Assembly (NCBI GenBank): GCA_016196465.1 | Contig: JACPXR010000035.1 | Coordinates: forward strand, 1-55,270 | DNA: 55,270 nt | Direction: 5' to 3' | Source: Candidatus Omnitrophota bacterium | GTDB taxonomy: Bacteria; Omnitrophota; Gorgyraeia; 1-14-0-20-64-10 | Part shown: in pieces, positions 1-55,270 of the stretch | Layout of the letters: the number at the start of each line of letters is the position of its first letter | Numbering within the stretch: position 1 is the first letter of the stretch | Made by a program: the position numbers and the translations under genes | The notes under the pieces: generated by a model | Seen by the model: only the letters and a program-made list of their open reading frames with translations | Told to the model about the DNA's origin: nothing | Database searches by the model: none

Positions 1-1
1 G

Positions 2-691
2 GTGGCGAGAGAACTTCTTAAAGGCGGACTTTTAAACGGCAAGGCGAGGACCGTCTCCGGCCGGACGATCGAAGAAGAGGCGCAGTCGGCCAAAGAAGCG
101 GCTGGCCAGCAGGTGGTGAGGCCCTTTTCCAATCCGATCAAGCCGACGGGAGGACTGGCGATCCTCCGGGGGAATATCGCTCCCGAGGGGGCCGTCCTGA
201 AGGTGGCCGGAAGCGGCCGGAAGGAATTCAGAGGCCCGGCCCGGGTCTTTGAGTCGGAGGAGGATGCCTTCGCCGCGGTGAAGAATCGGTTGATCCGCGC
301 CGGCGACGTCGTCGTGATCCGGTACGAGGGGCCTAAGGGGGGCCCGGGGATGCGGGAGATGCTCGCCGTGACCGGCGCCATCGTCGGCGAGGGACTGGGA
401 GATTCCGTGGCCCTCTTGACCGACGGACGGTTCTCCGGGGCCACCCACGGCTTGATGGCCGGGCACGTTTCCCCTGAGGCGGCCGTCGGAGGACCGATCG
501 CCGCCCTGAAAGATGGAGACACGATCCTCTTTGACGTGGAGAAGCGCTCTCTCAAGGCGGAGCTTTCTTCCGATGAGATCGAGAGGCGCTTGAAGAGCTG
601 GAAGGCGCCTGCGCCGAGATACAAGTCCGGGGTGATGCATCGCTACGCGAAACTCGTTGGCTCGGCCAGCGAGGGAGCGGTGTTGGTTTAA
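2..691 (+). CDS. ilvD: dihydroxy-acid dehydratase, C-terminal fragment (5' end lies outside the window)
   Basis: Frame is open to the window edge. Translation carries IlvD/Edd C-terminal motifs ([38 protein letters not shown]). TAA at 689-691. Lies directly upstream of ilvBNC. Confidence 0.93.
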
Positions 692-703
692 GGAGAGAAA
701 ACG

Positions 704-2395
704 ATGGCGAAGATGAAAGGCGCGCAGATTCTGGTGGAATGCCTGAAGAAAGAGGGGGTGGAGGTCCTTTTCGGCTACCCCGGCGGGGCGAACCTGCCCA
801 TTTACGACGCGCTGTACGACGCCCCGCTGAAGCACATTCTCGTCCGGCATGAGCAGGGGGCCGCCCACATGGCCGACGGCTACGCCCGGGCGACGGGGAA
901 GGTGGGGGTTTGCCTGGCCACCTCGGGGCCCGGGGCGACGAACCTCGTCACCGGCATCGCCACGGCCTACATGGACTCGGTCCCGATCGTCGCGATCACC
1001 GGGCAGGTCCGTTCTTACTTGATCGGCAACGACGCCTTCCAGGAGGCGGACGTCTGCGGGATCACCCGCCCGATCACCAAGCACAACACCCTCGTCAAGG
1101 ATGTGAACGACCTCGCCCGGACGATCCGGGAGGCCTTCTACATTGCCGGCACCGGCAAGCCCGGCCCCGTGCTCGTGGACATCCCGGTGGATGTCTCCCA
1201 GGCGGAGGCCGAGTTCCTCTGGCCGGAGACGGTCGAGATCCGCGGCTACAAGCCCCAGCGGTTCCTCGAGGGCCACCGGGGTCAGATCGACAAGGCGGCG
1301 AAGCTCATCGTCGAGGCGAAGCGCCCCGTGGTCTACGTGGGGGGCGGGGCGATCATGTCGCAGGCGACGGAAGAGATCCGGGAGCTCATCGACCTGACCG
1401 GCGCGCCGGTCACCACCACCTGCATGGCCCTTGGGATCTACCCGGAGGACAAGCCCTGTTCTTTGAGGATGCTGGGGATGCACGGGGCCGCCTCGACGAA
1501 CTATGCCGTGCAGTACTGCGATCTCTTGGTCAACATCGGCGCCCGCTTTGACGACCGGGTCACGGGGAAGGTGGAGACCTTCTCGCCGAAGTCGAAGAAG
1601 ATCCACATCGACATCGATCCGGCCTCGATCGGGAAATCGGTTCAGGTGGACGTGCCGATCGTCGGGGATGTGAAAAGGGTGCTCCGGGAGCTGATCAAAG
1701 AGATCAAAAAGCTCAACAGGAAGCCCGACTACTCCGAGTGGTGGGATCAGATCCACGAGTGGCAGAAAAAGCACCCCCTGAGCTACTCGATGAACGGCCC
1801 CAAGCTCAAGCCCCAGTATGTGCTCGAGGTCCTGTCGGACCTGACCCAAGGGGAGGTTCTCATGACGACCGACGTGGGCCAGCACCAGATGTGGGCCTGC
1901 CAGTTTTACCGGTGGACCCGTCCAAGGACCTACATCACCTCCGGGGGCCTGGGGACGATGGGCTACGGCCTGCCGGCGGCGATCGGCGCCCAGTTCGGCC
2001 GCCCGAAGGAACGGGTGATCTGCTTAAGCGGAGACGGATCGTTTGTGATGAACATCCAGGAGCTGGCCACGGCGGTGGACCACAAGCTCCCCATCAAGGC
2101 GATCATCATCAACAACTTCTACCTCGGCATGGTCCGCCAGTGGCAGGAGATGTTCTACAAGAAGCGCTTCTCCTACAGCGGGATCCGCCCGCCGGACTTC
2201 GCGAAGGTGGCCGAGGGCTTCGGGGCCAGGGGGGTCACGGTCCGCAAGCCAGAGGAGGTCCGCCCGACCTTGGAGAAGGTGCTCTCCGACAAGGAGTGCT
2301 GGGTCGTGGACTGTCTCTGCGACGAGGAAGAGAAGGTCTTTCCCATCATCCCGCCGGGGAAGGCGATCGATGAGATGATTCTGGACATGGCGTAA
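704..2395 (+). CDS. ilvB: acetolactate synthase (acetohydroxyacid synthase) large subunit
   Basis: ATG 704 follows AAGGAGAG. 563 aa. ThDP-enzyme signatures (FGYPGGANLPIYDAL, HEQGAAHMADGYARATG, LSGDGSFVMNIQELATA) and operon context. Confidence 0.95.
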   Translation: MAKMKGAQILVECLKKEGVEVLFGYPGGANLPIYDALYDAPLKHILVRHEQGAAHMADGYARATGKVGVCLATSGPGATNLVTGIATAYMDSVPIVAITGQVRSYLIGNDAFQEADVCGITRPITKHNTLVKDVNDLARTIREAFYIAGTGKPGPVLVDIPVDVSQAEAEFLWPETVEIRGYKPQRFLEGHRGQIDKAAKLIVEAKRPVVYVGGGAIMSQATEEIRELIDLTGAPVTTTCMALGIYPEDKPCSLRMLGMHGAASTNYAVQYCDLLVNIGARFDDRVTGKVETFSPKSKKIHIDIDPASIGKSVQVDVPIVGDVKRVLRELIKEIKKLNRKPDYSEWWDQIHEWQKKHPLSYSMNGPKLKPQYVLEVLSDLTQGEVLMTTDVGQHQMWACQFYRWTRPRTYITSGGLGTMGYGLPAAIGAQFGRPKERVICLSGDGSFVMNIQELATAVDHKLPIKAIIINNFYLGMVRQWQEMFYKKRFSYSGIRPPDFAKVAEGFGARGVTVRKPEEVRPTLEKVLSDKECWVVDCLCDEEEKVFPIIPPGKAIDEMILDMA

Positions 2396-2397
2396 CA

Positions 2398-2610
2398 CCG
2401 GCTGGACAACGGGGGTGAATCCAATGGAACGATGTCAGCCTTTCGGCGTTCGGGCGGTGCGCGACAACAAGGTTGTCCAGCCGGCGTCCGAGGGGGAAAC
2501 CACTGCCTGGTTTTCCCCCTCGGTACTCCCCCATCCGGCAAAAGCGATCGGTCTCGTTGGGGGAGATTTCCCATCTCCCCCAACATGCCCCCTCTTCCAG
2601 AGGAAGGGGG
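2398..2610 (+). promoter_or_regulatory. structured intergenic RNA element (four consecutive stem-loops) between ilvB and ilvN
   Basis: Perfect inverted repeats: 2398-2410 with 2472-2484 (13 bp), 2488-2499 with 2512-2523 (12 bp), 2559-2567 with 2573-2581 (9 bp). An imperfect stem pairs 2588-2598 with 2602-2610 and covers the purine-rich ilvN ribosome-binding region. Confidence 0.4.
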
Positions 2611-2615
2611 AATAG

Positions 2616-3104
2616 GTGGCTAAGCATGTTCTGTCGGTCTTGGTGGAAAACAAGTTCGGGGTGCTGGCCCGCATCTCGGGGCTCATCGCGGGCCGGGGCT
2701 TCAACATCGATTCGCTGGCCGTCGGCGAGACGGAGGACCCCACCGCGTCCCGCATGACGATTGTCGTCAACGGCGACGAGAAGACGATCGAGCAGGTGAA
2801 GAAGCAGCTCAACCGCCTCATCGACGTCATCTCCATCCAGGACCTGACCCGCGAGGAGCATCTCGACCGGGAGCTCGTCCTGTGCAAGGTGGCCGTGACC
2901 CCGAAGACCCGCAGCGAACTTGTGGAGATCGCCCAGACCTTGAAGGCGGAGGTGGCCGACGTGGGGGTCCAAGCGATGACGATCCTGTTGGTGGGGGACC
3001 AGGCGAAGGTAAAAACCCTTTTGGAGCTGTGCAAGCCCTACGGGATTCAGGAGATTGTCCGGACCGGCCGGATCGCGATCAGCCGGGATTCACGAGGAGG
3101 TTAA
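2616..3104 (+). CDS. ilvN: acetolactate synthase small (regulatory, ACT-domain) subunit
   Basis: GTG start. The N-terminus [39 protein letters not shown] aligns with IlvH/IlvN from residue 1. 162 aa. Confidence 0.93.
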
Positions 3105-3109
3105 CGAAC

Positions 3110-4144
3110 GTGGCGAAGATCTATTACGACAAAGACGCGGATTTGAAGTTCTTGAAGGGGAAAAGGATCGCGATCTTGGGATACGGCATCCAGGGCAGGG
3201 GCCATGCCCTGAACCTGCGGGACTCGGGGCTGGAGGTGGTGGTCGCCCAGCGGCCCGGCGGACCTCATCATGCCCAGGCGCTGGAGGATGGCTTTCAGCC
3301 GGTCTCCGTGTCGGAGGCGGCGCGTGAGGCGGAGGTGATCATGGTCCTCCTCCAGGACACCCTCCAGCCGGAGGTGTACCGGACCTCCATGGTCCAGCAT
3401 TTGAAAAGCGGCAAGGCCCTCGCCTTCGCGCACGGCTTCAACATCCATTTCCGCCAGATCGAACCGCCGAAGGAGGTCGATGTCTTTCTCGTGGCCCCCA
3501 AGGGGCCCGGGTCGCTCGTGCGGGAGCTCTTTGTCCAGGGGGGAGGGGTCCCGAGTCTCATCGCCGTCGGGCAGGATCCCTCCGGCCACGCGAAGGAGCT
3601 CGCCCTCGCCTACGCGAAGGGGCTGGGCTCCACGAAGGCGGGGGTGCTGGAGACCACCTTCGCCGAGGAGACCGAGACTGATCTCTTCGGGGAGCAGACG
3701 GTCCTCTGCGGCGGGGCCTCGGAGCTCATCAAGGCGGGGTTCGAGACGCTGGTTTCAGCCGGCTATCAGCCGGAGCTGGCCTACTTCGAGTGCCTGCATG
3801 AGCTTAAATTAATCGTCGACATGATCTACGCCCAGGGGATCCAGGGGATGTGGCAGAGGGTTTCCGAGACGGCCCGGTATGGGGGCCTGACCCGCGGCTC
3901 CCGGGTGGTCAACGAGGCGACCCGCGCCGAGATGCGGAAGATCCTCGAGGAGATCCGCTCGGGCGCTTTCGCTAAGGAGTGGATCGCCGAGACCCAGGCG
4001 GGGCGCCCGGTCTTCAAGGCCCTCCTGGCCAGCGGAGACCGGCACCTCCTGGAGATCGTTGGGGCCCAGCTGCGCTCCATGATGCCCTGGATCAGCCCGC
4101 AGCCGGCGAGCCATCAACCCCAGGCGGCCAAGGTGAAACAATGA
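3110..4144 (+). CDS. ilvC: ketol-acid reductoisomerase (class I)
   Basis: GTG 3110 lies 10 nt after AGGAGG (3095-3100). [10 protein letters not shown] start and [17 protein letters not shown] Rossmann motif. The listed ORF 2882-4144 is an upstream extension that overlaps ilvN. Confidence 0.93.
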
Positions 4145-5676
4145 GTGATCGGGTCGTCATTTTCGATACGACGCTCAGGGACGGGGAGCAGTGCCCCGGG
4201 GCCAGCTTGAACCCCCAGCAGAAGCTGGAGGTGGCCCGGCAGCTCGCCCGCCTGAAGGTGGACGTGATCGAAGCGGGGTTCGCCGTCTCTTCCCCGGGCG
4301 ACTTCGAGGGGGTGAACCGGATCGCCCGGGAGATCCGGGGGCCGGTGATCGCCTCCTTGGCCCGGGCGGTCCCCAAAGACATTCAGGCGGCGGGAGCGGC
4401 CTTGAAGCCGGCGAAGCGCCGGAGGATCCACACCTTCGTCGCCACCTCGGAGATTCACATGAAGTACAAGCTGCGCAAGGCGGAGGATGAGATCGTCCGG
4501 TTGGCGGTGGCGGCGGTGAAGCTGGCCCGCCGGCACACCGACGACGTGGAGTTCTCCGCCGAGGACGCCGCCCGGAGCCGACCCGACTTTCTCTTCCGGG
4601 TTTACGAGGCGGTGATCAACGCCGGCGCCACGACGGTGAACGTCCCGGACACGGTAGGGTGGGCGATCCCCTCGCAGTTTGGCGAGCTGATCCGCTCGAT
4701 CCGGGAGAATGTCCCGAACATCCGCAAGGCCGTCATATCGGTCCACTGCCACAACGACCTGGGGCTCTCCACCGCCAACAGCTTGAGCGCCGTGGCAAAC
4801 GGGGCTCGGCAGGTCGAGTGCACGGTGAACGGCATCGGGGAGCGGGCCGGGAACGCCAGTCTCGAAGAGGTGGTGATGGGGCTGAAGGTCCGGAAGGACC
4901 TCTTTGGGGCCGGGGTCAGCGTGGACACGACGGAGATCTACCGGGCCAGCCGCCTCGTCTCCAAGCTGACCGGGTTCCTCGTTCAGCCGAACAAGGCGAT
5001 CGTCGGAGGAAACGCCTTCGCCCACGAATCGGGGATCCACCAGCACGGCGTCCTCATGCACCGGAAGACCTATGAGATCATGACCCCCCAAGAGGTCGGC
5101 TGGGGGGAGTCGAAGCTGGTGCTGGGGAAACATTCCGGACGGCACGCCTTCGTGGCGAGACTTAAAGTCCTCGGGTTCCGCCTGGAGGAGAAGCGGCTCG
5201 AGGAGGCGTTCGAGCGGTTCAAGGTGCTCGCCGACAAGAAGAAGGAGGTCTTCGACGACGACCTCTCCGCCCTGGTCGAGGATGAGATCTCCGAGGTGCC
5301 CCAGCGCTATTCGCTGGAGTATCTCCATGTGACGAGCGGCACCGGCGTCATCCCCGCGGCCACGGTCCGCCTGAAAACGCCCCAGGGGAAGATCCTTCAG
5401 GGGGCCGCGAGCGGCGACGGGCCGGTGGACGCCTGCTACAACGTGATCGACCGGCTGACCGGCTTCAAGGGGAAGCTCGTCGATTACGTGATCCAGTCGG
5501 TCACCTCCGGGAAGGACGCCCTGGGCGAGGTGACGGTGAAACTCTCCCTGCCTGCCGGCAGGCAGGGCGCCCACGGGCGGGTGGAGCATGGACGGGCCGC
5601 CTCCACCGACATCATCGAGGCCTCTTCGAGGGCCTATTTGAGCGCGATCAACCGTTTGCTCCATAACAGGCGCTGA
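4141..5676 (+). CDS. leuA: 2-isopropylmalate synthase (a citramalate synthase cannot be excluded)
   Basis: ATG 4141 overlaps the ilvC stop (ATGA). N-terminus [18 protein letters not shown] and the [14 protein letters not shown] motif. 511 aa with a LeuA-type C-terminal regulatory domain. Confidence 0.88.
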
Positions 5677-6476
5677 TGGAATTACCCCTTTTAACCCGGG
5701 GGCTCGTCTTTCTCTCGGGGCTCGTGGTCGGCTCCTTTTTGAACGTCTGCATCTGGCGCCTGCCCGCCGGGGAGCAGGTGATCCGGGGCCGTTCCCATTG
5801 CCGGGGGTGCGGGCATCTGATCGCCTGGTACGACAATCTGCCCCTGTTGAGCTTTTTGATTTTGAAGGGAAGGTGCCGCTTCTGCCGGGCGAGGATCTCT
5901 TGGGTTTACCCGGCGGTGGAGTTGGCCACGGGAGCGCTCTTTCTCCTGGTCTTTCAGCGGTTCGGCCTGACCGCTGCGGGGCTGACTTACGCGGCCCTGG
6001 GGGCGGCTCTCATCCTCATCTCCGCCATCGACGCCCGGTGCATGGAGATTCCGGATGAGGTGACTTATCCGGGAATGCAGCTGGGGGTGATCTTGAGCTT
6101 CTTCACTCCCGAGCTCCACGGGGCCTCCAGCCGCTGGGGCGGACTGATCTCCAGTCTGCTCGGGGCCCTCGCCGGGGCCGGGTTTCTCTGGGTGATCGGG
6201 ACCGTCGGCTCTTGGGTCTTCAAGCGGGAGGCGATGGGCGGGGGGGACGTGAAGCTCATGGCGATGGTGGGATCCCTCCTCGGGGCGGGTAAGACCCTTC
6301 TCGTGAATCTCGGGTTTGCCCCCGTCCTCGGTTCGATCGTGGGGCTCGTGTTGAAATACCGCTACGGGAAGGAGCTGATCCCCTACGGGCCGTTTTTGGC
6401 CGCGGGGACGTTGATGGCGGTCTTCTGGGGGGATGGGATCCTCCAGTGGTACCGGAAGATCCTCTTGGGGATCTAG
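5676..6476 (+). CDS. prepilin (type IV leader) peptidase / N-methyltransferase, A24 family
   Basis: Polytopic membrane protein. Two CxxC pairs (HCRGCGH, GRCRFCRA), AIDARCMEIPDE and GGGDVKLMA aspartate motifs. Start overlaps the leuA stop (TGATG). Confidence 0.88.
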   Translation: MELPLLTRGLVFLSGLVVGSFLNVCIWRLPAGEQVIRGRSHCRGCGHLIAWYDNLPLLSFLILKGRCRFCRARISWVYPAVELATGALFLLVFQRFGLTAAGLTYAALGAALILISAIDARCMEIPDEVTYPGMQLGVILSFFTPELHGASSRWGGLISSLLGALAGAGFLWVIGTVGSWVFKREAMGGGDVKLMAMVGSLLGAGKTLLVNLGFAPVLGSIVGLVLKYRYGKELIPYGPFLAAGTLMAVFWGDGILQWYRKILLGI

Positions 6477-6488
6477 GAGAAAGGGAAA

Positions 6489-7616
6489 ATGCTCAGATAT
6501 CTGACGGCAGGGGAATCGCACGGGCTCTGTCTGACGGCGATCCTGGAAGGGGTCCCTTCGGGACTCAAGCTCGAGCCGGGGTCGGTGGATCGGGAGCTGA
6601 AGCGCCGCCAGCTGGGGTATGGGCGGGGGGCCCGGATGACCTCCATCGAGGTCGACCGGGTCGAGATCCTATCGGGCCTGCGCTTCGGAAGGACGATCGG
6701 TTCTCCGATCACCCTCCGGATTCCCAACAGGGACCAGTCGATCGAAAAGCTTCCCCCGGTGACGCGGCCCCGGCCGGGCCACGCCGACTTAGGGGGCGCC
6801 CTGAAGTACAACACCCTGGACGCCCGGAACATTCTTGAGCGGGCCTCGGCCCGGGAGACCGCCGCCCGAGTGGCGGTGGGGGCGGTCGCCAAGCGGCTCC
6901 TTTCGGAGTTTGGGGTCGAGTGTTTCAGCCACGTCGTCCGGTTGGGGGGAGTGGACGCGAAGCCGCAGGCCCTTTCCTTTCAGCGGATCCGGTCGCGGGC
7001 GGAGGTCTCTCCGCTGCGCTGCGCCGACGCACGGGCGGAGGAGCGAATGATCCGCGCCATCGACCGGGCCAAGCGGGCGGGCGACACGGTCGGGGGGACG
7101 GTGGAGGTGGTGGCCCTCAACGTGCCGCCGGGCCTGGGTTCCCACGTCCATTACGACCGGAAGCTGGACGGACGGATCGCCGGAGCCCTCATGTCCATTC
7201 AGGCGATCAAGGCAGTGGAGATCGGGGAGGGGGTGAACGTTTCGAACCTCTTCGGCTCTCAGCTTCACGATCAGATTTACTACTCAAAGGGAAAGGGATT
7301 TTACCGGAAGACCCACCGGGCCGGCGGGCTGGAAGGGGGCATCACAATCGGCGGTCCCCTCATCGCCCGGATCCACATGAAGCCCCTCTCCACCTTGCGC
7401 AAGCCGATGATGAGCGTGGACCTGGAAACGAAAAAACCGTTTCAGGCGACGGTGGAACGCTCCGACGTCAGCGCCGTGCCGGCCGCCGGAGTGGTGGCCG
7501 AGGGGGTCCTCGCCTTCGAGCTGGCCAACGCCTTTCTCGAGAAGTTCGGCGGCGACTCCCTGGGGGAGCTCAAGCGCAACGTCCAGGGGTACCTGCGGCA
7601 GGTGGAAAGATTCTAA
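6489..7616 (+). CDS. aroC: chorismate synthase
   Basis: MLRYLTAGESHG N-terminus, GRSSARETA-like ERASARETAARVA, LMSIQAIKAVEIG. 375 aa. Confidence 0.95.
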   Translation: MLRYLTAGESHGLCLTAILEGVPSGLKLEPGSVDRELKRRQLGYGRGARMTSIEVDRVEILSGLRFGRTIGSPITLRIPNRDQSIEKLPPVTRPRPGHADLGGALKYNTLDARNILERASARETAARVAVGAVAKRLLSEFGVECFSHVVRLGGVDAKPQALSFQRIRSRAEVSPLRCADARAEERMIRAIDRAKRAGDTVGGTVEVVALNVPPGLGSHVHYDRKLDGRIAGALMSIQAIKAVEIGEGVNVSNLFGSQLHDQIYYSKGKGFYRKTHRAGGLEGGITIGGPLIARIHMKPLSTLRKPMMSVDLETKKPFQATVERSDVSAVPAAGVVAEGVLAFELANAFLEKFGGDSLGELKRNVQGYLRQVERF

Positions 7617-8117
7617 ATGAACAATGTCGTTTTGGTTGGATTCATGGGAACGGGAAAATCAGCCGCCGGGAAACTCCTCGCCAAACGGCTGAAGAGGCCC
7701 TTTGTCGATCTGGACGATCGGATTGCCAGGGAGGCGGGAAAGCCGATCCGTGAGATTTTTGCCGCCGAGGGAGAGAACGGCTTCCGGGCCCGGGAATCCA
7801 AGGCGGTTGAATGGGCCTCAGGCCTTCGCGCTCACGTCATCGCCACCGGAGGGGGCGTCATGCTGGATGATTCCAACGTTCGGCGTCTCAAGGCCTCAGG
7901 CAAGCTCGTGTGTCTGACCGCCCGCTCGGAGGTGATCCTCAAAAGGGCCCTTCATACCCTGCCTTCGAGGCCCCTGTTGAACGGTCCCTATCCGAAGGAG
8001 AAAGTGGAGGAGCTCCTCTCCCTTCGGGCCCCTTCCTACGCGAAGGCGGATGGGACGGTGGACACCTCGGACCGGTCTCTGGAGGAAGTGGTCAAGGAGA
8101 TCTTGAAGTTTCTATGA
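7617..8117 (+). CDS. aroK: shikimate kinase
   Basis: P-loop GFMGTGKSAAGKLLA followed by FVDLDD. 166 aa. Starts immediately after the aroC stop. Confidence 0.92.
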   Translation: MNNVVLVGFMGTGKSAAGKLLAKRLKRPFVDLDDRIAREAGKPIREIFAAEGENGFRARESKAVEWASGLRAHVIATGGGVMLDDSNVRRLKASGKLVCLTARSEVILKRALHTLPSRPLLNGPYPKEKVEELLSLRAPSYAKADGTVDTSDRSLEEVVKEILKFL

Positions 8118-9235
8118 ACTCACGAGAGGCCCTCATCGCCCTGACCTTGGTTCCGGCGATCGGTCCGGCGACGATCCGGCGCCTCCTGGAGGCCCTCGGA
8201 GCGCCGGAGCGGGTCTTTGAGGTTTCTCCGGCGAGCTTAAAGCCCCTCATGAGTCGAACCGGTACCGACGAGGCGGTCGGTCAGATCGCCGAGGCCAAAA
8301 AGGGGGAAGCCCTGCGGGGAGAGCTCTCTCTGATCGAGCGCCATGGGGTCCGGGTGATCACCCTCCTGGATCCAGATTATCCAGAGCTTTTGAAGCAGAT
8401 CGCCAATCCTCCGCCCGTGTTGTACGTGAAGGGGGCCCTCCTCGAGGAGGACTCCGTCGCCCTCGCCATGGTGGGAACCCGGCGGGCCAGCCCCTACGGC
8501 CTGACGGCGGCCAGGGGCCTGGCCCAGGGGCTCGCCCGCTGCGGGATCACCGTCGTCTCGGGCCTGGCCGAGGGGATCGACCGGGCTTCGCATGAAGGGG
8601 CCCTGGAGGCGGGGGGCCGGACGATCGCGGTTCTGGGGCACGGCTTAAGCACCGTCTACCCAACGGCCCATGAGGAGCTTGCCGGGAAGATTTCCAGGCA
8701 GGGGGCTCTTGTCTCCGAGTTTCCGATGAAGGTTTGGCCCGACAGGGGAAACTTTCCCCGGAGAAACCGGGTGATCTATGGCTTGAGTCTGGGGGTTGTG
8801 GTGGTGGAAGCTCCGATGAAAAGCGGGGCCCTGATCACAGCCAGAGAAGCGCTGGAGCAGGACAGGGAACTTTTCGCTGTCCCGGGCCCGATTTCTTCGG
8901 AAAGGAGCCGCGGCACCCATCAGCTTTTAAAAGAGGGGGCCAAGCTGGTTGAAGAGGTCCCCGACATTCTCGAGGAGCTCAAGCCGGCCTTAAGCTCCAG
9001 GGTCGCCCGGTGGCGGGCCGCGGAAAGCCCGCGGGGCGGGGTCAGCCCAAGCGGTCTCTCCCCGGAGGAGATCTCCCTTTTCGAGGCGATCCCGGCCGGG
9101 GGAGGGACGGGGGTGGAGGATCTTGCCCAGGTGACGGCGCTTCCTCCCTCAAGGATCCTTCCCCTTTTGACGGGGCTTGAGCTCAAGGGGCTCATCCGGC
9201 AGCTGCCGGGACAGGGCTACGGGCGTTTGTCATGA
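8114..9235 (+). CDS. dprA: DNA-processing protein DprA (Smf)
   Basis: ATG 8114 overlaps the aroK stop (ATGA). Rossmann-like core GTRRASPYG...VVSGLAEGIDRASHEGAL...VLGHGL. The listed ORF start 7910 lies inside aroK. Confidence 0.9.
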   Translation: MNSREALIALTLVPAIGPATIRRLLEALGAPERVFEVSPASLKPLMSRTGTDEAVGQIAEAKKGEALRGELSLIERHGVRVITLLDPDYPELLKQIANPPPVLYVKGALLEEDSVALAMVGTRRASPYGLTAARGLAQGLARCGITVVSGLAEGIDRASHEGALEAGGRTIAVLGHGLSTVYPTAHEELAGKISRQGALVSEFPMKVWPDRGNFPRRNRVIYGLSLGVVVVEAPMKSGALITAREALEQDRELFAVPGPISSERSRGTHQLLKEGAKLVEEVPDILEELKPALSSRVARWRAAESPRGGVSPSGLSPEEISLFEAIPAGGGTGVEDLAQVTALPPSRILPLLTGLELKGLIRQLPGQGYGRLS

Positions 9236-9435
9236 AGGTGGCGGTCAACGGCGACTCCCTCGAGCTTCCTCCAGAGAGAAGCTTGGTCCAGTTGTTGGAA
9301 CAGCTGAAGCTGAAACCGGAGCTGGTGGTGGTGGAGCTGAACCTGAAGATCCTAAAAAGAGAGGAGTTGGCAAACACCATGCTGAAAGAAGGCGACCAGG
9401 TGGAGATCGTCCACTTCGTGGGCGGCGGGCGATGA
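9232..9435 (+). CDS. ThiS/MoaD-like beta-grasp sulfur-carrier protein (C-terminus ...VGGGR)
   Basis: 67 aa. Pattern MKVxVNG...L..LL..L.......VVELN..I......A...L..GD.VEIV.FVGGG resembles ThiS. ATGA overlaps with both dprA and topA. Confidence 0.65.
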   Translation: MKVAVNGDSLELPPERSLVQLLEQLKLKPELVVVELNLKILKREELANTMLKEGDQVEIVHFVGGGR

Positions 9436-11465
9436 AGAAAAAGGCCCTCGTGATCGTGGAGTCTCCCACCAAGGCGAGGACCCTGGACCGCTTCCTGGGG
9501 GAGTCGTACAAGGTGATCGCCTCTCAGGGCCACGTGATGGATCTTCCAGCCAGCTCCTTCGGCGTGGACCTGGAGCACAATTTCGCCCCCAAATACATCG
9601 TGATCATGAGGAAGCGCAAAATCGTCAAGGAGCTGAAAGAAGCCGCCTCCAAACACGACGAGCTTTACCTGGCCACCGACCCCGACCGCGAAGGAGAGGC
9701 GATCAGCAAACATCTGGCTGTTCTTCTGGGAAAGGGGAAGAAGGTGCACCGGGCGGTCTTCCACGAGATCACCCCGGACGCCGTCAAGGCGGCGTTCCAG
9801 CATCCGAAGGCCCTCGATGAGCACAAGGTGGAGGCCCAGCAGGCCCGGAGGATCCTCGACCGGATCCTCGGATACAGCTTGTCCCCTCTTTTATGGAAGA
9901 AAGTCGGGCGGGGCTTGAGCGCGGGGCGCGTCCAATCGGTGACCCTTCGCCTCATCGTGGACCGGGAGAGGGAGATCCGGGCTTTCGTCCCCCAGGAGTA
10001 CTGGGAGATCACGGCGACCCTCGAGAAGCTTCACCCCGAGGGCAAGGAGCCGGGGCGTTTCATCGCTTCCCTTGAGACCGTGGACGGGGTGAAGGCCGAT
10101 CTGAAGGCCGAAGGGGAATCCCGGAAGCTGGTGGAAGAGCTTCAAGGGCTTCCCTTTGTCGTCAGCGGCGTCTCCCAGAAGGTCCAGCAGAGGAATCCCT
10201 CGCCCCCCTTCACCACGAGCACCCTTCAGCAGGAGGCCTTCAACAAGCTGGGCTTCACCGCGGCCCGGACGATGAGGATCTCCCAGCAGCTGTACGAGGG
10301 GATCGAGCTGGGGGCGGAGGGGCCCGTGGGCCTCATCACCTATATGCGGACCGACTCCGTGCAGGTGGCTTCCGAGGCGCAGTCCCAGGCTAAGGGTTTC
10401 ATCCGGAAGCAGTTCGGCGATTCCTTCCTCCCCGAACAGGCCCGGAAATACCGATCAGGACGCCGGGCCCAGGAGGCGCACGAGGCGGTCCGTCCGACCT
10501 CGGTCTCCCGAACGCCGGAGGGGATCAAGGGGTTTCTCGCCCCCGAGCAGTTGAAGCTCTACACATTGATCTGGAATCGTTTCTTGGCCAGCCAGATGAG
10601 CTCCGCCAGGATGGAGGTGACCAGCGTCGACATCGCCGCCGGACGGAGCGGGTTCAGGGCGAGCGGAACGAAGGTCCTTTTCCCGGGGTTCCTGAAGGTC
10701 TTTCAGTCGGAGGAGAATCAGGAGACCGAGGAGCCCTCATCGGGGACTCAGCTTCTGCCGGCCCTGAAAAAAGGGGAGAAGCTGAAGGCCCTCTCCATCG
10801 AACCGAGCCAGCACTTTACCAAGGCCCCTCCCCGGTACACGGAGGCCTCCCTGATCCGGACGATGGAGGAGCTGGGGATCGGGCGGCCTTCCACCTATGC
10901 CCCCACCCTCCAGACGATTTCCGAGCGGGGCTATGTTCACCGCCAGGGACGGGCCCTGGTCCCCGCGGAGCTGGGGGAAACGGTGACGGATCTCTTGTCC
11001 GAGCATTTCCCCAAGGTGCTGGATGTCAAGTTCACCGCCCGGCTGGAGGAGGAGCTCGATGAGGTGGAAGAGGGCCTTCAGCCGTGGACCGGATGCGTGA
11101 AAGAGTTCTACGAGCCCTTTGCCGAGGCCCTGAAGACGGCCGCGACCGAGATGAAGTCGGTCAAGCAGGCCCCCGTCCCCACCGATGAGACCTGTCCCCA
11201 GTGCGGGAAAGTGATCGTCATCAAATGGGGCCGCAACGGAAAATTCCTCAGCTGCTCCGGCTTTCCCGCCTGCCGGTTCGCCAAGCCGATCCCCAGCGGC
11301 GTCAAATGCCCTGAGCCCGGCTGCGGGGGAGATCTCATCCAGCGCAGGTCCCGCCGCGGCTTCTTCTTCGGCTGCTCCAATTACCCCGCCTGCCGGCACA
11401 TTGCCAGGCAGCTTCCACCTCCCCCCGGCCATTCCGGAGAGCAGGCAGCCAGTTCCGCGGCGTGA
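9432..11465 (+). CDS. topA: DNA topoisomerase I
   Basis: ATG 9432. Toprim start KKALVIVESPTKARTL, active-site region GLITYMRTDS, C-terminal Cys4 zinc fingers. The listed ORF start 9177 is an extension into dprA. Confidence 0.95.
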   Translation: MKKKALVIVESPTKARTLDRFLGESYKVIASQGHVMDLPASSFGVDLEHNFAPKYIVIMRKRKIVKELKEAASKHDELYLATDPDREGEAISKHLAVLLGKGKKVHRAVFHEITPDAVKAAFQHPKALDEHKVEAQQARRILDRILGYSLSPLLWKKVGRGLSAGRVQSVTLRLIVDREREIRAFVPQEYWEITATLEKLHPEGKEPGRFIASLETVDGVKADLKAEGESRKLVEELQGLPFVVSGVSQKVQQRNPSPPFTTSTLQQEAFNKLGFTAARTMRISQQLYEGIELGAEGPVGLITYMRTDSVQVASEAQSQAKGFIRKQFGDSFLPEQARKYRSGRRAQEAHEAVRPTSVSRTPEGIKGFLAPEQLKLYTLIWNRFLASQMSSARMEVTSVDIAAGRSGFRASGTKVLFPGFLKVFQSEENQETEEPSSGTQLLPALKKGEKLKALSIEPSQHFTKAPPRYTEASLIRTMEELGIGRPSTYAPTLQTISERGYVHRQGRALVPAELGETVTDLLSEHFPKVLDVKFTARLEEELDEVEEGLQPWTGCVKEFYEPFAEALKTAATEMKSVKQAPVPTDETCPQCGKVIVIKWGRNGKFLSCSGFPACRFAKPIPSGVKCPEPGCGGDLIQRRSRRGFFFGCSNYPACRHIARQLPPPPGHSGEQAASSAA

Positions 11466-12349
11466 CGCAAGGTCCCATGGATCGCTTTGTGGAAAAATTC
11501 CTCAACTACCTCAAGATCGAACGGAACGCCTCTCCCCACACCCTCCGCAACTACGCGGCGGACCTGGAGATCCTCCGGAAGAATCTGGGGGATGCCCCGT
11601 GGGAGAAGGTGGGGCTTATCCCTCTGCGCCAGTTTGTCGCCGATCAGCGGGCAAAGAACATTTCCAAGGGGACGATCGCCCGGCGGGTGGCGACGATCCG
11701 GTCTTTCTTCCGTTTTCTCTGCCGGGACGGTTATCTCCCGGCCAATTGCGCCCTGGGCTTGACCCGTCCGAAACTGGACAGGAAACTGCCCGCCTTCTTG
11801 AGCGTCGATGAAGCGAGGCGTCTGGTCGAGGCCCCGCAGGGAGATTCCTTCGCCCCTCTTCGGGACCGGGCGATCCTGGAAACCCTCTACTCCGCCGGCT
11901 TGAGGGTGAGCGAGCTGGCCGGCCTGCGCGTCCGGGACGTGGATTTGATCAGCGAGACCCTCCGGGTGATGGGGAAGGGAAGAAAAGAGCGCCTCGTTCC
12001 CGTCGGCTCCTACAGCATCCAGGCGATCCGCCGGTATCTGAAATCTCTTCCGCCCGCCAAGGGCGAGCCCGATCATTTCCTTTTTCAAAACCGCCTCCAT
12101 GGCCCCCTCACCGACCGTTCCGTCCGGCGGGTCCTCAACCGGTATCTCCTTCAGGCGAGCATCCAGCAGAAGATCTCCCCTCACGCCCTGCGGCATTCCT
12201 TCGCCACGCACCTCTTGGACCGGGGAGCCGATCTGCGCTCCGTTCAGGAGCTTCTTGGACACAGCTCAGTGACGACCACCCAGGTGTACACCCATGTCAC
12301 CACGGAGCGGATGAAGCGGGTCTATGAAGCCGCCCATCCGAGGGCTTGA
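11462..12349 (+). CDS. xerC: tyrosine recombinase XerC/XerD family
   Basis: N-terminal SAM-like domain (FLNYLKIERNASPHTLRNY). Catalytic R...HALRHSFATHLL...LGHSSVTTTQVYTHV. GTG 11462 overlaps the topA stop; ATG 11477 is an alternative start. Confidence 0.88.
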   Translation: MTQGPMDRFVEKFLNYLKIERNASPHTLRNYAADLEILRKNLGDAPWEKVGLIPLRQFVADQRAKNISKGTIARRVATIRSFFRFLCRDGYLPANCALGLTRPKLDRKLPAFLSVDEARRLVEAPQGDSFAPLRDRAILETLYSAGLRVSELAGLRVRDVDLISETLRVMGKGRKERLVPVGSYSIQAIRRYLKSLPPAKGEPDHFLFQNRLHGPLTDRSVRRVLNRYLLQASIQQKISPHALRHSFATHLLDRGADLRSVQELLGHSSVTTTQVYTHVTTERMKRVYEAAHPRA

Positions 12350-12355
12350 CCGCGC

Positions 12356-13666
12356 ATGACACGGCTCCTCTTGGGGATTTATCAGGCGGCCCTTCTCTTC
12401 GCGGGGATTCCGCTCCTTCTCTGGCGCTGGGCCCAGGGCAAAAGGACGCCCGGGATCCGCCAGAGGCTGGGCCTCTATGATCCTAAGCTTCTTCGCGCCC
12501 TGAATAGACTTCAATATCCGGTCTGGATCCACCTCGTCAGCGTCGGAGAAGTGATGGCGGCCAAAGTCCTCATCGAGGAGCTTCGGAGGAGATTTCCGGA
12601 GAAGCCCTGGGTGATCACCACGGTGACCCCGACCGGGTACTCCGTGGCCAGGGAGCTTCTCCGGGGAGGCCGGGACCAGCTCCTCTATCTGCCGTGGGAT
12701 TTCGGGCCGGTGGTCCGCCGGGCGATTGAAGCGATCCGGCCCTGCCTCTTTCTCGTCTTCGAGACGGAGTTGTGGCCTTGCCTTTTTCACGGATTGGCGG
12801 CCCGCCGGGTGCCGATCGTTCTGGTCAACGGAAGAATCTCTCCGGGCGCCTACCGCCGGTACCTTTTGGGGCGGTTTTTCATGCGGAGGGTCCTCGCCCC
12901 CGTGGGCCTCGTGATCACTCAAAGCCCTCAGGATGCCAGGCGCTACGCCGCCCTCGGAGCGGCCAAGGACCGGATCGCGGTGACCGGAAACATCAAATGG
13001 GACCTCCAGTCCCCCGGAAACGGCTCCCCGGATTCCCCCTCCTTCCGGGAGGTTCTTCGTCTGCCGCCGGAGGCGGTCCTCTGGACCGCCGGTTCCACCC
13101 ATCCCAAGGAGGAGAAGATCCTCCTCGCCGCTTTCCTGCGCTTGAAAAGCGCGCACCCGGCCCTGCGGCTTCTCATCGCCCCCCGGCATCCGGAGCGGGT
13201 CGGGCAGGTCGAGGAAGAGGCTGAGGGCCTGGGGGTGAGGACCCTGCGGCGCTCCCGCTTGAAGGAGGGAGTCGCGTCGGAGGCGGATTCAGTGATCCTT
13301 CTCGACACCCTGGGAGAGCTGACGGAGGCTTACCGGGCCAGCGACCTTGTTTTCGTGGGAGGGTCCCTCGTTCCTCATGGGGGACACAACCTCATCGAGC
13401 CGGCCCTGAGCCGGCGCCCGATTCTCACGGGGCCCCACCTGCACAATTTCCAGACGATCGCCGAATCGCTGATCGCCGCGGGGGGAGTTCAGATAGTGGA
13501 GTCCCAGCAGGGATTGGAGGCGGCCGCGGCCCGGCTTCTTGCCGATTCCCGCGCCCGAGAGGAGCTTGGGAATCGCGCCCACGGCGCCATTCAAGGGCAC
13601 CGCGGAGCAACGGCCCGGACGGTGGAGCTGATCCTCCGGAAATACGAGAAGGCGTTTCTTTCGTGA
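12356..13666 (+). CDS. waaA: 3-deoxy-D-manno-octulosonic acid (Kdo) transferase
   Basis: VWIHLVSVGEVMAAKVLIEELRRRFP motif, 436 aa, adjacent to lpxK. Confidence 0.9.
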   Translation: MTRLLLGIYQAALLFAGIPLLLWRWAQGKRTPGIRQRLGLYDPKLLRALNRLQYPVWIHLVSVGEVMAAKVLIEELRRRFPEKPWVITTVTPTGYSVARELLRGGRDQLLYLPWDFGPVVRRAIEAIRPCLFLVFETELWPCLFHGLAARRVPIVLVNGRISPGAYRRYLLGRFFMRRVLAPVGLVITQSPQDARRYAALGAAKDRIAVTGNIKWDLQSPGNGSPDSPSFREVLRLPPEAVLWTAGSTHPKEEKILLAAFLRLKSAHPALRLLIAPRHPERVGQVEEEAEGLGVRTLRRSRLKEGVASEADSVILLDTLGELTEAYRASDLVFVGGSLVPHGGHNLIEPALSRRPILTGPHLHNFQTIAESLIAAGGVQIVESQQGLEAAAARLLADSRAREELGNRAHGAIQGHRGATARTVELILRKYEKAFLS

Positions 13667-14679
13667 GACTGAAGCGACATCCCGGCCTGGTCGAATTGTT
13701 CCTGGGAGGAGGGGAGCTTTTGTACGGGTTTGGCTTGAAGGCGGTTCATGCCCTTTACGAAAAAAAACTCCTTCCGGTCCACACCCTCAAGGCCCCAGTG
13801 GTCAGCGTCGGCAATCTCACCTGGGGAGGGACGGGGAAAACCCCCCTGGTCCTTCAGCTGGCCCAGGGGCTGAAGAAGAAGGGATACCAGGTGGCGGTCC
13901 TGACCCGGGGCTACGGGCGGGATGAATCGAAGCTTTTGTCCCAACGGCTCGCACCCATTCCGGTCCTCGTGGATCCCGACCGGGTCGCCTCGGGGGCCCG
14001 GGCGGTCAGGGAGAAGGGGGCGAACCTCCTCCTTCTTGACGACGGCTACCAGCAGTGGCGGCTGAAGAAGGATGTGGAGATTCTGACCATCGACGCCACC
14101 CTCCCCTTTGGAAACGGACACCTCATTCCCCGGGGGATCCTCCGGGAGCCCAAAGAAAACGTCCTTCGGGCGGATCTGATCGTCCTGACCAAGGTGGACG
14201 GAAATCCAGAGGGGGCCAAGGGGCTGAAAAAAGAGCTTGAGGCCTTAAACCCGGACGCGCGGATCTTCTTCTGCCGCTACCGGCCGGTCCATCTGGCCTC
14301 CTGGCCCTCGGAGAGGAAGCTGGCCCTGGAGGAGCTCCGCTCGAAGAGGGTCTGCGCCCTCAGCGGGATCGCCCGCCCGGAACCGTTTGAGGCGGCGGTG
14401 GAGAAACTGGGGGCGCAGGTCGTCCTCAAGATCAGGGTTCAGGATCATCATCCCTACACGGCCGGCGAGATGATCCGCATTTTGAGCCGCTGCAGGCGGC
14501 ATGGGGTCCGGCATCTGGTGACGACGGCGAAGGATGCTGTGAGGATTCCGCCGCTCCTCACCGACGCGCTGGGGAAGGACTTGGGAGGGATCGAGGTGTG
14601 GGTCCTGGAGGTCCAGATGGAGTTTGAGCCCGATGAAGGCGAGCTTTTACACCGAATCGATTCTCTACTGGCTCGCTAG
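13663..14679 (+). CDS. lpxK: tetraacyldisaccharide 4'-kinase
   Basis: GTG 13663 overlaps the waaA stop. VVSVGNLTWGGTGKTPLV P-loop and VLTRGYGR. 338 aa. Confidence 0.9.
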   Translation: MRLKRHPGLVELFLGGGELLYGFGLKAVHALYEKKLLPVHTLKAPVVSVGNLTWGGTGKTPLVLQLAQGLKKKGYQVAVLTRGYGRDESKLLSQRLAPIPVLVDPDRVASGARAVREKGANLLLLDDGYQQWRLKKDVEILTIDATLPFGNGHLIPRGILREPKENVLRADLIVLTKVDGNPEGAKGLKKELEALNPDARIFFCRYRPVHLASWPSERKLALEELRSKRVCALSGIARPEPFEAAVEKLGAQVVLKIRVQDHHPYTAGEMIRILSRCRRHGVRHLVTTAKDAVRIPPLLTDALGKDLGGIEVWVLEVQMEFEPDEGELLHRIDSLLAR

Positions 14680-16639
14680 GGCCACGAGCGAAATCGTCCA
14701 GCGGCTCTCTCCCTCCGCCAGCGCCCGGCTGGGCCGATGGGCGGGGAACGCCGCTTTCTGTCTCTTGGGGCGCCGTCGGAAGGTCGCTCTCAAAAACCTT
14801 CGGGCCGCTTTCGGAAGGGAGTACACCCTCGAACAGCACCAGCAGATTCTCAAGGAAATGTTTCAGAACCTCGGGATGACCTTCATGGAGGTGGCCCGCC
14901 TGCCGCGCTTTGACAGGGAGTATATGAAAGAGTGGATCCAGATCCCCCCGGAAAGCAGGCAACGACTGGAGGCCGCCTTAAGCAAGGGTCACGGGGCCAT
15001 TCTGCTCACCGCCCACTTCGGGAACTGGGAGCTGGGGGGCATCGTCTCGGCCCTGGAGGGCTATCCGATGCTGGTCCTGGCCCGGGAACAGGGCTGGCCC
15101 CGGCTCAATGGGCTCTTGACCCGGTACCGGGAGTCGAAGGGGTGCGAGGTGGTCACGAAAGGATTTCCTCTGCGGCGGCTGATCCGGGGCCTGCAGGAGG
15201 AAGGGAAGGTGGTGGGGATCCTTGCCGACCAGGATGGAGGAAGAAACGGCCTCCTCGCTCCCTTTTTCGGACGGTTGGCCTCGACGGCGCCGGGGGCCGC
15301 GGCCCTCTCCATCAGCACGGGCGCCCCGCTGCTCCCCTCTTTTGTTCTGCGAAAAGAGGGGGCGGCCCACGCGGTTCTTCTGGGGGATCCCCTTCCGATT
15401 CCGGAGTCGGGGACCCTGGAGGAGCGGGTGAGGGCGGGGGTGGAGCTTTATCTGAGGCGGCTCGAGGAGATGGTCCGCCGGGCCCCCAGCCAGTGGCTCT
15501 GGCTGCACCGGCGGTGGAAATCTTCCCCGGAAAGGCGGGCCCTTCTCATGAGCGACGGGAAGACCGGCCACCTCAACCAATCCAGGGCCCTGGTCGAGAA
15601 GATGGAGGAGGCCTGGAAGAGGCGGTGCGGCGAGGACCGCCGGCTGAAGGGAATCCACCGGCCTCTTTTCAAGACGGAGGTGGTGGAGGTGAAGTACAGG
15701 CATCCTCTCGCCCGCTGGGTTCTCGGGTTTGTGGCGGCGGTCTCCGGCGGCGGAGCCCCCGGGGCCGACCGGTGGCTTCGCCTCTGTCTTTCGAGGGATT
15801 CCTACGACAGCTTCCGCTCCGCCTACGCCGATTACTCGATCTCCTGCGGCGCCGGGGCGGCGCCGGTCAACCTCCTCTGGGGCAGGGCGCTGGGGTGCAG
15901 GACCGTTCACCTCAACCGGTCGGTCTGGCCTTCCTGGAAACGGTTCGATCTGGCGGTGGTCCCCGAGCACGACCATCCGCCCCGGGTGCGCCCCCCGAAC
16001 CTTTGGGTGATCCAGGGGGCGTTGGTCTCCCGGCACCGGGCCGAGATCGGCCGGGAGGGGGACTGGCGGAGGAAACTCAATCTGAAAAGCTCCCGGCAGA
16101 TCGGGCTCTTGATCGGAGGCCCGGCGAAGGGGGTCGAGCTGAAGACAGAGCAGATGGAGGAGATGCTGGGAGGGCTCCTCCGGGCGGTTGAAGCGCTGGA
16201 TGGAGAGCTTCTCATCACCACCTCCCGGCGGACGCCCCCCCTGTTGGAGTCCCTTCTTCTCGACCGGCTTCTTCGGCATCCCCGCTGCCGCCTCCTCACG
16301 CTGGCCAACCGGAATGAGGCCGGGGGGCTTGGGTCTGTGGCGGAAGCGGTCCCCTGCATCCTCGGGCTTTCCGAGGCGCTGGTGGTCTCCGGGGACTCCA
16401 TTTCGATGGTTTCGGAAGCGCTGGAGAGCATGAAGCCGGTGGTGGCCTTTCTTCCTCTGGGGACCAACGGCTCCAAGTACCACCGCTTCCTCGGCGGTTT
16501 AAGCTCGCAAGGGGCGCTGAAGCTCGTGGCCCCGGCGGCCGTCGGAGAGGCGGTTTGCTCCGCTCTCCTTGAGAAATCAGAAGGTTCAGAGCCCAAAGGC
16601 CCTGACCCCCTCGTGGAGCGGCTCGTCTCATGGCTTTGA
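14624..16639 (+). CDS. fusion protein: LpxL/HtrB-family lipid A late acyltransferase (N-terminal half) + ELM1/DUF1022-like putative glycosyltransferase (C-terminal half)
   Basis: N-terminal half has KVALKNLRAAFG and LLTAHFGNWELGG (the HX4D-region equivalent). The C-terminal half begins SDGKTGHLNQSRAL, as in ELM1-family proteins. Junction near 15530. The start (14624 or 14633) overlaps the lpxK 3' end. Confidence 0.7.
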   Translation: MSPMKASFYTESILYWLARATSEIVQRLSPSASARLGRWAGNAAFCLLGRRRKVALKNLRAAFGREYTLEQHQQILKEMFQNLGMTFMEVARLPRFDREYMKEWIQIPPESRQRLEAALSKGHGAILLTAHFGNWELGGIVSALEGYPMLVLAREQGWPRLNGLLTRYRESKGCEVVTKGFPLRRLIRGLQEEGKVVGILADQDGGRNGLLAPFFGRLASTAPGAAALSISTGAPLLPSFVLRKEGAAHAVLLGDPLPIPESGTLEERVRAGVELYLRRLEEMVRRAPSQWLWLHRRWKSSPERRALLMSDGKTGHLNQSRALVEKMEEAWKRRCGEDRRLKGIHRPLFKTEVVEVKYRHPLARWVLGFVAAVSGGGAPGADRWLRLCLSRDSYDSFRSAYADYSISCGAGAAPVNLLWGRALGCRTVHLNRSVWPSWKRFDLAVVPEHDHPPRVRPPNLWVIQGALVSRHRAEIGREGDWRRKLNLKSSRQIGLLIGGPAKGVELKTEQMEEMLGGLLRAVEALDGELLITTSRRTPPLLESLLLDRLLRHPRCRLLTLANRNEAGGLGSVAEAVPCILGLSEALVVSGDSISMVSEALESMKPVVAFLPLGTNGSKYHRFLGGLSSQGALKLVAPAAVGEAVCSALLEKSEGSEPKGPDPLVERLVSWL

Positions 16640-16652
16640 TGGTTCGACCAGA

Positions 16653-18803
16653 ATGAACGTCCTTCAGATCGTTCCTTCCCTCCGGCTCGGGGGGGTGGAA
16701 ACCGGCACGCTGGACATGGCCCGGGCCCTCATCACGAAGGGCCACCGGGCCCTTGTGATCTCTTCCGGGGGGCCTCTCGTCTCCTCCCTCGAGGCGATGG
16801 GGGCGATCCATTACGTCCTGCCCGTGGACCGGAAAAATCCCTGGACGATCCTCGCCATGGCCCGCAGGGTTTCCGAGGTGGTGGAGTCTCACGAGGTGGA
16901 TGTGATTCACGCCCGCAGCCGGGTGCCGGCGATCATCGGGGTTCTGGCTTGGGCGGCGGTGGCGCGTCGGGCGAGCTTCCGGGCGAACGACCGCCAGCGC
17001 CTCCCCTGCTTCATCACGACCGCCCACGGGATGTACCGGCCCCACCCCTTCAGCCGGGTGATGGGATGGGGGCGGCTTGTCATCGCCATCTCCGAGAGGA
17101 TCGCCCGGCACATGATCGATCGGATGGGGGTTCCCCCGGAGCGGTTAAGACTCATTCCCCGCGGGGTGGAGCTGCAGAAATTCCCATGGAATGAACCGCG
17201 GCTTTCGGCGGACAAAGGGGAATGGCGGATCTGCACGATCGGGCGCCTCACCCCCTTGAAGGGACACAAGGACCTTCTGAGGGCCTTCGGGATCGTGGCG
17301 AAGACGTTTCCGCGCTCGCGGCTCCTCATCGTCGGGGAGGCCTCTCCGGGGGATGCCGGCTACGTGAAGGAGCTTCAGAATCTCATCGAGCGCCTCGGGC
17401 TGAAGGAACAGGTGGAGTTCACGGGGCGGGAGCCGGATGTGCCGCGGCTCCTTTCCAAAGCGGATCTTGCGGTCCTCGCCTCGACGGGAGAAGAGGGCTT
17501 CGGGCGGGTCCTCATCGAAGCGGCCGCGGCCGGCGTCCCGGTCGTTGCCACGCGCGTGGGGGGTGTGGGGGAGGTGGTCATCGACAAAAAAACGGGGCTT
17601 CTCGTTCCTCCGGGCGACCCGATGGCGCTGGCCTCTTCCATGATGAATCTTCTCAAGGACAGGTCCTTCGCCCTGGAGCTGTCCAGACAGGGAAGGCGCC
17701 GGGTCGAGGCCCTCTTTCCCGTGGAGCGGATGACCGATCAGACGCTGGAGGCGTACAGGGAGGCCTCCGAGCGGCTGCGGATCCTCGTCGTGAAGTTGAG
17801 CGCGATCGGCGATGTGGCCCTCGTTACTCCGTCGCTGCGGGCCCTGCGGGGGCGATTTCCCAAGGCGCACCTCACGGTGCTGGTGGGCCGTTCCGCCCGG
17901 GAGCTTCTCCACCGCTGTCCTTACCTGGATGAGCTGATCGTCTTCGATCCGGCCCGGGACCGGAGCCCTTTAAGGATCTGGCGCCTGGCAGGAAAGCTCC
18001 GGTCCCTTCAGTTGGATCTTGTGGTTGATTTTCAGAACAGCCGGATCAGCCACTGGATCGGTTTTCTCGCCGGGGCCCCCCAGCGCTACGGCTACGGGGG
18101 AAGGCGGTGGAGTTGGCTCCTCACTCACCGGATGGAAGGGCTGTTCGCGCGGACGCCGCCCGTGGAGCAGCAGTTCCGCCTGCTGCAGCTTTTGGGGATC
18201 CAGGGGGCCACCGCCTCCCTGGAGCTGTGGCCGGGTCCCGCGGATGAGGCCCGCGTCGATGAAATCTTGCGGGACGCCTGGCTGGCCGAGCATCAACCCC
18301 TCGTCGTGATCCACCCCGGCGCCCAGTGGCTTTCCAAGCGTTGGCCCGTTCAGCGCTACGCCGATTTGATCGACCGTCTGGCGGCCGCCGCCAAGGTCCG
18401 GGTGGTGTTGACCGGCTCGGCCTCCGAGCGGCCGATCGGGGAGGAGATCGCGATCCGCTCGAAGGCCAAGCCGATCCTCGCCATGGGGCTGACCTCTCTC
18501 AATGAGCTCAACGCGCTGGCCCGGCGGGCGCAGGCCTTTGTCAGCGGAGACACCGCCGGGCTCCACATCGCGGCCGCCGCGGGGGTGCCGCTGGTGGCCC
18601 TCTTTGGCTCCACCGATCCCCTCCGCCACCTGCCGCCCGCTCCCCAGGTGAAGTTGTTGAAGGCGGAGCTTCCCTGCTCCCCCTGCTACCGGAGGGTCTG
18701 CCCCCGGCCGGGCAACGGTCACATGGAATGCATGAGAAGGATCACCGTGGAGGAGGTGTTGGAGGCGGTCTTGAGTCACCTGAAGCTTCCGGTGCCCTCG
18801 TGA
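16653..18803 (+). CDS. fusion protein: GT4 glycosyltransferase (N-terminal half) + GT9 heptosyltransferase-family domain (C-terminal half)
   Basis: ATG 16653 (MNVLQIVPSLRLGGVE, a GT4 start; EGFGRVLIEAAAAGVPVVAT is the EX7E region). From about 17770, LRILVVKLSAIGDVALVTPSLRAL is a GT9 start, and GDTAGLHIAAAAGVPLVALFG is the GT9 C-terminal motif. Confidence 0.8.
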   Translation: MNVLQIVPSLRLGGVETGTLDMARALITKGHRALVISSGGPLVSSLEAMGAIHYVLPVDRKNPWTILAMARRVSEVVESHEVDVIHARSRVPAIIGVLAWAAVARRASFRANDRQRLPCFITTAHGMYRPHPFSRVMGWGRLVIAISERIARHMIDRMGVPPERLRLIPRGVELQKFPWNEPRLSADKGEWRICTIGRLTPLKGHKDLLRAFGIVAKTFPRSRLLIVGEASPGDAGYVKELQNLIERLGLKEQVEFTGREPDVPRLLSKADLAVLASTGEEGFGRVLIEAAAAGVPVVATRVGGVGEVVIDKKTGLLVPPGDPMALASSMMNLLKDRSFALELSRQGRRRVEALFPVERMTDQTLEAYREASERLRILVVKLSAIGDVALVTPSLRALRGRFPKAHLTVLVGRSARELLHRCPYLDELIVFDPARDRSPLRIWRLAGKLRSLQLDLVVDFQNSRISHWIGFLAGAPQRYGYGGRRWSWLLTHRMEGLFARTPPVEQQFRLLQLLGIQGATASLELWPGPADEARVDEILRDAWLAEHQPLVVIHPGAQWLSKRWPVQRYADLIDRLAAAAKVRVVLTGSASERPIGEEIAIRSKAKPILAMGLTSLNELNALARRAQAFVSGDTAGLHIAAAAGVPLVALFGSTDPLRHLPPAPQVKLLKAELPCSPCYRRVCPRPGNGHMECMRRITVEEVLEAVLSHLKLPVPS

Positions 18804-19828
18804 CGGGGACTCGAAAAAAGATCCTCATTGTGGCGGTGAACTGGATGGGGGACCTCCTCTTCATGACCCCGGCGATCCGGGCGATCCGGCGCGCCCATCC
18901 TGAAAGCCACATCGCCTGCCTCGTGGCGCCCCGGGGGGTGGAGCTCCTTTCCGGGAATCCCCACCTCGATGCCGTGATTCCCCTCGAGGAGCGGCGGGGC
19001 CTGGCCGGTTTCTTGCGCTGGAGCCCCCTCATCCGCCGCTTGAAGGGGGAACGGTTTGACGCTGCGTATCTTTTTCATCGCTCCTTCACCCGCACCCTGA
19101 TCGCCTGGGCGGCCGGGATCCGCCACCGGATCGGCTACCGCACCTGGAAACGGGGATGGCTCCTCACCCATTCGGCGGATCCCCCCCGGAAAGATTCGGT
19201 CCACAAGGCGGTCTGGTTTCTCAAAATGCTGGAGGCGGATGGGATCGTCCCGGATGGGATGGGGTACGACGCGGGGATCCTGAGAGAAGAGGAAGAGAGG
19301 GCCGCCTCACTTCTGCGGGAATGGGGGATTCTCCCCGAGGACCAACTGGTGGCCCTCCATGCCGGGGCCAATTGGAAGCTCAAACGCTGGCCGCTCGCCC
19401 ATTTCGCCGCCCTGGCCGATGCCCTGGCCGACCGTTGGGGGGCCAAGGTCCTTTTCGTGGGCGACAAAGGGGATCTTCCTCTTACCCGGGAGATCGCCGG
19501 ACGGATGAAGAGCCGCCCGATCCTCGCCGCGGGAAAGACCAGCTTCCGGGAACTGGGGGCCGTTTTGAAGCGGGCGAACCTCCTCATCTCGAACGATTCG
19601 GGACCTCTTCACATGGGGCTGGCGGCCGGAACGCCTGTCGTCGCCCTCTTCGGCCCCACCGATCCGAAGCTCACCGGCCCTCCTCAGGGTTCCAGGGGGG
19701 CCACCTTGTTTGGATCGATCGGGTGCCCCGTCCCCTGCTACCAGCTTCGGTGCCCGCTGAACCTCTGCATGCAGCAGATCACCGTCGAGGAGGTGCTGGC
19801 CGCGGTCCAGCCCTTTCTCGCTCGATGA
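18800..19828 (+). CDS. GT9-family glycosyltransferase (heptosyltransferase-like)
   Basis: GTG 18800 overlaps the upstream stop (GTGA). KILIVAVNWMGDLLFMTPAIRAI and NDSGPLHMGLAAGTPVVALFGPTDP. Confidence 0.85.
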   Translation: MTGTRKKILIVAVNWMGDLLFMTPAIRAIRRAHPESHIACLVAPRGVELLSGNPHLDAVIPLEERRGLAGFLRWSPLIRRLKGERFDAAYLFHRSFTRTLIAWAAGIRHRIGYRTWKRGWLLTHSADPPRKDSVHKAVWFLKMLEADGIVPDGMGYDAGILREEEERAASLLREWGILPEDQLVALHAGANWKLKRWPLAHFAALADALADRWGAKVLFVGDKGDLPLTREIAGRMKSRPILAAGKTSFRELGAVLKRANLLISNDSGPLHMGLAAGTPVVALFGPTDPKLTGPPQGSRGATLFGSIGCPVPCYQLRCPLNLCMQQITVEEVLAAVQPFLAR

Positions 19829-20769
19829 AAATTTTGGTCATATCCTTGAGCAACCTCGGGGATGCGATCCTCACTCTTCCCGCGCTTGAGGCGATTCTCC
19901 GCCAGCACCCCGATTCGGAGCTTCATTTGATCGCTTCTCCAAGAACCGAAGAGCTTTTCCGGAGGGACCCCCGGCTGCGCCGGGTCTGGCTCTGGCGGAA
20001 GGAGGCCTCCCCCCTCCGCCAGGCCGCTCTCCTTTGGAAGCTGTTTCTCGCGCGGTTTGATCTGGTGGTCGATTTCAGGCATTCCCTCATCCCCTTTTTT
20101 CTCTTTCCCCGCCGGAGGACGCCGCTTTTTAGACGGCGTTCCCCGGGGATCCGCCACATGGCCGAAGCCCACCTGGAACTCGTCAAATCGGCGGGGATCC
20201 CCCCTTTCGAGGGGAGGGCCCCTCTTCCTCTGGATGAAAAGGATCAAAGGAAGATCGACCGCCTGATCCTGCCCCAGAAGCGGGTGGTCGTCATGGCCCC
20301 GGGAGCCAGGAGCCACCTCAAGCGGTACCCCGCGGAGCGCTTCGCCCGGATCGCCGACCGGTTAAAAGAGGAGAAGAACGCGCAGATCTTCCTCGTCGGC
20401 GGCGGGGAGGAGGCGGCGATTTCCGAAGCGGTGGCCCAGGCGATGAACAATCCGCCGGTCGACTTGACCGGGGAGACCACCTTGGGGGAGCTCTTTGCCC
20501 TGCTGGTCCGGGCAGACCTTGTGATCACGAACGACAGCGCCTGCCTCCACGCCGCGCAGGCGATGGGGGCCCCCACGGTGGCCATCTTCGGCCCGACCGA
20601 CGAGAGGAAGTACGGGCCCCGCCTGCCTCGCTCCGCCGTTGTCCGAAGAAAACTGATCTGCGCCCCCTGCGAGAGGGCGTTGTGCCCGTACCACCACGAG
20701 TGCCTGCGGGATCTGGAGGAGCGTGAAGTGGTCGAAGCGGCCATGCAGCTCCTGAACGGGGAAAGATGA
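19825..20769 (+). CDS. GT9-family glycosyltransferase (heptosyltransferase-like)
   Basis: ATG 19825 overlaps the upstream stop (ATGA). MKILVISLSNLGDAILTLPALEAI and NDSACLHAAQAMGAPTVAIFGPTD. The listed ORF start 19156 is an extension. Confidence 0.85.
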   Translation: MKILVISLSNLGDAILTLPALEAILRQHPDSELHLIASPRTEELFRRDPRLRRVWLWRKEASPLRQAALLWKLFLARFDLVVDFRHSLIPFFLFPRRRTPLFRRRSPGIRHMAEAHLELVKSAGIPPFEGRAPLPLDEKDQRKIDRLILPQKRVVVMAPGARSHLKRYPAERFARIADRLKEEKNAQIFLVGGGEEAAISEAVAQAMNNPPVDLTGETTLGELFALLVRADLVITNDSACLHAAQAMGAPTVAIFGPTDERKYGPRLPRSAVVRRKLICAPCERALCPYHHECLRDLEEREVVEAAMQLLNGER

Positions 20770-21824
20770 AGAACCCGAGGATCCTCATTGTCCGGACGGA
20801 CCGGATGGGGGACGTGATCCTCTCCACCCCGGTGATCCGGGTGCTCCGAGGGGTCTTTCCCGAGGCGTACCTGGGGATGATGGTCCGCCCGGAGAACCGG
20901 GAACTGGTGGAAGGGAATCCGGATCTGAACGCCGTCCTTCTCTACGACAAGGAAGGCCGCGAGAAATCCTGGCTCGGAACTCTCCGTTTCGCCCTCGAGC
21001 TCAAGAAGCACCGCTTTGAGACGGCGGTGATCCTTCACTCGACGAACCGGGCGATCCTTGTCACCCGGCTGGCCGGAATCCGCTGGCGGGTGGGATACGC
21101 CCGGCGCCTTCCCTGGCTTCTCACCGGTTCTTATCCCTACCTCAAACGGGAAGGGGACCGCCACGAAGTGGAATACAACCTCGCCCTCCTTCGTCTGATG
21201 GGGCTTCCCATGGAAGAGGGGATCCCCCTGACGAAGCAGCCCCTCTTCGTTCCGAGGAATCCCAAACAGGAGGAAAAGGTGGATGCTTTCCTCCATGCGC
21301 ATGGAGTGAAGGAGATAGCCCCCCTCGTCCTCCTCCACCCCGGGGCGAGCTGTCCTTCGAAGCGGTGGCCGGCGGACCGCTTCGCGGCGGTGGCGGACCG
21401 GCTCATCGAATCGCGCGGGGCCCAGGTGGTTGTGGTGACGGGGCCCCAGGAGGTCTTCTTCGGAGAGGAAGTGATCCGCCTCATGAAACACCCCGCCCTC
21501 CGGGCCCTTGGGACCCTTTCCCTGGGGGAGCTCGCCTGCCTCCTGGGCAGGGCCAAGTGCCTGATCTCCAACGACAGCGGCCCGGTCCATCTGGCCTGCG
21601 CCGTGGGGACCCCTGTCGCGGCGGTCTTCGGGCGGTGGGGCGGGGGACTCTCTCCGAAGCGCTGGGGTCCGACCGGTGAAAAGAGCATTGTGCTTCACCA
21701 CGATGTCGGATGCAGGCCCTGCCTCGCCCACCGGTGCACGATCGGATTCGTCTGCCTTCAAGCCGTCTCCGTCGAGGAGGTGCTCGCCGCGGCGGAGCAC
21801 GCCGCCGGGCTGTCTCGTGTTTAA
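20766..21824 (+). CDS. GT9-family glycosyltransferase (heptosyltransferase-like)
   Basis: ATG 20766 overlaps the upstream stop (ATGA). ILIVRTDRMGDVILSTPVIRVL and NDSGPVHLACAVGTPVAAVFG. Confidence 0.85.
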   Translation: MKNPRILIVRTDRMGDVILSTPVIRVLRGVFPEAYLGMMVRPENRELVEGNPDLNAVLLYDKEGREKSWLGTLRFALELKKHRFETAVILHSTNRAILVTRLAGIRWRVGYARRLPWLLTGSYPYLKREGDRHEVEYNLALLRLMGLPMEEGIPLTKQPLFVPRNPKQEEKVDAFLHAHGVKEIAPLVLLHPGASCPSKRWPADRFAAVADRLIESRGAQVVVVTGPQEVFFGEEVIRLMKHPALRALGTLSLGELACLLGRAKCLISNDSGPVHLACAVGTPVAAVFGRWGGGLSPKRWGPTGEKSIVLHHDVGCRPCLAHRCTIGFVCLQAVSVEEVLAAAEHAAGLSRV

Positions 21825-22599
21825 GCTTAATCCTTACAGCTTAATCCTTATCGCTGCTTTCGTTGCTGGTTGTGCGGTGGCGCATATCCGCTCCGGGGCT
21901 GAAGCGCCCCTGCCGCAGACGATCGCAGGGCTCTCAGAAATCCCCGTCGGGGAGGAGCTGGAGTACCAGGTTTCCTGGTGGGGGGCGCCCGTCGGGACCG
22001 TCCTCCTGAAGAGCTCCAAGGCGAATGGACTCATCCAGCTTGAATGCACGGGCCGGTCCAACCGGACGCTGGATGCTTTCTACCCGGTGAGGGTGAAGTT
22101 GACGAGCTGGGTGGACCGGGCCGGCTCTCCTCAGAAATTCAACGCCAGCGTGAAGAGGCGCCGCCGGCTCCACGAAAGCACGATCGCTTTCGATCACCTG
22201 AAAGGGAGCGCTTATCATGAGCTGCCGAAAGGGAAAACAGCCGTCGTTTCCATTCATCCCCAGACGCAGGACGGACTCTCTCTTCTCTACCATGCCAGGA
22301 TGCTCCCTTTTGAAAGCGGGCAGACCCTCCCGCTGGAGGTGACGGCCGACGGGAAGAACTGGTCTCTGACCGGAAAGGTCCTGCGCTCCAACGTCGTCAC
22401 GCTGGCTCGCTTGGGAAGCTTTTCCTGCATCGAGGGAGAGGTGGAGTTGAGCTACCCCGTTCCTTTTTTCCAGGGGGCGAAAGCGCGGATTTGGTTCACT
22501 GAAGATTCCAAGCGGATTCCCCTTCTTGCCAAGATCCATTCCCGCATCGGTCCTGTGACCGCTGTCCTGATCCGCCTCGAGCCATCGCAAGTCAGTTAA
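21817..22599 (+). CDS. DUF3108-like lipoprotein
   Basis: GTG 21817 gives VFKLNPYSLILIAAFVAGC, a signal peptide with a lipobox Cys. ELEYQVSWWGAPVGT and QDGLSLLYHARML resemble DUF3108. The listed ORF start 21676 lies inside the preceding gene. Confidence 0.6.
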   Translation: MFKLNPYSLILIAAFVAGCAVAHIRSGAEAPLPQTIAGLSEIPVGEELEYQVSWWGAPVGTVLLKSSKANGLIQLECTGRSNRTLDAFYPVRVKLTSWVDRAGSPQKFNASVKRRRRLHESTIAFDHLKGSAYHELPKGKTAVVSIHPQTQDGLSLLYHARMLPFESGQTLPLEVTADGKNWSLTGKVLRSNVVTLARLGSFSCIEGEVELSYPVPFFQGAKARIWFTEDSKRIPLLAKIHSRIGPVTAVLIRLEPSQVS

Positions 22600-22626
22600 T
22601 AGTAATTGAGTTTTTGTTAAATAACA

Positions 22627-22655
22627 TTGAAATCAAAAGGGTATCCAGGTAAACT
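22627..22655 (+). promoter_or_regulatory. possible sigma70-like promoter for the 22684 gene (TTGAAA-N17-TAAACT)
   Basis: Hexamers at 22627-22632 and 22650-22655 lie in the only clearly AT-rich tract of this part of the window. Confidence 0.3.
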
Positions 22656-22683
22656 TTTACTACAAGCTACCCTGAAGAGCCCG

Positions 22684-24672
22684 ATGAGGTTAACCCAAGC
22701 GCTCACTCGAACGATAGGGATTTTCCTGTCGCTGGCCATCGCTTCGCCCGGCCCTGCCTACGGATTGCGCCAAGCCGGCCTCGAGGAGAATCCCAAGAGC
22801 CGCGGGGAGCTGAAAAGGGCCTTGACGATTCGCTCAGGATTGGAGGAGAAGGTGGTGGAAGTGAGAAACCTCGCTTTCGGCCAAGAGGTCACGGATGGGT
22901 TCGGGCATTCCGGGCCTGCCGGATTGAAGGTTAATATCCAGGGCAAGACCGTTGAGTTCGGATCGAGGGGTGTCGCCGAGATTCTCTTTCCCGGCAAGCC
23001 CGGCCGGCGGATTTATCTGGCCACCCACCACCAGATCGCCTACTGGATTCTGGCCAGGGCCTATGACCTCAGGTTGATTCCCCTCCGAGCGATCCGGCTT
23101 TTGTTCACCGACTGGCATGCGGATGATGCCATTTCCTACGAGGAGCCGCCTCTGGCTCCTTTGAGTGCGGTGGAAAGGTTTATCGGCGCCGGCAGGACCA
23201 CGACCAGCGTCAATCGGCTGGGCGCGACCCACCGGGCGGTGTACGAGGAAGATTTTGTGGATGCCCTGCTCAAGGCGGGGCTCATCGCCTCCTACGATTG
23301 GTACGGCAACCCGCGGCTTCCTCTCATGACAAAGCAGGACACCCCACAACGCTCCATCTTGGATTCTGCGCAGATCCCCCTTGCGGCAACCAACCTCGGC
23401 AGCATTGATCTGGACGTCGCCGGAGAGGATCTGGAGCATCTGCCGGAACTTTTCCCTCATCTTCTCAACCTCGCCAGAAAAAGCGAGATCAACATGATCT
23501 TCACGAGCCCCGGCTACGTGAAGGACCAGACCAAAGCGAAGTTGTTTGCCGCGGCGCTGGCCAACACGCTCATCGAGGTCAAGCGCTTGGAAGAGGAGGG
23601 GGAGATTGAGCGGCATCTCTCAGGCCGAAAGAGGGTCGAGCTAGTCCAGGCGGAAGGAACCGATCCAAAGGAGTTTGTCGATGAGCTGAACCGCCTCGGC
23701 AACGAAGCGCTGAGGTTTGTCTTATCTCAGATGGCGTTGGAGAAGGTTCTTGCGCCGATGAGACAGAGGCGGCCACGGCTCATCTTCGCTGATCTCGATC
23801 GGACCTCCTCGCCGGATGCCGATGCGCCTGCTGATCCCGAGGTACTGGCGGAAGTTCAAGCGCTTGCCCGAGAGGTCCCCGAGGCAAGGATCGTTCTTTT
23901 GACCGACCGGATGCCGGAGATTGTCCAGGAGCGCTTCGGGCGCTTCATCCCAGCCGATCTCACAGAGCGGGTCTTGGTGGCGCCGGTGGTTGGCGCTCAG
24001 GGGATGGGCTGGGTGGTTCCGCCGGAAGTGGAAGCGGTGATCGACGGCGTGATGGAGGAGGCGAGGCGGCGCGGGATTCGACCCGGGGATCCCGCTCAAG
24101 GGACTGGGAGCGGCAAGGTGCTTTTGCAGATGGACGGCAAAACCTACGGGATTGATGTCGAGTTCAATCTGGGGGAGATTCAAGCAGCCGATTTGGCGCA
24201 GAGCCGGGACAACCGATTGGAACTTGTCGCCTTGGCTCAGCGGAAGTTAGACCAAGCAGGGCTTTCCAGATTCCAAGTCTACTCAGGGGATGCCCGATCC
24301 ATCTCCATCTTTCCCCCCAAGGACGAGGGGGTCCGCTTCTGGCAGAGACGGTTTGGGGCGGCTGATGGCGAGGTCGCCTTCATCGATGACAACGGAAGCA
24401 GGCTCAGCTCCGCCCACTCAGGGCTCGTCGGAGTGGCCTCCCGCGGCGGGCTCTCAATCTGCTGCGGCACGCGCCCCGGCGATTACGAAGAACTGCCGAC
24501 CGACCTTGGAATCGTCATGACAAAAGGGCTCGCCACAGGCCCCAAAGTCGCCGCCATGGCCCTCCGGATGATCCGACAGGCCCACCGCGCCGTCGGCCTG
24601 GAGGAGGGGGAGAAGGCAGAGGCGGTGGGTGTGGGGGTCATCCAGGACCGGGAGGTGGAGAGGTGGCTTTAG
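22684..24672 (+). CDS. secreted GLEE-motif protein A: signal peptide, double-GLEE leader, His/Asp-rich N-terminal module, HAD-like phosphatase module, GLEE + 21-aa tail
   Basis: ATG 22684 gives MRLTQALTRTIGIFLSLAIASPGPAYG (signal peptide). GLEE codons at 22774-22788, 22834-22848 and 24592-24606. HAD motif I FADLDRT and motif IV-like FIDDNGS. The TTG 22627 start in the track adds a non-hydrophobic extension. Confidence 0.75.
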   Translation: MRLTQALTRTIGIFLSLAIASPGPAYGLRQAGLEENPKSRGELKRALTIRSGLEEKVVEVRNLAFGQEVTDGFGHSGPAGLKVNIQGKTVEFGSRGVAEILFPGKPGRRIYLATHHQIAYWILARAYDLRLIPLRAIRLLFTDWHADDAISYEEPPLAPLSAVERFIGAGRTTTSVNRLGATHRAVYEEDFVDALLKAGLIASYDWYGNPRLPLMTKQDTPQRSILDSAQIPLAATNLGSIDLDVAGEDLEHLPELFPHLLNLARKSEINMIFTSPGYVKDQTKAKLFAAALANTLIEVKRLEEEGEIERHLSGRKRVELVQAEGTDPKEFVDELNRLGNEALRFVLSQMALEKVLAPMRQRRPRLIFADLDRTSSPDADAPADPEVLAEVQALAREVPEARIVLLTDRMPEIVQERFGRFIPADLTERVLVAPVVGAQGMGWVVPPEVEAVIDGVMEEARRRGIRPGDPAQGTGSGKVLLQMDGKTYGIDVEFNLGEIQAADLAQSRDNRLELVALAQRKLDQAGLSRFQVYSGDARSISIFPPKDEGVRFWQRRFGAADGEVAFIDDNGSRLSSAHSGLVGVASRGGLSICCGTRPGDYEELPTDLGIVMTKGLATGPKVAAMALRMIRQAHRAVGLEEGEKAEAVGVGVIQDREVERWL

Positions 24673-24712
24673 GAAATTTCTTTGCAGGGCCGGGCGGAAG
24701 ATGCTATATTAG

Positions 24713-24738
24713 TATGTAGCTACATATGTAGCTACATA
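24713..24738. promoter_or_regulatory. perfect 26-bp palindrome (two abutting ATGTAGCTACAT units), probable TA operator overlapping a TATATT -10-like box
   Basis: TATGTAGCTACATATGTAGCTACATA equals its own reverse complement. It lies 16 nt upstream of the antitoxin ATG. TATATT at 24705-24710. Confidence 0.6.
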
Positions 24739-24753
24739 GAAGAGGAGGGGGCG

Positions 24754-25032
24754 ATGGTTCAATTTGTGAATGTTCGCAAGCTGAAGAACCAACTTTCCGA
24801 GGCGATCCGTTGGACGCGCAAGGGGGACGTGGTGGTCACCCGGCGCGGCAAGCCCCAGGCGGTGCTGCATCGGGTGAGCGAAGAAAATCTGGAAGATTAT
24901 CTTCTCGCGCACTCCGCCAAGTTCCAGAAGAGTCTGGAGGCCTCTTATCGGCAGTATCAACGCAAGGGCGGCATGGCCCTCGATTCTTTGATTGTCCAAG
25001 CCGAGCGAGAGCTTGCCCGTCTTCGCCGTTGA
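24754..25032 (+). CDS. Phd/YefM-family type II antitoxin
   Basis: ATG 24754 after GAGGAGGGGG. MVQFVNVRKLKNQLSEAIRWTRKGDVVVTRRGKPQAVL is a typical Phd/YefM N-terminus. Overlaps the downstream toxin gene. Confidence 0.8.
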   Translation: MVQFVNVRKLKNQLSEAIRWTRKGDVVVTRRGKPQAVLHRVSEENLEDYLLAHSAKFQKSLEASYRQYQRKGGMALDSLIVQAERELARLRR

Positions 25033-25279
25033 ATTTTCACCGGCGGCGCAGCGGGATCTCAGACGATTGGATCCCGCGATTCGGTTGCAGTTGCTTCGGG
25101 CAGCCGCAGTTCTGGGGCAAGGCCCCTTTCCATCGGCAGGGAGCAGGATTCAGCCCATGGTCGGGATCGTCCCGCGGCATTTCCGGCTGCGGATTGGAGA
25201 GTATCGATTGATCTACCGGGTTGAAGGAGAGAAGGTTGTCGTGGTCCGCGTGGCCCACCGCCGGGAGGCCTACCGATGA
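25013..25279 (+). CDS. RelE/ParE-family type II toxin
   Basis: ...FAVEFSPAAQRDLRRLD...FRLRIGEYRLIYRVEGEKVVVVRVAHRREAYR is a RelE/ParE signature. TTG 25013 is preferred (purine-rich upstream); TTG 24992 is an alternative. Confidence 0.78.
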   Translation: MPVFAVEFSPAAQRDLRRLDPAIRLQLLRAAAVLGQGPFPSAGSRIQPMVGIVPRHFRLRIGEYRLIYRVEGEKVVVVRVAHRREAYR

Positions 25280-25314
25280 TTGATTTTCCGATGGGGATAC
25301 GATAGAAAGGAACC

Positions 25315-28300
25315 ATGGAAAGAAAGATTGATCTGACAAAAACGCTCTGGCGCCCGGAGTTTGAGAAGGACTCCTGCGGGGTCGGCTTTGTGGCCGATGT
25401 CTCAGGGAAGCCCAGCCACCGGGTCCTTCGGATGGGGATCCAGGGGGTCTGCTGCGTGACCCACCGCGGGGCGGTCTCCGCCGACGCCAAGACCGGCGAT
25501 GGGGCAGGGGTCCTAACCCAGATTCCAAGGAAGCTCTTTGCCCGGGAGCTTGCCCGGCTGGGGCATCCCAAGGCAAGCGTGCAAGATTTGGCGGTGGGAG
25601 TCTTCTTTCTCCCGCAGGACCCCAGCTCCCGCATCGCCGCCAAGGGGATCGTTGACCGGATCCTCCGGGAACAGGGGCTCACCCTGTACGGCTGGCGGGA
25701 AGTGCCGGTCAACCCCGACGTGCTCGGAGAGAAGGCCCTCTCCACCCTGCCGGCGATCCAGCAGCTGTTGGTCGGGCGCGGGACGGTACCCGGCACCGAT
25801 TTCGAACGGCGGCTCTACTACACCCGCCGGCTGATCGAGAAAGCGTTTGCCCAGGCGCGGCTTTCGGACTGCTACATCCCCTCGTTTTCTTCCAGGACGA
25901 TCGTCTACAAGGGGCTTTTTGTGGCGCCCCAGCTTTCTTCCTTCTACGAAGACCTCACCGACCCGGCTTTTGAGACGGCGATCGCCCTCTTCCATCAGCG
26001 GTATTCCACCAACACCTTCCCCAACTGGATCCTCGCCCAGCCGTTCCGCCACCTGGGGCACAACGGGGAGATCAACACCCTCCTGGGGAACCGGAACTGG
26101 ATGCGGGCCCGGGAACCGGAGCTGAAGTCTCCGGTTTGGGGGGAGAAGATCCAGGACCTCATCCCGGTGATCCAGCCCGGCGGCTCCGACTCCGCCATGC
26201 TGGACAACGTGCTCGAGCTTCTCACGGCCTCCGGTTACAGCATCCTTCACGCGATGACGATGCTCGTCCCCGAGGCCTGGCAGAACATGCCCGGGATGGA
26301 CCAGAAACTGAAGTCCTTCTACGAATTCCAGGCCTGCCTCACCGAGCCGTGGGACGGCCCGGCGGCGCTGGCCTTCTCCGACGGTGTCGTGGTCGGGGCC
26401 GCCCTCGATCGGAACGGCCTGCGCCCCGCCCGCTACAAGGTGACGCGGGACGGCTTGGTGGTCTTGGGCTCCGAGGTGGGGATCGTGGACCTGGACGACG
26501 GGCAGGTGATCGAATCCGGCCGGCTGGGGCCGGGGCAGATGCTGGCGGTGGACACCGCCCGGAAGAAACTCCTCAGGGACCAGGAGATCAAGCATGAGCT
26601 TGCCAGCGACAAGCCGTATGCCGCCTGGCTTCATGAACGCATGCTCCGGGCCCACCTCCTGAACCTCAACGAGGGAAAGCTGCCGGTTTCCGTACCTGGT
26701 ACGAGGTTTGATCCGCTCATCCGGCAGTTGAAGGCCTCCGGCTTCACCCAGGAGGACCTCCAGTTCATCGTGAAGAGCATGGCCGAAACCGGCAAGGAGC
26801 CGGTCGGCTCGATGGGGGACGACGCCCCCCTGGCGATCCTTTCCAGGAAGCCCCGGATCATCGCCACCTATTTCAAGCAGCTCTTTGCCCAGGTGACGAA
26901 CCCCGCCATCGATCCCCTGCGGGAGCGGCTCGTCATGTCCCTGAACACCGGGCTGGGGGCCCGCGGCTCCATGCTTGAGGAGACCGCTGAGCATGCCAAG
27001 TGGATCAAGTTCGCCTCGCCGGTTTTGACCGAACCGGAGCTGGAATGGCTCTCGGAGCTGACGGATCCTGCGTTTAGGTCGATTCGTCTTCCGGCTCTCT
27101 TTCCCGCCCAAGCGGGGCCCCAGGGCCTCCGGCGGGCCGTGCAGAGGTTGTGCGAGACGGCCGCGGCGGCCGTCGACGCGGGCCACTCCATCCTCATCCT
27201 GACCGACCAGGGGATCGATGCTCAGCGCGCGGCGATCCCGATGCCGATGGCGGCGGGGGCGGTCCACCATTCCCTGATCCGGCAGGGGAAAAGGATGCGC
27301 TCCTCGATCGTCTGCGAGACGGCCCAGGTGTGGGACATGCACCATTTTTCGCTCTTGATCGGCTACGGCGCCGCCGCCATTCACCCCTACGGGATCTTCC
27401 GGGCGATCGCCTGGATGCATGCCTCCGGCCTCTTCAAAGGGGTCACCCTCGACCAGGCTTTCGCCAACTACAAGAAAGCGGTGGAGGACGGGATCCTCAA
27501 GATCATGTCCAAGATGGGGATCTCCACCGTGGCCAGCTACCGGGGCGGGCAGATCTTTGAGGCGATCGGCCTGAACGAGGAGGTGGTCGAGACCTGCTTC
27601 ACAGGGACCGTTTCCCGGATCGGGGGGGTGGGGTTTGAGCTGATCGCGAAGGATGTTCTCGCCCTGCATGCCTCGGCGTATCAGGGACAGTCCCCTTCGG
27701 GGACAGTCCCTGCGCAGCTCGATCCGGGCGGGTTCTACCGTTTCCGGAGGGACGGGGAGGCCCACGCCTTCAACCCCCAGGTGCTGGACGCCCTCCACAC
27801 CGCGGTCCACACGAACGAGTGGTCCGATTACCTGAAGTACGCGGAGTTTGTGAACGGCCGGGAGCCGATCTGTCTGCGGGACCTCTGGGAATTCTCTTCC
27901 GACCGGAAGCCGGTTCCGGTGGAGGAGGTGGAGCCGGTCGAGGCGATCCGCAGGCGCTTCTGCACCGCCGGGATGTCGTACGGCGCCCTTTCCAAGGAGA
28001 CGCACGAGTGCCTGGCGGTGGCCCTGAACCGGATCGGCGGGAAGTCCAACTCCGGCGAGGGAGGGGAAGATCCGGTCCGGTTTAAGCCCTTTCCGAACGG
28101 CGACTCCGCCAACAGCGCGATCAAGCAGGTCGCCTCGGGCCGGTTCGGGGTCACGCCGGCCTACCTCGCCAGCGCCCGGGAGCTGGAGATCAAGATCGCC
28201 CAGGGCTCCAAGCCGGGCGAGGGGGGCCAGCTTCCCGGCCACAAGGTGTCGGAGGAGATCGCCAGGGTTCGCCACTCCGTCCCCGGCGTGACGCTCATCT

Positions 28301-29847
28301 CCCCGCCGCCGCACCACGACATCTATTCGATCGAGGACCTGGCCCAGCTCATTTACGATCTCAAGATGGCGAACAGTCAGGCCGGGGTCTGCGTGAAGCT
28401 GGTGTCGGAGGCGGGGGTGGGGACGATCGCGGCTGGCGTCGCCAAGGGGTACGCGGATGTGGTCCACATCGCCGGGCACGACGGCGGCACCGGAGCCAGC
28501 CCCATCTCCTCGATCAAGAACGCCGGCTCCCCCTGGGAGCTGGGGGTGGCCGAGACCCAGCAGGTCCTCGTGATGAACGACCTTCGCCGCCGGATCACCG
28601 TCCGGACCGACGGAGGATTGAAGACCGGCCGGGACATCGTCACGGCGGCCCTTCTGGGGGCCGAGGAGTACAACTTCGGCACCGCCGCTCTCGTCGCGGC
28701 CGGTTGCTGCATGGTCCGGCAGTGCCACCTCAATACCTGCCCGGTGGGCGTGGCCACCCAGGACCCCAAGCTGCGCCTGAAATTCAATTCGCCGCCGGAC
28801 CTGGTGGTGAACTTCTTCACCTTCATCGCGCGGGAGGTGCGGGAGACGCTTGCCCGGCTCGGTTTCCGCTCGCTCGATGAGGTGGTGGGCCGGGTGGACC
28901 TGATCAAGGTCAAGCCCTCCGCCTCCCAGGACCCCAAGTGGGGTTCCATCGACTGGTCAGCGATCCTCACCGATCCGGATCCCTCCGGCAAAAGCCCGAA
29001 GCGCTGCCTCATCGCCCGCAACGACCGCGAGGATACCCCCTTGGATGAGCAGATTCTCAAAGAGGCGGTTCCGGCCCTGGAAGGGCGGGGGCGGGTGGTC
29101 CTCCGTTACCCAGTGAAAAACCATCAACGTTCCATCGGCACCCGGCTTTCTCATGAGATCGCCCTCCGGTACGGCGATGCCGGACTGCCGGGCGGGGCCG
29201 CGATCGAGGTTCAGCTCGCCGGATCGGCCGGCCAGTCGTTCGGGGCCTTCTTGATCCACGGGGTGCGCCTGGCCTTGACCGGCGACGCCAACGACTACGT
29301 GGGCAAGGGAATGCACGGCGGAGAGATCGTCATCAAGCCGAACCCCCGCGTCCCGGCCAGGGCCGAGGAGCTGGTTTTGGCCGGCAACACGGTCCTCTAC
29401 GGAGCGACCGGCGGCACCCTCTATGTGAACGGTCTGGCCGGCGAGCGGTTCTGCGTGCGCAACTCCGGCGGCGAGGCCCTCGTCGAAGGAATCGGCGACC
29501 ACGGCTGCGAGTACATGACCGGGGGTGTGGCCGTGATCTTAGGGTCCACGGGACGCAACTTCGGCGCCGGCATGACAGGCGGCGTTGCCTTCGTCTGGGA
29601 CCCGGCGGAGCTCTTCCCCAAGGCGTACAACCCGGCCCTCGTTGAGCTTCACCGGGTGGAAGACCTTGAGGATCAGGATCTCTTGAAGTCGATGGTCCTC
29701 CGCCACGCGGAGCTGACCGGCTCGGCCCGGGCGAAGGAGATTCTCTCCAGCTGGGAGGGAGCGGTCTCCCAGTTCTGGAAGGTGTCGCCCAAGAAGGAGG
29801 TTGTCAAGCTGGAGGCGGCCGTCGGCGCCCCTCAGGCGCAGAAGTAA
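25315..29847 (+). CDS. gltB: glutamate synthase large subunit (no gltD follows it, so possibly a ferredoxin-dependent type)
   Basis: 1510 aa. Ntn amidotransferase start FEKDSCGVGFVA, FMN/Fe-S central domain, GXGXG-repeat C-terminal beta-helix (GDANDYVGKGMHGGEI, GIGDHGCEYMTGG). Confidence 0.95.
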   Translation: MERKIDLTKTLWRPEFEKDSCGVGFVADVSGKPSHRVLRMGIQGVCCVTHRGAVSADAKTGDGAGVLTQIPRKLFARELARLGHPKASVQDLAVGVFFLPQDPSSRIAAKGIVDRILREQGLTLYGWREVPVNPDVLGEKALSTLPAIQQLLVGRGTVPGTDFERRLYYTRRLIEKAFAQARLSDCYIPSFSSRTIVYKGLFVAPQLSSFYEDLTDPAFETAIALFHQRYSTNTFPNWILAQPFRHLGHNGEINTLLGNRNWMRAREPELKSPVWGEKIQDLIPVIQPGGSDSAMLDNVLELLTASGYSILHAMTMLVPEAWQNMPGMDQKLKSFYEFQACLTEPWDGPAALAFSDGVVVGAALDRNGLRPARYKVTRDGLVVLGSEVGIVDLDDGQVIESGRLGPGQMLAVDTARKKLLRDQEIKHELASDKPYAAWLHERMLRAHLLNLNEGKLPVSVPGTRFDPLIRQLKASGFTQEDLQFIVKSMAETGKEPVGSMGDDAPLAILSRKPRIIATYFKQLFAQVTNPAIDPLRERLVMSLNTGLGARGSMLEETAEHAKWIKFASPVLTEPELEWLSELTDPAFRSIRLPALFPAQAGPQGLRRAVQRLCETAAAAVDAGHSILILTDQGIDAQRAAIPMPMAAGAVHHSLIRQGKRMRSSIVCETAQVWDMHHFSLLIGYGAAAIHPYGIFRAIAWMHASGLFKGVTLDQAFANYKKAVEDGILKIMSKMGISTVASYRGGQIFEAIGLNEEVVETCFTGTVSRIGGVGFELIAKDVLALHASAYQGQSPSGTVPAQLDPGGFYRFRRDGEAHAFNPQVLDALHTAVHTNEWSDYLKYAEFVNGREPICLRDLWEFSSDRKPVPVEEVEPVEAIRRRFCTAGMSYGALSKETHECLAVALNRIGGKSNSGEGGEDPVRFKPFPNGDSANSAIKQVASGRFGVTPAYLASARELEIKIAQGSKPGEGGQLPGHKVSEEIARVRHSVPGVTLISPPPHHDIYSIEDLAQLIYDLKMANSQAGVCVKLVSEAGVGTIAAGVAKGYADVVHIAGHDGGTGASPISSIKNAGSPWELGVAETQQVLVMNDLRRRITVRTDGGLKTGRDIVTAALLGAEEYNFGTAALVAAGCCMVRQCHLNTCPVGVATQDPKLRLKFNSPPDLVVNFFTFIAREVRETLARLGFRSLDEVVGRVDLIKVKPSASQDPKWGSIDWSAILTDPDPSGKSPKRCLIARNDREDTPLDEQILKEAVPALEGRGRVVLRYPVKNHQRSIGTRLSHEIALRYGDAGLPGGAAIEVQLAGSAGQSFGAFLIHGVRLALTGDANDYVGKGMHGGEIVIKPNPRVPARAEELVLAGNTVLYGATGGTLYVNGLAGERFCVRNSGGEALVEGIGDHGCEYMTGGVAVILGSTGRNFGAGMTGGVAFVWDPAELFPKAYNPALVELHRVEDLEDQDLLKSMVLRHAELTGSARAKEILSSWEGAVSQFWKVSPKKEVVKLEAAVGAPQAQK

Positions 29848-29873
29848 GCTGTCATTGCGAGCGAACGGAGCGA

Positions 29874-29904
29874 GCGAAGCAATCTGGATTGCTTCGCCAT
29901 TTTT
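29874..29904 (+). terminator. rho-independent terminator after gltB
   Basis: GCGAAGCAATC (29874-29884) pairs perfectly with GATTGCTTCGC (29887-29897), followed by CATTTTT. Confidence 0.7.
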
Positions 29905-29925
29905 CACCCAACTAGAGGAACCGTT

Positions 29926-32900
29926 TTGAAAAGAACTCGTCTCTGCTCATCTCTGCTTATCTTGGCCCTTGCTTTAAGCGGCACTCCCTCTGCCTTTGCC
30001 TTGCGCCCTCATGCCGACACCGCCGGCCTCGAGGAGAAACTCGCCCCCGCTCGCCCTTCGACAGGCTCAGGGCGAGATTCCCGCACCGGACTGGAGGAGC
30101 TTCCCTTCTGGCCGGGGGCGGCCGAGGTGGAGCCCTGGGGAGGCCCCGGCTTCATGCCGGTCCTCTTTACGAATGGAGAAGGCACCTTTGAGGTATCCGC
30201 CCATCTGTGGGATCTTCCTGTTCCGGCAGAACTGACCGCGGAGGAGAAGCGGACGGTCTACGGTCCCTGGATTTCTGACTCTCCAGAGAACCAGCGCGTT
30301 GGAGACCGTCCATTGAAGGATGCCCCCCCTCAAGTTCGCCTTGACATCGAGAAGCTTCTTCGCAGAGAGGTGGCTCAAACCCTTCACGCCCGCTACCGGC
30401 TACCCGGGGGAAACGGCGCCCTTGGAAAGGAGATGCAGGTGAAGATGGCTCTTCACAGCGTTCGCGTCTACATGCCCGGCGGGAATATCCGTTCCGGCCA
30501 GCCGAAGATGGAAGTCCTCTACAAGGCGGAAATCTCCGCCAGGGATCCTGTGGATTCCGCTTTTACGGTCCAGATCGCTTCGCCTGGCGGGAGGCAGTTT
30601 CGTCTGGGGCACAAGGGATGGATCCGGATCCAGCGGTGGAAGAGGGAGCTGAAGATGAAGCAGGCGATCCAGCCGGACGGGAAGGTGGTCCACGTGGTCC
30701 AGGTCCCCTCTTCGAGGGATGGATGGGTCCAGCGCAGGCCCCATGAGGATACCGGAACGGTGATTGAGCGGTTGGTCCATGAGGCCGCGGACCGGGCCCA
30801 GCCGGGCCAGAGGACCGTTCTGGCGGCGGACGTGGGCAGGGGGGCCGGGGCGACGGAAGGGAACGCCGACATTGTCGATCCGGAGGAAGTCTTGGATCTT
30901 TTGCCTGCCGAAGGAGGCAGCCGGGGGATCGACTGGATACACCTCTCTGAGCAAGGGATTTGGGCGGGTGTGCGCGGCCACCGGAGGGCTGAAATCGTCT
31001 TTGAAGGGACCCAAGAAAACGCCGAGGCCCTTATTCAAAACGCCAAACAGTTCCTGGAGGAGTTCCGGGGAGATTTTCCTCACTACAACGCTTGGATCGT
31101 TGTCCGGGAGGAGGGGACGGTACGCTTGGTGATCGTCCCGCGCAATTTCGGATGGTCGGACCAGGTGCTGTACATGGTTGATCTTGAATTTGACCGGCGC
31201 CGGTATCGCTTGGTGACCCGCGAGGAGGCAGACCGCTTCGGATGGCTCCATCTGGCTCCCGCGGGGAGCAGCGATTTTGTCATTCCGCCGGGCCGGCCGG
31301 TTCTCCCTTTTGCCGTGGACGCCCTCGCCCTGTACGGTTTTGTTCAAGCGCGCGATCCGGCGCATTACAACGACTGGTATTTGAAGCCCAGAATCGACAA
31401 GGGGCTTGAGCTGGCCGGCCTTCCCCGAAGCGATTCGAGGATTCAAGCCATGCTGAAGTGGATGAGGGATCATTCCGGGAAAGATCCCAAGAGGCAGGCG
31501 AGACGGGAGATCCTCAAGGCGTTCAATCTCCTCCGGAATGCCGATACCCCGGATGATCTTATTCGGCTGATCAAGGCAATCCAGGCGATGCGGCCCCGGC
31601 ATGAGGAGGCGTTTAAAGGCCTTCCCCCCCGGCTGCGGGACCGGTTTACCAGAGAACTCTGGAAGAAGATAGCGGAGTTTTCGAGGAGCCATCCCCAGCG
31701 GGTTCGGATTGAGATTTCCGCCTTGGGGGCTCCGGTGAAGCGTCACCAGAACGGAGAGCTCCCGGTGGTGGTGGGGGTCGGAGCCCCTGTCCTGGATTTG
31801 ATCGAGACGGTCGAGCAGGATACCCTCGTCGTCCGCCCCAAAGCGGGGGGCTCCCCCTTCCACATCGTTCAGACGGTCAGCGCTTTGAATGAGGTTCCCG
31901 TGGAATTGGTGGCGATGTTGGGCGGTGAGACGGGGAGACTGGTTTTTCAGGCGCTCGACGCCCAGGGGATACCGGTGACCCGGGTGGAAGGCCCTCCCCA
32001 ATGGGAGAACCGGGCGAGCGACATGGTGCCTCGTCCCGCCGCCTTGGGGTATCAAGGAGAGATCCGGCTGGTGGGCACCGGCTCTGACCCGTCGCTTGGG
32101 ATCCAGGATGTCCGGAGGATCTGGAAGGCGGTGCGGGAGAGGTTGGCTGGCAAAAAGGGCGTCGTCATCTACGGCGAGCGGATTGCGGGAAGTCGCAATC
32201 AGCAAAGGGCGGTCGCTGAGACGGTCAAGGAGGAGATGGAAAAGACGCTTCAAGAGGGACACCGGATCTGCGTTTCGTACAACGCCTCCTGGTCCGGAGA
32301 GATTGCGCGGATTCTGCTGGGTTCCGGCGCCTGGGGCGTTTTCCTGGATCTGGGGGCCCTCGCCAGCGCGGCCGGAAGTTTCGTGGAGGACCGAGAATTT
32401 CTGAGGCATATGCCCCCTTTTGTTCAGGAGAATCCGGAGCTTCTTACCGACCCCAATTTCCTTCGGGAGTATCAGGAGGAAGCGGCGCTCTTGGCCCACG
32501 CGATCCGCCTGAAACAGGACGTGAAATGGGGGCTCGTTTCTTTGGGCGCGCCCGGCTTGGTGCTGGTGCCGGGTGATGAATGGCGGCAGGGACGGCCCTC
32601 CGTCCTTCTGGGGTTTTCTTACTACCGAAGCGGCGCGGCGGATGGCGCTTTTGGGGGACTGCTGGAGGTGATGCTTCGGGAGCCGGGTCCTTCCAGCGCT
32701 CCGGCGCTTCAGGCGCTCGAGACGGCGACCACCTCTGCCGGAATTTACTCCAAGCGTCCCCCGGCCCTGCGGGGAGTCCCACCGACCGCCGATGAGATCC
32801 GGCAGGCCCCTCTTCCTGACGTGCGGGTCATTTTGCCGCCGCTCTCCGTCCGGGAGGAGGCCTATGCAAGTGAGGAGGCGAGGTTGGATTTGGAAGAAGC

Positions 32901-33339
32901 CGGCGGCCCTCCCCATCGGTTTTTTCAGGAGATTTTCAGGCATCTTGCCTCTTTTCCAGGCAACAACGATTCCGAGGGGCGGCTCGCTCCCTGGTGGAGG
33001 GCTTTAGGCCAGATGCGGTTGGGAGAGATCTTTGAGAACAGAGTGGGAAGTGCCGGAGGTCGCCTGATGCTTCTGCGGGCCCTTGCCGAGTTGCCCCAGC
33101 CTCCCGGTGGATCACTCCCTGCCCAAGAGGGAGAGGATCTTTCTGCTCGGCGCCTGCACCATCAGCAATGGAGGGAATCTCCCCAGGGCGTCTATTGGTT
33201 GATGACACGGTTGGTCCATCAATTTGAAGATCCGCTTCGGAGAGAGATTCGCTTCCTGACCGGGCTGGAGGGGAGGGGGGCAATGGTTGAGTGGGAGGAT
33301 TGGATCCGAAACGCGGGGAAACTGGAGAGAAATCTCTAA
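29926..33339 (+). CDS. secreted GLEE-motif protein B: signal peptide, double-GLEE leader, unknown N-terminal modules, PfkB/ribokinase-like module, GLEG + 21-aa tail
   Basis: TTG 29926 lies 6 nt after AGAGGAA and gives MKRTRLCSSLLILALALSGTPSAFA (signal peptide). GLEE at 30022-30036 and 30085-30099; GLEG at 33259-33273. PfkB-like KAGGSPFHIVQTVSAL...SGAADGAFGGLLE. Confidence 0.75.
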   Translation: MKRTRLCSSLLILALALSGTPSAFALRPHADTAGLEEKLAPARPSTGSGRDSRTGLEELPFWPGAAEVEPWGGPGFMPVLFTNGEGTFEVSAHLWDLPVPAELTAEEKRTVYGPWISDSPENQRVGDRPLKDAPPQVRLDIEKLLRREVAQTLHARYRLPGGNGALGKEMQVKMALHSVRVYMPGGNIRSGQPKMEVLYKAEISARDPVDSAFTVQIASPGGRQFRLGHKGWIRIQRWKRELKMKQAIQPDGKVVHVVQVPSSRDGWVQRRPHEDTGTVIERLVHEAADRAQPGQRTVLAADVGRGAGATEGNADIVDPEEVLDLLPAEGGSRGIDWIHLSEQGIWAGVRGHRRAEIVFEGTQENAEALIQNAKQFLEEFRGDFPHYNAWIVVREEGTVRLVIVPRNFGWSDQVLYMVDLEFDRRRYRLVTREEADRFGWLHLAPAGSSDFVIPPGRPVLPFAVDALALYGFVQARDPAHYNDWYLKPRIDKGLELAGLPRSDSRIQAMLKWMRDHSGKDPKRQARREILKAFNLLRNADTPDDLIRLIKAIQAMRPRHEEAFKGLPPRLRDRFTRELWKKIAEFSRSHPQRVRIEISALGAPVKRHQNGELPVVVGVGAPVLDLIETVEQDTLVVRPKAGGSPFHIVQTVSALNEVPVELVAMLGGETGRLVFQALDAQGIPVTRVEGPPQWENRASDMVPRPAALGYQGEIRLVGTGSDPSLGIQDVRRIWKAVRERLAGKKGVVIYGERIAGSRNQQRAVAETVKEEMEKTLQEGHRICVSYNASWSGEIARILLGSGAWGVFLDLGALASAAGSFVEDREFLRHMPPFVQENPELLTDPNFLREYQEEAALLAHAIRLKQDVKWGLVSLGAPGLVLVPGDEWRQGRPSVLLGFSYYRSGAADGAFGGLLEVMLREPGPSSAPALQALETATTSAGIYSKRPPALRGVPPTADEIRQAPLPDVRVILPPLSVREEAYASEEARLDLEEAGGPPHRFFQEIFRHLASFPGNNDSEGRLAPWWRALGQMRLGEIFENRVGSAGGRLMLLRALAELPQPPGGSLPAQEGEDLSARRLHHQQWRESPQGVYWLMTRLVHQFEDPLRREIRFLTGLEGRGAMVEWEDWIRNAGKLERNL

Positions 33340-34268
33340 AGGCCCCGGCGGTCCACCACCCAGCGGTTGCCCCCCTGCAGCTTGGCCCACTCCTTCAGCT
33401 CCGCCCCGATCTGGGCCACTTCGGCGACGTGCTTGATCTTGCGCTGGGTGTTGGTGACGACGGAGATGGAGATCGTCGTGGTTGGAAAGCGCTTGACCTG
33501 GCCGTCCCGGTCGTGGCCCACGATGAAACCCCGCTTCCGGTCGGCCTCGTCGTAGAGCCGGGGGGCGGCCTCAGCGAATTCGCTCACAATCCGCCGGCAG
33601 ATCCCTTCCACCGCCCTTGGGACGGTCAGCATCACGAAATCGTCCCCGCCGATGTGCCCCAGGAAATCCTCAGGGGTTCCCAGCTCCCGCATCGCCAAGA
33701 GGAGGATCCTCGCCGTCGATTTAAGCATTTCGTCCCCCCGTTCAAAGCCGTACGTGTCGTTGAAGGCCTTGAACTTGTCGAGGTCGATGTAGCAGGAAGC
33801 GAGGGGTTTACCCGAGTCGAGGCGGCCTTGAAGCTCCTCCAGGATGGAGACGTTGCCGGGGAGTTTGGTGAGGGGGTTGGCATCCAGCGCCCGGAGGGTC
33901 CGCCGAAGGATCATCCGGACGCGGGCGACGAGCTCCGTTGGCTCGAAGGGCTTGACCACGTAGTCATCGGCGCCGGCGTCGATCCCCTGGACCTTGTCCA
34001 TCACCTCTCCCTTGGAAGTGAGCATGATGATCGGCAGGTGCTGAAGGAGGATGTCCTTCTTGAGGACCTGAGCGACCTGGAGGCCGTTCATCCGGGGCAT
34101 CATGAAGTCGAGGAGGATCAGGTTCGGCGTCGACCGCCGGACGTAGGCGAGGGCCTCTTCGCCGTTGACCGCCTCCTGGATCTCGTAGCCCTCCGGCTCC
34201 AGGGTGAGGCGCAGGACGTCCCGGATGTCCGCTTCATCGTCGACAATGAGGATCCGCTCCCTGCTCAT
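33336..34268 (-). CDS. response regulator receiver + GGDEF-type domain (GGDDF variant)
   Basis: ILIVDDEADIRDVL receiver. DLDKFKAFNDTYGFERGD and HIGGDDFVML in the GGDEF fold. 310 aa. Confidence 0.85.
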   Translation of the reverse strand: MSRERILIVDDEADIRDVLRLTLEPEGYEIQEAVNGEEALAYVRRSTPNLILLDFMMPRMNGLQVAQVLKKDILLQHLPIIMLTSKGEVMDKVQGIDAGADDYVVKPFEPTELVARVRMILRRTLRALDANPLTKLPGNVSILEELQGRLDSGKPLASCYIDLDKFKAFNDTYGFERGDEMLKSTARILLLAMRELGTPEDFLGHIGGDDFVMLTVPRAVEGICRRIVSEFAEAAPRLYDEADRKRGFIVGHDRDGQVKRFPTTTISISVVTNTQRKIKHVAEVAQIGAELKEWAKLQGGNRWVVDRRGL

Positions 34269-34636
34269 CCGGCCTTTAACGTCTGGGCGACGGCTGCCAA
34301 GAGATCTTCCGGCTCGAAGGGCTTGGCGATCCAGCGGTTCACCTGGAGCTGTTGAAAACGCTCCCTCAGTTCGGAGATCACCTGGGTCGCGGTGACGACG
34401 ATGATAGGTGTCTTCTTCAGCTCCGGGTCCGCCTTGAGCTTTTCGATCACCTGAAGGCCGTCCATCCCAGGCATCTTGATGTCCAGAATCACCGCTTGGG
34501 GCCGGTTCCGGCGGATCGATTCCAGGGCCTCCTCCCCGTCGTAGGCGCTGAGGGTGGAGTAGCCCTCCCCCCGGAGGAGCTCGCTGATGATCTCCACGAT
34601 GTCCCGCTCATCGTCCACCACGAGGATCAACTTCAT
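34265..34636 (-). CDS. CheY-like response regulator (receiver only)
   Basis: MKLILVVDDERDIVEII...ILDIKMPGMDG...KP. 123 aa. Confidence 0.88.
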   Translation of the reverse strand: MKLILVVDDERDIVEIISELLRGEGYSTLSAYDGEEALESIRRNRPQAVILDIKMPGMDGLQVIEKLKADPELKKTPIIVVTATQVISELRERFQQLQVNRWIAKPFEPEDLLAAVAQTLKAG

Positions 34637-34637
34637 T

Positions 34638-36221
34638 TTATGGCACTCCCGCCGCCGCTTGGGCGACCGGCTGCCAGGGAAGGGTGAAGCTGAAGGTCGA
34701 CCCTTTGCCCACTTGGGAGGTGACCCGGATCTGCCCCCCGTGGGCTTCGACGATCCGCTTGACGAGGATGAGCCCCAGTCCGGTTCCCTTCCGTTCCCGG
34801 TTGATCGGGTTGTCCGCCCGGAAGAATTCGGTGAACAGCTTCGAAAGGTCCTCAGGGGGGATGCCGATGCCGGTGTCGATGACCTCGATTTGAAGGAGAT
34901 CCGGTTTGCGGGTCCCCCGGACCGTGATGAGCCCCTTCTGGGGGGTGAAGCGAATGGCGTTGGAGAGGAGGTTCACGAGGACCCGCTGGAGGCGGCTTTC
35001 ATCGGCCCGGATGTTGGGGAGATTCTGCGGGAGATCCACCTTCAGGGTGAGGTCCTTCTCCTTCAACTGGGGCCCGAGGAGGTCCGCCACGTTGTCCAGG
35101 AGGCGCGGCAGGGAGATCGGCTGAATCGTCATCCCCACCCGGCCCGACTCGATCCTGGCGATGTCCAGAAGGTCCGAGATGAGGTTGGAGAGGTAATCGG
35201 TGTGGCGGTTGATCTTCTCCAGGCGCTCGGACTGCTCCCGGCTGACCGGCCCGAGTCTCCCCCCCCGGACGAGGGCCGTGTACCCCTTGATCGAGGTGAG
35301 CGGGGTCCGCAGCTCGTGGGAGACCGCGGAGACGAAGTCGGATTTCATCTTGTTCAGGCGCACCAGCTCCTCGTTCGCCTTGGCCAGTTCCTGGGTGCGG
35401 TCGACGACCCGCTCCTCGAGCTCGTCGTGCGACTGCTTCAGCGCTTCGTAAAGCTGGAGGTTCTCGATGGCGACCCCCACTTCGCTGGCGAGGATCGACA
35501 GGAGTTCGGCGTCACCGGCTTCCAGCCGGGGGTAAGGGGGGTTTGTTCCGGCCAGAAGAAACCCCCGCGGGTGGCCTTCGAGGAGGATCGGGACCGCCGC
35601 CAGAGACTGCACGTCCGCCTGGGAACCGAGGCTTCGGGCGGTTCCTTCCTCCCCTTGAGTCTGGGCGGCGAAGAGGGGCTCACCCCGCTCGAAAACGGTG
35701 GAGCGGAGGGTCCGGATCAGGGAGGGGGCGTCAAGACGCTTCGCCTCCTCCGGCTCGAATCCGGAGTGGCCGATGAAGAGAGGCCTTTCCGCCGCTTCCG
35801 GATCGACGATGCACAGGACCGCCTTCTCGAACCCCAGGGAAGTGACGGCCGCTTCCGCGATCAGCTGAGCCAGCTCCACCACCGAACGGACTGAGAGGAT
35901 TCCCTTGGAGAGCTCATGAAGCGCGTAGAGCCCGGAGACCTTTTTGTCGAGGGCTTCCTGCGTCCGGGTGAGTTCCAGGTCGGTCTGGACGATGATCTTG
36001 GTGTTCTGGTCCAGCTCCTCGCAGACCCGGTTCACCCGGTCGAGCTCCTTCCGGTGGCCGGCGAGCTGCTGGTGGACCATCTCCTGGGTGCTGAGGAAGA
36101 AAACCCCCAACACCAGCATGAAGGCCCCGTAGGCCACCCGCAGGGTGATGAGGTCCGTCAAGGAGATCAGGATCAAAAGAAGGAGACTCGAAAGGAGCGT
36201 CAGCTTCATCGAAAGAGGCAT
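34638..36221 (-). CDS. membrane sensor histidine kinase with GAF domain
   Basis: Two N-terminal TM segments, a GAF-like region, the H-box [14 protein letters not shown], and HATPase N/G boxes ([22 protein letters not shown]). Confidence 0.88.
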
Positions 36222-36223
36222 CT

Positions 36224-37411
36224 CTAGGAGGCCGCCACCGCGGTGACCACGAGAGATTCGTTGTGGAAGTGGCTGCGCCCCCTGAAGCCGGCGGCGGTGA
36301 GAGGTGCCTGCTCGCCGTAATCGTAGAAGCCGACCAGGGGCACGCTCTTTCCCAGGACCTCCCGGATGGCCGAGACCTCCTCATGGGCCTGGCGCCCGAA
36401 GAGCCGGACCCGGGAGCAGGAGCTGAAGACCAAGGCGAATCTCGGCGAAAGGGGAGCGATGGAGCGGACCGCCAGTTCCGCCGCCCGGCGGGCCGCCTCC
36501 AGGGCCTTGGCCTTGGAGCCCATCATGAGCCGCACCTCAGACCCCTGAGGGATCTCCCCGGCGTACACGAGAGCCCCGCTTCGGTCCACGCGGAGGACGT
36601 TCCTGAGCAGGTACTCCTCCTCGTCGGGAATCGGCATTCCCAGGGGATAAACGATCGACATGTCGGCCAGGGATTCCGAGGCCAGGGAAGAGGCTGCCTG
36701 GCCGAAGTAGGTTTCGTACAGGTTCACGGCGGAGTGTCCGTCGAGCTCCTGAACCACGTTGGCCAGGGCCCGGGTGACCCGCCGGGGCCTGCCCAGCGGC
36801 TGCCAGCCGTGCCGGGCCCCGATTCCGACGGCGATCTCTCCGGCGAGAAGAATTCCAGGGACGGCGTCGGTGTAAACCTGGCCGTTGAAGAATTGGAAGG
36901 TTTTTCTGAAGGCGAAGTCGTCGGCGGCCGAGCCCCCCACGATCGGGAAGCTCAGGCCGAAGATGTCCTGGACCCCCCGGAGAATCTCGGCGCCGTTTCC
37001 CGTGAGGCCATCGGGGAACATGAGAAAGCTGTGCGGATTCGACAGCTGCGCTTTGGCGGCCTGGGTGGCCATCTCCTGCCCTGCCTGACGGGGGTTCTCG
37101 CTGATTCGAATCCCCAGGCCGGTGCTGATCTGCAGGGTCGTGGATCGGATCGTTGCCACCACCACGGAACGGCGGGCGGGGCCTTCCCCTAAGATTTCCC
37201 CGGCCGTTGAGCAACCGGCCAGGGGGGCCTCTTGGGTGATGGAACGGATCCCCTTGAGGAGGGTTTCAGGATCAAACCGGATGGAGGCAAAGACGAGGAC
37301 CAGGTCCGGCGAAGGAGGCCCCATCGATTCGAGGGCTTTGATGGCGGCCTCCTGTCCGGCCCGGAAGGAATCGGGCTGATGGCTGATTCCCACTCCCACC
37401 CACGTGGCCAT
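36224..37411 (-). CDS. FIST (N+C) domain signalling protein
   Basis: 395 aa, layout typical of FIST_N/FIST_C proteins. First gene of the minus-strand operon. Confidence 0.7.
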
Positions 37412-37445
37412 TCCGTGTTGAGTATACTATAATATTTCCTCTTAG

Positions 37446-37527
37446 GGGCACGTGGCGGAACTGGCATACGCGCATGCTTGAGGGGCATGTGCCGCAAGGC
37501 TTGGAGGTTCAAATCCTCTCGTGCCCA
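37446..37527 (+). tRNA. tRNA-Leu (anticodon GAG), type II with long variable arm; CCA not encoded
   Basis: Acceptor stem GGGCACG/CGTGCCC with discriminator A. Anticodon stem CATGC/GCATG with loop TTGAGGG. Variable arm GCC-GCAA-GGC. T-arm GGAGG-TTCAAAT-CCTCT. TATAAT at 37428-37433 upstream. Confidence 0.85.
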
Positions 37528-37598
37528 TGTTCCCTCCCCCCTCGATTTCTTCCCACACCTCCCGCCTGGAGATGGCATACTTCTTACAGAAGGGAAAA

Positions 37599-39431
37599 AT
37601 GACACCGACAGCCCTCTGGACAAATCCGGCATTGCCTCCGGTGGTGGTGGGGATTTTGACCGCTCTGCTGGGGGGAGGCGTTCTCATCCGGGAGCGGGGT
37701 TCCCTGGTGAGCGCCGCCTTCTGCCTGATGACGGCGGTGGGGGCGGCCTGGCTCCTCGCCTCGGCGGCGATGCTGAGCTCTCCGGATGAGGTGACGGCGC
37801 TGCGGTGGGCCAAGATGGAGAATGCCGCGGTCGTCATCATCCCCAGCGCCGTGTATCTGTTCACCCTGGCGGTGGCGAGGCGATTCCGGTCGCTTCGGTT
37901 TTCCGCCTGGTTGAGTCTGGCCGTTTCCGCCGCCTTTTGCGCTGCGGTGATTTCAGGAGACCGGTTCGTCGTCGGGATCCAGCGCTACCCTTGGGGATAC
38001 TTCGCCCGCTACGGCACTCTCAGCTTTCCTTTTCTGGCCTTCTTCTTTTCCATGATGGTCTGGAGTCTGAGGCTCTTTTGGATGGAGTACCGCCACGCAG
38101 AATCCTCTTTGCACCGCCGCCGGTTCAAGGCCTTTCTCATCGCCTTCAGCATCGCGTATCTGGGATCGGTCGACTATCTGCCGACCTATGGGATCCCTGT
38201 TTATCCCTTCGGGTACCTCCCCGTCTTTGTGTTCCTCCTCATCGTCGCTCAGGTGATCTGGCGCTGCCGGCTGGTGGACATCACGCCGGCTTTCGCGGCG
38301 GGGGAGATCCTCCGGACGATGAGAGAAGCCCTCATCGTGGTGGACCGGGAAGGGATCATCCGGGTGGTCAACCGGTCCGCCTGCGAGATGTTCGAGCGTC
38401 CGGAGGGGGAACTCCTCGGCAGGCCGATCTGGGCGGTCGACAGGGGAATCTTCTCGAAAGAAAAGCTGGACTCCTTTCTCCGGACCAACGTGATCCACGA
38501 CTACGAAATCGTTCGTTCCTTTCCCCGGCATGGAAACCAGATCCTGGAGCTTTCCACCTCGGCGATCCGGGAGGCAACCGGCGAACCCGCGGCCCTCCTC
38601 TGCATCGCGCGGGACATCACCGAGCGGCGAAAAGCCGAGGAAGAGCTGAGTCGCGCCCATGAGAGCTTGAAGAGATCCCATCAAGAGCTGAAGGCAGCCC
38701 AGCTGCAGCTCATTCAGGCGGCCAAGATGGAGTCGGTGGGCCGACTGGCCGCCGGGGTGGCTCACGAGGTGAAGAATCCTCTGGCCACCATCCTCCAGGG
38801 CCTGGATTATCTGCAGCGCCATCTTTCCCAGCAGGACGAGGGAACGGCGAGCGCCCTCCAGTACGGGAGGGAGGCCCTCCGGCGGGCCGATACCGTGATC
38901 CGGGGACTGCTGGATTTCTCCACCGCTCGGGAGCTGGAGCTCAAGGAGGAGAACCTCAACGACGTCATGGAGCAGGCGATTCTGCTTGTCAAGCACGAGC
39001 TGGACCGGTCGCACATCCATTTGATCCGGGAGCTGGCGGAGAATTTACCGAGGGTCCCCTTGGACAGGAACAAGATCGAGCAGGTCTTTGTGAACCTTTT
39101 CACCAACGCCATTCATGCCATGCCCGGGGGAGGGGTCTTGACGGTCCGCACCTGGGCGACGCAGCTCGTGGTCGCCGCGGACGTGGAGGACATCGGCAAG
39201 GGAATTTCCGAGGAACATCTTCACAAGGTGTTCGACCCGTTTTTCACCACCAAACCGACCGGCAAAGGGACCGGCCTGGGCTTGACGGTGGCCAAGAACA
39301 TCGTCCAGCTTCATGGGGGATCTCTCCGGATTGAGAACCGCAGCCAGGGGGGCGTGCGGGCCACCTTGAGGTTGGGCGCCGGAAAGGAGGCAGGCACCGA
39401 TGGAAAGAAAAAAGAGAATTTTAATCGTTGA
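37599..39431 (+). CDS. sensor histidine kinase, N-terminal 7TM-type membrane module + PAS + HisKA/HATPase
   Basis: Multiple TM helices, a PAS segment (ALIVVDREGIIRVVNRSACEMFERPEGELLGRP), H-box AHEVKNPLATI, and G boxes. The track start 37521 overlaps the tRNA, so ATG 37599 (or 37572) is preferred. Confidence 0.85.
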   Translation: MTPTALWTNPALPPVVVGILTALLGGGVLIRERGSLVSAAFCLMTAVGAAWLLASAAMLSSPDEVTALRWAKMENAAVVIIPSAVYLFTLAVARRFRSLRFSAWLSLAVSAAFCAAVISGDRFVVGIQRYPWGYFARYGTLSFPFLAFFFSMMVWSLRLFWMEYRHAESSLHRRRFKAFLIAFSIAYLGSVDYLPTYGIPVYPFGYLPVFVFLLIVAQVIWRCRLVDITPAFAAGEILRTMREALIVVDREGIIRVVNRSACEMFERPEGELLGRPIWAVDRGIFSKEKLDSFLRTNVIHDYEIVRSFPRHGNQILELSTSAIREATGEPAALLCIARDITERRKAEEELSRAHESLKRSHQELKAAQLQLIQAAKMESVGRLAAGVAHEVKNPLATILQGLDYLQRHLSQQDEGTASALQYGREALRRADTVIRGLLDFSTARELELKEENLNDVMEQAILLVKHELDRSHIHLIRELAENLPRVPLDRNKIEQVFVNLFTNAIHAMPGGGVLTVRTWATQLVVAADVEDIGKGISEEHLHKVFDPFFTTKPTGKGTGLGLTVAKNIVQLHGGSLRIENRSQGGVRATLRLGAGKEAGTDGKKKENFNR

Positions 39432-39774
39432 CGATGAGCAGCCCTTCACCCATCTTCTGAAGCTCAATCTTGAGAAAACGGGGGCTTATGAGGTTTCCGT
39501 GGTCCATTCGGGAAGGTGCGCCCTGGCCGCCGCCAAGTCCTTCAAGCCGGACTTCGTTTTTCTCGACATCATCATGCCGGATGAGGACGGTGGCTCCGTG
39601 GCCGCTCAGCTTCGGGCGGACGAAGAGCTCTCCAACACCCCGATCGTCTTCCTCACCGCCGTCTTGTCCAAGCAGGAGGTGAGCACGAAAGGGGGCTCCT
39701 TGAGCGGTCACGCGGTGATGGCCAAACCGGTCAGCGTGGAGGAAGTGACCGCATGCATCGAGAAATGGACTTGA
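39400..39774 (+). CDS. CheY-like response regulator (receiver only)
   Basis: RILIVDDEQPFTHLL...FLDIIMPDEDG...AKP. 124 aa. Overlaps the kinase 3' end. Confidence 0.88.
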   Translation: MERKKRILIVDDEQPFTHLLKLNLEKTGAYEVSVVHSGRCALAAAKSFKPDFVFLDIIMPDEDGGSVAAQLRADEELSNTPIVFLTAVLSKQEVSTKGGSLSGHAVMAKPVSVEEVTACIEKWT

Positions 39775-39813
39775 AGATGGCGTGTGTTAAACTATTCTCC
39801 GCGTCCATTGCCG

Positions 39814-40974
39814 ATGCCGCGAATCCATCTGGACCACCTCAACAGCACCCCGCTTCACCCCCGGGCCCTTGCCGCCATGAAGGCGGCTTTGGAACTTTCG
39901 GGGAATCCCTCTAGTCTCCACACCGAAGGCAGGGCCGCCTTCGTGGCGCTGGACAACGCCAGGCGCCAGGTGGCCCAACTGCTGCGAGCCCGCTCCGAAG
40001 AGATCACCTTCACCTCCTCCGGCACCGAGGCCAACACCCTCGCCCTGAGGGGCCTCTCCGGGGCGAACGCCCAGAGGGGCAGGCACCTGGTCGTTTCGGC
40101 GGTGGAGCACCTCTCTGTTTTGCAGACGGTCCGGCGGCTGGAGAAGGAGGGCTGGACGGCGTCGGTGGTCGGGGTCGATTCGTACGGCCGGGTCGATTTA
40201 AAAGCGCTCGAGAAGGCCCTCACCCGCGAGACGGTCCTGGCCAGCATTCAGTGGGCCAACGCCGAGACCGGGACCCTTCAGCCGGTGGAGGAGGCCTGCG
40301 CCCTCGTCAGATCCAAGGGGGCCTTTTTCCACACCGATGCCGTGGCGGCGGCGGGGCAGGTGCCGGTCGATTTAAGCCGAGTCCCGGCCGACGCCGTGAG
40401 TCTGGCGGCCGGTTCCATGGGGGGGCCTCCCGGGGCGGGGGCGCTGTTCGTCCGGAAGGGGGTGAGGATCCTCCCCCTGTTCCTGGGGGGTTCCCAGGAG
40501 GAAGGCCGGCGGGCCGGGACGGAAAACCTTCCGGGAATCCTCGGCATGGGGGCCGCCGCCGAGGCGGCTTCTCTGGAGGGGGGCGCTTCGGGGGAACGAC
40601 GAACCTCTTTACGGGATCGCCTCATTCGCGGTATCCTAGAGAAGGTCCCAGAAACGGGTTTGATCGGTCATCCCACCGAGCGCCTTCCGGGTCACGTGAG
40701 TCTGAGTTTCCCAAGCATGGACGGGGAGGCCCTCATCCTTGCGCTGGACCAGGAAGGGATCGCCGCCGGATTGGGGAGCGCCTGCTCTCATCAGACCTTG
40801 AAGGCCTCCCATGTGCTCAAGGCGATGGGGGTAAGCACCTCCAGGGCCCTGGGGGCGGTGGCCTTCACCCTGGGACGGGAGACGACTGAAGAGGAGATCG
40901 ACCGGGTGATCGAAATTTTGGAAGGGTTCTTAAGAGCTGGTTTCAAAACCTCCCGTGGCCGCGCTGGGCTTTAA
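39814..40974 (+). CDS. NifS/IscS-like class V aminotransferase-fold protein lacking the conserved PLP-binding lysine
   Basis: ATG 39814. HLDHLNSTPLHP, FTSSGTEANTLAL and the Cys loop GSACSH are present. The SxHK motif position reads AAGSMGGPPGAGALFV, with Met at 40417-40419 in place of Lys. Confidence 0.75.
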   Translation: MPRIHLDHLNSTPLHPRALAAMKAALELSGNPSSLHTEGRAAFVALDNARRQVAQLLRARSEEITFTSSGTEANTLALRGLSGANAQRGRHLVVSAVEHLSVLQTVRRLEKEGWTASVVGVDSYGRVDLKALEKALTRETVLASIQWANAETGTLQPVEEACALVRSKGAFFHTDAVAAAGQVPVDLSRVPADAVSLAAGSMGGPPGAGALFVRKGVRILPLFLGGSQEEGRRAGTENLPGILGMGAAAEAASLEGGASGERRTSLRDRLIRGILEKVPETGLIGHPTERLPGHVSLSFPSMDGEALILALDQEGIAAGLGSACSHQTLKASHVLKAMGVSTSRALGAVAFTLGRETTEEEIDRVIEILEGFLRAGFKTSRGRAGL

Positions 40975-41019
40975 ATGCAAGCGACGCAGCGATGCGACGC
41001 ATTTCAGCCCAGCCCTTTT
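40963..41019 (+). terminator. probable rho-independent terminator straddling the stop codon
   Basis: Long imperfect hairpin GCTGGGCT..AAATGC...CGCA-GCGA-TGCG...GCATTT.AGCCCAGC, followed by CCTTTTGG. Confidence 0.45.
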
Positions 41020-41107
41020 GGGTTGCGGCGGCAGGCGGCCATCCCCTTCGTCACTCCTCCTCACCCCCCAAGTTTCGTTTTGCTTCGCCAACGAAACAAA
41101 ACTCTAA

Positions 41108-42594
41108 ATGAAACTCACCGTTGTCACCGGTAATCTGACGCAAAGAAGAGAACCGATCGTTCTCGGGGTAGCCGAGTCGGGCGGGCTTCCCCCCTGGGCC
41201 GGTGGCTGGTCGCCGGCGGTCCGCAGGGCGGTGGGGCAGCTTCTTTCGGCCAAGCGCTTTCAGGGAAAACTGAATGAGACTTTTCTTCTTCCCCTGGGCT
41301 CCCAATGGCTGATCTTGGTCGGCGTGGGGAAGAAAGAGGAGCTGACCCTCGACCGGCTCCGCCAGGCGGCGGCAACGGCGGCCCGCCGGGCCCTTTCGGC
41401 CCGTTTCGAGAAGTTTGCCCGCGGGCTTCTGCCGATTGCGGGGGCGACCCCTGAACAATCGGCCCAGGCGGCGGCGGAGGGGACCCTTCTGGGCCTCTAC
41501 CGGTATGACGAGCTGAAAAACCCCTCCCCCCCAGAGAAGAAGAATCAGATCAAAGAGGTGGTGATGGTGGTGGGCGCCGCCAAAGACGCGGCGTCCGCGA
41601 GGAAAGGGATCCGCCAGGGGGAGCTGATCGCCGGGGCGGTCTGCTGGACCCGGGACATGGTGAATCGCCCTTCCAACCGGCTGACCCCCACGGCGATGGC
41701 CGCGGAAGCGAAAGCGGCTGCCAGGCGTTTTGGTTTTCGCTGTCAGGTGCTGGACCCGGTTGACATGAAGCGCCTGGGGATGAACGCGGTTCTGGCCGTG
41801 GCCCGGGGCTCGAAGGAGCCGGCCCGCTTCATCGTCCTGGAGTACAAGGGGCCCGGCGCCCGGCAGAAGCGGCCGATCGTCTGGCTGGGCAAGGGGATCA
41901 CCTTCGACTCCGGCGGGATCTCCATCAAGCCGGCCGACAAGATGGAACAGATGAAGTACGACATGTCCGGGGGGGCCGCGGTTCTGGGGGCGCTCCGGGC
42001 CGTGGCGGCTTTGAAGCTTTCAGTCCACGTGGTGGGCCTGGTTCCGGCCACGGAGAACCTTCCCGGCGGCTCGGCCCAGAAACCGGGGGACGTGATCCGG
42101 GCCTATGGGGGCCGGACGATCGAGGTGATCAACACCGACGCCGAGGGGCGCCTCGTTCTCTCCGACGCCCTGGGATACGCCAAGCGCTTCAAGCCGGAGG
42201 CGATGGTCGATCTGGCGACACTGACGGGTGCTTGCGTCGTGGCGCTGGGGTATCACGCGATGGGGCTCATGGGGACGAACGGGAAGTTGATCGACCAGGT
42301 GAAACAGGCGGCGAGCCGCTCCGGCGAGCGGGCCTGGGAGCTGCCCCTGTGGGCGGAGTACGGGGAGGCAATCCGCTCGGATGTCGCCGACGTGAAGAAC
42401 GTCGGGGACGGCAAAGCAGGCACCATCACCGCCGGCTATTTCTTGAAGGAGTTTGCCGGCGAGACCCCCTGGGTCCACCTGGACATCGCGGGGGTGGCCT
42501 GGACCGACTCGGATAAGGGATACTTGAATAAGGGGGCCACGGGGGTGGGGGTCCGGCTTCTCGTGGAGCTGGCCCGCCAATGGAAAGGGCTAAG

Positions 42595-42598
<4 letters not shown>
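41108..42598 (+). CDS. pepA: leucyl aminopeptidase (M17)
   Basis: [26 protein letters not shown] and [14 protein letters not shown] motifs. 496 aa. Confidence 0.93.
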
Positions 42599-45518
<2,920 letters not shown>

Positions 45519-45522
<4 letters not shown>

Positions 45523-46571
45523 AGGTCAGCGATCTTGATCCGGTTGACCGGAAACTGCTGACGTTGATCCAGGTCGATTTCCCGCTGGAGCCCCGCCCGT
45601 ACCGGGCCTTCGGGGAGCGTTTGGGGCTCTCAGAGGAGGATGCGTTAGGGCGGATCCGACGGCTGAAGGACGGACACATGATCCGCCAGATCAGCGCGAT
45701 CTTTGACACGAGGCGCCTGGGGTATCAGAGTTCGCTCGTGGCCGCGCGGTATCCCAAGGAGCGGCTTGAGGCGGGGGCCGGGGTCGTCAACGAGCACCCC
45801 GGGGTGAGCCACAACTACGGCAGGAACCACGCGTTCAATCTCTGGTACACGATCGCCCTGCCGGGCGGGGTTTCGCTGGAGGAAACGGTCCAGCGCCTGC
45901 ACAAGCTCTCCGGCGCCGAGGCGACGCGGCTCCTGCCGACCTTGAAGCTCTTTAAGATCGGCGTCCAGCTGGATGTGGCGGGGGAGACGAAACTCTCCGA
46001 TGAGACCGACGGCTCGGCCGCCTGGTCCTGGACGACGCCCCCTCAAGCGGCCTCCTTGAGCGAGGATCAGATCCGGGCGATCCGGGCCCTGCAGGAGGAT
46101 CTGCCCACGGAAAGCGAGCCCTTCCCCCTGCTGGGGCGGGAAGAGGGTCTGTCGGGAAGCGAACTGTTGGAGCAGGCCGGCGCCTTTTTGAAGGCCGGCA
46201 TCATGCGGCGCTACTCGGCGGTCCTCCACCATCGTTCCGCCGGTTTTGTGGTGAACGGGATGGCGGTCTGGAAGGTGCCCACAGAGAGGATCGAGGAGCT
46301 GGGGCCGGTGATGGGAGGGTTCCGGGGGGTGACCCACTGTTATCAGCGGCCCACGTACGAAGATTGGCCGTACACGGTTTTTACCATGATTCACGCCCGC
46401 ACCGGCCCGGAGTGCAAGCAGGTGGTGGACGCGATCGCCGCGAAGACCGGTTTGGGCGACTGCGCGATCTTGTATTCGACCAAGGAGTACAAGAAGGTTC
46501 GGGTGAAGTACTTCACCCGGGAGCTGGACGCTTGGGCGAAAAAGTATTCCTATCATGAGGTACAGTTGTAA
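45519..46571 (+). CDS. siroheme decarboxylase-like protein (fused AhbA/AhbB or NirD/NirL type, Lrp/AsnC fold)
   Basis: Two tandem HTH + RAM-like halves (LDPVDRKLLTLIQVDFPLEPRPY... and LSEDQIRAIRALQEDLPTESEPF...). NEHPGVSHNYGRNHAFNLW motif. ATGA overlap with nadA. Confidence 0.7.
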
Positions 46572-46574
46572 GGG

Positions 46575-48317
46575 ATGAGCGACTACGTCTTTCGGTTTGG
46601 AGGAGAAGGCGGCGAGGGGGTCATCTCGACGGGAGACCTCTTCACGACCGCCTGCGCCCGCTCGGGGCTTGAGATCTACACCTTCCGGAGCTACCCGGCC
46701 GAAATCAAGGGGGGGCACGCGATGATCCAGGTCCGCGTGGCCGACCGGAACGTGCTCCTTTCCCGCGGGGATGAGGTGGATGTGTTGATCGCCTTCAACA
46801 AGGAGGCCTACGACCGCCACGTGAAGGAGTTGAAGCCCGGCGGGGTCCTCCTCTTCGACAACACCGACTTTCTCCCCGCGGAGGATCTCAAGGCGGTCAA
46901 GTACCCCGTTCCCTTCACCAAGATCGCCATGGAGGAGATCGGGGTCCGCCTGACCAAGAACATGGTCGCCTTAGGAAGTTTAAGCGGCCTCTTTGGAATT
47001 CCGTTGGATAAGTTCAAGGAGCTCATCCGGGATAAATTCGGCAAGAAAGGGGAGCAGGTCCTCCAGAAGAACTTCCTGGCCCTGGAAGCGGGCCACCGCT
47101 ACGCCACCGAGAATCTGAAGAAGCAGGAATCGGTCCAGCTGAAACCGACCGGCCGGAAGCCGAAGCTCGTCCTCTCAGGGAACGAATCCCTCTGTCTGGG
47201 CGCCATCGCCGCGGGCCTGAAGGTGTACGCGGGCTACCCCATCACGCCGGCGAGCTCCATCCTGGAGTTCCTCGCCAAGGAATTGCCTAAGGCCGGCGGG
47301 GTGGTGATCCAGACGGAGGATGAGATCGCGGCCCTGGGCGTGGTCTTGGGGGCCTCCTTTGCCGGAAAGAAGGCGATGACCGCCACCTCCGGCCCCGGGT
47401 TTTCCCTGATGGTGGAGATGCTGGGGCTCGCCGTGATGGCGGAGCTGCCGGCGGTGATCATCGACGCCCAGCGGGCGGGGCCTTCCACCGGGATGCCCAC
47501 CAAGGCGGAGCAGGCGGATCTCATGATGGCGATTTACGCGGGCCACGGAGAGGCCCCCCGGGTGGTGCTGGGGCTGACCTCCGTCGAGGACTGCTTCTAC
47601 GGGATCATCCGGGCCTTCAACATCGCCGAGACCTTCCAGACGCCGGTGATCATTCTCTCCGACCAGGGGCTCGCCCAGCGGGAGGCCTCGATCCTGAAGC
47701 CCGAGACGAACGACATCGATATTCTGGAGCGGCGCAAGCCCTCGTCGGAAGAGCTGGGGGAGTACCAGCGCTTCAAGATGACGGAGGATTTCATCTCTCC
47801 GATGTCGGTTCCGGGGATGCCGGAGGGTTTCTACGCCGCCACCGGCATCGAGCACACCGAGGCGGGGGGCCTGAACTACGAGCCGGCCAACCACAACCGG
47901 ATGATGGAGAAACGTTCCAAGAAGCTCGAGGGGGTTCTGAAGTACCCCTGGGCGGTGAAGACCTATGGAGCCGAGCATCCGGAGGTGGCCGTGATCGGCT
48001 GGGGATCGGGCGAGGGGGTGATCCGGGAGGTGGTGGAGCAGGCCACGGCGGCAGGCCTCAAGGTGGGGGCCCTGCACCCGAAGATCCTCTGGCCGTTTCC
48101 CACGCAGATCATCAACGATTATCTGGCCAACGGCACCCGGCGAATCGTGGTGCCGGAGCTCAATTACTCGGGCCAGTTCGCCGCCCTCTTGAAGCAGCAT
48201 ATGAAGCGGACCGACATCGAGGTGATTTCCATGGCGAAGGGCGGAGGAATCCCCTGGAAGCCGGGCGAGATCTTAAGCACCGTCAAGGAGGCCTGCCTGC
48301 CGGCAGGCGGGCGTTGA
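46575..48317 (+). CDS. korA: 2-oxoacid:ferredoxin oxidoreductase, alpha subunit
   Basis: FGGEGGEGVISTGDLF gamma-like N-terminus, then AGYPITPASSILE and TSGPGFSLM motifs. 580 aa. Confidence 0.88.
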   Translation: MSDYVFRFGGEGGEGVISTGDLFTTACARSGLEIYTFRSYPAEIKGGHAMIQVRVADRNVLLSRGDEVDVLIAFNKEAYDRHVKELKPGGVLLFDNTDFLPAEDLKAVKYPVPFTKIAMEEIGVRLTKNMVALGSLSGLFGIPLDKFKELIRDKFGKKGEQVLQKNFLALEAGHRYATENLKKQESVQLKPTGRKPKLVLSGNESLCLGAIAAGLKVYAGYPITPASSILEFLAKELPKAGGVVIQTEDEIAALGVVLGASFAGKKAMTATSGPGFSLMVEMLGLAVMAELPAVIIDAQRAGPSTGMPTKAEQADLMMAIYAGHGEAPRVVLGLTSVEDCFYGIIRAFNIAETFQTPVIILSDQGLAQREASILKPETNDIDILERRKPSSEELGEYQRFKMTEDFISPMSVPGMPEGFYAATGIEHTEAGGLNYEPANHNRMMEKRSKKLEGVLKYPWAVKTYGAEHPEVAVIGWGSGEGVIREVVEQATAAGLKVGALHPKILWPFPTQIINDYLANGTRRIVVPELNYSGQFAALLKQHMKRTDIEVISMAKGGGIPWKPGEILSTVKEACLPAGGR

Positions 48318-48323
48318 AAGCCC

Positions 48324-49166
48324 ATGCCTAAGGTCGCCCCGGCGCAATACAAGACGAAGGTCGAACCGGTCTGGTGCCCCGGCTGCGGAGACTTTGGGGT
48401 GTTGAACGCCCTGTGCAACGCCCTTTCCGCCAAGGAGACAGACCCGAAGAACCTCGTCTTCATCTCCGGAATCGGCTGCTCGGGACGGCTCCCTCCTTAT
48501 GTGAAGTCGTACGGCTTTCACACGGTGCACGGCCGGGTTCTTCCGATCGCCACCGGGGTGAAGGTGGCCAATCCGGACCTCACCGTCGTGGCGGTGGGAG
48601 GCGACGGCGACGCCTTCGCCATCGGCGGCGGCCACATCCCCCACATGGCCCGCCGGAATCCGAGCATCGTCTACCTCGTCATGGACAACGGCACCTACGG
48701 CCTCACGAAGGGGCAGGCCTCGCCGACCGGGCCCCTGGGGATGAAGACCGGCGCCTCTCCTTATGGAACGATCGAGCCCCCCTTGAACCCGATCGCGATG
48801 GCCTTGGGGTACGACATCTCCTTTGTGGCCCGGGCCTACTCGGGGAAGAACAAGGAGCTCGAGGCCCTCATCTCGCGGGCCCTTTCCCACAGGGGATTTT
48901 CCCTCATTGACGTCATCTCTCCCTGCATCACCTTCTACAACACCTACAAGGAGCTTCCGCCCCAGCTTGCCTCCGTCCCGCCGGACCACGATGTGAAGGA
49001 CCGGGCGAAGGCCTTCGAGCTTGCCTTGAAGACCGACAAGATCTACCTCGGGCTCTTCTACGAGGCGGAGCGCCCCACCTTCGAGGAGAGGATCCGGGCC
49101 ACGATCGACCAGGCCGAGGCGAGCGGCATCCCCCGCCTCGACGAAATCTTCCTCGAATTCGCGTAG
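48324..49166 (+). CDS. korB: 2-oxoacid:ferredoxin oxidoreductase, beta (ThDP-binding) subunit
   Basis: WCPGCGDFGVLNAL, GIGCSGR, GGDGDAFAIGGGH and MDNGTYGLTKGQ motifs. 280 aa. Confidence 0.9.
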   Translation: MPKVAPAQYKTKVEPVWCPGCGDFGVLNALCNALSAKETDPKNLVFISGIGCSGRLPPYVKSYGFHTVHGRVLPIATGVKVANPDLTVVAVGGDGDAFAIGGGHIPHMARRNPSIVYLVMDNGTYGLTKGQASPTGPLGMKTGASPYGTIEPPLNPIAMALGYDISFVARAYSGKNKELEALISRALSHRGFSLIDVISPCITFYNTYKELPPQLASVPPDHDVKDRAKAFELALKTDKIYLGLFYEAERPTFEERIRATIDQAEASGIPRLDEIFLEFA

Positions 49167-49184
49167 CCTCCGTTCGTCTCCCCC

Positions 49185-49239
49185 TTGACAAATAGCAGCA
49201 GGGTGTGCCATAATTGTACTAGATGTATGAAACGTACAA
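49185..49239 (+). promoter_or_regulatory. sigma70-like promoter (TTGACA-N18-CATAAT) with overlapping inverted repeat TTGTAC-N14-GTACAA, likely the TA operator
   Basis: TTGACA at 49185-49190 and CATAAT at 49209-49214. Inverted-repeat arms at 49214-49219 and 49234-49239, just upstream of the antitoxin SD GGGAGG (49242-49247). Confidence 0.6.
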
Positions 49240-49252
49240 ATGGGAGGTGCGT

Positions 49253-49495
49253 ATGCGAATTTCTGCCAGTCGGGTCCGTGAAAACTTCTCGGACACCCTG
49301 AATCGGGTCGCCTATCGGAAAGAACGGATTGTGCTTCGCCGCAGAGGAAAGGACTTAGCGGCGGTCGTCCCCATCGAGGATCTCACTCTTCTTGAGGAGA
49401 TGGAGGACCGGATAGATCTCGAGGCTGCCCGGAAAGCACTGAAAGAGAAGGGAACGATTTCTTGGAACAAGCTGAAGGCTAAGCTCGGACTGTAG
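49253..49495 (+). CDS. Phd/YefM-family type II antitoxin
   Basis: ATG 49253 lies 5 nt after GGGAGG. MRISASRVRENFSDTLNRVAYRKERIVLRRRGKDLAAVVPIEDL is a typical N-terminus. Confidence 0.8.
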   Translation: MRISASRVRENFSDTLNRVAYRKERIVLRRRGKDLAAVVPIEDLTLLEEMEDRIDLEAARKALKEKGTISWNKLKAKLGL

Positions 49496-49501
49496 TTCCA
49501 G

Positions 49502-49765
49502 GTGCGATACACCCTCGAATTTAAACCTTCAGCCGCGCGCGAATTCTCTAAGCTTCCCAGACCCGTTCAGGTGAGCATCAGGCCTCGGATTGACGCCTTA
49601 GTAGATAACCCCCGTCCCCATGGTGTAGAGAAGGTTGCCGGCGGGGAGGACCTCTTTCGTATCCGAGCAGGAGATTATCGGGTTGTTTACCAGGTCCAGG
49701 ACGACCGACTCTTTATCTTGGTCGTTCGAGTCGGCCATCGCCGAGAAGTTTACCGAGGCCTCTAA
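49502..49765 (+). CDS. RelE/ParE-family type II toxin
   Basis: GTG start. RYTLEFKPSAAREFSKLP...FRIRAGDYRVVYQVQDDRLFILVVRVGHRREVY. 87 aa. Confidence 0.82.
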   Translation: MRYTLEFKPSAAREFSKLPRPVQVSIRPRIDALVDNPRPHGVEKVAGGEDLFRIRAGDYRVVYQVQDDRLFILVVRVGHRREVYRGL

Positions 49766-49801
49766 CACGTTGCAAGATTACCGTACAGTTTTGCAACGTG
49801 T
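49765..49801 (+). other. perfect 11-bp stem-loop (ACACGTTGCAA / TTGCAACGTGT, 15-nt loop) overlapping the toxin stop codon
   Basis: Arms at 49765-49775 and 49791-49801. No U-tract follows, so it is not a canonical intrinsic terminator. Confidence 0.5.
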
Positions 49802-49854
49802 GAAAGAGCCCTCGGCGCGATAGCAGTTAAACAGAATAAACTCAGATAGTTCCC

Positions 49855-49884
49855 TTGCCAGAATCCCTCCGCTTCGGGTATATT
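49855..49884 (+). promoter_or_regulatory. possible sigma70-like promoter for the giant ORF (TTGCCA-N18-TATATT)
   Basis: Hexamers at 49855-49860 and 49879-49884, about 20 nt upstream of ATG 49905. Confidence 0.3.
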
Positions 49885-49904
49885 TGATTTATCTAGGCAA
49901 CCCG

Positions 49905-52900
49905 ATGAAACGCCTCAGCTTAACTCTCCCATTGGCGGCGATCTGTCTCCTGGCCGCCCTCACTGCACCCGCGACCAGCCACGCCGCAGGAGGGCGTAGT
50001 GGTGCCGCTTCCGCTAGCGGCAGCCACGCCCTGCGGCAGGAGGCCCCCGGCCGCGACGACAACCGCCCCCTGAACGACGAGCTCCGCACCGGCCTGGAGG
50101 AGCGCGTAAACTCGGTACCGGGTACCGTGAGGACAGGTTCCGCCGGGCTGGAGGAATGGCCCGGTTTCCTGGACCCGGTGGATTTCGGGAGGATCATCGC
50201 ATGGTTGAGTGAGCAGCTCTCCGAGGGACCTCTTCGAGATCCAGAAGACCGGATCACTTTGCCGGAGATCATCCGTCATATCCAAACGAGTTCGGCGTCC
50301 GGCCAGAATTTGGGCCCGTTCGGTCAGGTGTCTGGGGAGAAAGTGGCCTTCTTTGTCCAGAAACTGCCGTTTCTCATCACGGGCCAGCCGGATCCTCCAC
50401 CGGATGCGCTTCCCCACGGATATGAGCTGAAGCGTTTCTTCAATTTCTTCCTGGAGGTTGCCGTTTCTGTGCTTGAGCTAAACGAGGCAGGCACGATTCG
50501 CGCGGCGATGACATCGCGAGAAATGGCCGACCAGGTGCTGCACCGATTTTTCTCCACAACTTTATCTGATCGTCCCCCGACGCTGGGCACTTCGGAATTC
50601 AATCTTCAGATGGCGGATCTTTTCATGACAGCCGACGAACAACGGATGGCCACTTATCGCGCTTTGGAGTTTTTGCATTTCTCCGCCGGGCTGGAGGAAG
50701 TCGAGAATGTCATCGACGAGATCACGGGAAGAATCCAAGGACTTTTAAGGGGTTGGATTCCCCGGACAAGTCTTGATTGGTCGGAGAAAGAGCAAGAAGC
50801 CTTGCTCCCTCGCCTCCGTATTGTTCTCGACGCCGGAGACCTTCGAAACGAGGTCGGCCTCGTGGTCCGATGGTTCGATGGGATCGTTGGAACCAGGGCG
50901 CTGGTCGAGGCCTGGGAGGATTCCCAGCGGGCGGACGTGCTCCTGAACGCAGTGGTTTTTTATATGGGAGGTACCTCCCAATCCACGAAGGGCGACATTC
51001 GAGCCGTCAACGAACGCTTGCTGAACGGCTCACTGTCCCTGCCGTTTCTTCAGGAGGTATTCCGCTTGAATCCGGCGCTCTATGGGAGACTCCTGTTTCA
51101 CATCGGCTTGAGCTCGGGCAGGTTTGACAGTTCGAACATGCAATCGAACATTCGAAGAATTCTCGAGGGTTCTTCAGGAGAGTTGGAGCGATCGGCGCTT
51201 CTTTCTGCCTATGACGCGCATCAGGCCTCGCTGATTCCGGACTATTCTGCTCTTCAGCTGGATGAATTAGAAAGGGTACTCGCGTCGCAGCTTCCGGATC
51301 GGATCCAGCGGCTGATTTCCGCCATGGAGGGAAGTTCTCTGCCCGGCGTCGATTTTTGGAAGCAACGGATTGACGTTGCACCGTGGCAGTCGCCGGAGAA
51401 TCTCGAAAAGACGCTTCGCTGGGTCGAAGAGCAAGACTTCTTTTTGCTCGAACGCGTCGACGCCCAATGGAGGCTGTTCGAGCGATATGGAATAGAAGGT
51501 CCCCCGGTCAACAAATATCTGGAAGAGTGGGCGGATCGAGAGGGGATAGGACGGCTGGGAAGGATAGGTCTTCCTGCCACGATCGCGGCGGTTCAGTTGT
51601 TGCTGCAAGAATCCAGGGACACCCCTTCCACGTTGGAGCGAATGGAACAAATTCTGGAGCGGTTAGGCTTGTTTGCTCCGAATGGCTTAAGCCGCAGCGA
51701 GGGGATTCCTGGAGAAAATCCTTACGGGGATATCCTTTTTCTCGCTCAGTTACCAGAAGATCTCACCGCCGCATCCTCCTCAAGGACGATTTTCTTGGAC
51801 AGATGGCGTCAAGCGAAAATGGAGTTTTACCGAGATAACGGATTGGAGGTCATCCCGCCCTTTGTCCCCTTCCATCGCACCGCCGGGCTGGAGGAGCGGA
51901 AACTTCCCGGTGATTTTTCCTACGAGGCGGTCGAGATCACCCCCTACTCTCCCGCAGGCCGGCAGTTTGGGAATCGATTGGAGGAATTTCGAGGCAGATT
52001 TTTCAGGAACCGACAGACGCAACATCTGTATGTACTGGACACTCCAAGTATCTCCCTGCTGTCTCTATGGCCTACCAAGAACGATCCAGCCAGACAGTAT
52101 CTGGGGTTCCGGCTAGCCCGGGTGCTGCGGGCCAATGTGCCGGACGTTGTCTTTCCTTCGAAGTCGGAACGGAAAGTCTTCTCGGATTATCTGGGGCTTC
52201 CCTCCGGGAGTGAGATTTACCTAGAGAGAGTGACAACCGATTACAAGTTAAAGGACGAGGAAGTTCTGCAAAAGGATTCCAGGAGAGCATTCACGTGCAG
52301 TCTCGTTGTAGCGATTTTTATGCGCAAGTTCGATTTTCACGATCACAATCTGGGTCCCTTAGGAGATTCAGACATTCCCATGATGTTTGATCACGATGAA
52401 GCGTTCCAGTCCGAATATGTGAATATGGAAGACTTCACCATTGCCTTTGTCCGGAACCATTTCCCTCGCGATTCGGTGAACGCAGGCTGGATCAATCCCA
52501 ACCGGCTGTTGGAGCGGATCGACCGGGAGGAGCTCTCCCGCTCCGCGGAGGCGGTTGAGGCGCTTGATCTCTCCGGTTTCTTCGAGCAGCTAAATCGGGA
52601 TCTTCCGGAAGATCTGGATTTAGATGCAAGAATCGTTCCCCTGATCGAATATCTGAAACTTCGGCAGAGGTCCATCCGGCAAGATCTGATCAGTTTTTTC
52701 GGCTGGCTGGCTTCTCCCGATGGGAAAATGCGGATCCAGTATGGGGACAAAAACTGGACGGAAATCGGTTATTCTCGGCCTCCTCGCCTCACATTCAGAC
52801 AGATCCGCTCTGCCCTCGCCCGCGCCGGGCTGGAGGAGGCGGTGCAGTTTGTGCAGCCCGGGGAGGTTCAAGGTTTTGAGAAACCAGTCTTCAATCAGTG

Positions 52901-55270
52901 GGGAGGTAAAGATCATCAGCAATTCACCACCCTGGCCTTGCTGAATTATCTTAAGCTTGATCCATCCACGGTTGTTTTCAACGTAGCCTATGGAGATCAT
53001 CCATTGACGCTTCCAGAGCCCTGGCAGGAACCGGTCAATGTAGATCCGGATCCGTTTGCACCGCCCACTAACCCTTTGAGAGCCAAGTATCTCGTTGATA
53101 CTGTGGAAGGAGCCGTTGACAAAGGACATTCTGCCGGCGTAGTTTTGCTGTACCGACCAGGGGTGATGCCTTTTTGGAACGATCAATTCTTCCAAAAAAC
53201 GTGGGCGTTGGTTCAGCCGGGAGGATGGCTCTTCTTGATTCAGCCATTCCCATTGCGGATGATTAACAGAAGGTTAGTTGACTTTTATTCGGCCTTTCAT
53301 CAATCCATCCAGCCCAGGAGCCCCTTGGAGGTCATTGCTGTGAGTCCTGACGGCTCGCTGGATCAGGCCCTGGCGCTTCTTCTCCAGAAACCAAAATCTC
53401 CCACCACGCAGATTCCGCTTGCTCCAATTGCCACCCCCCGCGCCGGGCTGGAGGAGCCACCCAGCGATGCTGAGGTGGAGCGAGTGATCCAGTGGGCATT
53501 TGGACAAGCTCGACTGGTTGATCATTGGTTGGCTATCGGGACAATCGGCCAATGGCATGGATCGGACCAGTTTAGCGAATCTCTTGCGAAGTGGCAGAAA
53601 CCTTTCATGGCGGCTCTGTTATCGAACTTATCGGCTGCTGATGATGATTCTCTGGAAGAAAGCCAGAGGGCGCGGGTGGCATTGAAACAGTTGGCTTTTC
53701 GGGGAATTACTCCCGAGATCTTGGGATTGCCCGAGATCAGCGACCGACAACTGCGAGCCAGACTGGTACCGGGTACCGCAGGGCCAGGTACCACCTCCGC
53801 TCGGCCCGTCGGCCTGGAGGAGCGGGATCGCGAAATTCAGAGGGCCTACCAGGTTCTCCTTGCGCCGGCCGAGGATTTGAATGAGCGGTTGAAACGGTTG
53901 AGGATTGCTTTGGAGGGCTTGGATGGCGGCCAGCGGCTGAAATTCTTTCGGGAACTCCTCTGGATCATGGGCCGAAGGGAAATCCCGGAGGTCGTGGGCG
54001 CTGTTCTGAAGGGACAAGGGGAAGATTCCTCCCTTTTGAGAGAGAGATTGTTCGAGGCCATGAGAATAGATTCTGAGCGCGCAATTCTTCCGGTTCTTGA
54101 AGGAGCCCTTTCAAGACTTCATCCTCGTGAGGTTGCAACGATTTCTCTGGTTTTCATTCCCGCGGCCGCCGTCCTCCTGTCGGCAGATACCTCCGAACGC
54201 CTCCAGGATCTATTCGAGCTTTCGATCCTCAGGGCCTCTCTTCATGTTTTTGAGGAGAGAACGGAATCGGGTCAGCAGCATGCCGTACCCTATCTGAGGC
54301 TAAGCCACATTTGTGAAGTGAAGACGCGGCAGTATTCCGCCCAAGCCCTGGAACTCACCGGCACCAGCCATCCCCATCCTATGGCCTTGTACGCGGCAGG
54401 CCTTTCCATGGTCTACAGTGCCTTGGCCTCTGTTTACGCGGGGATCGATTTCGAGATGATGAATCGAGGTGAAAGGATGCTTTTTCCAATCTCAGAAAAA
54501 GTTTCAGCAAAGATCGATGCGATGAGGGCGAATATCCAAGGCGAGATCAGCACAATGACAGGTACCCTCTTCGGGCACTTGGATTTACTGCTTGCCTCTT
54601 ATCGCGGTGACGACATTCTTTCTTTGCAGCTCCTCATGTTCCGGGTTGAACTGGATCGAGCTTGTGCCACCTACTTCCGGCTCAACGGCTCAGAGGATGC
54701 GGTTGGGTACTGGCAGGATGCCCGCCGAACAGAAGAGCAAATCCAACAGATCGTTCTCAAACATGAACGTTCCCTCGGCCTGTCGGTTTCCGAAGCAGGT
54801 CTTGAGGCGGAACCGTCCAAACTGGTACCGGGTACCCAGGGGACAGGTTCCGCCGCCGCCCCGCGCGCCGGGGCGGAGGAGCCGCTTTTTCTGACGGAGA
54901 TAAACCTCCAGACGCTTGCTGGCAGGAGCGAGTTGACATCTTTCTACCGGTGGCCGAATCAGATGAGACTCTTGGAGGAGATGATTCTGCCCGATCTCTT
55001 CCAGCGTAAACCGAGCGGGGAGGTTCTCATCGTAAATCTGGCAAGTGCCATGGGAGAGGAGACTACCACAACGGCAGCCGTGGTTCTTCGAGCGAGAGAC
55101 CAATTCGTCTCAAAAGGAGACCCAACCTCGCTGAAGGTCCGCGTTGTTGGCGTGGAGATCGATCCAGAGATTCACGAGAAAGCCCGCCGCCGGCTGGCTG
55201 GTAAAGAGGGACTCTGGTTTCTCCCCTGGGGACAACCCATCGACAGAACACGACGTGCGAAAGCGCTGTT
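49905..55270 (+). CDS. secreted GLEE-motif giant protein C (3' end outside the window; at least 1788 codons): signal peptide, double-GLEE leader, at least 7 modules including kinase-like, Rossmann-methyltransferase-like and CheR-like
   Basis: Read codon by codon on every sequence line: no stop from ATG 49905 to the window end. In-frame TAG upstream at 49821-49823. N-terminus MKRLSLTLPLAAICLLAALTAPATSHA (signal peptide). Not in the supplied ORF track. No other frame has an ORF longer than about 190 aa here. Confidence 0.85.
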   Translation, partial: MKRLSLTLPLAAICLLAALTAPATSHAAGGRSGAASASGSHALRQEAPGRDDNRPLNDELRTGLEERVNSVPGTVRTGSAGLEEWPGFLDPVDFGRIIAWLSEQLSEGPLRDPEDRITLPEIIRHIQTSSASGQNLGPFGQVSGEKVAFFVQKLPFLITGQPDPPPDALPHGYELKRFFNFFLEVAVSVLELNEAGTIRAAMTSREMADQVLHRFFSTTLSDRPPTLGTSEFNLQMADLFMTADEQRMATYRALEFLHFSAGLEEVENVIDEITGRIQGLLRGWIPRTSLDWSEKEQEALLPRLRIVLDAGDLRNEVGLVVRWFDGIVGTRALVEAWEDSQRADVLLNAVVFYMGGTSQSTKGDIRAVNERLLNGSLSLPFLQEVFRLNPALYGRLLFHIGLSSGRFDSSNMQSNIRRILEGSSGELERSALLSAYDAHQASLIPDYSALQLDELERVLASQLPDRIQRLISAMEGSSLPGVDFWKQRIDVAPWQSPENLEKTLRWVEEQDFFLLERVDAQWRLFERYGIEGPPVNKYLEEWADREGIGRLGRIGLPATIAAVQLLLQESRDTPSTLERMEQILERLGLFAPNGLSRSEGIPGENPYGDILFLAQLPEDLTAASSSRTIFLDRWRQAKMEFYRDNGLEVIPPFVPFHRTAGLEERKLPGDFSYEAVEITPYSPAGRQFGNRLEEFRGRFFRNRQTQHLYVLDTPSISLLSLWPTKNDPARQYLGFRLARVLRANVPDVVFPSKSERKVFSDYLGLPSGSEIYLERVTTDYKLKDEEVLQKDSRRAFTCSLVVAIFMRKFDFHDHNLGPLGDSDIPMMFDHDEAFQSEYVNMEDFTIAFVRNHFPRDSVNAGWINPNRLLERIDREELSRSAEAVEALDLSGFFEQLNRDLPEDLDLDARIVPLIEYLKLRQRSIRQDLISFFGWLASPDGKMRIQYGDKNWTEIGYSRPPRLTFRQIRSALARAGLEEAVQFVQPGEVQGFEKPVFNQWGGKDHQQFTTLALLNYLKLDPSTVVFNVAYGDHPLTLPEPWQEPVNVDPDPFAPPTNPLRAKYLVDTVEGAVDKGHSAGVVLLYRPGVMPFWNDQFFQKTWALVQPGGWLFLIQPFPLRMINRRLVDFYSAFHQSIQPRSPLEVIAVSPDGSLDQALALLLQKPKSPTTQIPLAPIATPRAGLEEPPSDAEVERVIQWAFGQARLVDHWLAIGTIGQWHGSDQFSESLAKWQKPFMAALLSNLSAADDDSLEESQRARVALKQLAFRGITPEILGLPEISDRQLRARLVPGTAGPGTTSARPVGLEERDREIQRAYQVLLAPAEDLNERLKRLRIALEGLDGGQRLKFFRELLWIMGRREIPEVVGAVLKGQGEDSSLLRERLFEAMRIDSERAILPVLEGALSRLHPREVATISLVFIPAAAVLLSADTSERLQDLFELSILRASLHVFEERTESGQQHAVPYLRLSHICEVKTRQYSAQALELTGTSHPHPMALYAAGLSMVYSALASVYAGIDFEMMNRGERMLFPISEKVSAKIDAMRANIQGEISTMTGTLFGHLDLLLASYRGDDILSLQLLMFRVELDRACATYFRLNGSEDAVGYWQDARRTEEQIQQIVLKHERSLGLSVSEAGLEAEPSKLVPGTQGTGSAAAPRAGAEEPLFLTEINLQTLAGRSELTSFYRWPNQMRLLEEMILPDLFQRKPSGEVLIVNLASAMGEETTTTAAVVLRARDQFVSKGDPTSLKVRVVGVEIDPEIHEKARRRLAGKEGLWFLPWGQPIDRTRRAKAL
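50114..50156 (+). repeat. linker repeat copy 1: GGTACCGGGTACC-N4-GGACAGGTTCCGCC-GGGCTGGAGGA (encodes VPGTVRTGSAGLEE)
   Basis: Shares the 13-mer and the 14-mer exactly with the copy at 54824. Confidence 0.8.
53765..53822 (+). repeat. linker repeat copy 2: GGTACCGGGTACC...GGCCAGGTACC...GGCCTGGAGGAG (encodes VPGTAGPGTTSARPVGLEE)
   Basis: Same 13-mer as the other two copies, then a diverged middle section that ends in the GLEE codons. Confidence 0.75.
54824..54881 (+). repeat. linker repeat copy 3: GGTACCGGGTACC-N4-GGACAGGTTCCGCC...GGGGCGGAGGAG (encodes VPGTQGTGSAAAPRAGAEE)
   Basis: Same 13-mer and 14-mer as copy 1. The motif is degenerate here (GAEE). Confidence 0.8.

Follow-up and report, generated by a model that had tools for sequence, protein, structure and literature searches.

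Protein A, the product of a 662-codon gene from a Candidatus Omnitrophota bacterium, appears on balance to be exported through the Sec pathway, to unite two enzymes, and to belong to a rare modular family that carries the short motif GLEE in its leader and at the borders of its modules. The predicted parts of the protein are, in order, a signal peptide, a leader with two copies of GLEE, a module with similarity to the UPF0489 family and to peptide arginases (the N module), a module of the HAD superfamily (the C module), and a third GLEE followed by a short tail. Their coordinates in the window, by which we mean the whole stretch of 55,270 nucleotides that was analyzed, are collected in Table 1. 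The sequence strings quoted in the original prediction were all found in the translated protein (ATHHQIAYW from residue 114, LLFTDWHADD from residue 139, IDLDV from residue 241, FADLDRT at 368-374 and FIDDNGS at 566-572).

Table 1. Features assigned to the protein A gene and its product, in order of position in the window
Feature	Coordinates	Strand	Basis or remarks
Sigma-70-like promoter site TTGAAA-17-TAAACT	22627..22655	+	Consensus scan, 9/12 matches
Coding sequence, GLEE protein A	22684..24672	+	662 aa + stop; intact frame
Predicted Sec-type signal peptide, aa 1-27	22684..22764	+	Sequence inspection and hydropathy
Leader LRQAGLEE-x16-SGLEE, aa 28-56	22765..22851	+	GLEE codons 22777-22788 and 22837-22848
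N module, aa 82-354	22927..23745	+	Homologous to P0002; putative UPF0489/peptide-arginase-like core
T114-H115-H116	23023..23031	+	H116 aligns with MnA ligand His12 of OspR
D143-W-H145-A-D147, DxHxD metal motif	23110..23124	+	Aligns with OspR D39, H41, D43
S240-I-D242-L-D244	23401..23415	+	Aligns with peptide-arginase LDIDLD, OspR D165, D167
C module, aa 363-637	23770..24594	+	HAD superfamily, subclass IIB by modelled fold and motifs; homologous to P0003
HAD motif I, D370-L-D372-R-T374	23791..23805	+	Nucleophile Asp and Asp+2; P0003 has D-V-D-G-V-T
HAD motif II, L-L-T407-D	23896..23907	+	End of predicted strand 2
C2B-type cap, ~aa 449-539	24028..24300	+	Confidently modelled, pLDDT 83-89 (AlphaFold)
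HAD motif III lysine, K546 (ISIFPPKDEG)	24319..24321	+	Alignment with P0003
HAD motif IV, D568-D569 (FIDDNGS)	24385..24390	+	Alignment with P0003
Third GLEE, aa 638-641	24595..24606	+	Same position as the ASGLEE closing the homologous P0003 module
21-residue C-terminal tail, GEKAEAVGVGVIQDREVERWL	24607..24669	+	Translation

The protein A gene and its occurrence

The reading frame of protein A is free of stops from the ATG at 22684 to the stop codon at 24670-24672 on the + strand. A longer alternative frame begins at TTG 22627. Since this TTG falls within a sigma-70-like site, and since GAAGAG is found 7 nt upstream of ATG 22684, the ATG was preferred as the start. The gene is intact and has its own promoter-like site. 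The gap upstream of the gene, in which this site sits, is AT-rich. The GC3 of the gene is 0.74, compared with 0.80-0.88 for its housekeeping neighbors. An identical protein A sequence was present in Logan contigs from 2-4 groundwater-metagenome runs, all belonging to one study. The same window includes genes for a Kdo-transferase, LpxK and a heptosyltransferase, and for this reason the producing cell is read as diderm.

Relatives and modularity

An all-against-all search of 1.84 billion representative proteins revealed two real relatives of protein A. Residues 397-671 of the first, P0002, are homologous to the N module (30% identity) and are followed by a SAM methyltransferase. Residues 1126-1428 of the second, the metagenomic protein P0003, are homologous to the C module (26-28% identity) and are followed by a phosphoglucomutase module. 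Since P0002 and P0003 each have one of the protein A modules, the modules appear to move independently. A third match, the WD40 protein P0004, showed low-complexity similarity and was discarded. The segments of P0003 ahead of its HAD module were rejected as kin of the N module (z<0). The helix ALRFV..QM of protein A had been considered as a linker or as part of the HAD module, but it is common to P0002 (z = 3.75) and belongs with the N module.

Other searches returned nothing closer. A word-indexed homolog search recovered the query itself only when full-length protein A was used, and gave no match with the N-module alignment. Back-translated pattern scans of genome and metagenome contigs with both module alignments yielded no relative, neither module was matched in Pfam or NCBIfam even at E<=10, and PDB sequence searches with protein A and both module profiles gave marginal, unrelated matches only. 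PADLOC and PHROGs searches with protein A gave no match. Thus the homolog, Pfam, NCBIfam and PDB searches agree with the original prediction, which had recognized no characterized ortholog. A confident match to a well-characterized periplasmic family lacking conserved GLEE positions, which could have spoken against the proposed assignment, was looked for and not found.

The GLEE motif

The protein A sequence starts with MRLTQALTRTIGIFLSLAIASPGPAYG, which is followed by LRQAGLEE, by exactly 16 residues and then by SGLEE. At the other end, AVGLEE at residues 636-641 is followed by exactly 21 residues; protein B of the window ends in GLEG and a 21-residue tail. The signal peptide and double-GLEE leader described in the original prediction are therefore present as stated, and a similar plan is found in proteins B and C and in P0003. 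The leaders of protein A and P0003 are similar to each other (z = 4.2). The six-frame translation of the window contains 14 GLEE sites, 12 of which lie in proteins A, B and C, where only 0.23 would be expected from composition and where the maximum reached in shuffled sequences was 4 (n=2000). The codons used vary among the sites (GGC/GGA/GGG, CTC/TTG/CTG, GAG/GAA), which argues that GLEE is conserved as a peptide. In this family the leader and module borders carry the more extended form [A/S/T/V]-G-L-E-E, and in 9 of 13 GLEE-type sites of proteins A, B and C an Arg precedes the Gly at a distance of two or three residues.

We considered whether GLEE might play no part in processing or sorting and be a mere structural linker, a cap for a helix or a remnant of shuffled modules. 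Protein A would then persist as one uncut periplasmic chain, such as a scavenging phosphatase that also carries an accessory domain. P0002 joins its N module to a methyltransferase with GLEE at neither border, and has SSGLIT in place of the RSGLEE of protein A; module fusion can thus work without the tag. No dedicated protease gene was found adjoining the protein A gene, and an uncut periplasmic chain would be in keeping with the periplasmic HAD phosphatases already established. However, a linker does not account for two copies of GLEE directly after the signal peptide, nor for a terminal GLEE (protein A) or GLEG (protein B) with a mere 21 residues behind it. Strict conservation of four residues at 12 sites with varying codons, and the retention of GLEE where the P0003 HAD module ends although the flanks have diverged, also argue against a simple linker. 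This explanation is somewhat unlikely, though it is to be taken seriously, and we rate GLEE as a putative processing or recognition mark above a plain linker. No GLEE processing enzyme was found among the genes of the window, and a full-text search of the literature for 'GLEE motif' found no paper. The GLEE codons were also considered as internal Shine-Dalgarno sites for re-initiation, and this was rejected, a suitable GTG being present only at site 2 of protein A and at one site of protein C.

The N module

In the N module, a short beta-rich extension precedes a putative arginase/UPF0489-like core, and the C-terminal part is helical. Peptide arginases have the motifs EEH(N/H)EAF, DxHxD and LDIDLDYFSC, and the metal ligands of OspR are H12, D39, H41, D43, D165 and D167 (PMC10028609, PMC12707348). 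When the N module was aligned with these proteins, all six Mn ligand positions of the arginase superfamily were found in the correct order, and all six are invariant in P0002, so that protein A and P0002 share H-x26-D-x-H-x-D ... D-x-D in aligned columns. The spacing from His to DxHxD is 27 residues, the same as in OspR (PDB 8brp). The ligand pattern with the OspR spacing appeared in 0 of 50,000 shuffles of the protein A module and in 6 of 50,000 shuffles of that of P0002. Two further collinear UPF0489 motifs, E-x-[WF]-[IV]-x-[PA] and R-[KS]-S ... Y-x3-4-Q, could also be aligned.

Profile comparison with hhalign gave E = 0.5 for the N module against a vertebrate UPF0489 profile, P = 4e-4 (probability 35%) against UPF0489 plus OspR, and P = 6e-3 (probability 6%) after FlmR and OhkR were added. 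The vertebrate UPF0489 profile itself matches OspR 8brp at 7.7e-14, which ties these two families together. In Smith-Waterman comparisons, the protein A module had z = 5.1 with both OspR and FlmR, and none of the shuffled sequences (500 and 1000) reached the score; six of the eight pairs were not significant, namely all four with P0002, protein A with OhkR, and protein A with primate UPF0489. The resemblance to arginase/UPF0489-type folds had been offered in the original prediction as a guess, and the six ligands, the spacing and the two hhalign P values lend it support. Readings of the N module as a DHH phosphoesterase, a metallophosphoesterase, an HD protein or an amidohydrolase were rejected, as from general knowledge their motif order differs.

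The N module might alternatively have a novel fold or be a binding domain without catalytic activity, in which ligand-like motifs arose by chance or convergence, leaving the HAD module as the sole enzyme. HMMER found no match to arginase or to PF12640, the Pfam model of UPF0489, at E<=10, PF12640 remaining without a match for protein A, for the isolated N module and for P0002, and an HMM of vertebrate UPF0489 alone gave no signal. The low hhalign probabilities and the failure of the P0002 module to reach significance on its own point the same way. The AlphaFold2 model in which the three-layer alpha/beta/alpha fold of arginases was sought, built from an alignment of two sequences, did not converge (pLDDT 42) and was unusable; the Foldseek matches of this low-confidence model all had E>0.2, were mutually unrelated and amount to noise. 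Against this alternative are the order of the six ligands and their exact OspR spacing, their invariance in two sequences that are merely 30% identical, the two additional collinear motifs, and an hhalign P of 4e-4 for a hypothesis that was set before the test. We consider the non-arginase alternative unlikely. With modest confidence, the UPF0489/arginase reading is taken from these alignments as the best supported for the N module, a putative member of the family.

In comparison with the peptide arginases OspR, BipC, FlmR and OhkR, the N module has the same three collinear motifs ([E/H]-H, D-x-H-x-D and I-D-L-D), and its profile-profile similarity to this group is weak but non-random, falling below any Pfam threshold. 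There are some distinct differences. Protein A has THH for EEH, a beta-rich extension is added at the N-terminus of the module and a long helical region at its C-terminus, and the insert between motifs 2 and 3 is 95 residues in length rather than 122. Peptide arginases belong to cytoplasmic RiPP gene clusters, whereas protein A is predicted to be an exported multi-module protein. It should be noted that the acidic residue before the first His is absent, the sequence being T-H-H in protein A and T-H-H-H in P0002. In OspR this residue, Glu11, is proposed to hold the guanidinium group (PMC10028609); since it is His115 in protein A, the substrate of the N module may not be arginine.

The C module

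HAD motifs I to IV are intact and in order in the C module and conserved at these positions in P0003, with a cap lying between motifs II and III. A Foldseek search of the PDB with the modelled C module gave 55 matches at E<=1e-3, the best at 6e-7. Among the 50 matches listed, all were HAD-type enzymes or HAD-like domains, and these included PMM1/2, the atypical alpha-PGM 4bnd, YidA, SupH, sucrose-phosphatase and ISN1. The Rossmannoid HAD core, as distinct from the cap, was modelled at low confidence, and TM-scores were only 0.3-0.5. Sequence comparison with PMM2 was not significant, and curated HAD HMMs in Pfam and NCBIfam (e.g. Hydrolase_3, PMM and S6PP) did not match the C module. The fold search with the predicted model and motifs I-IV together confirm the C module as HAD subclass IIB, a refinement of the HAD-like module recognized earlier. 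Motif order and cap insertion are as in the phosphomannomutases, 4bnd, the Cof/YidA/SupH group and sucrose-phosphatase. The C module differs from these HAD IIB enzymes in having a DD-type motif IV in place of GDxxND, in lying behind an arginase-like module in a protein predicted to be exported, in being closed by GLEE, and in the absence of an HMM-level match.

HAD enzymes can work outside the cytoplasm: class B AphA and class C e(P4) are exported, Mg-dependent acid phosphatases that form an aspartyl-phosphate. The description of both protein A modules as cytoplasmic-type was therefore too strong for the HAD part. These periplasmic acid phosphatases have other cap classes, belong to other sequence families, and are single-domain proteins without GLEE framing.

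Predicted signal peptide and probable export

The N-terminus of protein A has, by inspection, the features of a Sec signal peptide, with charged residues in the n-region (R2 and R9), an h-region (IGIFLSLAIA) within the range of 7-15 residues, and a c-region (SPGPAYG) with small residues at -3/-1. The cut is predicted, also by inspection, at A-Y-G/L-R. In a hydropathy profile the N-terminal h-region stands out as strongly hydrophobic, and the one other such stretch, at residues 430-445 of the HAD core, is weaker. A signal-peptide end of the form P-x-x-[YFW]-[AG], followed by a GLEE leader, is common to proteins A, B and C and P0003, and in proteins A and B the residues L-R come directly after the cut. 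Protein A is thus probably exported and cleaved after residue 27. It is very unlikely that the hydrophobic segment stays in place as a signal anchor, without being cleaved, or goes unused: although many membrane-anchored architectures are described in the preprint on Omnitrophota long proteins and the families of both modules are mostly cytoplasmic, the h-region is short, at about 10 residues, and the c-region behind it is rich in Pro and Gly and has small residues at -3/-1 (A-Y-G), as in signal peptides and not in anchors, one plan is shared by 4 of 4 complete N-termini among the GLEE proteins compared here, and the first in-frame ATG downstream of the signal peptide is found only at residue 214.

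Proposed function and relation to long Omnitrophota proteins

In the reading that we prefer, the signal peptide of 27 residues would take protein A across the inner membrane of the diderm cell. The exported protein would begin with the 29-residue double-GLEE leader and end with the third GLEE and the 21-residue tail. In the N module, H116, D143, H145, D147, D242 and D244 would serve as ligands of a binuclear Mn(II) center that activates water for hydrolysis of a guanidino group or a related amidino or amide group; the best guess for the reaction is conversion of peptide or protein Arg to ornithine and urea. In the C module, Asp370 would form the aspartyl-phosphate with Asp372 as acid/base, and T407, K546 and D568/D569 would make up the rest of the Mg(II) site. 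With its cap, the active site may be like that of a sugar-phosphate phosphatase or a phosphomutase. That the N module has an arginase fold, and which activities and substrates the two modules have, we infer from the similarities described above.

[quoted passage not shown] 2023, 10.1101/2023.11.21.568195; 10.64898/2026.06.07.730766). Neither paper mentions the GLEE motif. Protein A likewise joins unrelated enzyme modules and is predicted to be exported, but it is small (662 aa) and is without a protease domain or further transmembrane helices. A more speculative proposal is that protein A is the pro-effector of a 'punctuated polyprotein' system, recognized or cut at [A/S/T/V]-G-L-E-E, whose two-enzyme cargo is directed at a host or prey cell or at the envelope of such a cell. 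An enzyme acting after export would recognize or cut GLEE, so that the double-GLEE leader and the 21-residue tail are lost; the cargo, made up of a peptidyl-arginine hydrolase and a sugar-phosphate phosphatase or mutase, would not serve the metabolism of the producer itself. We consider this improbable. In a bolder variant, suggested by the Arg found near the Gly in most GLEE-type sites, the arginase-like module would edit the junction Arg to ornithine.

If the preferred reading of protein A as an exported, GLEE-framed two-enzyme protein is true, it would be a clean and small example of such framing, with one leader, a two-domain cargo and one tail, and would be much more tractable than the giant proteins for the study of GLEE cleavage or sorting, of export driven by the leader, and of activity of the enzyme modules outside the cell. 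It would also extend UPF0489, whose peptide arginases were characterized recently, beyond the cytoplasmic RiPP maturases and an uncharacterized eukaryotic protein to an exported, multi-domain form with THH for EEH. As a defined candidate motif, GLEE makes the question of where the long proteins are cleaved a testable one.

Gene and amino terminus of protein A

GLEE protein A, a protein carrying the peptide Gly-Leu-Glu-Glu, is encoded by a frame of 662 codons without a stop. A longer frame is possible from a TTG at 22627; since this TTG lies inside a sigma-70-like site and the sequence GAAGAG is found seven bases 5' of the ATG at 22684, the ATG was taken as the start. Assembled contigs of several groundwater-metagenome runs, all from one study, carry sequence identical to that of A, without variants. 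Other contigs of the groundwater runs, one of 1513 bases in run X2 and one of 250 bases in run X1, match A over 35 bases only, with 5 mismatches (window 24594-24628 and 22724-22758). One of these stretches spans the third GLEE site, the second the signal-peptide region, and the contigs may derive from further GLEE-family genes in the same community.

All the strings quoted from protein A in the original prediction were found in place: exactly 16 residues separate GLEE copies 1 and 2, and exactly 21 follow the last copy. By inspection, two arginines at the amino terminus are followed by a hydrophobic core of 10 residues and a c-region rich in Pro and Gly, which ends in A-Y-G before L-R. The same plan, followed each time by a GLEE leader, recurs in GLEE proteins B (...PSAFA/LR...) and C of the window and in the metagenomic protein P0003 (...PAAWA/A...), and no second transmembrane-like segment was found in A by hydropathy. 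These features agree with the predicted signal peptide and LRQAGLEE-x16-SGLEE leader, and point to export of A.

Relatives and modularity

No Pfam, NCBIfam, PADLOC or PHROGs model matched protein A, and the sole match in a word-indexed search was A itself. When 1.84 billion representative proteins were searched in full with HMMER, three were matched besides the query. One (P0004) was rejected as a WD40 artefact; the only real relatives were P0002 and P0003, in keeping with the earlier statement that no characterised ortholog could be recognised. P0002, a 915-residue fragment from a JGI metagenome (L002, 2-2746), is 26-30% identical to residues 82-354 of A (the N module), and beyond this match it runs on into a class I SAM methyltransferase. 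It is an AT-richer relative, and a faint signal for CheR is seen in its methyltransferase; at the end of protein C, too, there is a weak match to a CheR-like methyltransferase (E = 4e-4). P0003, of 2489 residues and from another groundwater metagenome (L001, 72-7541), has a signal peptide, four GLEE copies (residues 58, 109, 597 and 1429) and one GMEE at 2305. Its residues 1126-1432 match A 353-641 with 26-28% identity, and both stretches end in [V/S]-G-L-E-E, so that the terminal GLEE of A is retained at a module border despite diverged flanks. Since P0002 matches one half of A and P0003 the other, the halves are separate evolutionary modules. No additional relative turned up in pattern scans, which covered 185,579 species genomes and the JGI metagenome contigs; the modules of A are rare.

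The C module

AlphaFold2, run on a two-sequence alignment, gave a mixed model for the C module (residues 363-637), with a mean pLDDT of 51 and values of 83-89 for residues 449-539. Foldseek returned 55 PDB matches at E<=1e-3 (best E 6e-7), and each of the 50 listed is a HAD-type enzyme or a HAD-like domain. Among them are phosphomannomutases, the atypical alpha-phosphoglucomutase 4bnd, Cof-type phosphatases (YidA, SupH and others), sucrose-phosphatase and IMP nucleotidase. The four HAD motifs occur in order (D370-L-D372-R-T374, T407, K546 and D568-D569) and are all conserved in P0003; as in HAD subclass IIB, the cap comes after motif II and before motif III. Sequence-only comparison gave no significant score, so that the assignment is based on fold and motifs. 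The HAD-like module foreseen in the original prediction is thus borne out, very probably with a HAD-IIB fold, and we rate its predicted catalytic machinery as intact. In P0003 the module that follows the HAD module is a phosphoglucomutase/phosphomannomutase, which suggests a sugar-phosphate theme for the A-type HAD module. The GLEE-bounded unit of P0003 at residues 603-1428 has the HAD module in common with A at its end.

The N module

The His/Asp-rich module had been guessed to resemble arginase/UPF0489-type folds. Its AlphaFold model was unusable (pLDDT 42, with Foldseek matches that were noise), so the guess was tested by sequence. Members of UPF0489 (PF12640) have been shown to act as peptide arginases, which convert peptidyl-arginine to ornithine and carry the motifs EEH(N/H)EAF, DxHxD and LDIDLDYFSC (PMC10028609; PMC12707348). 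The Mn ligands in the crystal structure of one member, OspR, are His12, Asp39, His41, Asp43, Asp165 and Asp167 (PMC10028609). Protein A has T-H-H116, D143-W-H145-A-D147 and S-I-D242-L-D244, with the same residues at the aligned columns of P0002, and the distance from the His to DxHxD is 27 residues in A, P0002 and OspR alike. The ligand pattern with this spacing arose in 0 of 50,000 shuffles of the A module and 6 of 50,000 of the P0002 module. Two more UPF0489 motifs, E-x-[WF]-[IV]-x-[PA] and R-[KS]-S ... Y-x(3-4)-Q, are collinear in the alignment.

A vertebrate UPF0489 profile retrieved OspR (PDB 8brp) at 7.7e-14, which connects these families; as an HMM, the vertebrate-only set gave no signal with the N module, and the Pfam PF12640 model matched neither A nor the module. 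Profile-profile comparison with the thin vertebrate profile gave E = 0.5, with exactly the expected 39 residues aligned gap-free; with OspR added, P was 4e-4, and with two more bacterial peptide arginases, 6e-3. In pairwise Smith-Waterman tests, A scored 5.1 standard deviations over shuffles both with OspR and with FlmR, another peptide arginase; the other six pairs were not significant. The guess is the best-supported reading: the module is probably a very divergent arginase-superfamily domain of UPF0489 type, and membership of PF12640 cannot be demonstrated. OspR Glu11, the proposed guanidinium holder, is replaced by His115 in A and by His in P0002, so that arginine as substrate is a guess, not a prediction.

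The GLEE motif

Six-frame translation of the window contains 14 GLEE peptides, 12 of them within proteins A, B and C, whose composition predicts 0.23; the maximum in 2000 shuffles was 4. The codons vary from site to site, and conservation is therefore at the peptide level and not that of a DNA repeat. An Arg is found 2 or 3 residues ahead of the Gly in 9 of 13 GLEE-type sites of this genome and at none in P0003.

If GLEE were a passive linker, it would be hard to account for two copies directly after the signal peptide of A, for a terminal copy with only 21 residues behind it in both A and B, for strict retention of all four residues, and for conservation at the A/P0003 module border. These observations argue for a recognition or processing mark. 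Against such a mark stands P0002, in which the N module lacks GLEE and SSGLIT stands in its place; the tag is thus lineage-specific and dispensable for module fusion.

No candidate gene for a dedicated GLEE-processing enzyme was found in the window. Genes for a prepilin peptidase and for an M17 aminopeptidase lie there amid ordinary housekeeping genes. Prepilin peptidases cleave after Gly in G/[FLM]xxxE; the likeness to G/LEE is superficial, and nothing ties this peptidase to the GLEE proteins.

Genomic context

Features in and around the gene for protein A (window coordinates)
Feature	Position	Strand	Remarks
Prepilin (type IV leader) peptidase gene	5676-6476		between leuA and aroC
501-codon frame	14978-16483	-	within LPS gene cluster; no Pfam match at E<=1e-5
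Genes upstream of A			Kdo transferase, LpxK, glycosyltransferases, two heptosyltransferases, DUF3108 lipoprotein-like gene
Sigma-70-like site TTGAAA-17-TAAACT	22627-22655	+	contains TTG 22627; consensus scan
Protein A	22684-24672	+	
Promoter-like site TTTGCA-18-TATATT	24681-24710		between A and Phd/ParE pair
Tandem of a palindromic unit (tATGTAGCTACATATGTAGCTACATag)	24700-24745		gap between A and Phd/ParE pair; GTAGCTAC self-complementary
Genes downstream of A			Phd/ParE toxin-antitoxin pair with own promoter-like site, then gltB, then GLEE protein B

The Kdo transferase, LpxK and heptosyltransferase genes near A indicate a diderm cell, in which a Sec signal would put A at least in the periplasm. 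GC3 is 0.74 for A, 0.71 for B and 0.61 for C, against 0.80-0.88 for housekeeping neighbours, which fits accessory or fast-evolving genes. Together with the toxin-antitoxin pair, A forms a block of lower GC3 (22600-25314; 0.67-0.74) flanked by the LPS-core gene cluster (0.80) and gltB (0.87), which suggests an accessory insertion. The palindromic tandem, just past the promoter-like site, looks like the operator of the antitoxin. The 501-codon frame may encode a membrane protein resembling an O-antigen ligase or polymerase, or may be spurious.

Discussion

Most likely, protein A is a precursor exported by the Sec route, with a short leader that carries GLEE, a cargo of one binuclear-metal hydrolase domain and one capped HAD phosphatase/phosphomutase domain, and a GLEE-tagged short tail at its close. 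The chemistry predicted for each domain follows from conserved catalytic residues and the established arginase and HAD mechanisms. Each domain can be placed, firmly or probably, in a known superfamily. What appears undescribed is the two-domain combination, its setting in an exported protein, the THH form of the first metal motif and the framing by GLEE. A full-text literature search for 'GLEE motif' found no paper. The motif is not mentioned in two preprints on long Omnitrophota proteins (10.1101/2023.11.21.568195; 10.64898/2026.06.07.730766), one of which states that the cleavage points of the very long proteins are unknown. The modular family to which protein A belongs is undescribed, and A is a compact and tractable member of it; one of its enzyme modules is firmly assigned, the other probably. 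Protein A would be of high interest if GLEE turned out to be a code for processing or sorting.

Follow-up and report, generated by a model that had tools for sequence, protein, structure and literature searches.

Introduction

MARTX toxins leave the cell through type I secretion and lack a Sec signal peptide. Like the large clostridial toxins, they process themselves by means of a cysteine protease domain (CPD), whose site is a leucine followed by a small residue. Polymorphic toxins carry demarcation motifs (VENN in CdiA, PxxxxDPxGL in Rhs) that occur once, before the C-terminal toxin, with an immunity gene behind it. The surface adhesins of Mycoplasma hyopneumoniae are cleaved at an S/T-X-F|X-D/E motif, and the gingipain/HagA precursors are secreted polyproteins. 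The LPXTG/sortase, PEP-CTERM/exosortase and GlyGly-CTERM/rhombosortase signals consist of a single C-terminal motif with a transmembrane helix and a basic tail, while the T9SS uses a folded CTD. Double-glycine leaders lack a Sec signal peptide and end in GG, GA or GS, and the type IV prepilin signal reads G|[F/M]xxxE, with a hydrophobic helix of about 20 residues directly behind it. Bacteria of the Omnitrophota are uncultured and ultra-small, and a host-dependent or predatory lifestyle is suspected for them; we know of no account of how they deliver proteins to other cells.

Here we analysed a window of Omnitrophota DNA (the whole stretch of 55,270 nucleotides, a contig of a Candidatus Omnitrophica MAG) in which three genes, A, B and C, encode proteins with recurrent GLEE peptides; a fourth carrier, P0005, was found elsewhere. 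GLEE fits neither a known sorting signal nor a known toxin-processing family. Like MARTX and large clostridial toxins, the carriers would be large multi-module proteins exported from the cell, with short repeated linker sites between unrelated cargo modules. A previous sequence-only reading of this DNA had proposed this likeness, which fails because A, B and C lack a cysteine protease domain: Pfam and NCBIfam revealed neither Peptidase_C80/CPD nor any other protease domain in them. Moreover, leucine is followed at GLEE sites by Glu-Glu and not by a small P1′ residue. With polymorphic toxins the likeness is one of behaviour, not of membership, in that a short, strictly conserved peptide stands exactly where homology ends and unrelated modules start, a point at which modules would be swapped; the blastn comparison of C with P0005 described below shows homology ending at the motif. 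However, GLEE proteins hold 3-8 copies each, two of them in the leader, and searches for CdiA, FHA/Rhs/YD or toxin domains and for an adjacent immunity gene found none. The Mycoplasma adhesins and gingipain/HagA offer a further parallel, a lineage-specific short motif recurring in exported multi-domain proteins and there yielding several mature products, but motif and phylum differ, and those cases, unlike GLEE, have proteomic proof.

The signals of sortases, exosortases, rhombosortases and archaeosortases are likewise short private motifs in a subset of signal-peptide proteins, and complete GLEE proteins have one copy near the C-terminus. The earlier suggestion of a sorting tag does not hold for a classical C-terminal signal, since most copies stand near the N-terminus or inside the protein and the tails behind the final one (GEKAEAVGVGVIQDREVERWL, RGAMVEWEDWIRNAGKLERNL and ESVLGSQL) contain no transmembrane segment; NCBIfam sorting-domain models did not match A, B or C. 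Three other candidates were rejected. All four proteins carry Sec-type signal peptides, with [A/S/T/V]-G before the leucine of GLEE and with internal and C-terminal copies, and so are not double-glycine substrates of a C39 peptidase-ABC exporter. A type IV prepilin (class III) signal for A24 was discarded because the sequence after GLEE is polar or variable and forms no hydrophobic helix. In-frame mobile palindromic elements (Rickettsia RPE-like) should show about 100 bp or more of frame-independent conservation at every insertion, which is not what these sites display. Sequence searches of the PDB with A, B, C and three sub-regions gave nothing, nor did NCBIfam, PADLOC, PHROGs or tblastn against plasmids. 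The literature held no "GLEE motif", AGLEE combined with cleavage returned irrelevant matches only, and a recent preprint on long Omnitrophota proteins mentions neither polyproteins nor cleavage.

GLEE is restricted to three window proteins and one relative

A six-frame search of the window returned GLEE 14 times, 12 of them in frame in A, B and C and the other two (15610 and 46594) in frames without genes. For the 3,609 aa of these three proteins, composition predicts 0.23 copies instead of 12, and 20,000 shuffles reached four at most. Across the remaining 33 called genes (13,641 aa) GLEE was absent, against 0.70 expected; LEE occurred 16 times in other proteins, without the glycine and small-residue context, and the near-variants GLDE, GIEE and GVEE were not found. 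The motif is therefore confirmed as real, with the twelve copies in three genes that had been reported. The roughly 45 other proteins of that report are too many, as the called genes number about 36 in total, and its coordinates lie 3 nt upstream of ours because the preceding small residue was counted in. By a hydrophobicity heuristic, A, B and C are also the sole window proteins with signal peptides of the signal-peptidase-I type.

The residue preceding GLEE was A, S, T or V at all copies. Most sites also had an arginine at -2 or -3, a feature that had gone unrecorded, which gave an element of heptapeptide scale with the consensus R-x(0,1)-[A/S/T/V]-G-L-E-E. A position-weight scan was bimodal: true sites scored 17-25 bits, a degenerate GAEE 12.7 and the best stretch in any other protein 7.4. 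Pro, Gly, Ser and Thr were enriched upstream and Pro stood at +2 in 6/19 sites, positional statistics that rest on 19 sites from four proteins of two organisms.

To describe the motif as private proved nearly right. A motif-profile scan of 1.84 billion representative proteins (E<=1e-3) detected only A, B, C, P0005 and three tandem-repeat artefacts, so that GLEE is effectively private to four genuine multi-copy carriers, but one of these, P0005, lies outside the window. P0005 (605 aa, 5 copies) is encoded at a syntenic locus, L001 (2.4 kb). Profile searches of genome and metagenome contigs with the leader-plus-module-1 alignment, A and B found no relatives, and a search with an X-padded motif alignment gave five candidates and no matches. 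Word-index homology searches with B and C recovered self-matches only, and the C search also missed P0005.

The carriers share a leader with two copies

The features of A and B are as follows.

22684..24672, + strand: gene A, 662 aa from ATG 22684 (the ORF opens at TTG 22627), MBI3317940.1 / HYZ90_02165, hypothetical protein
22684..22764, + strand: predicted signal peptide of A, MRLTQALTRTIGIFLSLAIASPGPAYG, then LRQ (sequence reading, hydrophobicity heuristic, leader alignment)
22777..22788, + strand: A site 1 in the leader, (RQA)GLEE (six-frame search)
22837..22848, + strand: A site 2 in the leader, (IRS)GLEE, codons GGA TTG GAG GAG
24595..24606, + strand: A site 3, LRMIRQAHRAV-GLEE, 21 residues before the stop
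29926..33339, + strand: gene B, 1137 aa, HYZ90_02185, hypothetical protein, orphan
29926..30000, + strand: predicted signal peptide of B, ending LALALSGTPSAFA, then LRP (hydrophobicity heuristic, leader alignment)
30025..30036, + strand: B site 1, (DTA)GLEE
30088..30099, + strand: B site 2, (SRT)GLEE, then LPFWPG
33262..33273, + strand: degenerate terminal site of B, LRREIRFLT-GLEG, 21 residues to the stop

A common leader of some 45 residues was found in A, B, C and P0005; it consisted of a signal peptide, LR[P/Q], GLEE, 14-17 residues and a second GLEE. The final residues of the signal peptide are AYG in A, AFA in B and SHA in C, followed by LRQ, LRP and LRQ, with the two copies 16, 17 and 14 residues apart. 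Both the leader alignment and the site positions bear out the architecture first described by the sequence-only reading, and the 17-mer GCCGGCCTCGAGGAGAA that it had noted was found again at the first sites of A and B. Behind the last copy, the complete proteins A, B and P0005 have short tails of 21, 21 and 8 aa (the P0005 tail being ESVLGSQL), each with Leu as its final residue. A final copy 21 residues from the stop thus stands for A and B, except that the B copy is GLEG and not GLEE; the residues around it are similar to those at A site 3 and C site 975.

Protein A had no match in Pfam, NCBIfam or PDB sequences, and its AF2 model, computed without an alignment, reached a pLDDT of only 35 and was of no use. 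By eye, A seemed to contain a HAD-like DxDxT, B a pfkB-like stretch and module 3 of C a kinase-like DxHxxN; these three resemblances were dropped as lacking statistical support.

Motif copies lie at module boundaries

Gene C carries most of the information on internal sites.

49905..55270, + strand: gene C, at least 1788 aa, running off the window end, HYZ90_02275, partial
49905..50030, + strand: predicted signal peptide region of C, cleavage after TSHA (residue 27) or GSHA (residue 42), then LRQ
50091..50102, + strand: C site 1, ELRT-GLEE, matching P0005 site 2 (24 nt, 96%)
50139..50156, + strand: 18-nt direct repeat TCCGCCGGGCTGGAGGAA, identical copy at 50682-50699; the copies flank module 1
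50145..50156, + strand: C site 2, GSA-GLEE, then WPGF; left edge of the P0005-homologous block
50157..50687, + strand: module 1, 71% aa identity to P0005, no indels, predicted all-alpha domain
50688..50699, + strand: C site 3, FSA-GLEE; the P0005-homologous block ends here on the right, and a low-pLDDT break separates two helices
51885..51896, + strand: C site 4, HRTA-GLEE
52827..52838, + strand: C site 5, FRQIRSALARA-GLEE
53445..53456, + strand: C site 6, TPRA-GLEE-PPS
53758..53823, + strand: linker cassette RLVPGTAGPGTTSARPV-GLEE, including C site 7 (53811-53822)
54817..54882, + strand: linker cassette KLVPGTQGTGSAAAPRA-GAEE, including the degenerate site GAEE (54870-54881)
54933..55190, + strand: CheR-type SAM methyltransferase-like segment, 26.4 bits (Pfam cut-off 27)

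Successive GLEE copies in C were 181, 399, 314, 206, 122 and 353 residues apart, in agreement with the 120-400 residues given before, and the internal copies of C and P0005 part segments without mutual similarity. C and P0005 have only the leader and first module in common: blastn of L001 against the window gave 77% nucleotide identity confined to 50143-50698, from GLEE #2 to GLEE #3. The CheR-like profile match, borderline and the sole per-module Pfam match, starts 17 aa after GAEE, and in the AF2 model of C GLEE #3 falls in a break of low confidence that separates helices 243-259 and 266-281. These three observations uphold the claim that the motif sits at module boundaries. Two of the conditions that the sequence-only reading had set for its own refutation did not apply: the motif was judged to lie outside folded cores, and it keeps its position in the one relative. 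Site 1, though, was predicted within a helix. Because of this and because several sites come directly after predicted or apparent amphipathic helices (LRMIRQAHRAV-GLEE, FRQIRSALARA-GLEE, RALEFLHFSA-GLEE), the accessibility of the sites is uncertain. Foldseek of the C 1-282 model against the PDB gave no match (best E 0.67).

Module 1 of C and P0005 showed a dN/dS of 0.23 (dS 0.77), and this purifying selection indicates working proteins. Three sites could be aligned between C and P0005, and all of them were conserved in position despite that dS, with codons changed synonymously; P0005 sites include GGT TTG GAA GAA and GGA TTG GAA GAA. Codons varied over the whole set as well (GGC/GGA/GGG; CTC/CTG/TTG; GAG/GAA), an aspect absent from the sequence-only reading, and this variation shows selection on the motif at the protein level.

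A proposed processing signal and its alternatives

A, B, C and P0005 appear to form a lineage-restricted family of Sec-exported carrier proteins with unrelated orphan cargo segments. The sequences directly show the motif and its exclusivity, where it stands relative to boundaries, that it persists through synonymous change, and that junctions are duplicated as DNA in C, whereas export, protein recognition and cleavage are inferred. Our preferred interpretation, held tentatively and at somewhat less than even odds, is that GLEE is a post-export endoproteolytic processing site and at the same time an in-frame boundary for module exchange. The signal peptide would be cleaved before L-R-[P/Q], and a dedicated endopeptidase, encoded outside the window, would recognise the element after export. 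This protease would trim the leader, separate the modules of the multi-module proteins C and P0005 and remove the short C-terminal tail, amounting to polyprotein or pro-protein maturation. As each module is bracketed by the same in-frame site, it could be inserted, lost or exchanged without harm to its neighbours, and such exchange would account for the homology breaks and the DNA repeats. The window contained no candidate protease or sortase, and no secreted or periplasmic protease was found; its peptidases are a cytosolic-type M17 aminopeptidase and an A24 prepilin peptidase (5676-6476) whose known site differs. It also counts against processing that the cores of A (~580 aa) and B (~1,050 aa) have no internal site, so not every domain boundary is marked, that the two leader sites are left without explanation, and that accessibility of the sites is not assured. 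A more far-reaching version, rather doubtful at present, is a maturation system of Omnitrophota, not yet described, in which Sec-exported polyproteins of orphan effector modules would be freed by a GLEE-specific endopeptidase at R-x-[AST]-G-L-E-E, the sites doubling as shuffling boundaries. The earlier interpretation as a whole is partly supported.

The pair of copies right after the signal peptide in every leader would also suit targeting. GLEE might then be bound, not cut, after Sec export by an outer-membrane translocon, chaperone, surface anchor or scaffold, with several copies raising avidity. Such a docking or sorting motif would show the same exclusivity, protein-level conservation and leader placement, and it would sit comfortably with sites at helix ends that are not obviously flexible linkers. 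We consider it unlikely, however: targeting requires neither the bracketing of each module nor a site 8-21 aa before the C-terminus, exact homology breaks at the sites are not predicted by it, and the window held no linked partner gene.

The DNA around the sites of C raises the question of whether GLEE-coding 12-18-mers simply served as in-frame repeats for module duplication, insertion or exchange, the peptide being merely tolerated. Parallels would be the junction motifs of polymorphic toxins and the direct repeats on both sides of variable cassettes in antigenic-variation loci. An identical 18-mer stands on either side of module 1, and the linker cassettes of C, 66 nt and 32 nt long, share 77-91% identity, 53758..53823 being a paralogue of 54817-54882 (77%) and of 50114-50145. 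GCCGGGCTGGAGGA is common to five C sites, codon choice at the C sites is more uniform than usage predicts (GGG 6/8, P=1.5e-3; CTG 7/7), and relative to P0005 the C leader has gained a 54-nt spacer-plus-GLEE unit resembling the internal linkers of C. All this favours a recombination scar. Yet stretches of 32-66 nt are shared by three C junctions only, other sites sharing a 12-15 nt motif-coding stretch, always in frame, and 12 nt with variable third positions are too short for homology-driven exchange among A, B, C and P0005. Synonymous positions differ from gene to gene and between organisms, but the four residues do not change, so that selection acts on the peptide; the preferences just upstream, for arginine at -2/-3 and for a small residue at -1, likewise concern amino acids. 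A scar and nothing else thus has a small chance of being the whole explanation; it is compatible with processing and does not exclude it. A DNA repeat or restriction-site reading (CTCGAG/CCTCGAGG) was rejected, as it applied at two sites only and the codons vary, and no upstream DNA motif of >=7 nt was common to >=3 of the regions in A, B, C and P0005.

That several sites follow predicted or apparent amphipathic helices could mean that GLEE is a re-used structural element between domains, a helix stop (Gly) with an acidic N-cap or linker and no recognition function. This is improbable, because caps tolerate many sequences whereas these four residues are invariant in non-homologous contexts, without GLDE, GIEE or GVEE, absent from the 13,641 aa elsewhere and bimodal in score. 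An RNA-level signal, in which CTGGAGGAG with its Shine-Dalgarno-like GGAGG would cause ribosome pausing or internal starts at module boundaries, has next to no chance: GGAGGAG does occur at most window sites and the degenerate GLEG and GAEE sites keep GGAGG, but synonymous variants effectively refute it, with 2/5 P0005 sites reading TTGGAAGAA, which lacks GGAGG, and A site 1 and B site 1 reading CTCGAGGAG, while no start codon lies at a constant distance downstream and LEE, with the same RNA, lacks the Gly/small-residue context at its 16 occurrences in other proteins.

If GLEE is a processing signal, it would represent a new bacterial polyprotein-maturation system; the leader plus GLEE would then provide a sequence handle for listing the secreted effector repertoire of Omnitrophota, and the carriers an instance in nature of modules being exchanged in frame at a defined site. 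Even as a recombination scar only, it would still document how orphan multi-module proteins are assembled. The immediate impact is limited by the very narrow known distribution (two organisms) and the sequence-based evidence. As regards genomic context, A, B and C are orphans surrounded by housekeeping genes. A is followed downstream by gltB, B by a response regulator on the opposite strand and P0005 by an aconitase-like gene. The GC content of gene C is 55.6%, compared with 62.9% for the window.

Genomic setting of the GLEE genes

The window, which is one whole contig (55,270 bp, 63% GC) of a metagenome-assembled genome labelled Candidatus Omnitrophica bacterium at NCBI, carries the GLEE motif in three genes (forward-strand coordinates):

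22684-24672, gene A (HYZ90_02165)
29926-33339, gene B (HYZ90_02185)
49905 to the window end, gene C (HYZ90_02275)

The remainder is ordinary core chromosome, with ilvD, ilvB/N, leuA, an A24 prepilin peptidase gene, aroC, dprA, topA, xerC/D, a cluster of Kdo-transferase and lipid-A/heptosyltransferase genes, gltB, two-component systems, a cysteine desulfurase, an M17 aminopeptidase, folE, thiC, nadA, a 2-oxoacid:ferredoxin oxidoreductase-like pair and a Phd/ParE toxin-antitoxin pair. The A24 peptidase (5676-6476, between leuA and aroC) was the sole membrane protease in the window, and its canonical substrate site did not match the GLEE context. The LPS cluster encoded two unusual fusions, one of Lip_A_acyltrans (lipid-A acyltransferase) with an ELM1-like domain (14624-16639) and one of a GT4 glycosyltransferase with a GT9 heptosyltransferase (16569-18803), with three more GT9 genes downstream. 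The ORFs at 18728-19828 and 19156-20769 overlapped heavily and both matched GT9, reflecting either a mis-called start or a frameshift.

Signal-peptidase-I-type signal peptides were found in A, B and C only, and a DUF3108 lipoprotein-like gene in the window lacked the motif. The three proteins had no significant match in Pfam, NCBIfam, PADLOC, PHROG or PDB, except that the end of C gave a borderline match to a CheR-type methyltransferase (26.4 bits versus a cut-off of 27), which started 17 residues past the degenerate GAEE site. Comparison of the inter-motif segments with each other revealed no similarity. Codon usage in A, B and C was atypical (0.15-0.18 bits per codon versus 0.35-0.6 in adjoining genes), which suggests acquisition from a foreign source or weakened selection on codons. 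The region separating gltB from gene B contained an inverted repeat rich in GC, GCGAAGCAATC…GATTGCTTCGC (29848-29925). It is probably the gltB terminator, and B is therefore likely to have its own promoter.

GLEE is a strict motif with a recurrent arrangement

A six-frame search listed 14 GLEE copies, 12 of them in frame in A, B and C and two in non-coding frames. Composition predicted 0.23 copies in the 3,609 residues of the three proteins, and 20,000 shuffles reached a maximum of 4. The other 33 called genes (13,641 aa) contained none (0.70 expected), so that the confinement of the motif to A, B and C, claimed in the sequence-only reading, was upheld. GLEE was the commonest tetrapeptide in these proteins, and the conservative variants GLDE, GIEE, GVEE and GMEE were all absent from them. 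The residue before each copy was A, S, T or V, and an Arg lay within three residues upstream of 9 out of the 12. When the five sites of P0005 (a relative from another organism, described below) and the two degenerate sites (GLEG in B and GAEE in C) were added, the 19 sites showed A10/T5/S2/V2 at -1, Arg at -2 in nine and Pro at +2 in six. A position-weight scan was bimodal, with true sites at 17-25 bits, GAEE at 12.7 and the best score elsewhere in the window's proteins at 7.4. Two upstream contexts recurred. One consisted of Pro/Gly/Thr/Ser-rich linkers and the other of Arg-bearing amphipathic helices, the latter in two sets: LRMIRQAHRAV-GLEE (A), FRQIRSALARA-GLEE (C) and LRREIRFLT-GLEG (B), and RALEFLHFSA-GLEE (C), RVLEVLHSSA-GLEE and RMLEVLQVRT-GLEE (both P0005).

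All four placement claims made previously (the leader plan, the spacing in C, the terminal copy and the 17-mer common to A and B) also held, although the last copy is GLEG in B and GAEE in C rather than GLEE. The carriers share one plan: signal peptide, LR[P/Q], GLEE, 14-17 residues, GLEE, at least one cargo-plus-GLEE unit and a short tail.

A carrier from a second organism breaks homology at the motif

HMMER was used to scan 1.84 billion representative proteins with a profile built from the 12 site windows. Seven proteins were retrieved at E≤1e-3, namely A, B, C, three tandem-repeat artefacts (P0003, P0006 and P0007) and P0005, the sole new genuine carrier (605 aa, five GLEE copies). New proteins gain about 10 bits per site, so a carrier needs about four or more copies to be detected by this search, and the number of four carriers is a lower bound. 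Word-index protein searches with B and C returned self matches only; the search with C missed P0005, although this protein was in the collection and is 71% identical to C over 185 aa, and these results are thus no proof that relatives are absent. P0007 (405 aa), RING-finger-like and unrelated, had a C-terminal hydrophobic segment and seven PDRARS[DE]R[AT]GLEE units in tandem; its match to the profile is coincidental and shows that simple repeat expansion can yield R-A-G-L-E-E.

P0005 is encoded on L001, a 2,414-bp Logan contig of SRR22388040 with 57% GC. The GC content of C was close to this value (55.6%, GC3 about 0.61; window, 62.9% and about 0.8). Like gene C, the P0005 gene is preceded by a RelE/ParE-like toxin gene, which makes the locus syntenic and gives the carrier gene a conserved toxin-antitoxin-adjacent position. 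The Phd/YefM antitoxin and ParE toxin pair (49223-49765) was directly upstream of C, and the toxin gene directly upstream of P0005 (L001 3-194) showed 33% identity (tblastx).

The P0005 leader, AWA|LRPQTDRS-GLEE-KLSIHPQPVEGQELRT-GLEE-WPGF, could be aligned with those of the three window carriers; both GLEE copies and the L-R that follows the signal peptide were invariant among the four. At the nucleotide level, L001 was homologous to the window (77%) over exactly 50143-50698, from GLEE #2 to GLEE #3 of C; an extra match spanned 24 nt around ELRTGLEE. The enclosed segment, module 1, was 185 aa long in both proteins, 71% identical and without indels (dN/dS 0.23, dS 0.77); it is functional and subject to purifying selection. 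From the end of the third GLEE onwards, C and P0005 were unrelated; P0005 had two further sites (…RMLEVLQVRT-GLEE and …EIAA-GLEE) and ended 8 residues past the last one. Compared with P0005, C lacked the first leader copy and carried an inserted 54-nt spacer-plus-GLEE unit resembling its internal linkers, so each leader has kept two copies, by a different route. Each cargo is flanked on both sides by a site that is invariant at the peptide level and private to the lineage, and family homology breaks exactly there. The C-terminal residue was Leu in the three complete carriers; A and B had tails of exactly 21 residues (24607-24672 and 33274-33339) ending in (V/L)-E-R-(W/N)-L, and P0005 ended in …GSQL (L001 2070-2096). 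Among these three proteins, the Leu-ending tails could be a C-terminal element.

An AF2 model of A without an alignment had a pLDDT of 35, while residues 1-282 of C (two-sequence alignment) reached 61.6 (pTM 0.61). In the latter, module 1 was predicted as an all-alpha domain (pLDDT 70-83), GLEE #3 (262-265) fell between helices 243-259 and 266-281, at a break of low confidence, GLEE #2 followed a disordered stretch and GLEE #1 lay inside a predicted helix. Foldseek found no PDB match for the model.

Possible functions of the GLEE site

The earlier observation was confirmed, and it now takes in a longer motif, a leader common to the carriers, a second organism, homology that stops exactly at the boundaries and junction repeats at the DNA level. 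Its reading as a maturation or sorting signal was reasonable but unproven. GLEE is a real and strict feature of modular proteins that are predicted to be exported, with carriers known from two organisms, and may act as their junction or processing motif. Our tentative preference, short of an even chance, is that GLEE is recognised for endoproteolytic cleavage after export, in pro-protein or polyprotein maturation, because this accounts for most of the plan, the bracketing and the homology breaks. Exported carriers would be cut at GLEE sites by a putative endoprotease at a presumed scissile bond, and the modules would become autonomous and open to insertion, loss or swap at in-frame sites. In behaviour, the nearest parallels were the sites at which MARTX and clostridial toxins are processed between effectors, the VENN and DPxGL demarcation motifs of polymorphic toxins, the lineage-specific cleavage motifs of Mycoplasma adhesins and secreted bacterial polyproteins. 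Membership in each compared system failed on a tested defining feature. Pfam and NCBIfam scans detected neither a CPD nor another protease domain in A, B and C; the carriers had no delivery or toxin domains and no immunity gene. They also differed in lacking the Sec-less leader of other systems, the C-terminal TM-plus-basic tail of sorting signals and, despite the A24 peptidase encoded in the window, a prepilin-type site. No long DNA-level element was present at GLEE sites, and no description of the motif was found in the literature searched. A docking or sorting motif that is not cleaved seems unlikely.

It is similarly improbable that the site is a junction for recombination and does little biochemically, an explanation compatible with endoproteolysis and favoured by DNA repeats in C. 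GCCGGGCTGGAGGA was common to five C sites, an identical 18-mer, TCCGCCGGGCTGGAGGAA, flanked module 1 (50139-50156 and 50682-50699), and a 66-nt linker cassette (…LVPGT-x-G-x-G-[ST]…P-[RV]-x-G-[LA]-EE) occurred at 53758-53823 and 54817-54882 with 77% identity, its first 32 nt recurring in the C leader (50114-50145; 91% identity to the 54824 copy). The C sites were more uniform in their codons than C usage predicts, with GGG in 6 out of 8 sites (usage 21%, P=1.5e-3) and CTG in 7 out of 7 (usage 31%). These repeats and skewed codons show that junction units were copied within C. Across the window, however, site codons varied (GGC/GGA/GGG, CTC/CTG/TTG and GAG/GAA), two P0005 sites read GGT TTG GAA GAA and GGA TTG GAA GAA, and the Shine-Dalgarno-like GGAGG of most window sites was lost in those two. 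The conserved entity is therefore the peptide, on which selection acts between genes and organisms. A mere structural cap is very unlikely. More speculatively, the [AST]-x-x-E-E core could mimic chemoreceptor Glu-methylation sites, by resemblance alone and with the CheR-like domain in C. An RNA-level signal was rejected given the synonymous variants and the GGAGG loss in two P0005 sites.

The 13-mer GGTACCGGGTACC, which consists of two adjacent KpnI palindromes and codes for VPGT, occurred exactly three times (50114-50126, 53765-53777 and 54824-54836), always in linker cassettes of gene C; allowing up to two mismatches, 9 matches were obtained versus 0.86 expected by chance.

Follow-up and report, generated by a model that had tools for sequence, protein, structure and literature searches.

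GLEE protein B of Candidatus Omnitrophota: a putatively exported protein with a remodelled PfkB-fold core

The gene for GLEE protein B (B hereafter) lies in a 55,270-nucleotide stretch of Candidatus Omnitrophota DNA (the window), and by position it is the ortholog of a multi-module, hypervariable gene that is fixed beside gltB in this phylum. The core of the protein is, by family profile and structural model, a true ribokinase/PfkB-fold domain that keeps the sugar-phosphate pocket and has lost the magnesium-ATP motif, and because of this loss B is probably not an ordinary kinase. The best overall explanation, to which we give a probability of about 0.45, is that B is the minimal form, i.e. leader plus core cassette only, of a hypervariable exported Omnitrophota protein with phosphosugar-like ligand binding and non-standard kinase chemistry.

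The reading frame of B is a real gene, unbroken across 1137 codons from its TTG start, and its stop codon overlaps the stop of the convergent response regulator-GGDEF gene. The features of the locus are as follows.

25315..29847, plus strand: gltB, glutamate synthase large subunit, the upstream neighbour kept in 11/11 related loci
29874..29897, plus strand: terminator-like hairpin of gltB, GCGAAGCAATC-TG-GATTGCTTCGC, then CATTTTTC; 28 nt upstream of the start codon of B
29912..29917, plus strand: Shine-Dalgarno-like AGAGGA, ending 6 nt before the TTG start
29926..33339, plus strand: GLEE protein B, whole gene, 1137 aa, TTG start, TAA stop at 33337-33339
33336..34268, minus strand: response regulator-GGDEF gene, conserved convergent downstream neighbour
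34638-36221: GAF histidine kinase, after the response regulator-GGDEF gene
36224-37411: FIST protein, after the GAF histidine kinase

The GC3 of B is 0.71 as opposed to 0.87-0.88 in the neighbouring genes, and the low value is common to the other GLEE genes of the window. LPS-core genes within the window imply a diderm envelope.

A search of 1.84e9 (1.84 billion) representatives gave 19 matches, of which about 18 are true relatives, and all named relatives are Omnitrophota. In each of the 11 loci examined, the ortholog is located between gltB and the response regulator-GGDEF operon. The flanking genes are 60-80% identical between loci as opposed to 26-38% for B, and they evolve three times more slowly. 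With 1137 aa, B is shorter than any other complete member, and these reach 2422 aa; other orthologs carry extra SHMT, GDH, PALP, GNAT, GH13, methyltransferase or canonical PfkB modules, and in one of them, P0009, a similar leader is followed by a PfkB module that is canonical throughout, with GAGD as well as NLEE.

Along the protein, the following parts can be distinguished.

29926..30000, plus strand: aa 1-25, predicted signal peptide of Sec/SPase I type; KRTR as n-region, LCSSLLILALALSG as h-region and TPSAFA as c-region, its A-x-A ahead of L26
30001..30099, plus strand: disordered leader segment, aa 26-58; conserved A followed across the cleavage point by LR, then AGLEE (aa 33-37) and TGLEE (aa 54-58)
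30100..30735, plus strand: N-terminal beta-rich region, aa ~59-270; two beta-sandwich-like blocks in the predicted structure
30736..31260, plus strand: alpha/beta domain, aa ~271-445, with a conserved YNAW...RLxIxPR motif
31261..31725, plus strand: helical linker domain, aa ~446-600, pLDDT ~88-96
31753..32820, plus strand: divergent PfkB/ribokinase-fold module, aa ~610-965, from profile, motif mapping and structure match
32833..33258, plus strand: C-terminal helical region, aa ~970-1111, with an FL-HL...WW pattern in common with P0003 and P0004
33259..33273, plus strand: degenerate junction motif TGLEG, aa 1112-1116; B ends 21 residues later

The N-terminus reads M/L-KRTRLCSSLLILALALSGTPSAFA, then, after the putative cleavage point, LRPHADTAGLEE, 16 residues and TGLEE. 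On inspection of the sequence it has the traits of a Sec/SPase I substrate, namely a charged n-region (K2, R3 and R5, three positive charges ahead of the hydrophobic core), an h-region within the 7-15 residue range (the 14 residues L6-G19) and small residues at -1 and -3, with the candidate cleavage between A25 and L26 of A23-F-A25-L26. The top 19-residue hydropathy window of the protein is at aa 6 (1.69), and a hydropathy scan of the whole protein gave no second candidate membrane segment. Every complete ortholog has an equivalent leader architecture, and the leader of B points to export by a cleavable Sec-type signal. The Tat twin-arginine motif S/T-R-R-x-F-L-K is absent from B, which reads K-R-T-R-L; RR occurs in some orthologs only (P0002, MRRITVFF; L007, MRRFQK; P0019, PRRLIAL). 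An Arg is conserved at position +2 after the predicted cleavage, which is uncommon in Sec substrates. The TTG start, the Sec-type signal peptide and the two GLEE motifs behind it had been proposed in the initial annotation, and the sequence, the A-x-A site and the ortholog leaders bear them out; the position given there for TGLEE also holds, but its spacing of 17 residues becomes 16 if T54 is counted in the second motif.

The GLEE pair of B, whose Gly residues are at aa 34 and aa 55, is not due to chance. In 20 related proteins, GLEE was observed 43 times versus 1.8 expected from shuffles (about 24-fold enrichment), and a six-frame translation of the window places 12 out of 14 occurrences within three open reading frames. 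The motif is selected at the peptide level. It sits in disordered linkers at module boundaries (pLDDT is below 50 over aa 1-54 in the AlphaFold model of B), and, with the consensus [RQ]-[ATSV]-GLEE, joins the extra enzyme modules of the orthologs; GLEE is an inter-module junction motif. A bolder reading is that [RQ]-[ATSV]-G-L-E-E is a dedicated Omnitrophota processing or sorting signal, placed after the signal peptide and at every module boundary of exported multi-enzyme polyproteins, possibly as cleavage points, with B as a minimal polyprotein and its PfkB-fold core as an extracytoplasmic, non-kinase (or non-ATP) branch new to the ribokinase superfamily. We consider this somewhat unlikely, but if it were true, module boundaries and maybe cleavage points could be read directly from sequence.

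The initial annotation had proposed a PfkB/ribokinase-like module from two peptides, and both are found, KAGGSPFHIVQTVSALNEVPVELVAMLGGETG at aa 639-670, the module start, and GAADGAFGGLLE at aa 903-914, the position of GAGDAF. B alone is hard to place: the whole protein has no match in Pfam at E<=0.1, the isolated module does not match Pfam PfkB even at E<=10, and a single-sequence search of the PDB returned nothing. The only NCBIfam match is TIGR03168 (E=0.041), and its 12.8 bits against a cutoff of 216 exclude B as a 1-PFK equivalog. A missing PfkB HMM hit, which the initial annotation would have taken as a refutation, is thus literally what the single sequence gives; the family profile and the structure establish homology all the same. 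The profile, built from B and 15 relatives (16 aligned sequences), matches 2abq (5.2e-14), 3uqe (3.5e-13) and 2jg1 (4.4e-8) in the PDB, which are FruK, Pfk-2 and LacC. Pfam PfkB (PF00294) is found in 13 out of the 16 members with a best E of 1.7e-12, and the gathering threshold of 25.8 bits is exceeded by P0006 (46.6), P0011 (42.1), P0012 (32.8), P0013 (30.6), P0003 (29.9) and P0014 (28.1). At the level of the fold, a ribokinase-like alpha/beta architecture with a beta-sheet lid, each of the top 50 Foldseek matches of the B model in the PDB is a PfkB-fold kinase (target TM 0.62-0.80, E from 8e-13 to 4e-9), and the best sequence and structure matches of the module are again FruK, Pfk-2 and LacC. 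The profile and the model together show descent of the predicted domain from the FruK/LacC/Pfk-2 branch of sugar-phosphate kinases.

Within this module the active site is remodelled rather than simply decayed. In the 16-sequence alignment the sugar-site residues D624, G641-G642 and R696 are invariant, the catalytic D906 is retained in 15 sequences, and all family-invariant residues are present in B. The invariant columns cluster in the PfkB ligand pocket, as read from the alignment with solved kinases and not from model coordinates. R696 corresponds to the TR Arg of the FruK/LacC/Pfk-2 branch (Arg90 in Pfk-2), which we take to bind the substrate phosphate. Where PfkB kinases have the C-terminal signature DTxGAGD, with its catalytic Asp and anion-hole Gly, B has G903-A-A-D906, and the residue preceding the catalytic Asp is not Gly in any member (GAAD, GTAD, GATD etc.). 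In active PfkB kinases NXXE coordinates Mg2+ and phosphate and so positions Mg-ATP; its place is occupied by D811-L-G-A814 in B, and N...E is found there in 0 out of 16 members. The Asn of the GGxxxN signature is His646 in B. Most closer orthologs also have His there, two have Tyr or Gln, and the majority of the distant orthologs have Asn. A segment resembling the ATP-loop motif, S872-L-G-x-x-G877, is present in B but is not conserved across the family; other members read PFRDGS, ALPTGG or YLETGG. Family-specific invariant residues are G750-Glu/Asp-R752 (G750-E-R752 in B), W789 and Arg861, and there is an insertion of about 23 residues at aa ~820-842 of B. The initial annotation suggested that the altered GAGD box may mark a pseudo-kinase. 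In B this box keeps the catalytic Asp and is changed from Gly to Ala ahead of it; the loss of NXXE in the whole family, which the initial annotation did not point out, is the stronger sign of non-canonical chemistry.

The roughly 550 residues preceding the module, previously described as having no recognised motif, now resolve into beta-rich, alpha/beta and helical domains with pLDDT mostly 80-95, which travel with the PfkB module as one conserved cassette. The AF2 model from the 16-sequence alignment (pLDDT 77.4, pTM 0.76) has high confidence over residues 55-1000, and confidence drops beyond aa 1000. The beta-rich region is conserved in P0002, P0004-P0008 and P0018. In distant orthologs the alpha/beta domain contains GNxGxKAxASxPDWAHxHD, HIT/GalT-like in look, where B reads ADIVD with no His. 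A HIT/GalT-like nucleotidyl transferase/phosphorylase was considered for aa 271-445 and is not supported, as the HxHxQ/D histidine motif is not present there and no HMM or PDB profile match is significant: Pfam DUF4922 reaches just E=0.002-0.008 in 2 out of 16 members, both distant, and the domain profile has zero matches in the PDB at E<=10. The Foldseek list for the B model was filled by PfkB matches and thus covers the PfkB fold and not that of the alpha/beta domain. At the position of TGLEG, the orthologs have GLEE followed by a C-terminal module of about 130 aa.

As the initial annotation pointed out, it is a real puzzle why the fold of an ATP-dependent kinase should follow an export signal. 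In the explanation that we prefer, the PfkB module of B would still bind a phosphosugar-like ligand outside the cytoplasm, and B would not be a standard ATP-dependent kinase but a ligand-recognition module or an enzyme with altered phosphoryl chemistry. The core cassette may serve as a constant chassis to which lineage-specific enzyme modules are attached via the GLEE junctions. Rapid evolution and the turnover of modules at one constant place in the chromosome would fit a protein that is secreted or exposed at the surface and handles substrates from prey, host or environment; such a role was suggested earlier for the giant Omnitrophota mosaic proteins.

Some of the same observations can be read differently. 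The invariant sugar site and D906 also fit an active kinase that binds Mg-ATP in a different way, and the canonical PfkB of P0009 leaves ATP-using chemistry possible for this class of proteins. B might, in line with the effector reading of the initial annotation, be an active ATP-dependent sugar-phosphate kinase that after export is delivered into a prey or host cell, or acts on its released cytosol, where it would find ATP. The family-wide conservation of D906, the Gly-Gly pair, D624 and the phosphate-binding R696 agrees with this, as do the ATP-loop-like segment of B, the other cofactor-dependent enzymes and the canonical PfkB in orthologs, a rapid evolution and module swapping like that of polymorphic effectors, and the predator or parasite lifestyle proposed for Omnitrophota (bioRxiv 10.1101/2023.11.21.568195). 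We nevertheless find it unlikely, given that NXXE is missing in all members, Gly never precedes the catalytic Asp, the SLGxxG-like loop is not family-conserved, and no injection or secretion apparatus, toxin-type translocation domain or immunity-like partner adjoins the gene in the 11 loci.

[quoted passage not shown] B directly follows gltB in all 11 loci, the gap between them, a hairpin plus 28 nt, makes transcriptional read-through plausible, and the glutamate dehydrogenase, SHMT and PLP-enzyme modules of orthologs need cytoplasmic cofactors. Transmembrane helices without a signal peptide are also the largest topology class (46%) of long Omnitrophota proteins, read as membrane-anchored cytoplasmic (10.64898/2026.06.07.730766). 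This too is improbable in our judgement, as the charge of +3 before the hydrophobic core and the net negative charge after it predict an N-in/C-out orientation, a core as short as about 14 residues with a canonical A-x-A behind it is what one expects of a cleaved signal peptide and not of an anchor, and the threefold slower evolution of the flanking genes is unexpected with a housekeeping partner. Far less probable still is that B is a decaying, functionless remnant truncated from a larger multi-enzyme gene. B is indeed the shortest complete member, without accessory and C-terminal modules, its final junction motif has degenerated to GLEG, the alpha/beta-domain His motif and NXXE are gone, and its GC3 is below that of its neighbours; but the frame is intact with a good ribosome-binding site, the fold is confident over residues 55-1000, each family-invariant residue is present, the motif losses are clade-wide and not recent in B alone, and the other GLEE genes of the window are also low in GC3.

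It is instructive to compare B with known systems. FruK, LacC and Pfk-2 (PF00294; TIGR03168; PDB 2abq, 3uqd, 2awd, 2jg1) have the same fold (Foldseek E ~1e-12, TM 0.71-0.80) and share with B the N-terminal (L)NPxLD with its sugar-binding Asp, two adjacent Gly, the phosphate-binding Arg of TR and a GxxD box that contains the catalytic Asp. The B family differs from them by the loss of NXXE and of the Gly that precedes the catalytic Asp, by GER in place of GS(L/V)P, by an invariant Trp where they have the DxSG region, and by the insertion of about 23 residues; in B itself, Asn46 (ribokinase numbering) has become His. The module of B is, moreover, part of a 1137-aa, putatively exported multidomain protein as opposed to a cytoplasmic enzyme of ~310 aa, and, unlike these enzymes, B alone stays under every HMM threshold. 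A branch of the PfkB/ribokinase superfamily with phosphosugar pocket and catalytic Asp, without the Mg-ATP motif and behind an export signal would, if confirmed, represent either an extracytoplasmic module of a new type that binds sugar phosphates or an old fold put to new chemistry.

FLN1 and FLN2 of plants are fructokinase-like PfkB-family pseudo-kinases that are localised in plastids and have a non-kinase role within a larger complex. Like B, they retain the PfkB fold with altered canonical kinase motifs; unlike B, they belong to the fructokinase-like branch and are plastid proteins that are not exported; the comparison is at the level of the shared superfamily. MARTX toxins and polymorphic toxin systems consist of exported polypeptides with interchangeable enzymatic modules and short conserved junctions, with quick turnover between strains. 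Their modular likeness to the B family is an analogy only, and the cysteine-protease processing domain, repeat regions, translocation domain and immunity gene of such systems were not found for B.

The giant mosaic multi-enzyme proteins with signal peptides known as Archaeovorins (West-Roberts et al. 2023; bioRxiv 10.1101/2023.11.21.568195; 10.64898/2026.06.07.730766) are found in the same phylum. Both they and the family of B have an N-terminal signal peptide and tile cytoplasmic-type sugar-metabolism, kinase, methyltransferase, HAD, GNAT and HIT-like domains on one exported or membrane-bound polypeptide. Archaeovorins, however, are 10-150 thousand aa long as opposed to 1.1-2.4 thousand aa for B and its orthologs, which have no transmembrane arrays, C39/S8 peptidase domains or repeat scaffolds and occupy one fixed locus beside gltB. 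B itself is not an Archaeovorin (>~10,000 aa, transmembrane anchors, C39/S8 peptidase or SecA-like domains), having 1137 aa, one N-terminal hydrophobic segment and no Pfam domains, and the two have in common only the phylum and the design principle. GLEE and PfkB are unmentioned in the text of 10.64898/2026.06.07.730766, the word 'linker' is absent from that of 10.1101/2023.11.21.568195 and 'polyprotein' from both preprints. Post-translational cleavage into products is suspected for Archaeovorins (bioRxiv 10.1101/2023.11.21.568195; 10.64898/2026.06.07.730766), and West-Roberts et al. named the missing known cleavage points as an obstacle (bioRxiv 10.1101/2023.11.21.568195). The GLEE motif is a testable handle on how Omnitrophota assemble, and perhaps cut, mosaic multi-enzyme proteins, and the slot between gltB and the response regulator-GGDEF operon lends itself to comparative study of how modules are gained and lost in a phylum that is uncultivated and suspected to contain predators and parasites.

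We favour, with a probability of roughly 0.45, the reading that GLEE protein B is exported and that it represents the constant chassis, including a PfkB-fold core that is not a standard ATP-dependent kinase, of a protein whose modules diversify. B would leave the cytoplasm by its Sec-type leader, the core would bind a phosphosugar-like ligand without standard ATP-dependent kinase action, and the conserved cassette (beta-rich, alpha/beta, helical and PfkB-fold domains plus a helical tail) would be the chassis of a fast-diversifying modular surface or secreted protein. The puzzle raised in the initial annotation, an ATP-dependent kinase fold behind an export signal, is real. The window encodes three GLEE proteins, as follows.

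22627-24672, + strand: GLEE protein A, 681 aa, signal-peptide-like start
29926-33339, + strand: GLEE protein B, uninterrupted ORF of 1137 codons, TTG start
49902-55270, + strand, running past the window end: GLEE protein C, at least 1789 aa, predicted signal peptide, SHA/LRQ

Inspection of the sequence places AGAGGA upstream of the TTG of B with 6 nt between; the first in-frame ATG or GTG after it is Met77, and the two in-frame TTG codons lie within the hydrophobic stretch or at its end. The protein begins (M)KRTRLCSSLLILALALSGTPSAFA/LRPHADTAGLEE, then 16 residues, then TGLEE, so that the two N-terminal GLEE motifs reported earlier are present but their spacing had been miscounted by one. Both PfkB-linked peptides were also found again, at aa 639-670 and aa 903-914. 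A long opposite-strand ORF (30400-32943) is a shadow ORF of a 62-66% GC region; the homologs belong to the + frame. Towards the 3' end a degenerate junction, TGLEG (aa 1112-1116), is followed by 21 residues to the stop. The TAA of B and the TAG of the convergent response-regulator-GGDEF gene share 2 nt (33336-33339), and in the related loci the two convergent genes likewise overlap or are separated by no more than 13 nt, despite differing C-terminal modules. The terminator-like hairpin of the upstream gltB gene (29874-29897), a perfect inverted repeat of 11 bp plus a T-run, lies only 28 nt before the start codon of B and has no further copies in the window. No sigma-70-like promoter is present between this hairpin and the start of B, and expression may occur via read-through of the terminator.

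The initial annotation had named a lack of PfkB HMM matches as an argument against its PfkB module. As a single sequence B indeed lacks them: Pfam gave no match to the whole protein at E<=0.1 and no PfkB match to the isolated module even at E<=10, the sole NCBIfam match is TIGR03168 (1-PFK; 12.8 bits, E=0.041), and phmmer against PDB sequences found nothing relevant; homology does, however, emerge from the family profile and from structure. The family was reached by exhaustive HMMER scan only, which found 19 proteins besides B among 1.84 billion representatives. Word-indexed searches with the B protein and with the family profile each returned B alone, and the C-terminal module of the relative P0002 gave one 288-aa hypothetical protein. 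Among the 19, P0017 was discarded as a spurious match (a coiled-coil repeat protein), and P0020, an ordinary 299-aa PfkB kinase matching aa 640-756 of B, was kept as a reference only. The profile built from B and the matching parts of 15 relatives (alignment A1) gave whole-domain matches in the PDB to fructose-1-phosphate kinase (2abq, 5.2e-14) and Pfk-2 (3uqe, 3.5e-13), followed by tagatose-6-phosphate kinase (2jg1, 4.4e-8) and ribokinase (1gqt, 7.8e-5). Pfam detects PfkB in 13 of the 16 members, and in 6 of them the match passes the gathering threshold at a position equivalent to the module of B. With A1 as input the AlphaFold2 model of B reached pLDDT 77.4 and pTM 0.76 (the single-sequence model, with pLDDT 39, is uninformative), and the top 50 Foldseek matches of this model in the PDB are exclusively PfkB-fold kinases (LacC, FruK and Pfk-2) at E about 1e-12 and with target TM values reaching 0.80, which bears out the fold first proposed; a BFVD fold search gave nothing below E=0.01. 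Because the A1 profile, the Pfam matches of the relatives, the model and Foldseek agree, we take the module (aa about 610-965) to be a genuine, very divergent ribokinase/PfkB fold, with FruK/LacC/Pfk-2 as the nearest branch. In the model residues 1-54, which hold the signal peptide together with the GLEE pair, are disordered, and residues 55-1000 form a confident fold in four parts; the regions flanking the PfkB module are as follows.

B aa about 59-270: beta-rich region (AlphaFold2 model)
B aa about 271-445: alpha/beta domain (AlphaFold2 model)
B aa about 446-600: helical domain (AlphaFold2 model)
After the PfkB module: helical tail, confidence dropping beyond aa 1000 (AlphaFold2 model)

Active-site motifs were mapped through the family HMM onto P0020 and E. 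coli ribokinase, the latter serving only as a numbering ruler. The Asp of the N-terminal (L)NPxLD (D624), the Gly-Gly pair G641-G642 and the TR arginine R696, which aligns with Arg90 of Pfk-2, are invariant, and the catalytic Asp D906 is kept in 15 of the 16 members. Changed are ribokinase Asn46, which is His646 in B, and the GAGD box, which reads G-A-A-D in B and has a residue other than Gly before the Asp in every member; B has the SLGxxG loop, which is not conserved family-wide. At the positions of NXXE, the motif that positions Mg-ATP in PfkB kinases, B has D811-L-G-A814 and no family member has N...E. The sugar-phosphate pocket is kept and the canonical Mg-ATP grip is gone. We consider it unlikely that B is an active kinase operating at sites where a prey or host cell supplies ATP. 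The pseudo-kinase suggestion made earlier was reasonable but had been based on the wrong residue, in the altered GAGD box. New invariant residues (G750-E/D-R752, W789 and R861) are found in the family, and by alignment the invariant columns of A1, whose sequences are otherwise 26-42% identical, cluster in the sugar-phosphate pocket. The site therefore looks remodelled under selection rather than decaying, and that B is a decaying relic is the least credible of the explanations we weighed, with very little probability.

A third rival explanation, that B is a membrane-tethered partner of glutamate synthase on the cytoplasmic face, seems unlikely to us as well. In all 11 related loci examined gltB immediately precedes the gene, and a response-regulator-GGDEF gene converges on it from the other side. 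On inspection the leader of B carries three positively charged residues ahead of a hydrophobic core of 14 residues, with A-F-A preceding Leu26; its charge balance predicts an N-in/C-out orientation, and the remaining hydrophobic peaks are only buried strands of the PfkB fold. Lipoprotein and Tat signals were ruled out, as there is neither a lipobox nor a twin arginine. All complete orthologs share the same design, namely a predicted signal peptide, a conserved A-L-R and [AST]GLEE 3-40 residues further on; the public gene calls of P0004 and P0005 begin too late and so miss the signal peptide along with the first GLEE/GMEE motif, although the DNA encodes both leaders in full (loci L007, 1177-1356, and L003, 5696-5758). 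This conservation argues strongly that translation of B includes the hydrophobic segment and does not start downstream of it. An LPS-core locus in the window (12356-20769) combines genes for KDO transferase and for GT4/GT9 heptosyltransferase-type proteins with one that joins a lipid A acyltransferase to an ELM1-like domain. These genes imply a diderm envelope with an outer membrane, and a protein exported by Sec would therefore be destined for the periplasm, that membrane or the cell exterior.

Relatives are confined to Candidatus Omnitrophota MAGs in a genome scan with the five closest sequences as query, the sole match in a metagenome contig scan is a duplicate of L003, and the publicly named members, all from Omnitrophota, are annotated as 'PfkB family carbohydrate kinase' or 'hypothetical protein'. 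Farther on, the related loci and the window alike carry a GAF histidine kinase, a FIST protein, a class V aminotransferase and an M17 peptidase. In the window a tRNA-Leu (GAG) gene (37446-37527) overlaps the first codons of a 7TM-PAS histidine kinase ORF (37521-39431), whose true start is probably further downstream. The neighbour genes are 60-81% identical to those of the window (gltB, for example, 73% over 1509 residues), and the B orthologs are 26-38% identical and 1137 to 2422 aa long. The cassette is conserved whole (B aa 43-993 against P0002 aa 1283-2232, 42% identity), and the longer members owe their additional length to unrelated enzyme modules before or after it. B is the minimal version of the family.

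P0002: methyltransferase + SHMT module
P0007, P0014: PLP enzyme module
P0009 (aa 361-624, locus L011): fully canonical PfkB (GAGD, KPNLEE/NLEE; Pfam E=1.9e-26) beside the NXXE-less core, behind the same kind of leader
P0011: glutamate dehydrogenase (GDH) module
P0012, P0018: GH13 amylase module
P0013: GNAT + alpha/beta hydrolase module
Common to orthologs: C-terminal module of about 130 aa

The GC3 of B is 0.71 as against 0.87 in gltB and 0.88 in the response-regulator-GGDEF gene. The other two GLEE genes show the same drop, all three coinciding with GC dips (22001-24000, 30001-34000 and 50001-54000; GC3 0.61-0.73), which points to a relaxed codon bias, rapid turnover or a foreign origin.

GLEE occurs 43 times in 20 proteins (32,881 residues) against 1.8 expected, in the context [RQ]-[ATSV]-G-L-E-E. 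Its synonymous positions vary freely (GGC/GGG/GGT/GGA, CTG/TTG/CTC/TTA, GAG/GAA), therefore the constraint is on the peptide and not on the DNA; with no consistent in-frame start codon after the motif either, a DNA-level signal (internal Shine-Dalgarno, recombination site) was rejected. The motif follows the signal peptide and recurs at boundaries between modules (for example in P0002 at 438, 647, 1136 and 2259, in P0007 behind the PLP enzyme, in P0011 behind the GDH and in P0013 behind the GNAT), and those of B lie in regions with pLDDT below 50. The enrichment, the peptide-level constraint and the boundary position are observed; GLEE may be a junction marker, a processing site or a sorting tag. 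A literature search for GLEE/AGLEE found no description, nor is the motif mentioned in two preprints on giant Omnitrophota proteins (10.1101/2023.11.21.568195, 10.64898/2026.06.07.730766), the former of which states that the cleavage points of these proteins are unknown.

Compared with each other, A, B and C have no body homology and share only the leader and the GLEE motif. Protein A reads AYG/LRQAGLEE-x15-SGLEE, has a third GLEE 25 residues ahead of the stop and is without Pfam or NCBIfam match; a HAD-like FADLDRT motif was noted by eye, the GC content around the gene is low (0.586), and the gene directly upstream (21676-22599) codes for a DUF3108 protein. In protein C the GLEE motif occurs seven times, alongside the variants AGLEAE and AGAEE, and the sole domain match is a weak one of CheR methyltransferase type (E=4e-4) close to the window end. 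Its GC3 is 0.61, and the regional GC is the lowest of the window (0.54-0.57).

In the distant orthologs (P0009-P0014) the alpha/beta domain of the cassette contains GNxGxKAxASxPDWAHxHD, facing B aa 300-322 (A1/A3 alignment), which resembles the HIT/GalT-type HxHxQ/D nucleotidyl-transfer motif; the fuller form is GN(I/V/M)GxKA(A/S)AS(L/I)PDWAH(L/V)HD(V/I). The histidines are lost in the clade of B (ADIVD in B, GDLLD and similar in closer relatives), Pfam DUF4922 matches the domain weakly in two distant orthologs (E=0.002-0.008), and the profile of aa 271-445 has no match in the PDB. We regard a HIT/GalT identity of this domain as a lead only.

The family of B is small and its function putative, and the export-kinase puzzle now has concrete, testable handles. 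The PfkB fold is already known, as is the tendency of Omnitrophota to line up enzymes of cytoplasmic type after a signal peptide, while a PfkB branch that lacks NXXE and has invariant residues of its own, a hypervariable gene at a fixed locus and the GLEE junction motif appear to be undescribed so far.

Follow-up and report, generated by a model that had tools for sequence, protein, structure and literature searches.

Omnitrophota are nanobacteria, both abundant and uncultivated, that probably depend on hosts or live as predators. The stretch of DNA analysed here (the window) is 55,270 nt long and represents an entire contig from a Candidatus Omnitrophica MAG with the locus-tag prefix HYZ90. 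It contains two complete proteins, A and B, with similar ends: A closes with ...HRAV-GLEE-GEKAEAVGVGVIQDREVERWL and B with ...FLT-GLEG-RGAMVEWEDWIRNAGKLERNL. A preliminary description of this DNA took the two ends to be a fixed 21-residue removable pro-peptide or tag, GLE[EG]-x17-ER-x-L, serving secretion, encapsulation or partner binding. The locus therefore raises the question of what these tails are, and of what the short motif in front of them does. For the pair itself the coordinates agree with that description, as GLEE is followed by 21 residues in A and GLEG by 21 residues in B, and the tails end in ERWL and ERNL, respectively.

A leader-bearing family of exported modular proteins

In-frame GLE[E/G] occurs 13 times in the window, always within three leader-bearing ORFs, namely A, B and a third protein, C (Table 1), and never in the other convincing coding frames. 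Each leader begins with a Sec-type signal peptide that closes with LPxPA(L/F). After it come ALR(Q/P) and two copies of [AST]GLEE approximately 16 residues apart; the interval between them is amphipathic and short, at about 11-20 residues. The tails of A and B are indeed set off by the same motif as the leader, as had been proposed, GLE[E/G] being present at both places.

Table 1. Leader-bearing proteins of the window, with their leaders, motif sites and tails.
Feature	Position	Strand	Description
Protein A	22627..24672	+	681 codons counted from TTG; 662 aa per NCBI from ATG at 22684
A leader	22684..22848	+	Sec-type signal peptide (..LAIASPGPAYG), LRQ-AGLEE 22777-22788, 16 residues, SGLEE to 22848
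A second leader motif, SGLEE	22837-22848	+	
A terminal GLEE	24595..24606	+	preceded by helix-like ALRMIRQAHRAV
A tail	24607..24672	+	21 codons GEKAEAVGVGVIQDREVERWL (24607-24669) and stop 24670-24672
Protein B	29926..33339	+	1137 aa; leader, GLEE sites and PfkB-like kinase module
B leader	29926..30099	+	signal peptide (..LSGTPSAFA), LRP-HADT-AGLEE 30025-30036, 17 residues, TGLEE 30088-30099
B GLEG	33262..33273	+	codons GGG CTG GAG GGG
B tail	33274..33339	+	21 codons RGAMVEWEDWIRNAGKLERNL (33274-33336) and stop 33337-33339
Protein C	49905..55270	+	>1788 aa, runs off contig end; has a leader, and [AV]GLEE at five internal positions
C leader	49905..50156	+	signal peptide, ALRQ, TGLEE 50091-50102, AGLEE 50145-50156
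C internal GLEE	50688..50699	+	HFSAGLEEVE
C internal GLEE	51885..51896	+	HRTAGLEERK
C internal GLEE	52827..52838	+	FRQIRSALARAGLEEAV
C internal GLEE	53445..53456	+	ATPRAGLEEPP
C internal GLEE	53811..53822	+	SARPVGLEERD

Protein A has no match in Pfam or NCBIfam. A HAD-type DxDxT motif, FADLDRT, can be read by eye in its C-terminal half, and its single-sequence AlphaFold2 model was unusable (pLDDT 36). The truncated protein C has a weak CheR-type methyltransferase match at its last available residues. A helix-like stretch upstream of the third internal site of C resembles the one preceding the terminal GLEE of A. The stop codon of B shares 4 nt with that of a convergent response-regulator/GGDEF gene.

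Word-indexed homologue searches with A and with B returned no match beyond the queries themselves. An HMM of the three window leaders was too weak (top foreign score of 27 bits), so the family was collected by degenerate DNA-pattern scans for the double motif, together with one exhaustive HMMER search. An HMM of the motif only gave 5-8 bits per site (leave-one-protein-out), which is too weak for a search of 1.8 billion proteins. Most matches of the first genome scan for the double motif were chance and were discarded, many of them being one conserved sequence, TGLEEGLFPH...AGLEEERRL, which we take to be of helicase type. Altogether, this N-terminal leader was recovered in at least 33 unique proteins, which come from metagenomes, from Omnitrophota MAGs and from MAGs labelled Planctomycetia. 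Of the homologues, the two that are named carry the annotation Candidatus Omnitrophica. A phage origin is unsupported, with 0 matches in the viral contig collection.

The 33 aligned leaders share a K/R-rich start, an LxLxLxL core and a c-region of the form P-x-P/S-A-(L/F)-A before LR. Judged by inspection, they have the basic n-region, the h-region of 10-15 residues and the small residues at -3/-1 of a Sec-type (signal peptidase I) signal peptide. The proteins themselves range from 250 to 2,400 aa and, apart from a few whole modules, are similar to each other in the leader only. Behind the leader stand one to many modules, unrelated from protein to protein, many of which look like cytoplasmic enzymes (PfkB, SHMT, GDH, GNAT and others). 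Most of these modules open with [AST]GLEE, often behind a Pro/Ala-rich linker, and in the 40 internal sites collected, position -1 is a small residue and the sequence upstream is often rich in Pro/Ala. In these proteins, [AST]GLEE marks the leader and, typically, the start of a module.

A, B and C are thereby shown to be members of an Omnitrophota protein family that is missing from Pfam and NCBIfam. This family of exported, many-module proteins has apparently not been described previously, and no description of the GLEE motif was found in Pfam, NCBIfam or the literature searched, which also held nothing relevant on Omnitrophota polyproteins. The leader, written as ALR-x-GLEE-x16-GLEE, provides a simple signature with which this class of proteins can be gathered from metagenomes.

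The C-terminal tails of A, B and their relatives

The proposal of a fixed removable tag can be weighed on the 36 family proteins that have a C-terminus. A and B fit it exactly, and it draws further support from L140 (GLEE+20) and from P0020, a protein of another Omnitrophica MAG (GLEE+21, ending in ..GGNL). Motif-bearing proteins do carry such an arrangement in part, as a terminal GLEE (GLEG in B) stands 8-30 residues from the end in 12/36, with modes at 11 and at 20-21; the other 24/36 have none. The length is not fixed. It is 21 residues in A, B and P0020, 20 in L140, 24 in L137, 30 in L165, 8 in L172, 12 in P0016, and 11 in P0003/5/14/15. The ER-x-L ending, offered as a recognition element, is seen in A and B alone (0/34 other family C-termini), and the leader proteins L045 and L087, from the Omnitrophota MAG JACOVG01, end otherwise. 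The tails of A and B are identical at just 3/21 positions, and the Sec-type signal peptides on all members argue against encapsulation in the cytoplasm. As a rule for the family, the fixed tag is largely refuted, and we regard it as highly improbable. The 21-residue tail is one variable feature of the family and not a fixed-length ER-x-L tag, and the ER-x-L ending common to A and B is most likely a coincidence.

The position of the motif near the end is enriched all the same. Among independent complete proteins, with those of the window left out, 4/17 have a terminal GLEE vs 1.1 expected (P = 0.018), and the addition of the window proteins gives 6/19 vs 1.2 expected (P = 0.0005).

A more sceptical view would hold that the GLEG of B is a chance tetrapeptide and that A and B have unrelated ends which happen to be of equal length. 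In fact, this GLEG is the single one in the family set, near chance expectation. Additionally, the last ~60 residues of B, GLEG included, lie outside all alignments to B homologues, so the site is unsupported by them, and an HMM of the terminal element (described below) scores the end of B no better than 77/200 shuffles. The position of the site speaks otherwise: from the GLEx rate, the probability of a chance match exactly at the offset found in A is estimated at about 3e-4 to 6e-4, and L140 and P0020 again have offsets of 20-21 residues. The GLEG is also preceded by Thr, like many true sites, and lies one transition away from GLEE. Pure coincidence is very unlikely on this evidence. The equal tail length of A and B probably exceeds chance, and the codons of the GLEG suggest a probable variant or decayed GLEE site.

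The homologues of B give a structural setting to such ends. B has 19 remote homologues at E<=0.001, of which 17 are related, and a Pfam PfkB domain is present in 12/17. The junction in these proteins reads AG[LQAT]EE in 12/13 aligned sequences, remaining G-x-E-E even between modules whose identity has fallen to about 30%. The homologues end in a conserved C-terminal domain of ~165 residues, modelled as a Rossmann-like alpha/beta fold (pLDDT 93.4). Searches of PDB sequences, NCBIfam and Pfam gave no counterpart for it, and Foldseek returned generic Rossmann-like matches only (best E = 7e-3, TM about 0.4); the domain is new, and this result holds its value whichever reading of the motif is right. 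In the model, GLEE opens helices 45-51 and 152-164 and sits in the loop 96-99, and the last 20 residues form two short helices (144-150 and 152-164) within the fold. Where it is modelled confidently, the terminal 20 residues are thus predicted to be part of a folded domain and not a free appendage.

The domain was not found in A or B by its full-length HMM. L140 carries it (E = 2e-19), with its GLEE on the 'LG-x-P' position of the end-segment alignment. When an HMM is built from the final 48 residues of this domain, the terminal G-L-E of A aligns to the same 'LG-x-P' position at 6.6 bits, a score reached by 0/200 shuffles. The tail of B has no significant similarity to anything; its likeness to internal segments of P0007, P0008 and P0016 is plausible by eye and was rejected as not significant (best z = 3.8).

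We read the tails of A and B as the terminal element that follows the last punctuation motif. Their proteolytic removal, as first proposed, would be possible. The tails alone matter less. From them it is seen that the last copy of the motif can sit 8-30 residues before the end, and this spacing bears on whether the motif needs residues downstream of it.

What the GLEE motif may do

GLEE is found 106 times in 33 family proteins, vs 1.4 expected from composition, whereas GLEx with x other than E occurs just 7 times in 20,762 family residues. Since the motif is strict, tied to the signal peptide and placed at the starts of non-homologous modules, the simplest reading we infer is that of a handle, which a single shared trans-acting factor would recognise after export. 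The most likely candidate for this reader would be a protease that processes the proteins or a factor that sorts them. The tail would then be whatever follows the last handle, either a stub or a short helix at the end of the chain, and its length of ~20-21 residues would mirror that structural element, not a measured tag. For this joint reading, a leader and module family with GLEE as the handle and the tails as a terminal element, we see an even chance. A motif tied to the signal peptide and set at module starts is a concrete, searchable hypothesis for reading or cutting sites.

A purely structural origin requires no reader at all. GLEE would be a favoured helix-start or linker-end sequence, spread by module shuffling, and the tails would pack as helices. 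The confident domain model agrees with this, as two helices begin with GLEE, a loop contains another copy, and the final 20 residues fold as two helices. At the last GLEE position of the domain, homologues have other cap-like tetrapeptides (NLEK, NVEK, DPDE or DLEG); because the motif is replaced there and occupies an ordinary structural position, at least some GLEE copies need no reader. Whole GLEE-to-GLEE segments also shift and are homologous as units (segment 1 of L137 with segment 2 of L140; segments 1 and 2 of L163). No partner gene was found beside the family genes: no protease, sortase-like or secretion gene adjoins A, B or C in the window or recurs among 86 neighbouring genes of relatives, and protease families are absent from the Pfam matches of 26 family proteins and 17 B homologues. 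Helix caps, however, are rarely one exact tetrapeptide over unrelated modules, and the count here is 106 GLEE vs 7 other GLEx. Nor are caps normally doubled right behind the signal peptide in all members, and the junction copies hold G-x-E-E over deep divergence while their flanks vary. We consider a structural role alone possible, though doubtful.

Synonymous positions around the motif are biased, which is unexpected for a handle acting purely at the protein level. This opens another explanation, in which conservation acts on RNA or DNA, the unit being GCC-GGS-CTG-GAG-GAR, and the peptide motif arises in part as a consequence. Such a unit could act as an internal Shine-Dalgarno-like GGAGG at which ribosomes pause on reaching a module boundary, or could provide the microhomology through which modules are shuffled by recombination. 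Leu is encoded by CTG at 29/40 internal sites, vs 37% at other Leu-Glu pairs (P = 8e-5), and C is the last base of the three codons preceding Gly at about double the frequency predicted from the amino acids. YTCC, the complement of GGAG, is enriched upstream after codon resampling (21/40 vs 12.6, and 29/66 vs 15.7), and every copy lies on the coding strand. Several observations speak against it: the frame is invariant, Glu is readily encoded by GAA (8/40 and 14/40), the variants TTG, CTC, GGA and TCA occur, and homologues in which the middle residue differs still have G-x-E-E. Translation starting internally, behind an SD-like GLEE, was ruled out, as start codons in frame after the motif are not enriched (15 vs 18.9 expected), and so was a conserved RNA hairpin, a consistent RNA structure not being seen at the 13 sites of the window. 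A nucleic-acid signal is judged quite unlikely. Even if the motif were purely structural or driven by nucleic acid, it would still be an unusually strict signature of module boundaries.

A bolder form of the handle reading would see exported Omnitrophota polyproteins, each made of several enzymes, cleaved at [AST]GLEE. A Sec-targeted precursor would be cut at each GLEE into separate enzymes and small peptides, the latter being the ~16-residue inter-motif piece of the leader and the 8-30-residue C-terminal tails. We think it rather unlikely. If it were true, it would account for Tat-type signals and native-looking N-termini right behind GLEE, and it would provide the cleavage points that have been missing for the phylum's modular proteins, large and giant.

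Comparison with known systems

One comparison is found in the same phylum. Giant 'Dockerin-type' and 'Archaeovorin' proteins of Omnitrophota combine domains of metabolic enzymes (HAD, kinases, methyltransferases and others) with signal peptides, and the authors who described them propose cleavage into several products while stating that it is not known where the cuts fall (West-Roberts et al. 2023, bioRxiv 10.1101/2023.11.21.568195). The GLEE family resembles them in its phylum, its odd assemblies of enzyme domains and its signal peptides. The giants, however, exceed 30,000 aa, compared with the much shorter members of the GLEE family, in which no dockerin, C39 or S8 was detected, and neither the GLEE motif nor its leader is described in the text of that study.

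The sorting signals LPXTG/sortase, PEP-CTERM/exosortase and GlyGly-CTERM/rhombosortase are like the family in having a short strict motif, a lineage-specific exported set and unrelated passengers. These signals consist of one copy of a C-terminal motif with a hydrophobic helix and a basic cluster, served by a dedicated enzyme gene, whereas GLEE is N-terminal, duplicated and repeated internally. The preliminary description was right to separate the tails of A and B from such anchors. Both are devoid of a PEP motif, a hydrophobic span and a basic cluster, with no NCBIfam match, and LPXTG, a hydrophobic segment and a basic tail are likewise absent from both. From the LPS-synthesis genes in the window, the organism is a diderm.

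MARTX toxins and viral polyproteins are also long, with unrelated modules, linkers that carry a short recurring site, and short terminal peptides. Their motif is unrelated, and MARTX has a cysteine protease domain; Peptidase_C80 and C39 are absent from the Pfam matches of family members and B homologues. Like cargo of the type IX system, the family has a Sec signal at the N-terminus and passengers that vary, and the B homologues also have a conserved C-terminal domain. The type IX domain is a beta-sandwich of 80-100 residues, unlike the ~165-residue alpha/beta domain, itself absent from A and B, and there is no TIGR04183/Por_Secre_tail match for A, B, C or the conserved domain.

Encapsulin and microcompartment cargo lacks a signal peptide, while all members here have a Sec-type one, and no shell protein gene is found among the annotated genes of the window or the 86 neighbouring genes of relatives. 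Because Sec-type signal peptides occur throughout and the window has no shell gene, encapsulation of family members appears unlikely. The C39 double-glycine leader also differs, as GLEE has a single Gly followed by L-E-E behind a Sec-type signal peptide, with no C39 match. In relation to type IV prepilin-like signals, the hydrophobic segment of the family precedes the motif, and Glu is found at +2 and +3. A prepilin peptidase gene is present in the window (5676-6476), and its site geometry does not fit GLEE.

In Bacteroidota, acidic residues just after the lipidated Cys form a lipoprotein export signal. The family differs in having no lipobox Cys, in its phylum, and in repeating the motif internally; it is similar in that the mature N-terminus, immediately behind the signal-peptide cleavage site, presents an acidic motif of a few residues, which could direct sorting after Sec export.

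The leader and the GLEE motif

A six-frame scan of the window shows in-frame GLE[EG] clustering in three forward-strand ORFs, with 3 copies in A, 3 in B and 7 in C, and the codon pattern GGS-CTS-GAG-GAR occurs 10 times on the forward strand and never on the reverse strand. The three N-termini have in common a Sec-type signal peptide, (A/G)LR(Q/P), [AST]GLEE and, after 13-16 residues, a second [AST]GLEE. No entry in Pfam or NCBIfam matches this arrangement, and word-indexed protein searches with A and B matched only A and B, annotated 'Candidatus Omnitrophica bacterium' and placed on a contig of 55,270 nt. The window is accordingly the complete contig, and C is cut off by the contig's end. Profile searches are underpowered for so short a motif, and a degenerate DNA pattern of the double motif was therefore used, which finds the three leaders of the window and none in 100 shuffles. 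In species-representative genomes it gave mostly chance matches, with at least eight ORFs bearing the same leader among the matches listed: L045 and L087 from the Omnitrophota MAG JACOVG01, and six from MAGs labelled Planctomycetia. A sharper pattern including A-L-R brought about 25 further leader proteins from metagenomes and none from viral contigs.

The family set comprises at least 33 unique proteins with the leader; for 19 of them the locus includes the stop codon. Past the leader, they do not resemble A, B or C. When the leaders are aligned on ALR, their consensus runs from an h-region LxLxLxL through L-P-(N/A/S)-(P/S)-A-(L/F) to A-L-R-(Q/P), followed by 0-8 residues, [AST]GLEE, a short stretch often reading x-L-x-x-x-L and a second [AST]GLEE. 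Across 20,762 residues of family proteins GLEE occurs 106 times against 1.4 expected, and all other GLEx together 7 times. The 40 copies beyond the leader carry one of A, S, T and V at -1; many follow a Pro/Ala/Ser-rich stretch (..PPGA-GLEE, ..YPPAA-GLEE, ..LPPAS-GLEE), and others an amphipathic, helix-like one.

An exhaustive phmmer search with B added 19 proteins. Of these, 17 are related and modular, with lengths of 690-2,400 aa; the two that are named are both annotated Candidatus Omnitrophica. A PfkB kinase domain is present in 12 of the 17. Modules of SHMT, PLP-dependent enzymes, alpha-amylase, Glu/Leu dehydrogenase, GNAT, alpha/beta hydrolase and a methyltransferase also occur among them, and 11 of the 17 begin with the same kind of leader (ALR in the first 40 residues), aligned as [AS]G[LMTQ]EE. 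Ahead of the conserved module, the junction is AG[LQAT]EE in 12 of 13 aligned homologues, so that it is kept across divergence to about 25-35% identity.

Synonymous positions around the sites are biased as well, the sequence reading ..C ..C GCC GGS CTG GAG GAR in the window and in loci L005-L175. Of 40 internal sites, 29 encode Leu by CTG, against a share of 37% for other Leu-Glu pairs (P = 8e-5). The three codons ahead of Gly have C as last base about twice as frequently as their amino acids predict, and an enrichment of YTCC in the upstream 27 nt persists when codons are resampled. That the peptide is the primary target of selection is argued by the invariant frame, by GAA being freely used and by the homologues with G-x-E-E variants; pausing, or recombination at microhomology, may act as a secondary layer. 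The Shine-Dalgarno core GGAGG is part of GGN-CTG-GAG-GAR; internal initiation was rejected, start codons not being enriched downstream, as was a hairpin element, the window sites having no consistent RNA fold.

We hold with high confidence that the leader family exists, that GLEE punctuates it and that the tails are the piece after the last copy. The leader-plus-GLEE signature, which lies outside the tails and is the more interesting result, defines a class of modular Omnitrophota proteins for which no description was found anywhere, including in literature searches for the GLEE motif.

Terminal copies and the C-terminal domain

The preliminary description gave A and B a fixed 21-residue tail after GLE[EG], ending in E-R-x-L, as a removable pro-peptide or tag. 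By direct reading, both tails are present: A ends HRAV-GLEE followed by GEKAEAVGVGVIQDREVERWL, and B ends FLT-GLEG followed by RGAMVEWEDWIRNAGKLERNL. They are delimited by the leader motif, and a terminal GLEE with a short tail recurs in the family. The fixed length is not a family feature (8 to 30 residues among relatives), and none of 34 other family C-termini ends in ER-x-L. The tails are identical at 3 of 21 positions; three matches in the last four residues would arise by chance with an estimated probability of about 1e-3 in that four-residue window, or a few percent if it may lie anywhere, and the ending is treated as a coincidence unless the rest of the genome of A and B shows otherwise. 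The tail observation is real, yet over-specified, and its reading is right in part: the shared motif and the recurring terminal element stand, fixed length and ER-x-L are wrong as general features, and removal of the tail is no more than a possibility. A copy lies within 30 residues of the end in 6 of the 19 complete locus proteins against 1.2 expected under random placement (P = 0.0005), and in 4 of 17 against 1.1 without A and B (P = 0.018). The terminal GLEE with a short tail of variable length is thus a recurrent family trait.

Coordinates and terminal GLEE copies of the features discussed (L, leader-protein loci; P, homologues of B)
Feature	Location	Strand	Last GLEE to C-terminus (residues)	Remark
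Protein A	22627-24672	+	21	
Protein B	29926-33339	+	21 (GLEG)	
Protein C	49905-55270	+		continues past window end
GLEE sites in C	50145, 51885, 52827, 53445	+		examples of the site reading
CheR-type match	54900-55268			truncated end of C
Response-regulator/GGDEF gene	33336-34268	-		convergent with B
Stop overlap	33336-33339			4 nt
Tandem 12-mer	24713-24736			TATGTAGCTACA x2
Phd/YefM-ParE pair	24754-25279			directly 3' of A
Phd/YefM-ParE pair	49223-49765			directly 5' of C
Type IV prepilin peptidase (Peptidase A24)	5676-6476			
L140			20	has C-terminal domain
L137			24	
L165			30	
L172			8	has C-terminal domain
Other 13 of 19 complete locus proteins			120-456, or no copy past leader	
P0003	residues 2258-2422		11	C-terminal domain
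P0005			11	domain at end
P0014, P0015			11	domain at end
P0016			12	
P0020			21	ends ..GGNL
P0009-P0013, P0017, P0019				domain at end
L028 (GH3)	2-1474	-		Tat-type signal
L087 (SLT)	1318-4746	+		Tat-type signal
L007	7159-7998	+		looser Tat-type case
L163	2947-7674	-		looser Tat-type case, mid-protein; 1,548 residues

The GLEG of B is the only one in the whole family set. Alignments of B to its homologues end about 60 residues short of its C-terminus, and no significant similarity was found for its last 70 residues. Given the offset identical to that of A, Thr at -1 and a single transition from GAG, a decayed or variant site is more likely than a chance tetrapeptide, for which the estimated probability at that exact offset is about 3e-4 to 6e-4. 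The stops of B and the convergent gene overlap, which rules out a remnant of a further module downstream.

Ten of B's homologues have in common a C-terminal domain of about 165 residues with the pattern ..RTGRGVLVIP..AGLEEFL..VVVWG..LAGLEEAERVGVL..LG.P.EV.DQVGLEEL....A and stop, Ala being the final residue in most members. Pfam, NCBIfam and the PDB sequences contain nothing that matches the domain. AlphaFold2 with the homologue alignment gave a Rossmann-like alpha/beta domain (pLDDT 93.4, pTM 0.88), to which Foldseek found weak generic matches only (best E = 7e-3). The domain of P0003 has four GLEE copies, placed by the model in coil before helix 1 (the junction copy), at the start of helix 45-51 (AGLEEFL), in loop 96-99 (LAGLEEAE) and at the start of the last helix, 152-164 (VGLEEL). 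Homologues have NLEK, NVEK, DPDE, DPEE or DLEG at the last of these, substitutions that would be tolerated at a helix N-cap.

L-G-(V/I/T)-P-x-E lies 20 residues before the domain end, at the start of helix 144-150. The full domain is present in L140 (E = 2e-19) and L172 (1e-8) and absent from A and B. Aligned over the last 48 residues, L140 has GLEE exactly at the L-G-x-P position, and the end of P0020 aligns likewise. An HMM of these 48 residues places the AVGLEE of A there too, at a weak 6.6 bits (0 of 200 shuffles as high), and is not significant for B (77 of 200 as high). The helix, GLEE and 21-residue end of A may thus be the same kind of element as the domain end, on weak but consistent indications.

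Modules, neighbours and the reading of GLEE

Pfam modules of the family include GH3, mannitol dehydrogenase, GNAT, metallophosphoesterase, UDP-glucose dehydrogenase and SLT. GLEE-bounded segments can be homologous over their whole length: segment 1 of L137 (288 aa) aligns end to end with segment 2 of L140 (295 aa), and the adjacent segments 1 and 2 of L163 are duplicates of each other, which suggests module shuffling at the motif.

No recurrent partner gene was found beside family genes, whose neighbours are ordinary housekeeping genes, nor near A, B and C, which neighbour LPS-synthesis, amino-acid, two-component and oxidoreductase genes. Third-position GC is 0.73, 0.70 and 0.61 in A, B and C, against 0.79-0.88 in housekeeping genes of the contig, suggesting that they are less adapted in codon use, evolve fast or are of foreign origin. 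Of the three GLEE genes, A and C each have a toxin-antitoxin pair beside them, possibly a sign of sites that vary or were rearranged recently. Between the stop codon of A and the antitoxin gene's ribosome-binding site and ATG, the tandem 12-mer, with the palindrome TGTAGCTACA in each copy, probably serves as operator for the toxin-antitoxin operon. The truncated end of C has a weak match to a CheR-type SAM methyltransferase (E = 4e-4, under Pfam's cutoff). Glu-Glu pairs are methylation targets of CheR enzymes, and the spacing of the known consensus does not fit [AST]GLEE.

The motif is exact, comes with a signal peptide, stands twice at the mature N-terminus and persists where non-homologous modules begin, from which we infer that a single common factor probably reads it after export. 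This factor might separate the modules endoproteolytically, or serve a sorting or hand-over step. Such a processing or sorting reading is tentative, well short of even, and a purely structural one is nearly as likely. Against such a factor, some copies are plainly structural by the domain model and alignment, no member or homologue of B has a protease domain in Pfam, and no partner gene is linked to the family. Tat-type signals (RRxFL and a hydrophobic stretch) stand 4-5 residues past the second leader GLEE in L028 and L087, which is odd behind a Sec-type leader, and module starts resemble free-standing proteins, the mannitol dehydrogenase GxGxxG of L140 lying 13 residues past GLEE. Both are in keeping with processing, or with whole genes having recently been pasted behind the leader.

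Comparison with known systems

The contig encodes a type IV prepilin peptidase, whose site is G followed by F/M-x-x-x-E ahead of a hydrophobic helix; this is unlike the GLEE context, and the enzyme was not linked to GLEE as a partner. The family sequences lack the defining features of prepilin signals, LPXTG, PEP-CTERM, type IX C-terminal domains, encapsulation peptides, C39 leaders and MARTX autoprocessing, and the family is a member of none of these systems. By organism and architecture, its nearest analogues, to which it does not belong either, are the large Omnitrophota proteins that have been proposed to be cut into several products, at points not known (West-Roberts et al. 2023, 10.1101/2023.11.21.568195). 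Functionally, the nearest are lineage-specific sorting signals and the linker sites of multi-effector polyproteins.

Follow-up and report, generated by a model that had tools for sequence, protein, structure and literature searches.

A short peptide tag may mark where oversized Omnitrophota proteins are cut or recombined

Introduction

The longest predicted proteins known come from Omnitrophota, and whether they work as single chains or as cut pieces is an explicit open question. Archaeovorins, the giant multi-enzyme proteins of this phylum, are encoded by genes of more than 90 kb and exceed 30,000 aa (West-Roberts et al. 2023, bioRxiv 10.1101/2023.11.21.568195). They combine methyltransferases, glycosyl transferases and hydrolases, peptidases and NUDIX domains on one chain with numerous transmembrane helices; cleavage was suspected, but 'information about cleavage points' was lacking, so that the authors could not split them (bioRxiv 10.1101/2023.11.21.568195). 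Long proteins of Omnitrophota have also been described as 'multi-enzyme metabolic clusters' (Nielsen & Lui 2026, bioRxiv 10.64898/2026.06.07.730766).

Here we analyse a smaller and more tractable protein family in which a pentapeptide, Ala-Gly-Leu-Glu-Glu, stands at module boundaries and may be the point at which oversized bacterial proteins of this type are cut or recombined, which makes the cleavage question concretely testable. The starting point is a 55,270-nt contig of a Candidatus Omnitrophota bacterium (JACPXR010000035.1, the window). Positions are those of the window, and all features described lie on the forward (+) strand.

Results

A long open frame ended by the contig edge

From the ATG at 49905 to position 55270 the forward strand can be translated through 1788 codons with zero stops, in agreement with the initial annotation, which had reported this frame from the letters alone. 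At 55.6% GC, about 3.8% of random codons are stops, and simple arithmetic puts the chance of such a run at about 1e-30. Upstream of the ATG the open frame reaches only 49824. As had been pointed out, the supplied ORF track shows only short ORFs in this region (191 aa or less); the long frame is absent from it because its stop codon is missing inside the window, the lister skipping ORFs that run off a sequence end, just as had been presumed. It was indeed missing from that track, yet GenBank already holds it as P0001, 'hypothetical protein HYZ90_02275, partial', with 1788 aa, 100% identity and coverage and the same ATG start.

GC content at codon positions 1, 2 and 3 of the gene is 0.63, 0.43 and 0.61. 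The third-position value (GC3) compares with 0.88 for korA and korB, in line with the earlier remark that codon usage is more AT-rich here than in korAB. A promoter-like site (TTGCCA-18-TATATT, 49855..49884), which is a consensus match only, lies about 20 nt 5' of the start codon; no strong Shine-Dalgarno (SD) sequence was found before the ATG. The open frame, the identical GenBank call, the HMMER relatives and the confident fold of one module (M3, see below) support a real gene, and the relatives and folds also bear out the original reading of the frame as coding. The gene is genuine and chromosomal, belongs to a Candidatus Omnitrophica MAG, and is 5'-complete, 3'-truncated by the contig edge and at least 1788 codons long (49905..55270); its product is a modular, probably exported protein according to translation, GenBank and HMMER. 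Other contexts were examined and discarded. Megablast against plasmids gave no match and the neighbours are housekeeping genes; korAB are subunits of a 2-oxoacid:ferredoxin oxidoreductase, not plasmid partition genes; and a circular contig with the frame continuing at the window start was rejected, position 1 onward belonging to a different, GC-rich gene.

A conserved leader

The N-terminus (aa 1-27, 49905..49985) resembles a signal peptide by hydropathy and leader homology, with a basic MKR, a hydrophobic core (Kyte-Doolittle window above 1.6 at residues 1-25) and a putative SHA/A site, equivalent to P-x-A-F-A/L-R-P in relatives. An alignment of 26 family leaders defines a conserved, signal-peptide-like stretch ending in P-x-A-[FWL]-A-L-R-[PQ]. 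The window copy of the signature A-[FWL]-A-L-R-[PQ] is HALRQ (aa 41-45, 50025..50039), with a Gly/Ser/Ala-rich insertion setting it about 15 aa off the hydrophobic core. The signal peptide noticed at the outset thus corresponds to a hydrophobic leader that aligns with the one conserved in relatives, and hydropathy and leader conservation together suggest Sec export of the precursor. The only other hydrophobic stretch in a scan of the 1788 aa is a borderline segment at about aa 1408-1428. This segment could be a membrane helix, in which case the last module (M7) would be cytoplasmic.

A pentapeptide at the module boundaries

GLEE occurs seven times in the protein, against 0.10 expected from composition and a maximum of 2 across 2000 shuffles. 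The seven GLEE and one GAEE counted originally were all recovered, together with one GLEA, giving sites at aa 63, 81, 262, 661, 975, 1181, 1303, 1632 and 1656. The first pentapeptide, T-G-L-E-E (aa 62-66, 50088..50102), lies in the leader region, and the second, A-G-L-E-E (aa 80-84, 50142..50156), directly before module M1; the relative P0002 reads RTGLEEWPGFLDP at the position equivalent to the latter. A-G-L-E-E recurs at aa 261-265 (50685..50699), 660-664 (51882..51896), 974-978 (52824..52838) and 1180-1184 (53442..53456), followed by V-G-L-E-E at aa 1302-1306 (53808..53822), a degenerate A-G-L-E-A at aa 1631-1635 (54795..54809) and A-G-A-E-E at aa 1655-1659 (54867..54881). Three copies within the gene are identical over 15 nt, GCCGGGCTGGAGGAG.

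These sites had been proposed to split the protein into domain-sized modules, and homology points the same way. HMMER alignments cover residues 57-267, 254-666, 649-979 and 973-1165 of the query, which are the GLEE-bounded segments, and in the best-aligned relatives module envelopes begin 2-9 aa past a motif and stop 0-15 aa before the next. In AlphaFold2 (AF2) models the motifs are predicted to fall in coil or in segments with pLDDT below 50: the fifth copy in coil right after the last M3 helix, the sixth in a coil segment with pLDDT < 50. M4 homologues that lack the motif carry unrelated residues at the equivalent place. The pentapeptide is not part of the module fold.

Modules M1 to M7

M1 (aa 85-261, 50157..50687) has relatives in P0002 (67% identity, E 2e-79), P0022 and P0048. 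M2 (aa 266-660, 50700..51884) recurs in P0005, P0009, P0035 and P0052, where it sits at differing positions. No Pfam match gave an assigned fold for either of them, nor for M5 (aa 1185-1302, 53457..53810), which ends in a PGT/Gly-rich linker, or M6 (aa 1307-1631, 53823..54797), which contains the borderline hydrophobic segment and has no relative in JGI metagenomes.

M3 (aa 665-974, 51897..52826; 46 relatives) is predicted to adopt a HipA/CtkA-like protein-kinase fold. Its AF2 model has a pLDDT of 93 and a pTM of 0.92, and the best Foldseek matches are CtkA (3akk) and HipA (2wiu/3tpv), at probability 1.0 and TM 0.40-0.44; the set 3akk, 2wiu, 3tpv and 4pu5 was retrieved at probability 0.99-1.0 and E 1e-4 to 8e-3. 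Among 23 sequences Asp146, Asn151 and Asp165 (module numbering) are invariant and Lys48 is found in at least 90%. By this pattern we assign K48 as the putative ATP-binding Lys, D146-x4-N151 as the candidate catalytic loop and D165 as the probable metal-binding Asp. Pfam HipA_C (PF07804) matches 6 of the 23 M3 members weakly (best E 0.0011, below threshold) and does not match the window copy. Both GTDB loci carrying M3 are labelled 'Candidatus Omnitrophota bacterium'.

M4 (aa 979-1180, 52839..53444; 8 relatives) is likewise predicted to have a class-I SAM-methyltransferase fold, with an AF2 core of pLDDT 75-97, the methyltransferases 3vse, 3cjt and 3ofk at Foldseek probability 1.0, and 178 matches at E <= 1e-3, the top-listed of which are mostly methyltransferases. 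The window copy is possibly inactive because its glycine-rich SAM-binding motif I is degenerate (NVAYGDHPL versus NVGSG(V/I)RPL in relatives). M7 (aa 1660-1788, 54882..55268) appears to comprise the first 40% of a SAM-binding methyltransferase domain of the CheR type; it matches positions 2-82 of the 195 of Pfam PF01739 at 26.4 bits (cutoff 27), and the contig ends there. Self-BLAST detected no internal repeats, the modules being unrelated to one another and to two paralogues in the window, protA and protB.

A family with shuffled modules

An exhaustive HMMER search yielded 61 relatives, 13 of them with E <= 1e-30 (best E 2e-79); most of those bearing the motif come from Logan, ENA and JGI contigs. 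A word-index protein search with the full protein returned only itself, profiles of the motif and leader were likewise unproductive, and comparison by sequence of the whole protein, protA and protB with Pfam, NCBIfam and PDB gave essentially no matches. The paralogue protA (22627..24672, GC3 0.73) has an AYGLRQ leader and 681 aa when read from TTG, the likely start being a Met at 22681; its motifs lie at aa 51 and 71, plus one 25 aa from the C-terminus. In protB (29926..33339, 1137 aa, GC3 0.71) the leader reads AFALRP, the motif stands at aa 34 and again at aa 55, and a TGLEG lies 25 aa short of the C-terminus. Among the modules of relatives are PP2C, GNAT, hydrolase, nucleotidyltransferase, WD40 and HEAT domains, of the kind reported for long proteins in Omnitrophota (bioRxiv 10.1101/2023.11.21.568195). 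Module order differs among the proteins, and the M1-M4 combination of the 49905 gene was found in no relative. They form a new, previously uncharacterised family of probably exported multi-enzyme proteins whose modules are shuffled between members.

In 60 relatives the pattern [AST]-G-[LMQA]-E-E is seen 116 times against 3.2 expected (36-fold), and GMEE 27 times against 0.5. Aligned instances hold information in five positions only, with flanks below 0.6 bit; the logo overstates the information at G, E and E because the motif definition partly fixes them, the k-mer enrichment being unbiased. When the window and the loci of relatives (178 kb) were searched in any frame, two or more motifs were present only in family genes. 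The motif also extends beyond domain joints. In the 49905 protein two copies separate the signal peptide from M1, the post-leader region of members holding one or two, and members carry a further copy before a short conserved C-terminal tail: in complete members the last pentapeptide is followed by 8-18 residues, usually ending in Ala or Ala-Ala.

Selection on the peptide or on the DNA

The Leu of the motif is kept through CTG, CTC, CTT, TTG and TTA, its Gly through all four codons, and Glu is GAA at 7 of the 10 sites in locus L005, against a background of 69% GAA. Synonymous bias was detected over 12 genes (GCC 47/53, z 7.8; GGG, z 4.7; GAG, z 4.9), and this residual bias corresponds to the genome's major codons, which account for it and remove it as proof of a DNA-level role. 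By these codon tests, selection acts on the peptide. That the primary role lies in the nucleotides, with GCCGGGCUGGAGGAG serving as an SD-like pause or internal start, a local RNA fold or a Chi-like hotspot (core GCTGGAGG) while the peptide is a by-product, strikes us as very improbable. GGAGGA does complement the anti-SD perfectly, codons are biased at the motif, and GCTGGAGG is found 20 times in the window versus 5.1 expected, 18 times on the + strand; almost every gene is on that strand, though, so that Leu-Glu codons of the coding strand confound this octamer excess, and a hotspot signal is inseparable from coding bias. Moreover, the element is frame-locked and confined to family genes, GAA often abolishes the SD core in relatives, and true gene starts in the window mostly lack a strong SD. 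Internal starts after GGAGGA are largely refuted by the lack of a start codon at a fixed distance and by variable residues at +1 to +3, and RNA structure by a folding stability that is not in excess once GC-corrected (p = 0.46).

Discussion

Cutting, recombining or docking at the tag

We tentatively favour, at slightly less than an even chance, a Sec-exported, polyprotein-like effector array that is processed or recognised at the tag. After Sec export, the precursor would be recognised at the pentapeptide and cut there into its individual modules, much as viral polyproteins and MARTX toxins are; cleavage at the pentapeptide would likewise remove the N-terminal spacer peptides and the C-terminal tail. 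The freed modules could then work within or upon a second cell, as effectors in the dependence on hosts or prey that has been proposed as the Omnitrophota lifestyle. An effector role is suggested because the modules are cytoplasm-type enzymes needing ATP, SAM or acetyl-CoA (kinase and methyltransferases here; PP2C, GNAT and nucleotidyltransferase in relatives), and the best structural match of the modelled M3 is a secreted bacterial kinase. Since the motif is duplicated after the signal peptide and stands before the C-terminal tail, a processing or recognition site fits better than a passive linker. No protease was found in the window, in the three of seven modules that have an assignment or adjoining the relatives. 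Among known specificities, a prepilin-peptidase-type site (G/hydrophobic...E) was set aside: the motif lies well away from membrane helices, and its Glu is spaced differently.

The pentapeptide might instead be a seam, a neutral flexible junction in an intact exported multi-domain enzyme scaffold, kept by recombination at its coding sequence, much as VENN in CdiA or DPXGL in Rhs proteins marks the swap points of variable toxin modules. Shuffled modules, the 15 nt shared by three copies, the biased synonymous sites across 12 genes and 11-14-mers present in family genes only (13 versus 0 in 117 kb) all speak for exchange, which would stay in frame because all copies share frame and orientation. 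The favoured codons are simply the major codons of the genome, however, nucleotide identity ends at the motif borders, and 15 nt is a short match for exchange through RecA. A seam under no constraint would be expected to lose its Leu, Gly and Glu rather than vary in synonymous codons, and would have no need of a duplicate after the signal peptide or of a copy before the conserved tail. We consider it doubtful as the full explanation, while giving it real weight; the seam and processing roles are not mutually exclusive. Modification or docking is a decidedly less probable option, in which an exposed A-G-L-E-E is modified or tethered without chain cutting, for instance by Glu methylation through a CheR-type module, envelope cross-linking or binding of a secretion adaptor or chaperone. 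In its favour are the sharp limits of this linear motif and its place in disordered linkers, the CheR-like module of the 49905 gene and the form [AST]-x-x-E-E, which we take to resemble the initial half of the consensus for methylation of chemoreceptors. No CheR-like module was detected in five other full-length members, though, residues past E-E are unconstrained, unlike those of chemoreceptor methylation sites, and no candidate partner was identified.

Size of the gene and the Omnitrophota giants

M7 appears to be a CheR-type domain broken off at the contig edge, in which case at least about 110 further codons would follow. Searches of GTDB genomes and JGI metagenomes brought up no longer orthologue that would show the 3' end. 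The full gene probably encodes about 2-2.5 thousand aa (kaa) rather than a giant of more than 30 kaa, because the 11 complete motif-bearing family members span 0.66-2.3 kaa; the initial description, 'giant' and of unknown size, was right about the cut at the contig end and probably overstated the length. The frame could still be the N-terminal tip of a true giant (>10,000 aa, Archaeovorin type) with its bulk beyond the contig. The source phylum is the same, published giants begin with a signal peptide and a domain-poor region and have a multi-enzyme content, giant genes are often broken in assemblies, and M3 also occurs inside proteins of 7010 and 5684 aa, the former clustering with a named Candidatus Omnitrophota protein. 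Against this stand the modest size of all 11 of the complete members, a hydropathy profile without transmembrane helices past the leader save the one borderline segment, and the absence of the pentapeptide from the long proteins that share M3, and we regard such a tip as improbable.

The 49905 protein nonetheless has much in common with the giants: the phylum, a predicted signal peptide ahead of a domain-poor stretch, what looks like a chaining of unrelated, highly divergent cytoplasm-type enzymes (methyltransferases, kinases, GNAT, HAD or phosphatases, HEAT), a suspicion of post-translational cleavage and an M3 shared with long proteins of 5.7-7.0 kaa. Its enzyme content comprises a kinase fold, a methyltransferase fold and a probable CheR-type methyltransferase; among the other Archaeovorin-type domains, Pfam detected neither a glycosyl transferase nor a hydrolase, peptidase or NUDIX domain in the available 1788 aa. 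It differs in length (at least 1.8 kaa, probably about 2-2.5 kaa, versus >30 kaa), in lacking a transmembrane-helix array, in its GC-rich lineage and in the recurring junction pentapeptide, which is mentioned in the searched text of neither giant-protein paper. Other tags recur in the two long proteins, RSEVR (R[SA]E[VLI]R) in that of 7010 aa and KRKSPSG ([RK]3-SPSG) in that of 5684 aa; a literature search found no published description of the GLEE family, its motif or these tags. A general Omnitrophota strategy, in which strings of effectors are split by lineage-specific tags and cut by dedicated proteases, is an extrapolation that we think rather unlikely. If true, the tags would supply the missing 'cleavage points' for dissecting giants of 30-147 kaa, both informatically and at the bench. 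The same line of thought suggests how giants could be divided up before their structures are predicted.

Comparison with other modular systems

Polymorphic toxins also border exchangeable modules with a short peptide whose coding sequence is unusually conserved (VENN in CdiA, DPXGL in Rhs/YD). They have one such border, between conserved body and toxin tip, versus up to about 10 in the GLEE family, and the 49905 protein has no Pfam or NCBIfam match to Rhs, CdiA, filamentous haemagglutinin or YD domains. With the MARTX toxins of Vibrio and relatives the family would share the logic of one secreted chain carrying a strain-variable effector array, MARTX modules being freed at short Leu-containing linker sites; the 49905 protein differs in its Sec-type leader and in the site, and its available 1788 aa, which lack the C-terminus, gave no Pfam or NCBIfam match to RTX repeats, a cysteine protease domain or a type I secretion signal. 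The viral polyproteins processed by picornavirus 3C, potyvirus NIa or coronavirus Mpro likewise place one short motif with free flanks at every junction between unrelated domains and also near the termini, the 49905 gene differing in being cellular and chromosomal and in that its cleavage is a prediction. At the level of a single module, M3 has in common with HipA and Helicobacter pylori CtkA, the latter secreted, a kinase-like fold with the Lys / D-x4-N / Asp signature, and differs by its low identity (about 11%, TM 0.40-0.44), by an extra C-terminal helical subdomain and by being embedded in a multi-module protein. With this secreted-type HipA/CtkA-like kinase among its modules, the family provides candidate effectors for a phylum of predators or parasites about which little is understood.

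A truncated open reading frame at the contig end

Translation of positions 49905-55270 (+) yields 1788 codons without a stop. The initial annotation was therefore right to claim an unlisted ORF of at least this length that is still open at the window edge. The ORF track lists nothing above 191 aa in this stretch because the ORF lister leaves out frames running off the sequence. The protein collection contains an identical 1788-aa entry ('MAG: hypothetical protein HYZ90_02275, partial [Candidatus Omnitrophica bacterium]'). Its contig measures 55,270 bases, the length of the window. The window is thus a complete contig, whose end interrupts the gene; the frame does not resume at the window start. 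These data show that the gene is real and 3′-truncated.

The last segment, M7 (aa 1660-1788), covers only profile positions 2-82 of the 195 of the CheR SAM-binding domain. The gene must therefore run at least ~110 codons further, presumably ending with a final motif and a tail. Considering this missing part of M7, the size of the 11 complete family members (0.66-2.3 kaa) and the lack of a longer orthologue in GTDB genomes or JGI metagenomes, we estimate the full product at ~2-2.5 kaa, which is large, yet no giant of >30 kaa. The same sizes and searches make it unlikely that the gene is the tip of a true Omnitrophota giant, a question separate from the mechanism discussed below.

Unrelated modules in a shuffled order

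The whole product was compared to Pfam, NCBIfam and the PDB, and the sole match was the CheR domain at its very end, which is cut by the contig end and falls just below threshold (26.4 bits, cutoff 27). When residues 1-1200 were run exhaustively with HMMER against 1.84 billion representative proteins, 61 relatives were retrieved, 13 of them with E ≤ 1e-30. The matches form four blocks on the query (57-267, 254-666, 649-979 and 973-1165) that coincide with the segments between GLEE sites, in agreement with the earlier proposal that these sites divide the protein into domain-sized modules. Each relative harbours one or two blocks, located anywhere from the N-terminus to the C-terminus, and none displays the M1-M4 combination. 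The modules of the gene are unrelated to one another, and the family is shown to consist of unrelated, shuffled modules. Those found in relatives include small-domain/PrmA-type methyltransferase, GlnD-type nucleotidyltransferase, PP2C, alpha/beta-hydrolase, GNAT, WD40 and HEAT domains.

M3 (aa 665-974), found in 46 relatives, has a HipA/CtkA-like kinase fold. In an alignment of 23 sequences, a Lys is present in at least 90% and an Asp-x4-Asn and a further Asp are invariant. The best Foldseek matches of its AlphaFold2 model (pLDDT 93, pTM 0.92) are HipA kinases and CtkA, a kinase secreted by Helicobacter pylori (probability 1.0, TM 0.40-0.44); matches to Pfam HipA_C are weak. M4 (aa 979-1180, positions 52839-53444) is modelled with a Rossmann-type core, and class-I SAM methyltransferases make up most of its leading Foldseek matches. 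Its glycine-rich SAM-binding motif I is degenerate (NVAYGDHPL vs NVGSGVRPL in relatives), a loss of sequence signature suggesting that this copy may be a pseudo-enzyme. No family was detected for M1, M2, M5 or M6. M6 contains a borderline hydrophobic segment (aa ~1408-1428, positions ~54126-54188; Kyte-Doolittle mean of up to 1.97 in a 19-residue window). If this segment is a membrane helix, the CheR-type M7 would be cytoplasmic.

A pentapeptide marks the module boundaries

The seven GLEE sites reported initially are indeed present, against 0.10 expected. In 60 relatives, GLEE occurs 116 times (3.2 expected) and GMEE 27 times (0.5 expected), GQEE and GAEE being further variants; about 35 of the 60 carry the motif. 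Alignment of 173 instances produced a five-residue motif, [AST]-G-[LMQA]-E-E, with every flanking position below 0.6 bit. The search pattern fixes G, E and E, so that the logo overstates these positions, a bias from which the k-mer enrichment is free. In the best-aligned relatives, module envelopes start 2-9 residues past a motif and stop 0-15 residues before the next, and inter-motif spacing is bimodal (spacers of 7-60 aa, modules of 200-470 aa). The motif is also present where nothing needs linking: one or two copies lie in the N-terminal spacer between the conserved leader and the first module, and the last is located ahead of the tail, 8-18 residues from a C-terminus that usually ends in Ala or Ala-Ala. 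Both motifs that flank M4 are modelled as coil, one of them within a segment of pLDDT < 50. Motif-less M4 homologues have unrelated residues at this position, indicating that the M4 fold does not need the motif. No gene or frame outside the family carries two or more motifs in the window and twelve fetched loci. The data thus show that each module boundary has the pentapeptide, sharply delimited and placed in an exposed linker, and that it recurs at the N-terminal spacer and the C-terminal tail. We hold this anatomical description of the gene and its family with high confidence.

Leader, paralogues and genomic neighbourhood

The family is shown to share a conserved leader, a putative signal peptide, with the consensus ...P-x-A-[FWL]-A-L-R-[PQ]. 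In the truncated gene the corresponding HALRQ is located ~15 residues past the hydrophobic core, from which it is separated by a Gly/Ser/Ala-rich insert, AGGRSGAASASGS (positions 49986-50024, aa 28-40), that resembles a locally duplicated ...SHA. The leader-plus-GLEE architecture is also found at 22627-24672 and 29926-33339, flanking gltB. The 55 kb therefore contain three family genes, with a GC3 of 0.61-0.73 vs 0.80-0.90 in housekeeping genes. The truncated gene has the value of 0.61, which supports the AT-richer codon usage noted previously, and the GC content of its region is 0.52-0.59 vs 0.62-0.68 in the remaining window.

The neighbourhood is chromosomal, the window harbouring ilv/leu, aroC/aroK, dprA, topA, xerC, lipid-A and LPS genes, gltB, thiC and nadA. 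The 'korAB' genes encode a 2-oxoacid:ferredoxin oxidoreductase and are followed by a toxin-antitoxin pair located directly upstream of the truncated gene (Phd/YefM, 49223-49495; ParE, 49502-49765). The GC3 of the pair is similarly low (0.55-0.63). A strong promoter-like site lies at 49185-49214, and another promoter-like site ~20 nt 5′ of the ATG at 49905. The final 6 kb of the contig may form one compositionally distinct island. A prepilin (type IV leader) peptidase gene is located between leuA and aroC (5676-6476), with no pilus or secretion genes near it within the window.

Among the fetched loci, the sole conserved neighbour noted was a PMSR (methionine sulfoxide reductase) gene preceding the orthologues P0027 and P0033 (L004 402-935, L005 9329-9862). 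A small PilZ gene (L001 7776-8039) lies ~2.3 kb downstream of the relative P0009; pilZ genes have been reported downstream of most Omnitrophota giant genes (West-Roberts et al., bioRxiv 10.1101/2023.11.21.568195).

Possible junction tags in other Omnitrophota

Relatives sharing only the M3 kinase include stand-alone kinases, without the motif, from AT-rich Candidatus Omnitrophota MAGs (L008 4656-5816 and L009 9386-10894, GC 0.36-0.38). Their leaders end in G-F-C-L-S-P, parallel to A-F-A-L-R-P in the GC-rich family; a leader signature of this kind may serve export or sorting across the phylum. Two long proteins also have the M3 kinase as sole module in common with the truncated gene, and no GLEE. 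P0018 (7010 aa; cluster including HOW58973.1, Candidatus Omnitrophota) contains 18 copies of R[SA]E[VLI]R (RSEVR alone: 9 vs 0.008 expected) and P0060 (5684 aa) nine copies of [RK][RK][RK]SPSG, both at domain-scale spacing. Both end in ...AA, as do most GLEE-family tails. These two proteins suggest that junction tags may be lineage-specific. Term searches found no mention of a recurring motif in either Omnitrophota giant-gene paper (West-Roberts et al.; Nielsen & Lui, bioRxiv 10.64898/2026.06.07.730766), a full-text literature search for the pentapeptide returned nothing relevant, and neither Pfam nor NCBIfam has a model for the family. The junction tag is previously unreported; its hosts, long multi-enzyme exported proteins of Omnitrophota, are of a known kind.

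Possible roles of the motif

The DNA consensus of the motif, GCCGGGCTGGAGGAG, includes the SD-like GGAGGA, and three of the motif copies in the truncated gene have the same DNA sequence. Synonymous codons are biased across twelve family genes (GCC z 7.8, GGG 4.7, CTG 2.8, GAG 4.9 and 2.7). Both features could point to a primary role at the nucleotide level. However, Leu is encoded by five codons and Gly by four at the motif, in AT-richer relatives the choice of GAA or GAG for Glu tracks the local background, and the favoured codons are the major codons of the contig's housekeeping genes, making such a role very improbable. RNA structure around the motif showed no excess after GC correction (p = 0.46), no start codon was found at a consistent distance 3′ of it, and genuine gene starts in the window are mostly without strong SD sites. 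The octamer GCTGGAGG, which is one base off the E. coli Chi sequence, occurs 20 times in the window vs 5.1 expected (18:2 favouring the + strand; 15 copies outside the truncated gene). With nearly all genes encoded on the + strand, this excess cannot be separated from coding bias (coding-strand Leu-Glu codons). We conclude that the constraint acts on the peptide; the codon bias is most readily explained by the use of major codons where the site is critical.

The leader, with its basic n-region, hydrophobic core and A-x-A directly before L-R-P, would direct export by Sec. A protease recognising the pentapeptide would then release the modules, which would act on or in another cell, since kinases, methyltransferases, GNATs and nucleotidyltransferases depend on cofactors of the cytoplasm. 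We propose this processing mechanism tentatively, at somewhat below even chances. The motif could instead be a passive recombination seam, which we find less probable as its main function, although possible as a secondary role; that it is a modification or docking site appears unlikely. The proposed release of modules by proteolysis at the pentapeptide would be similar to that of viral polyproteins and MARTX toxins.
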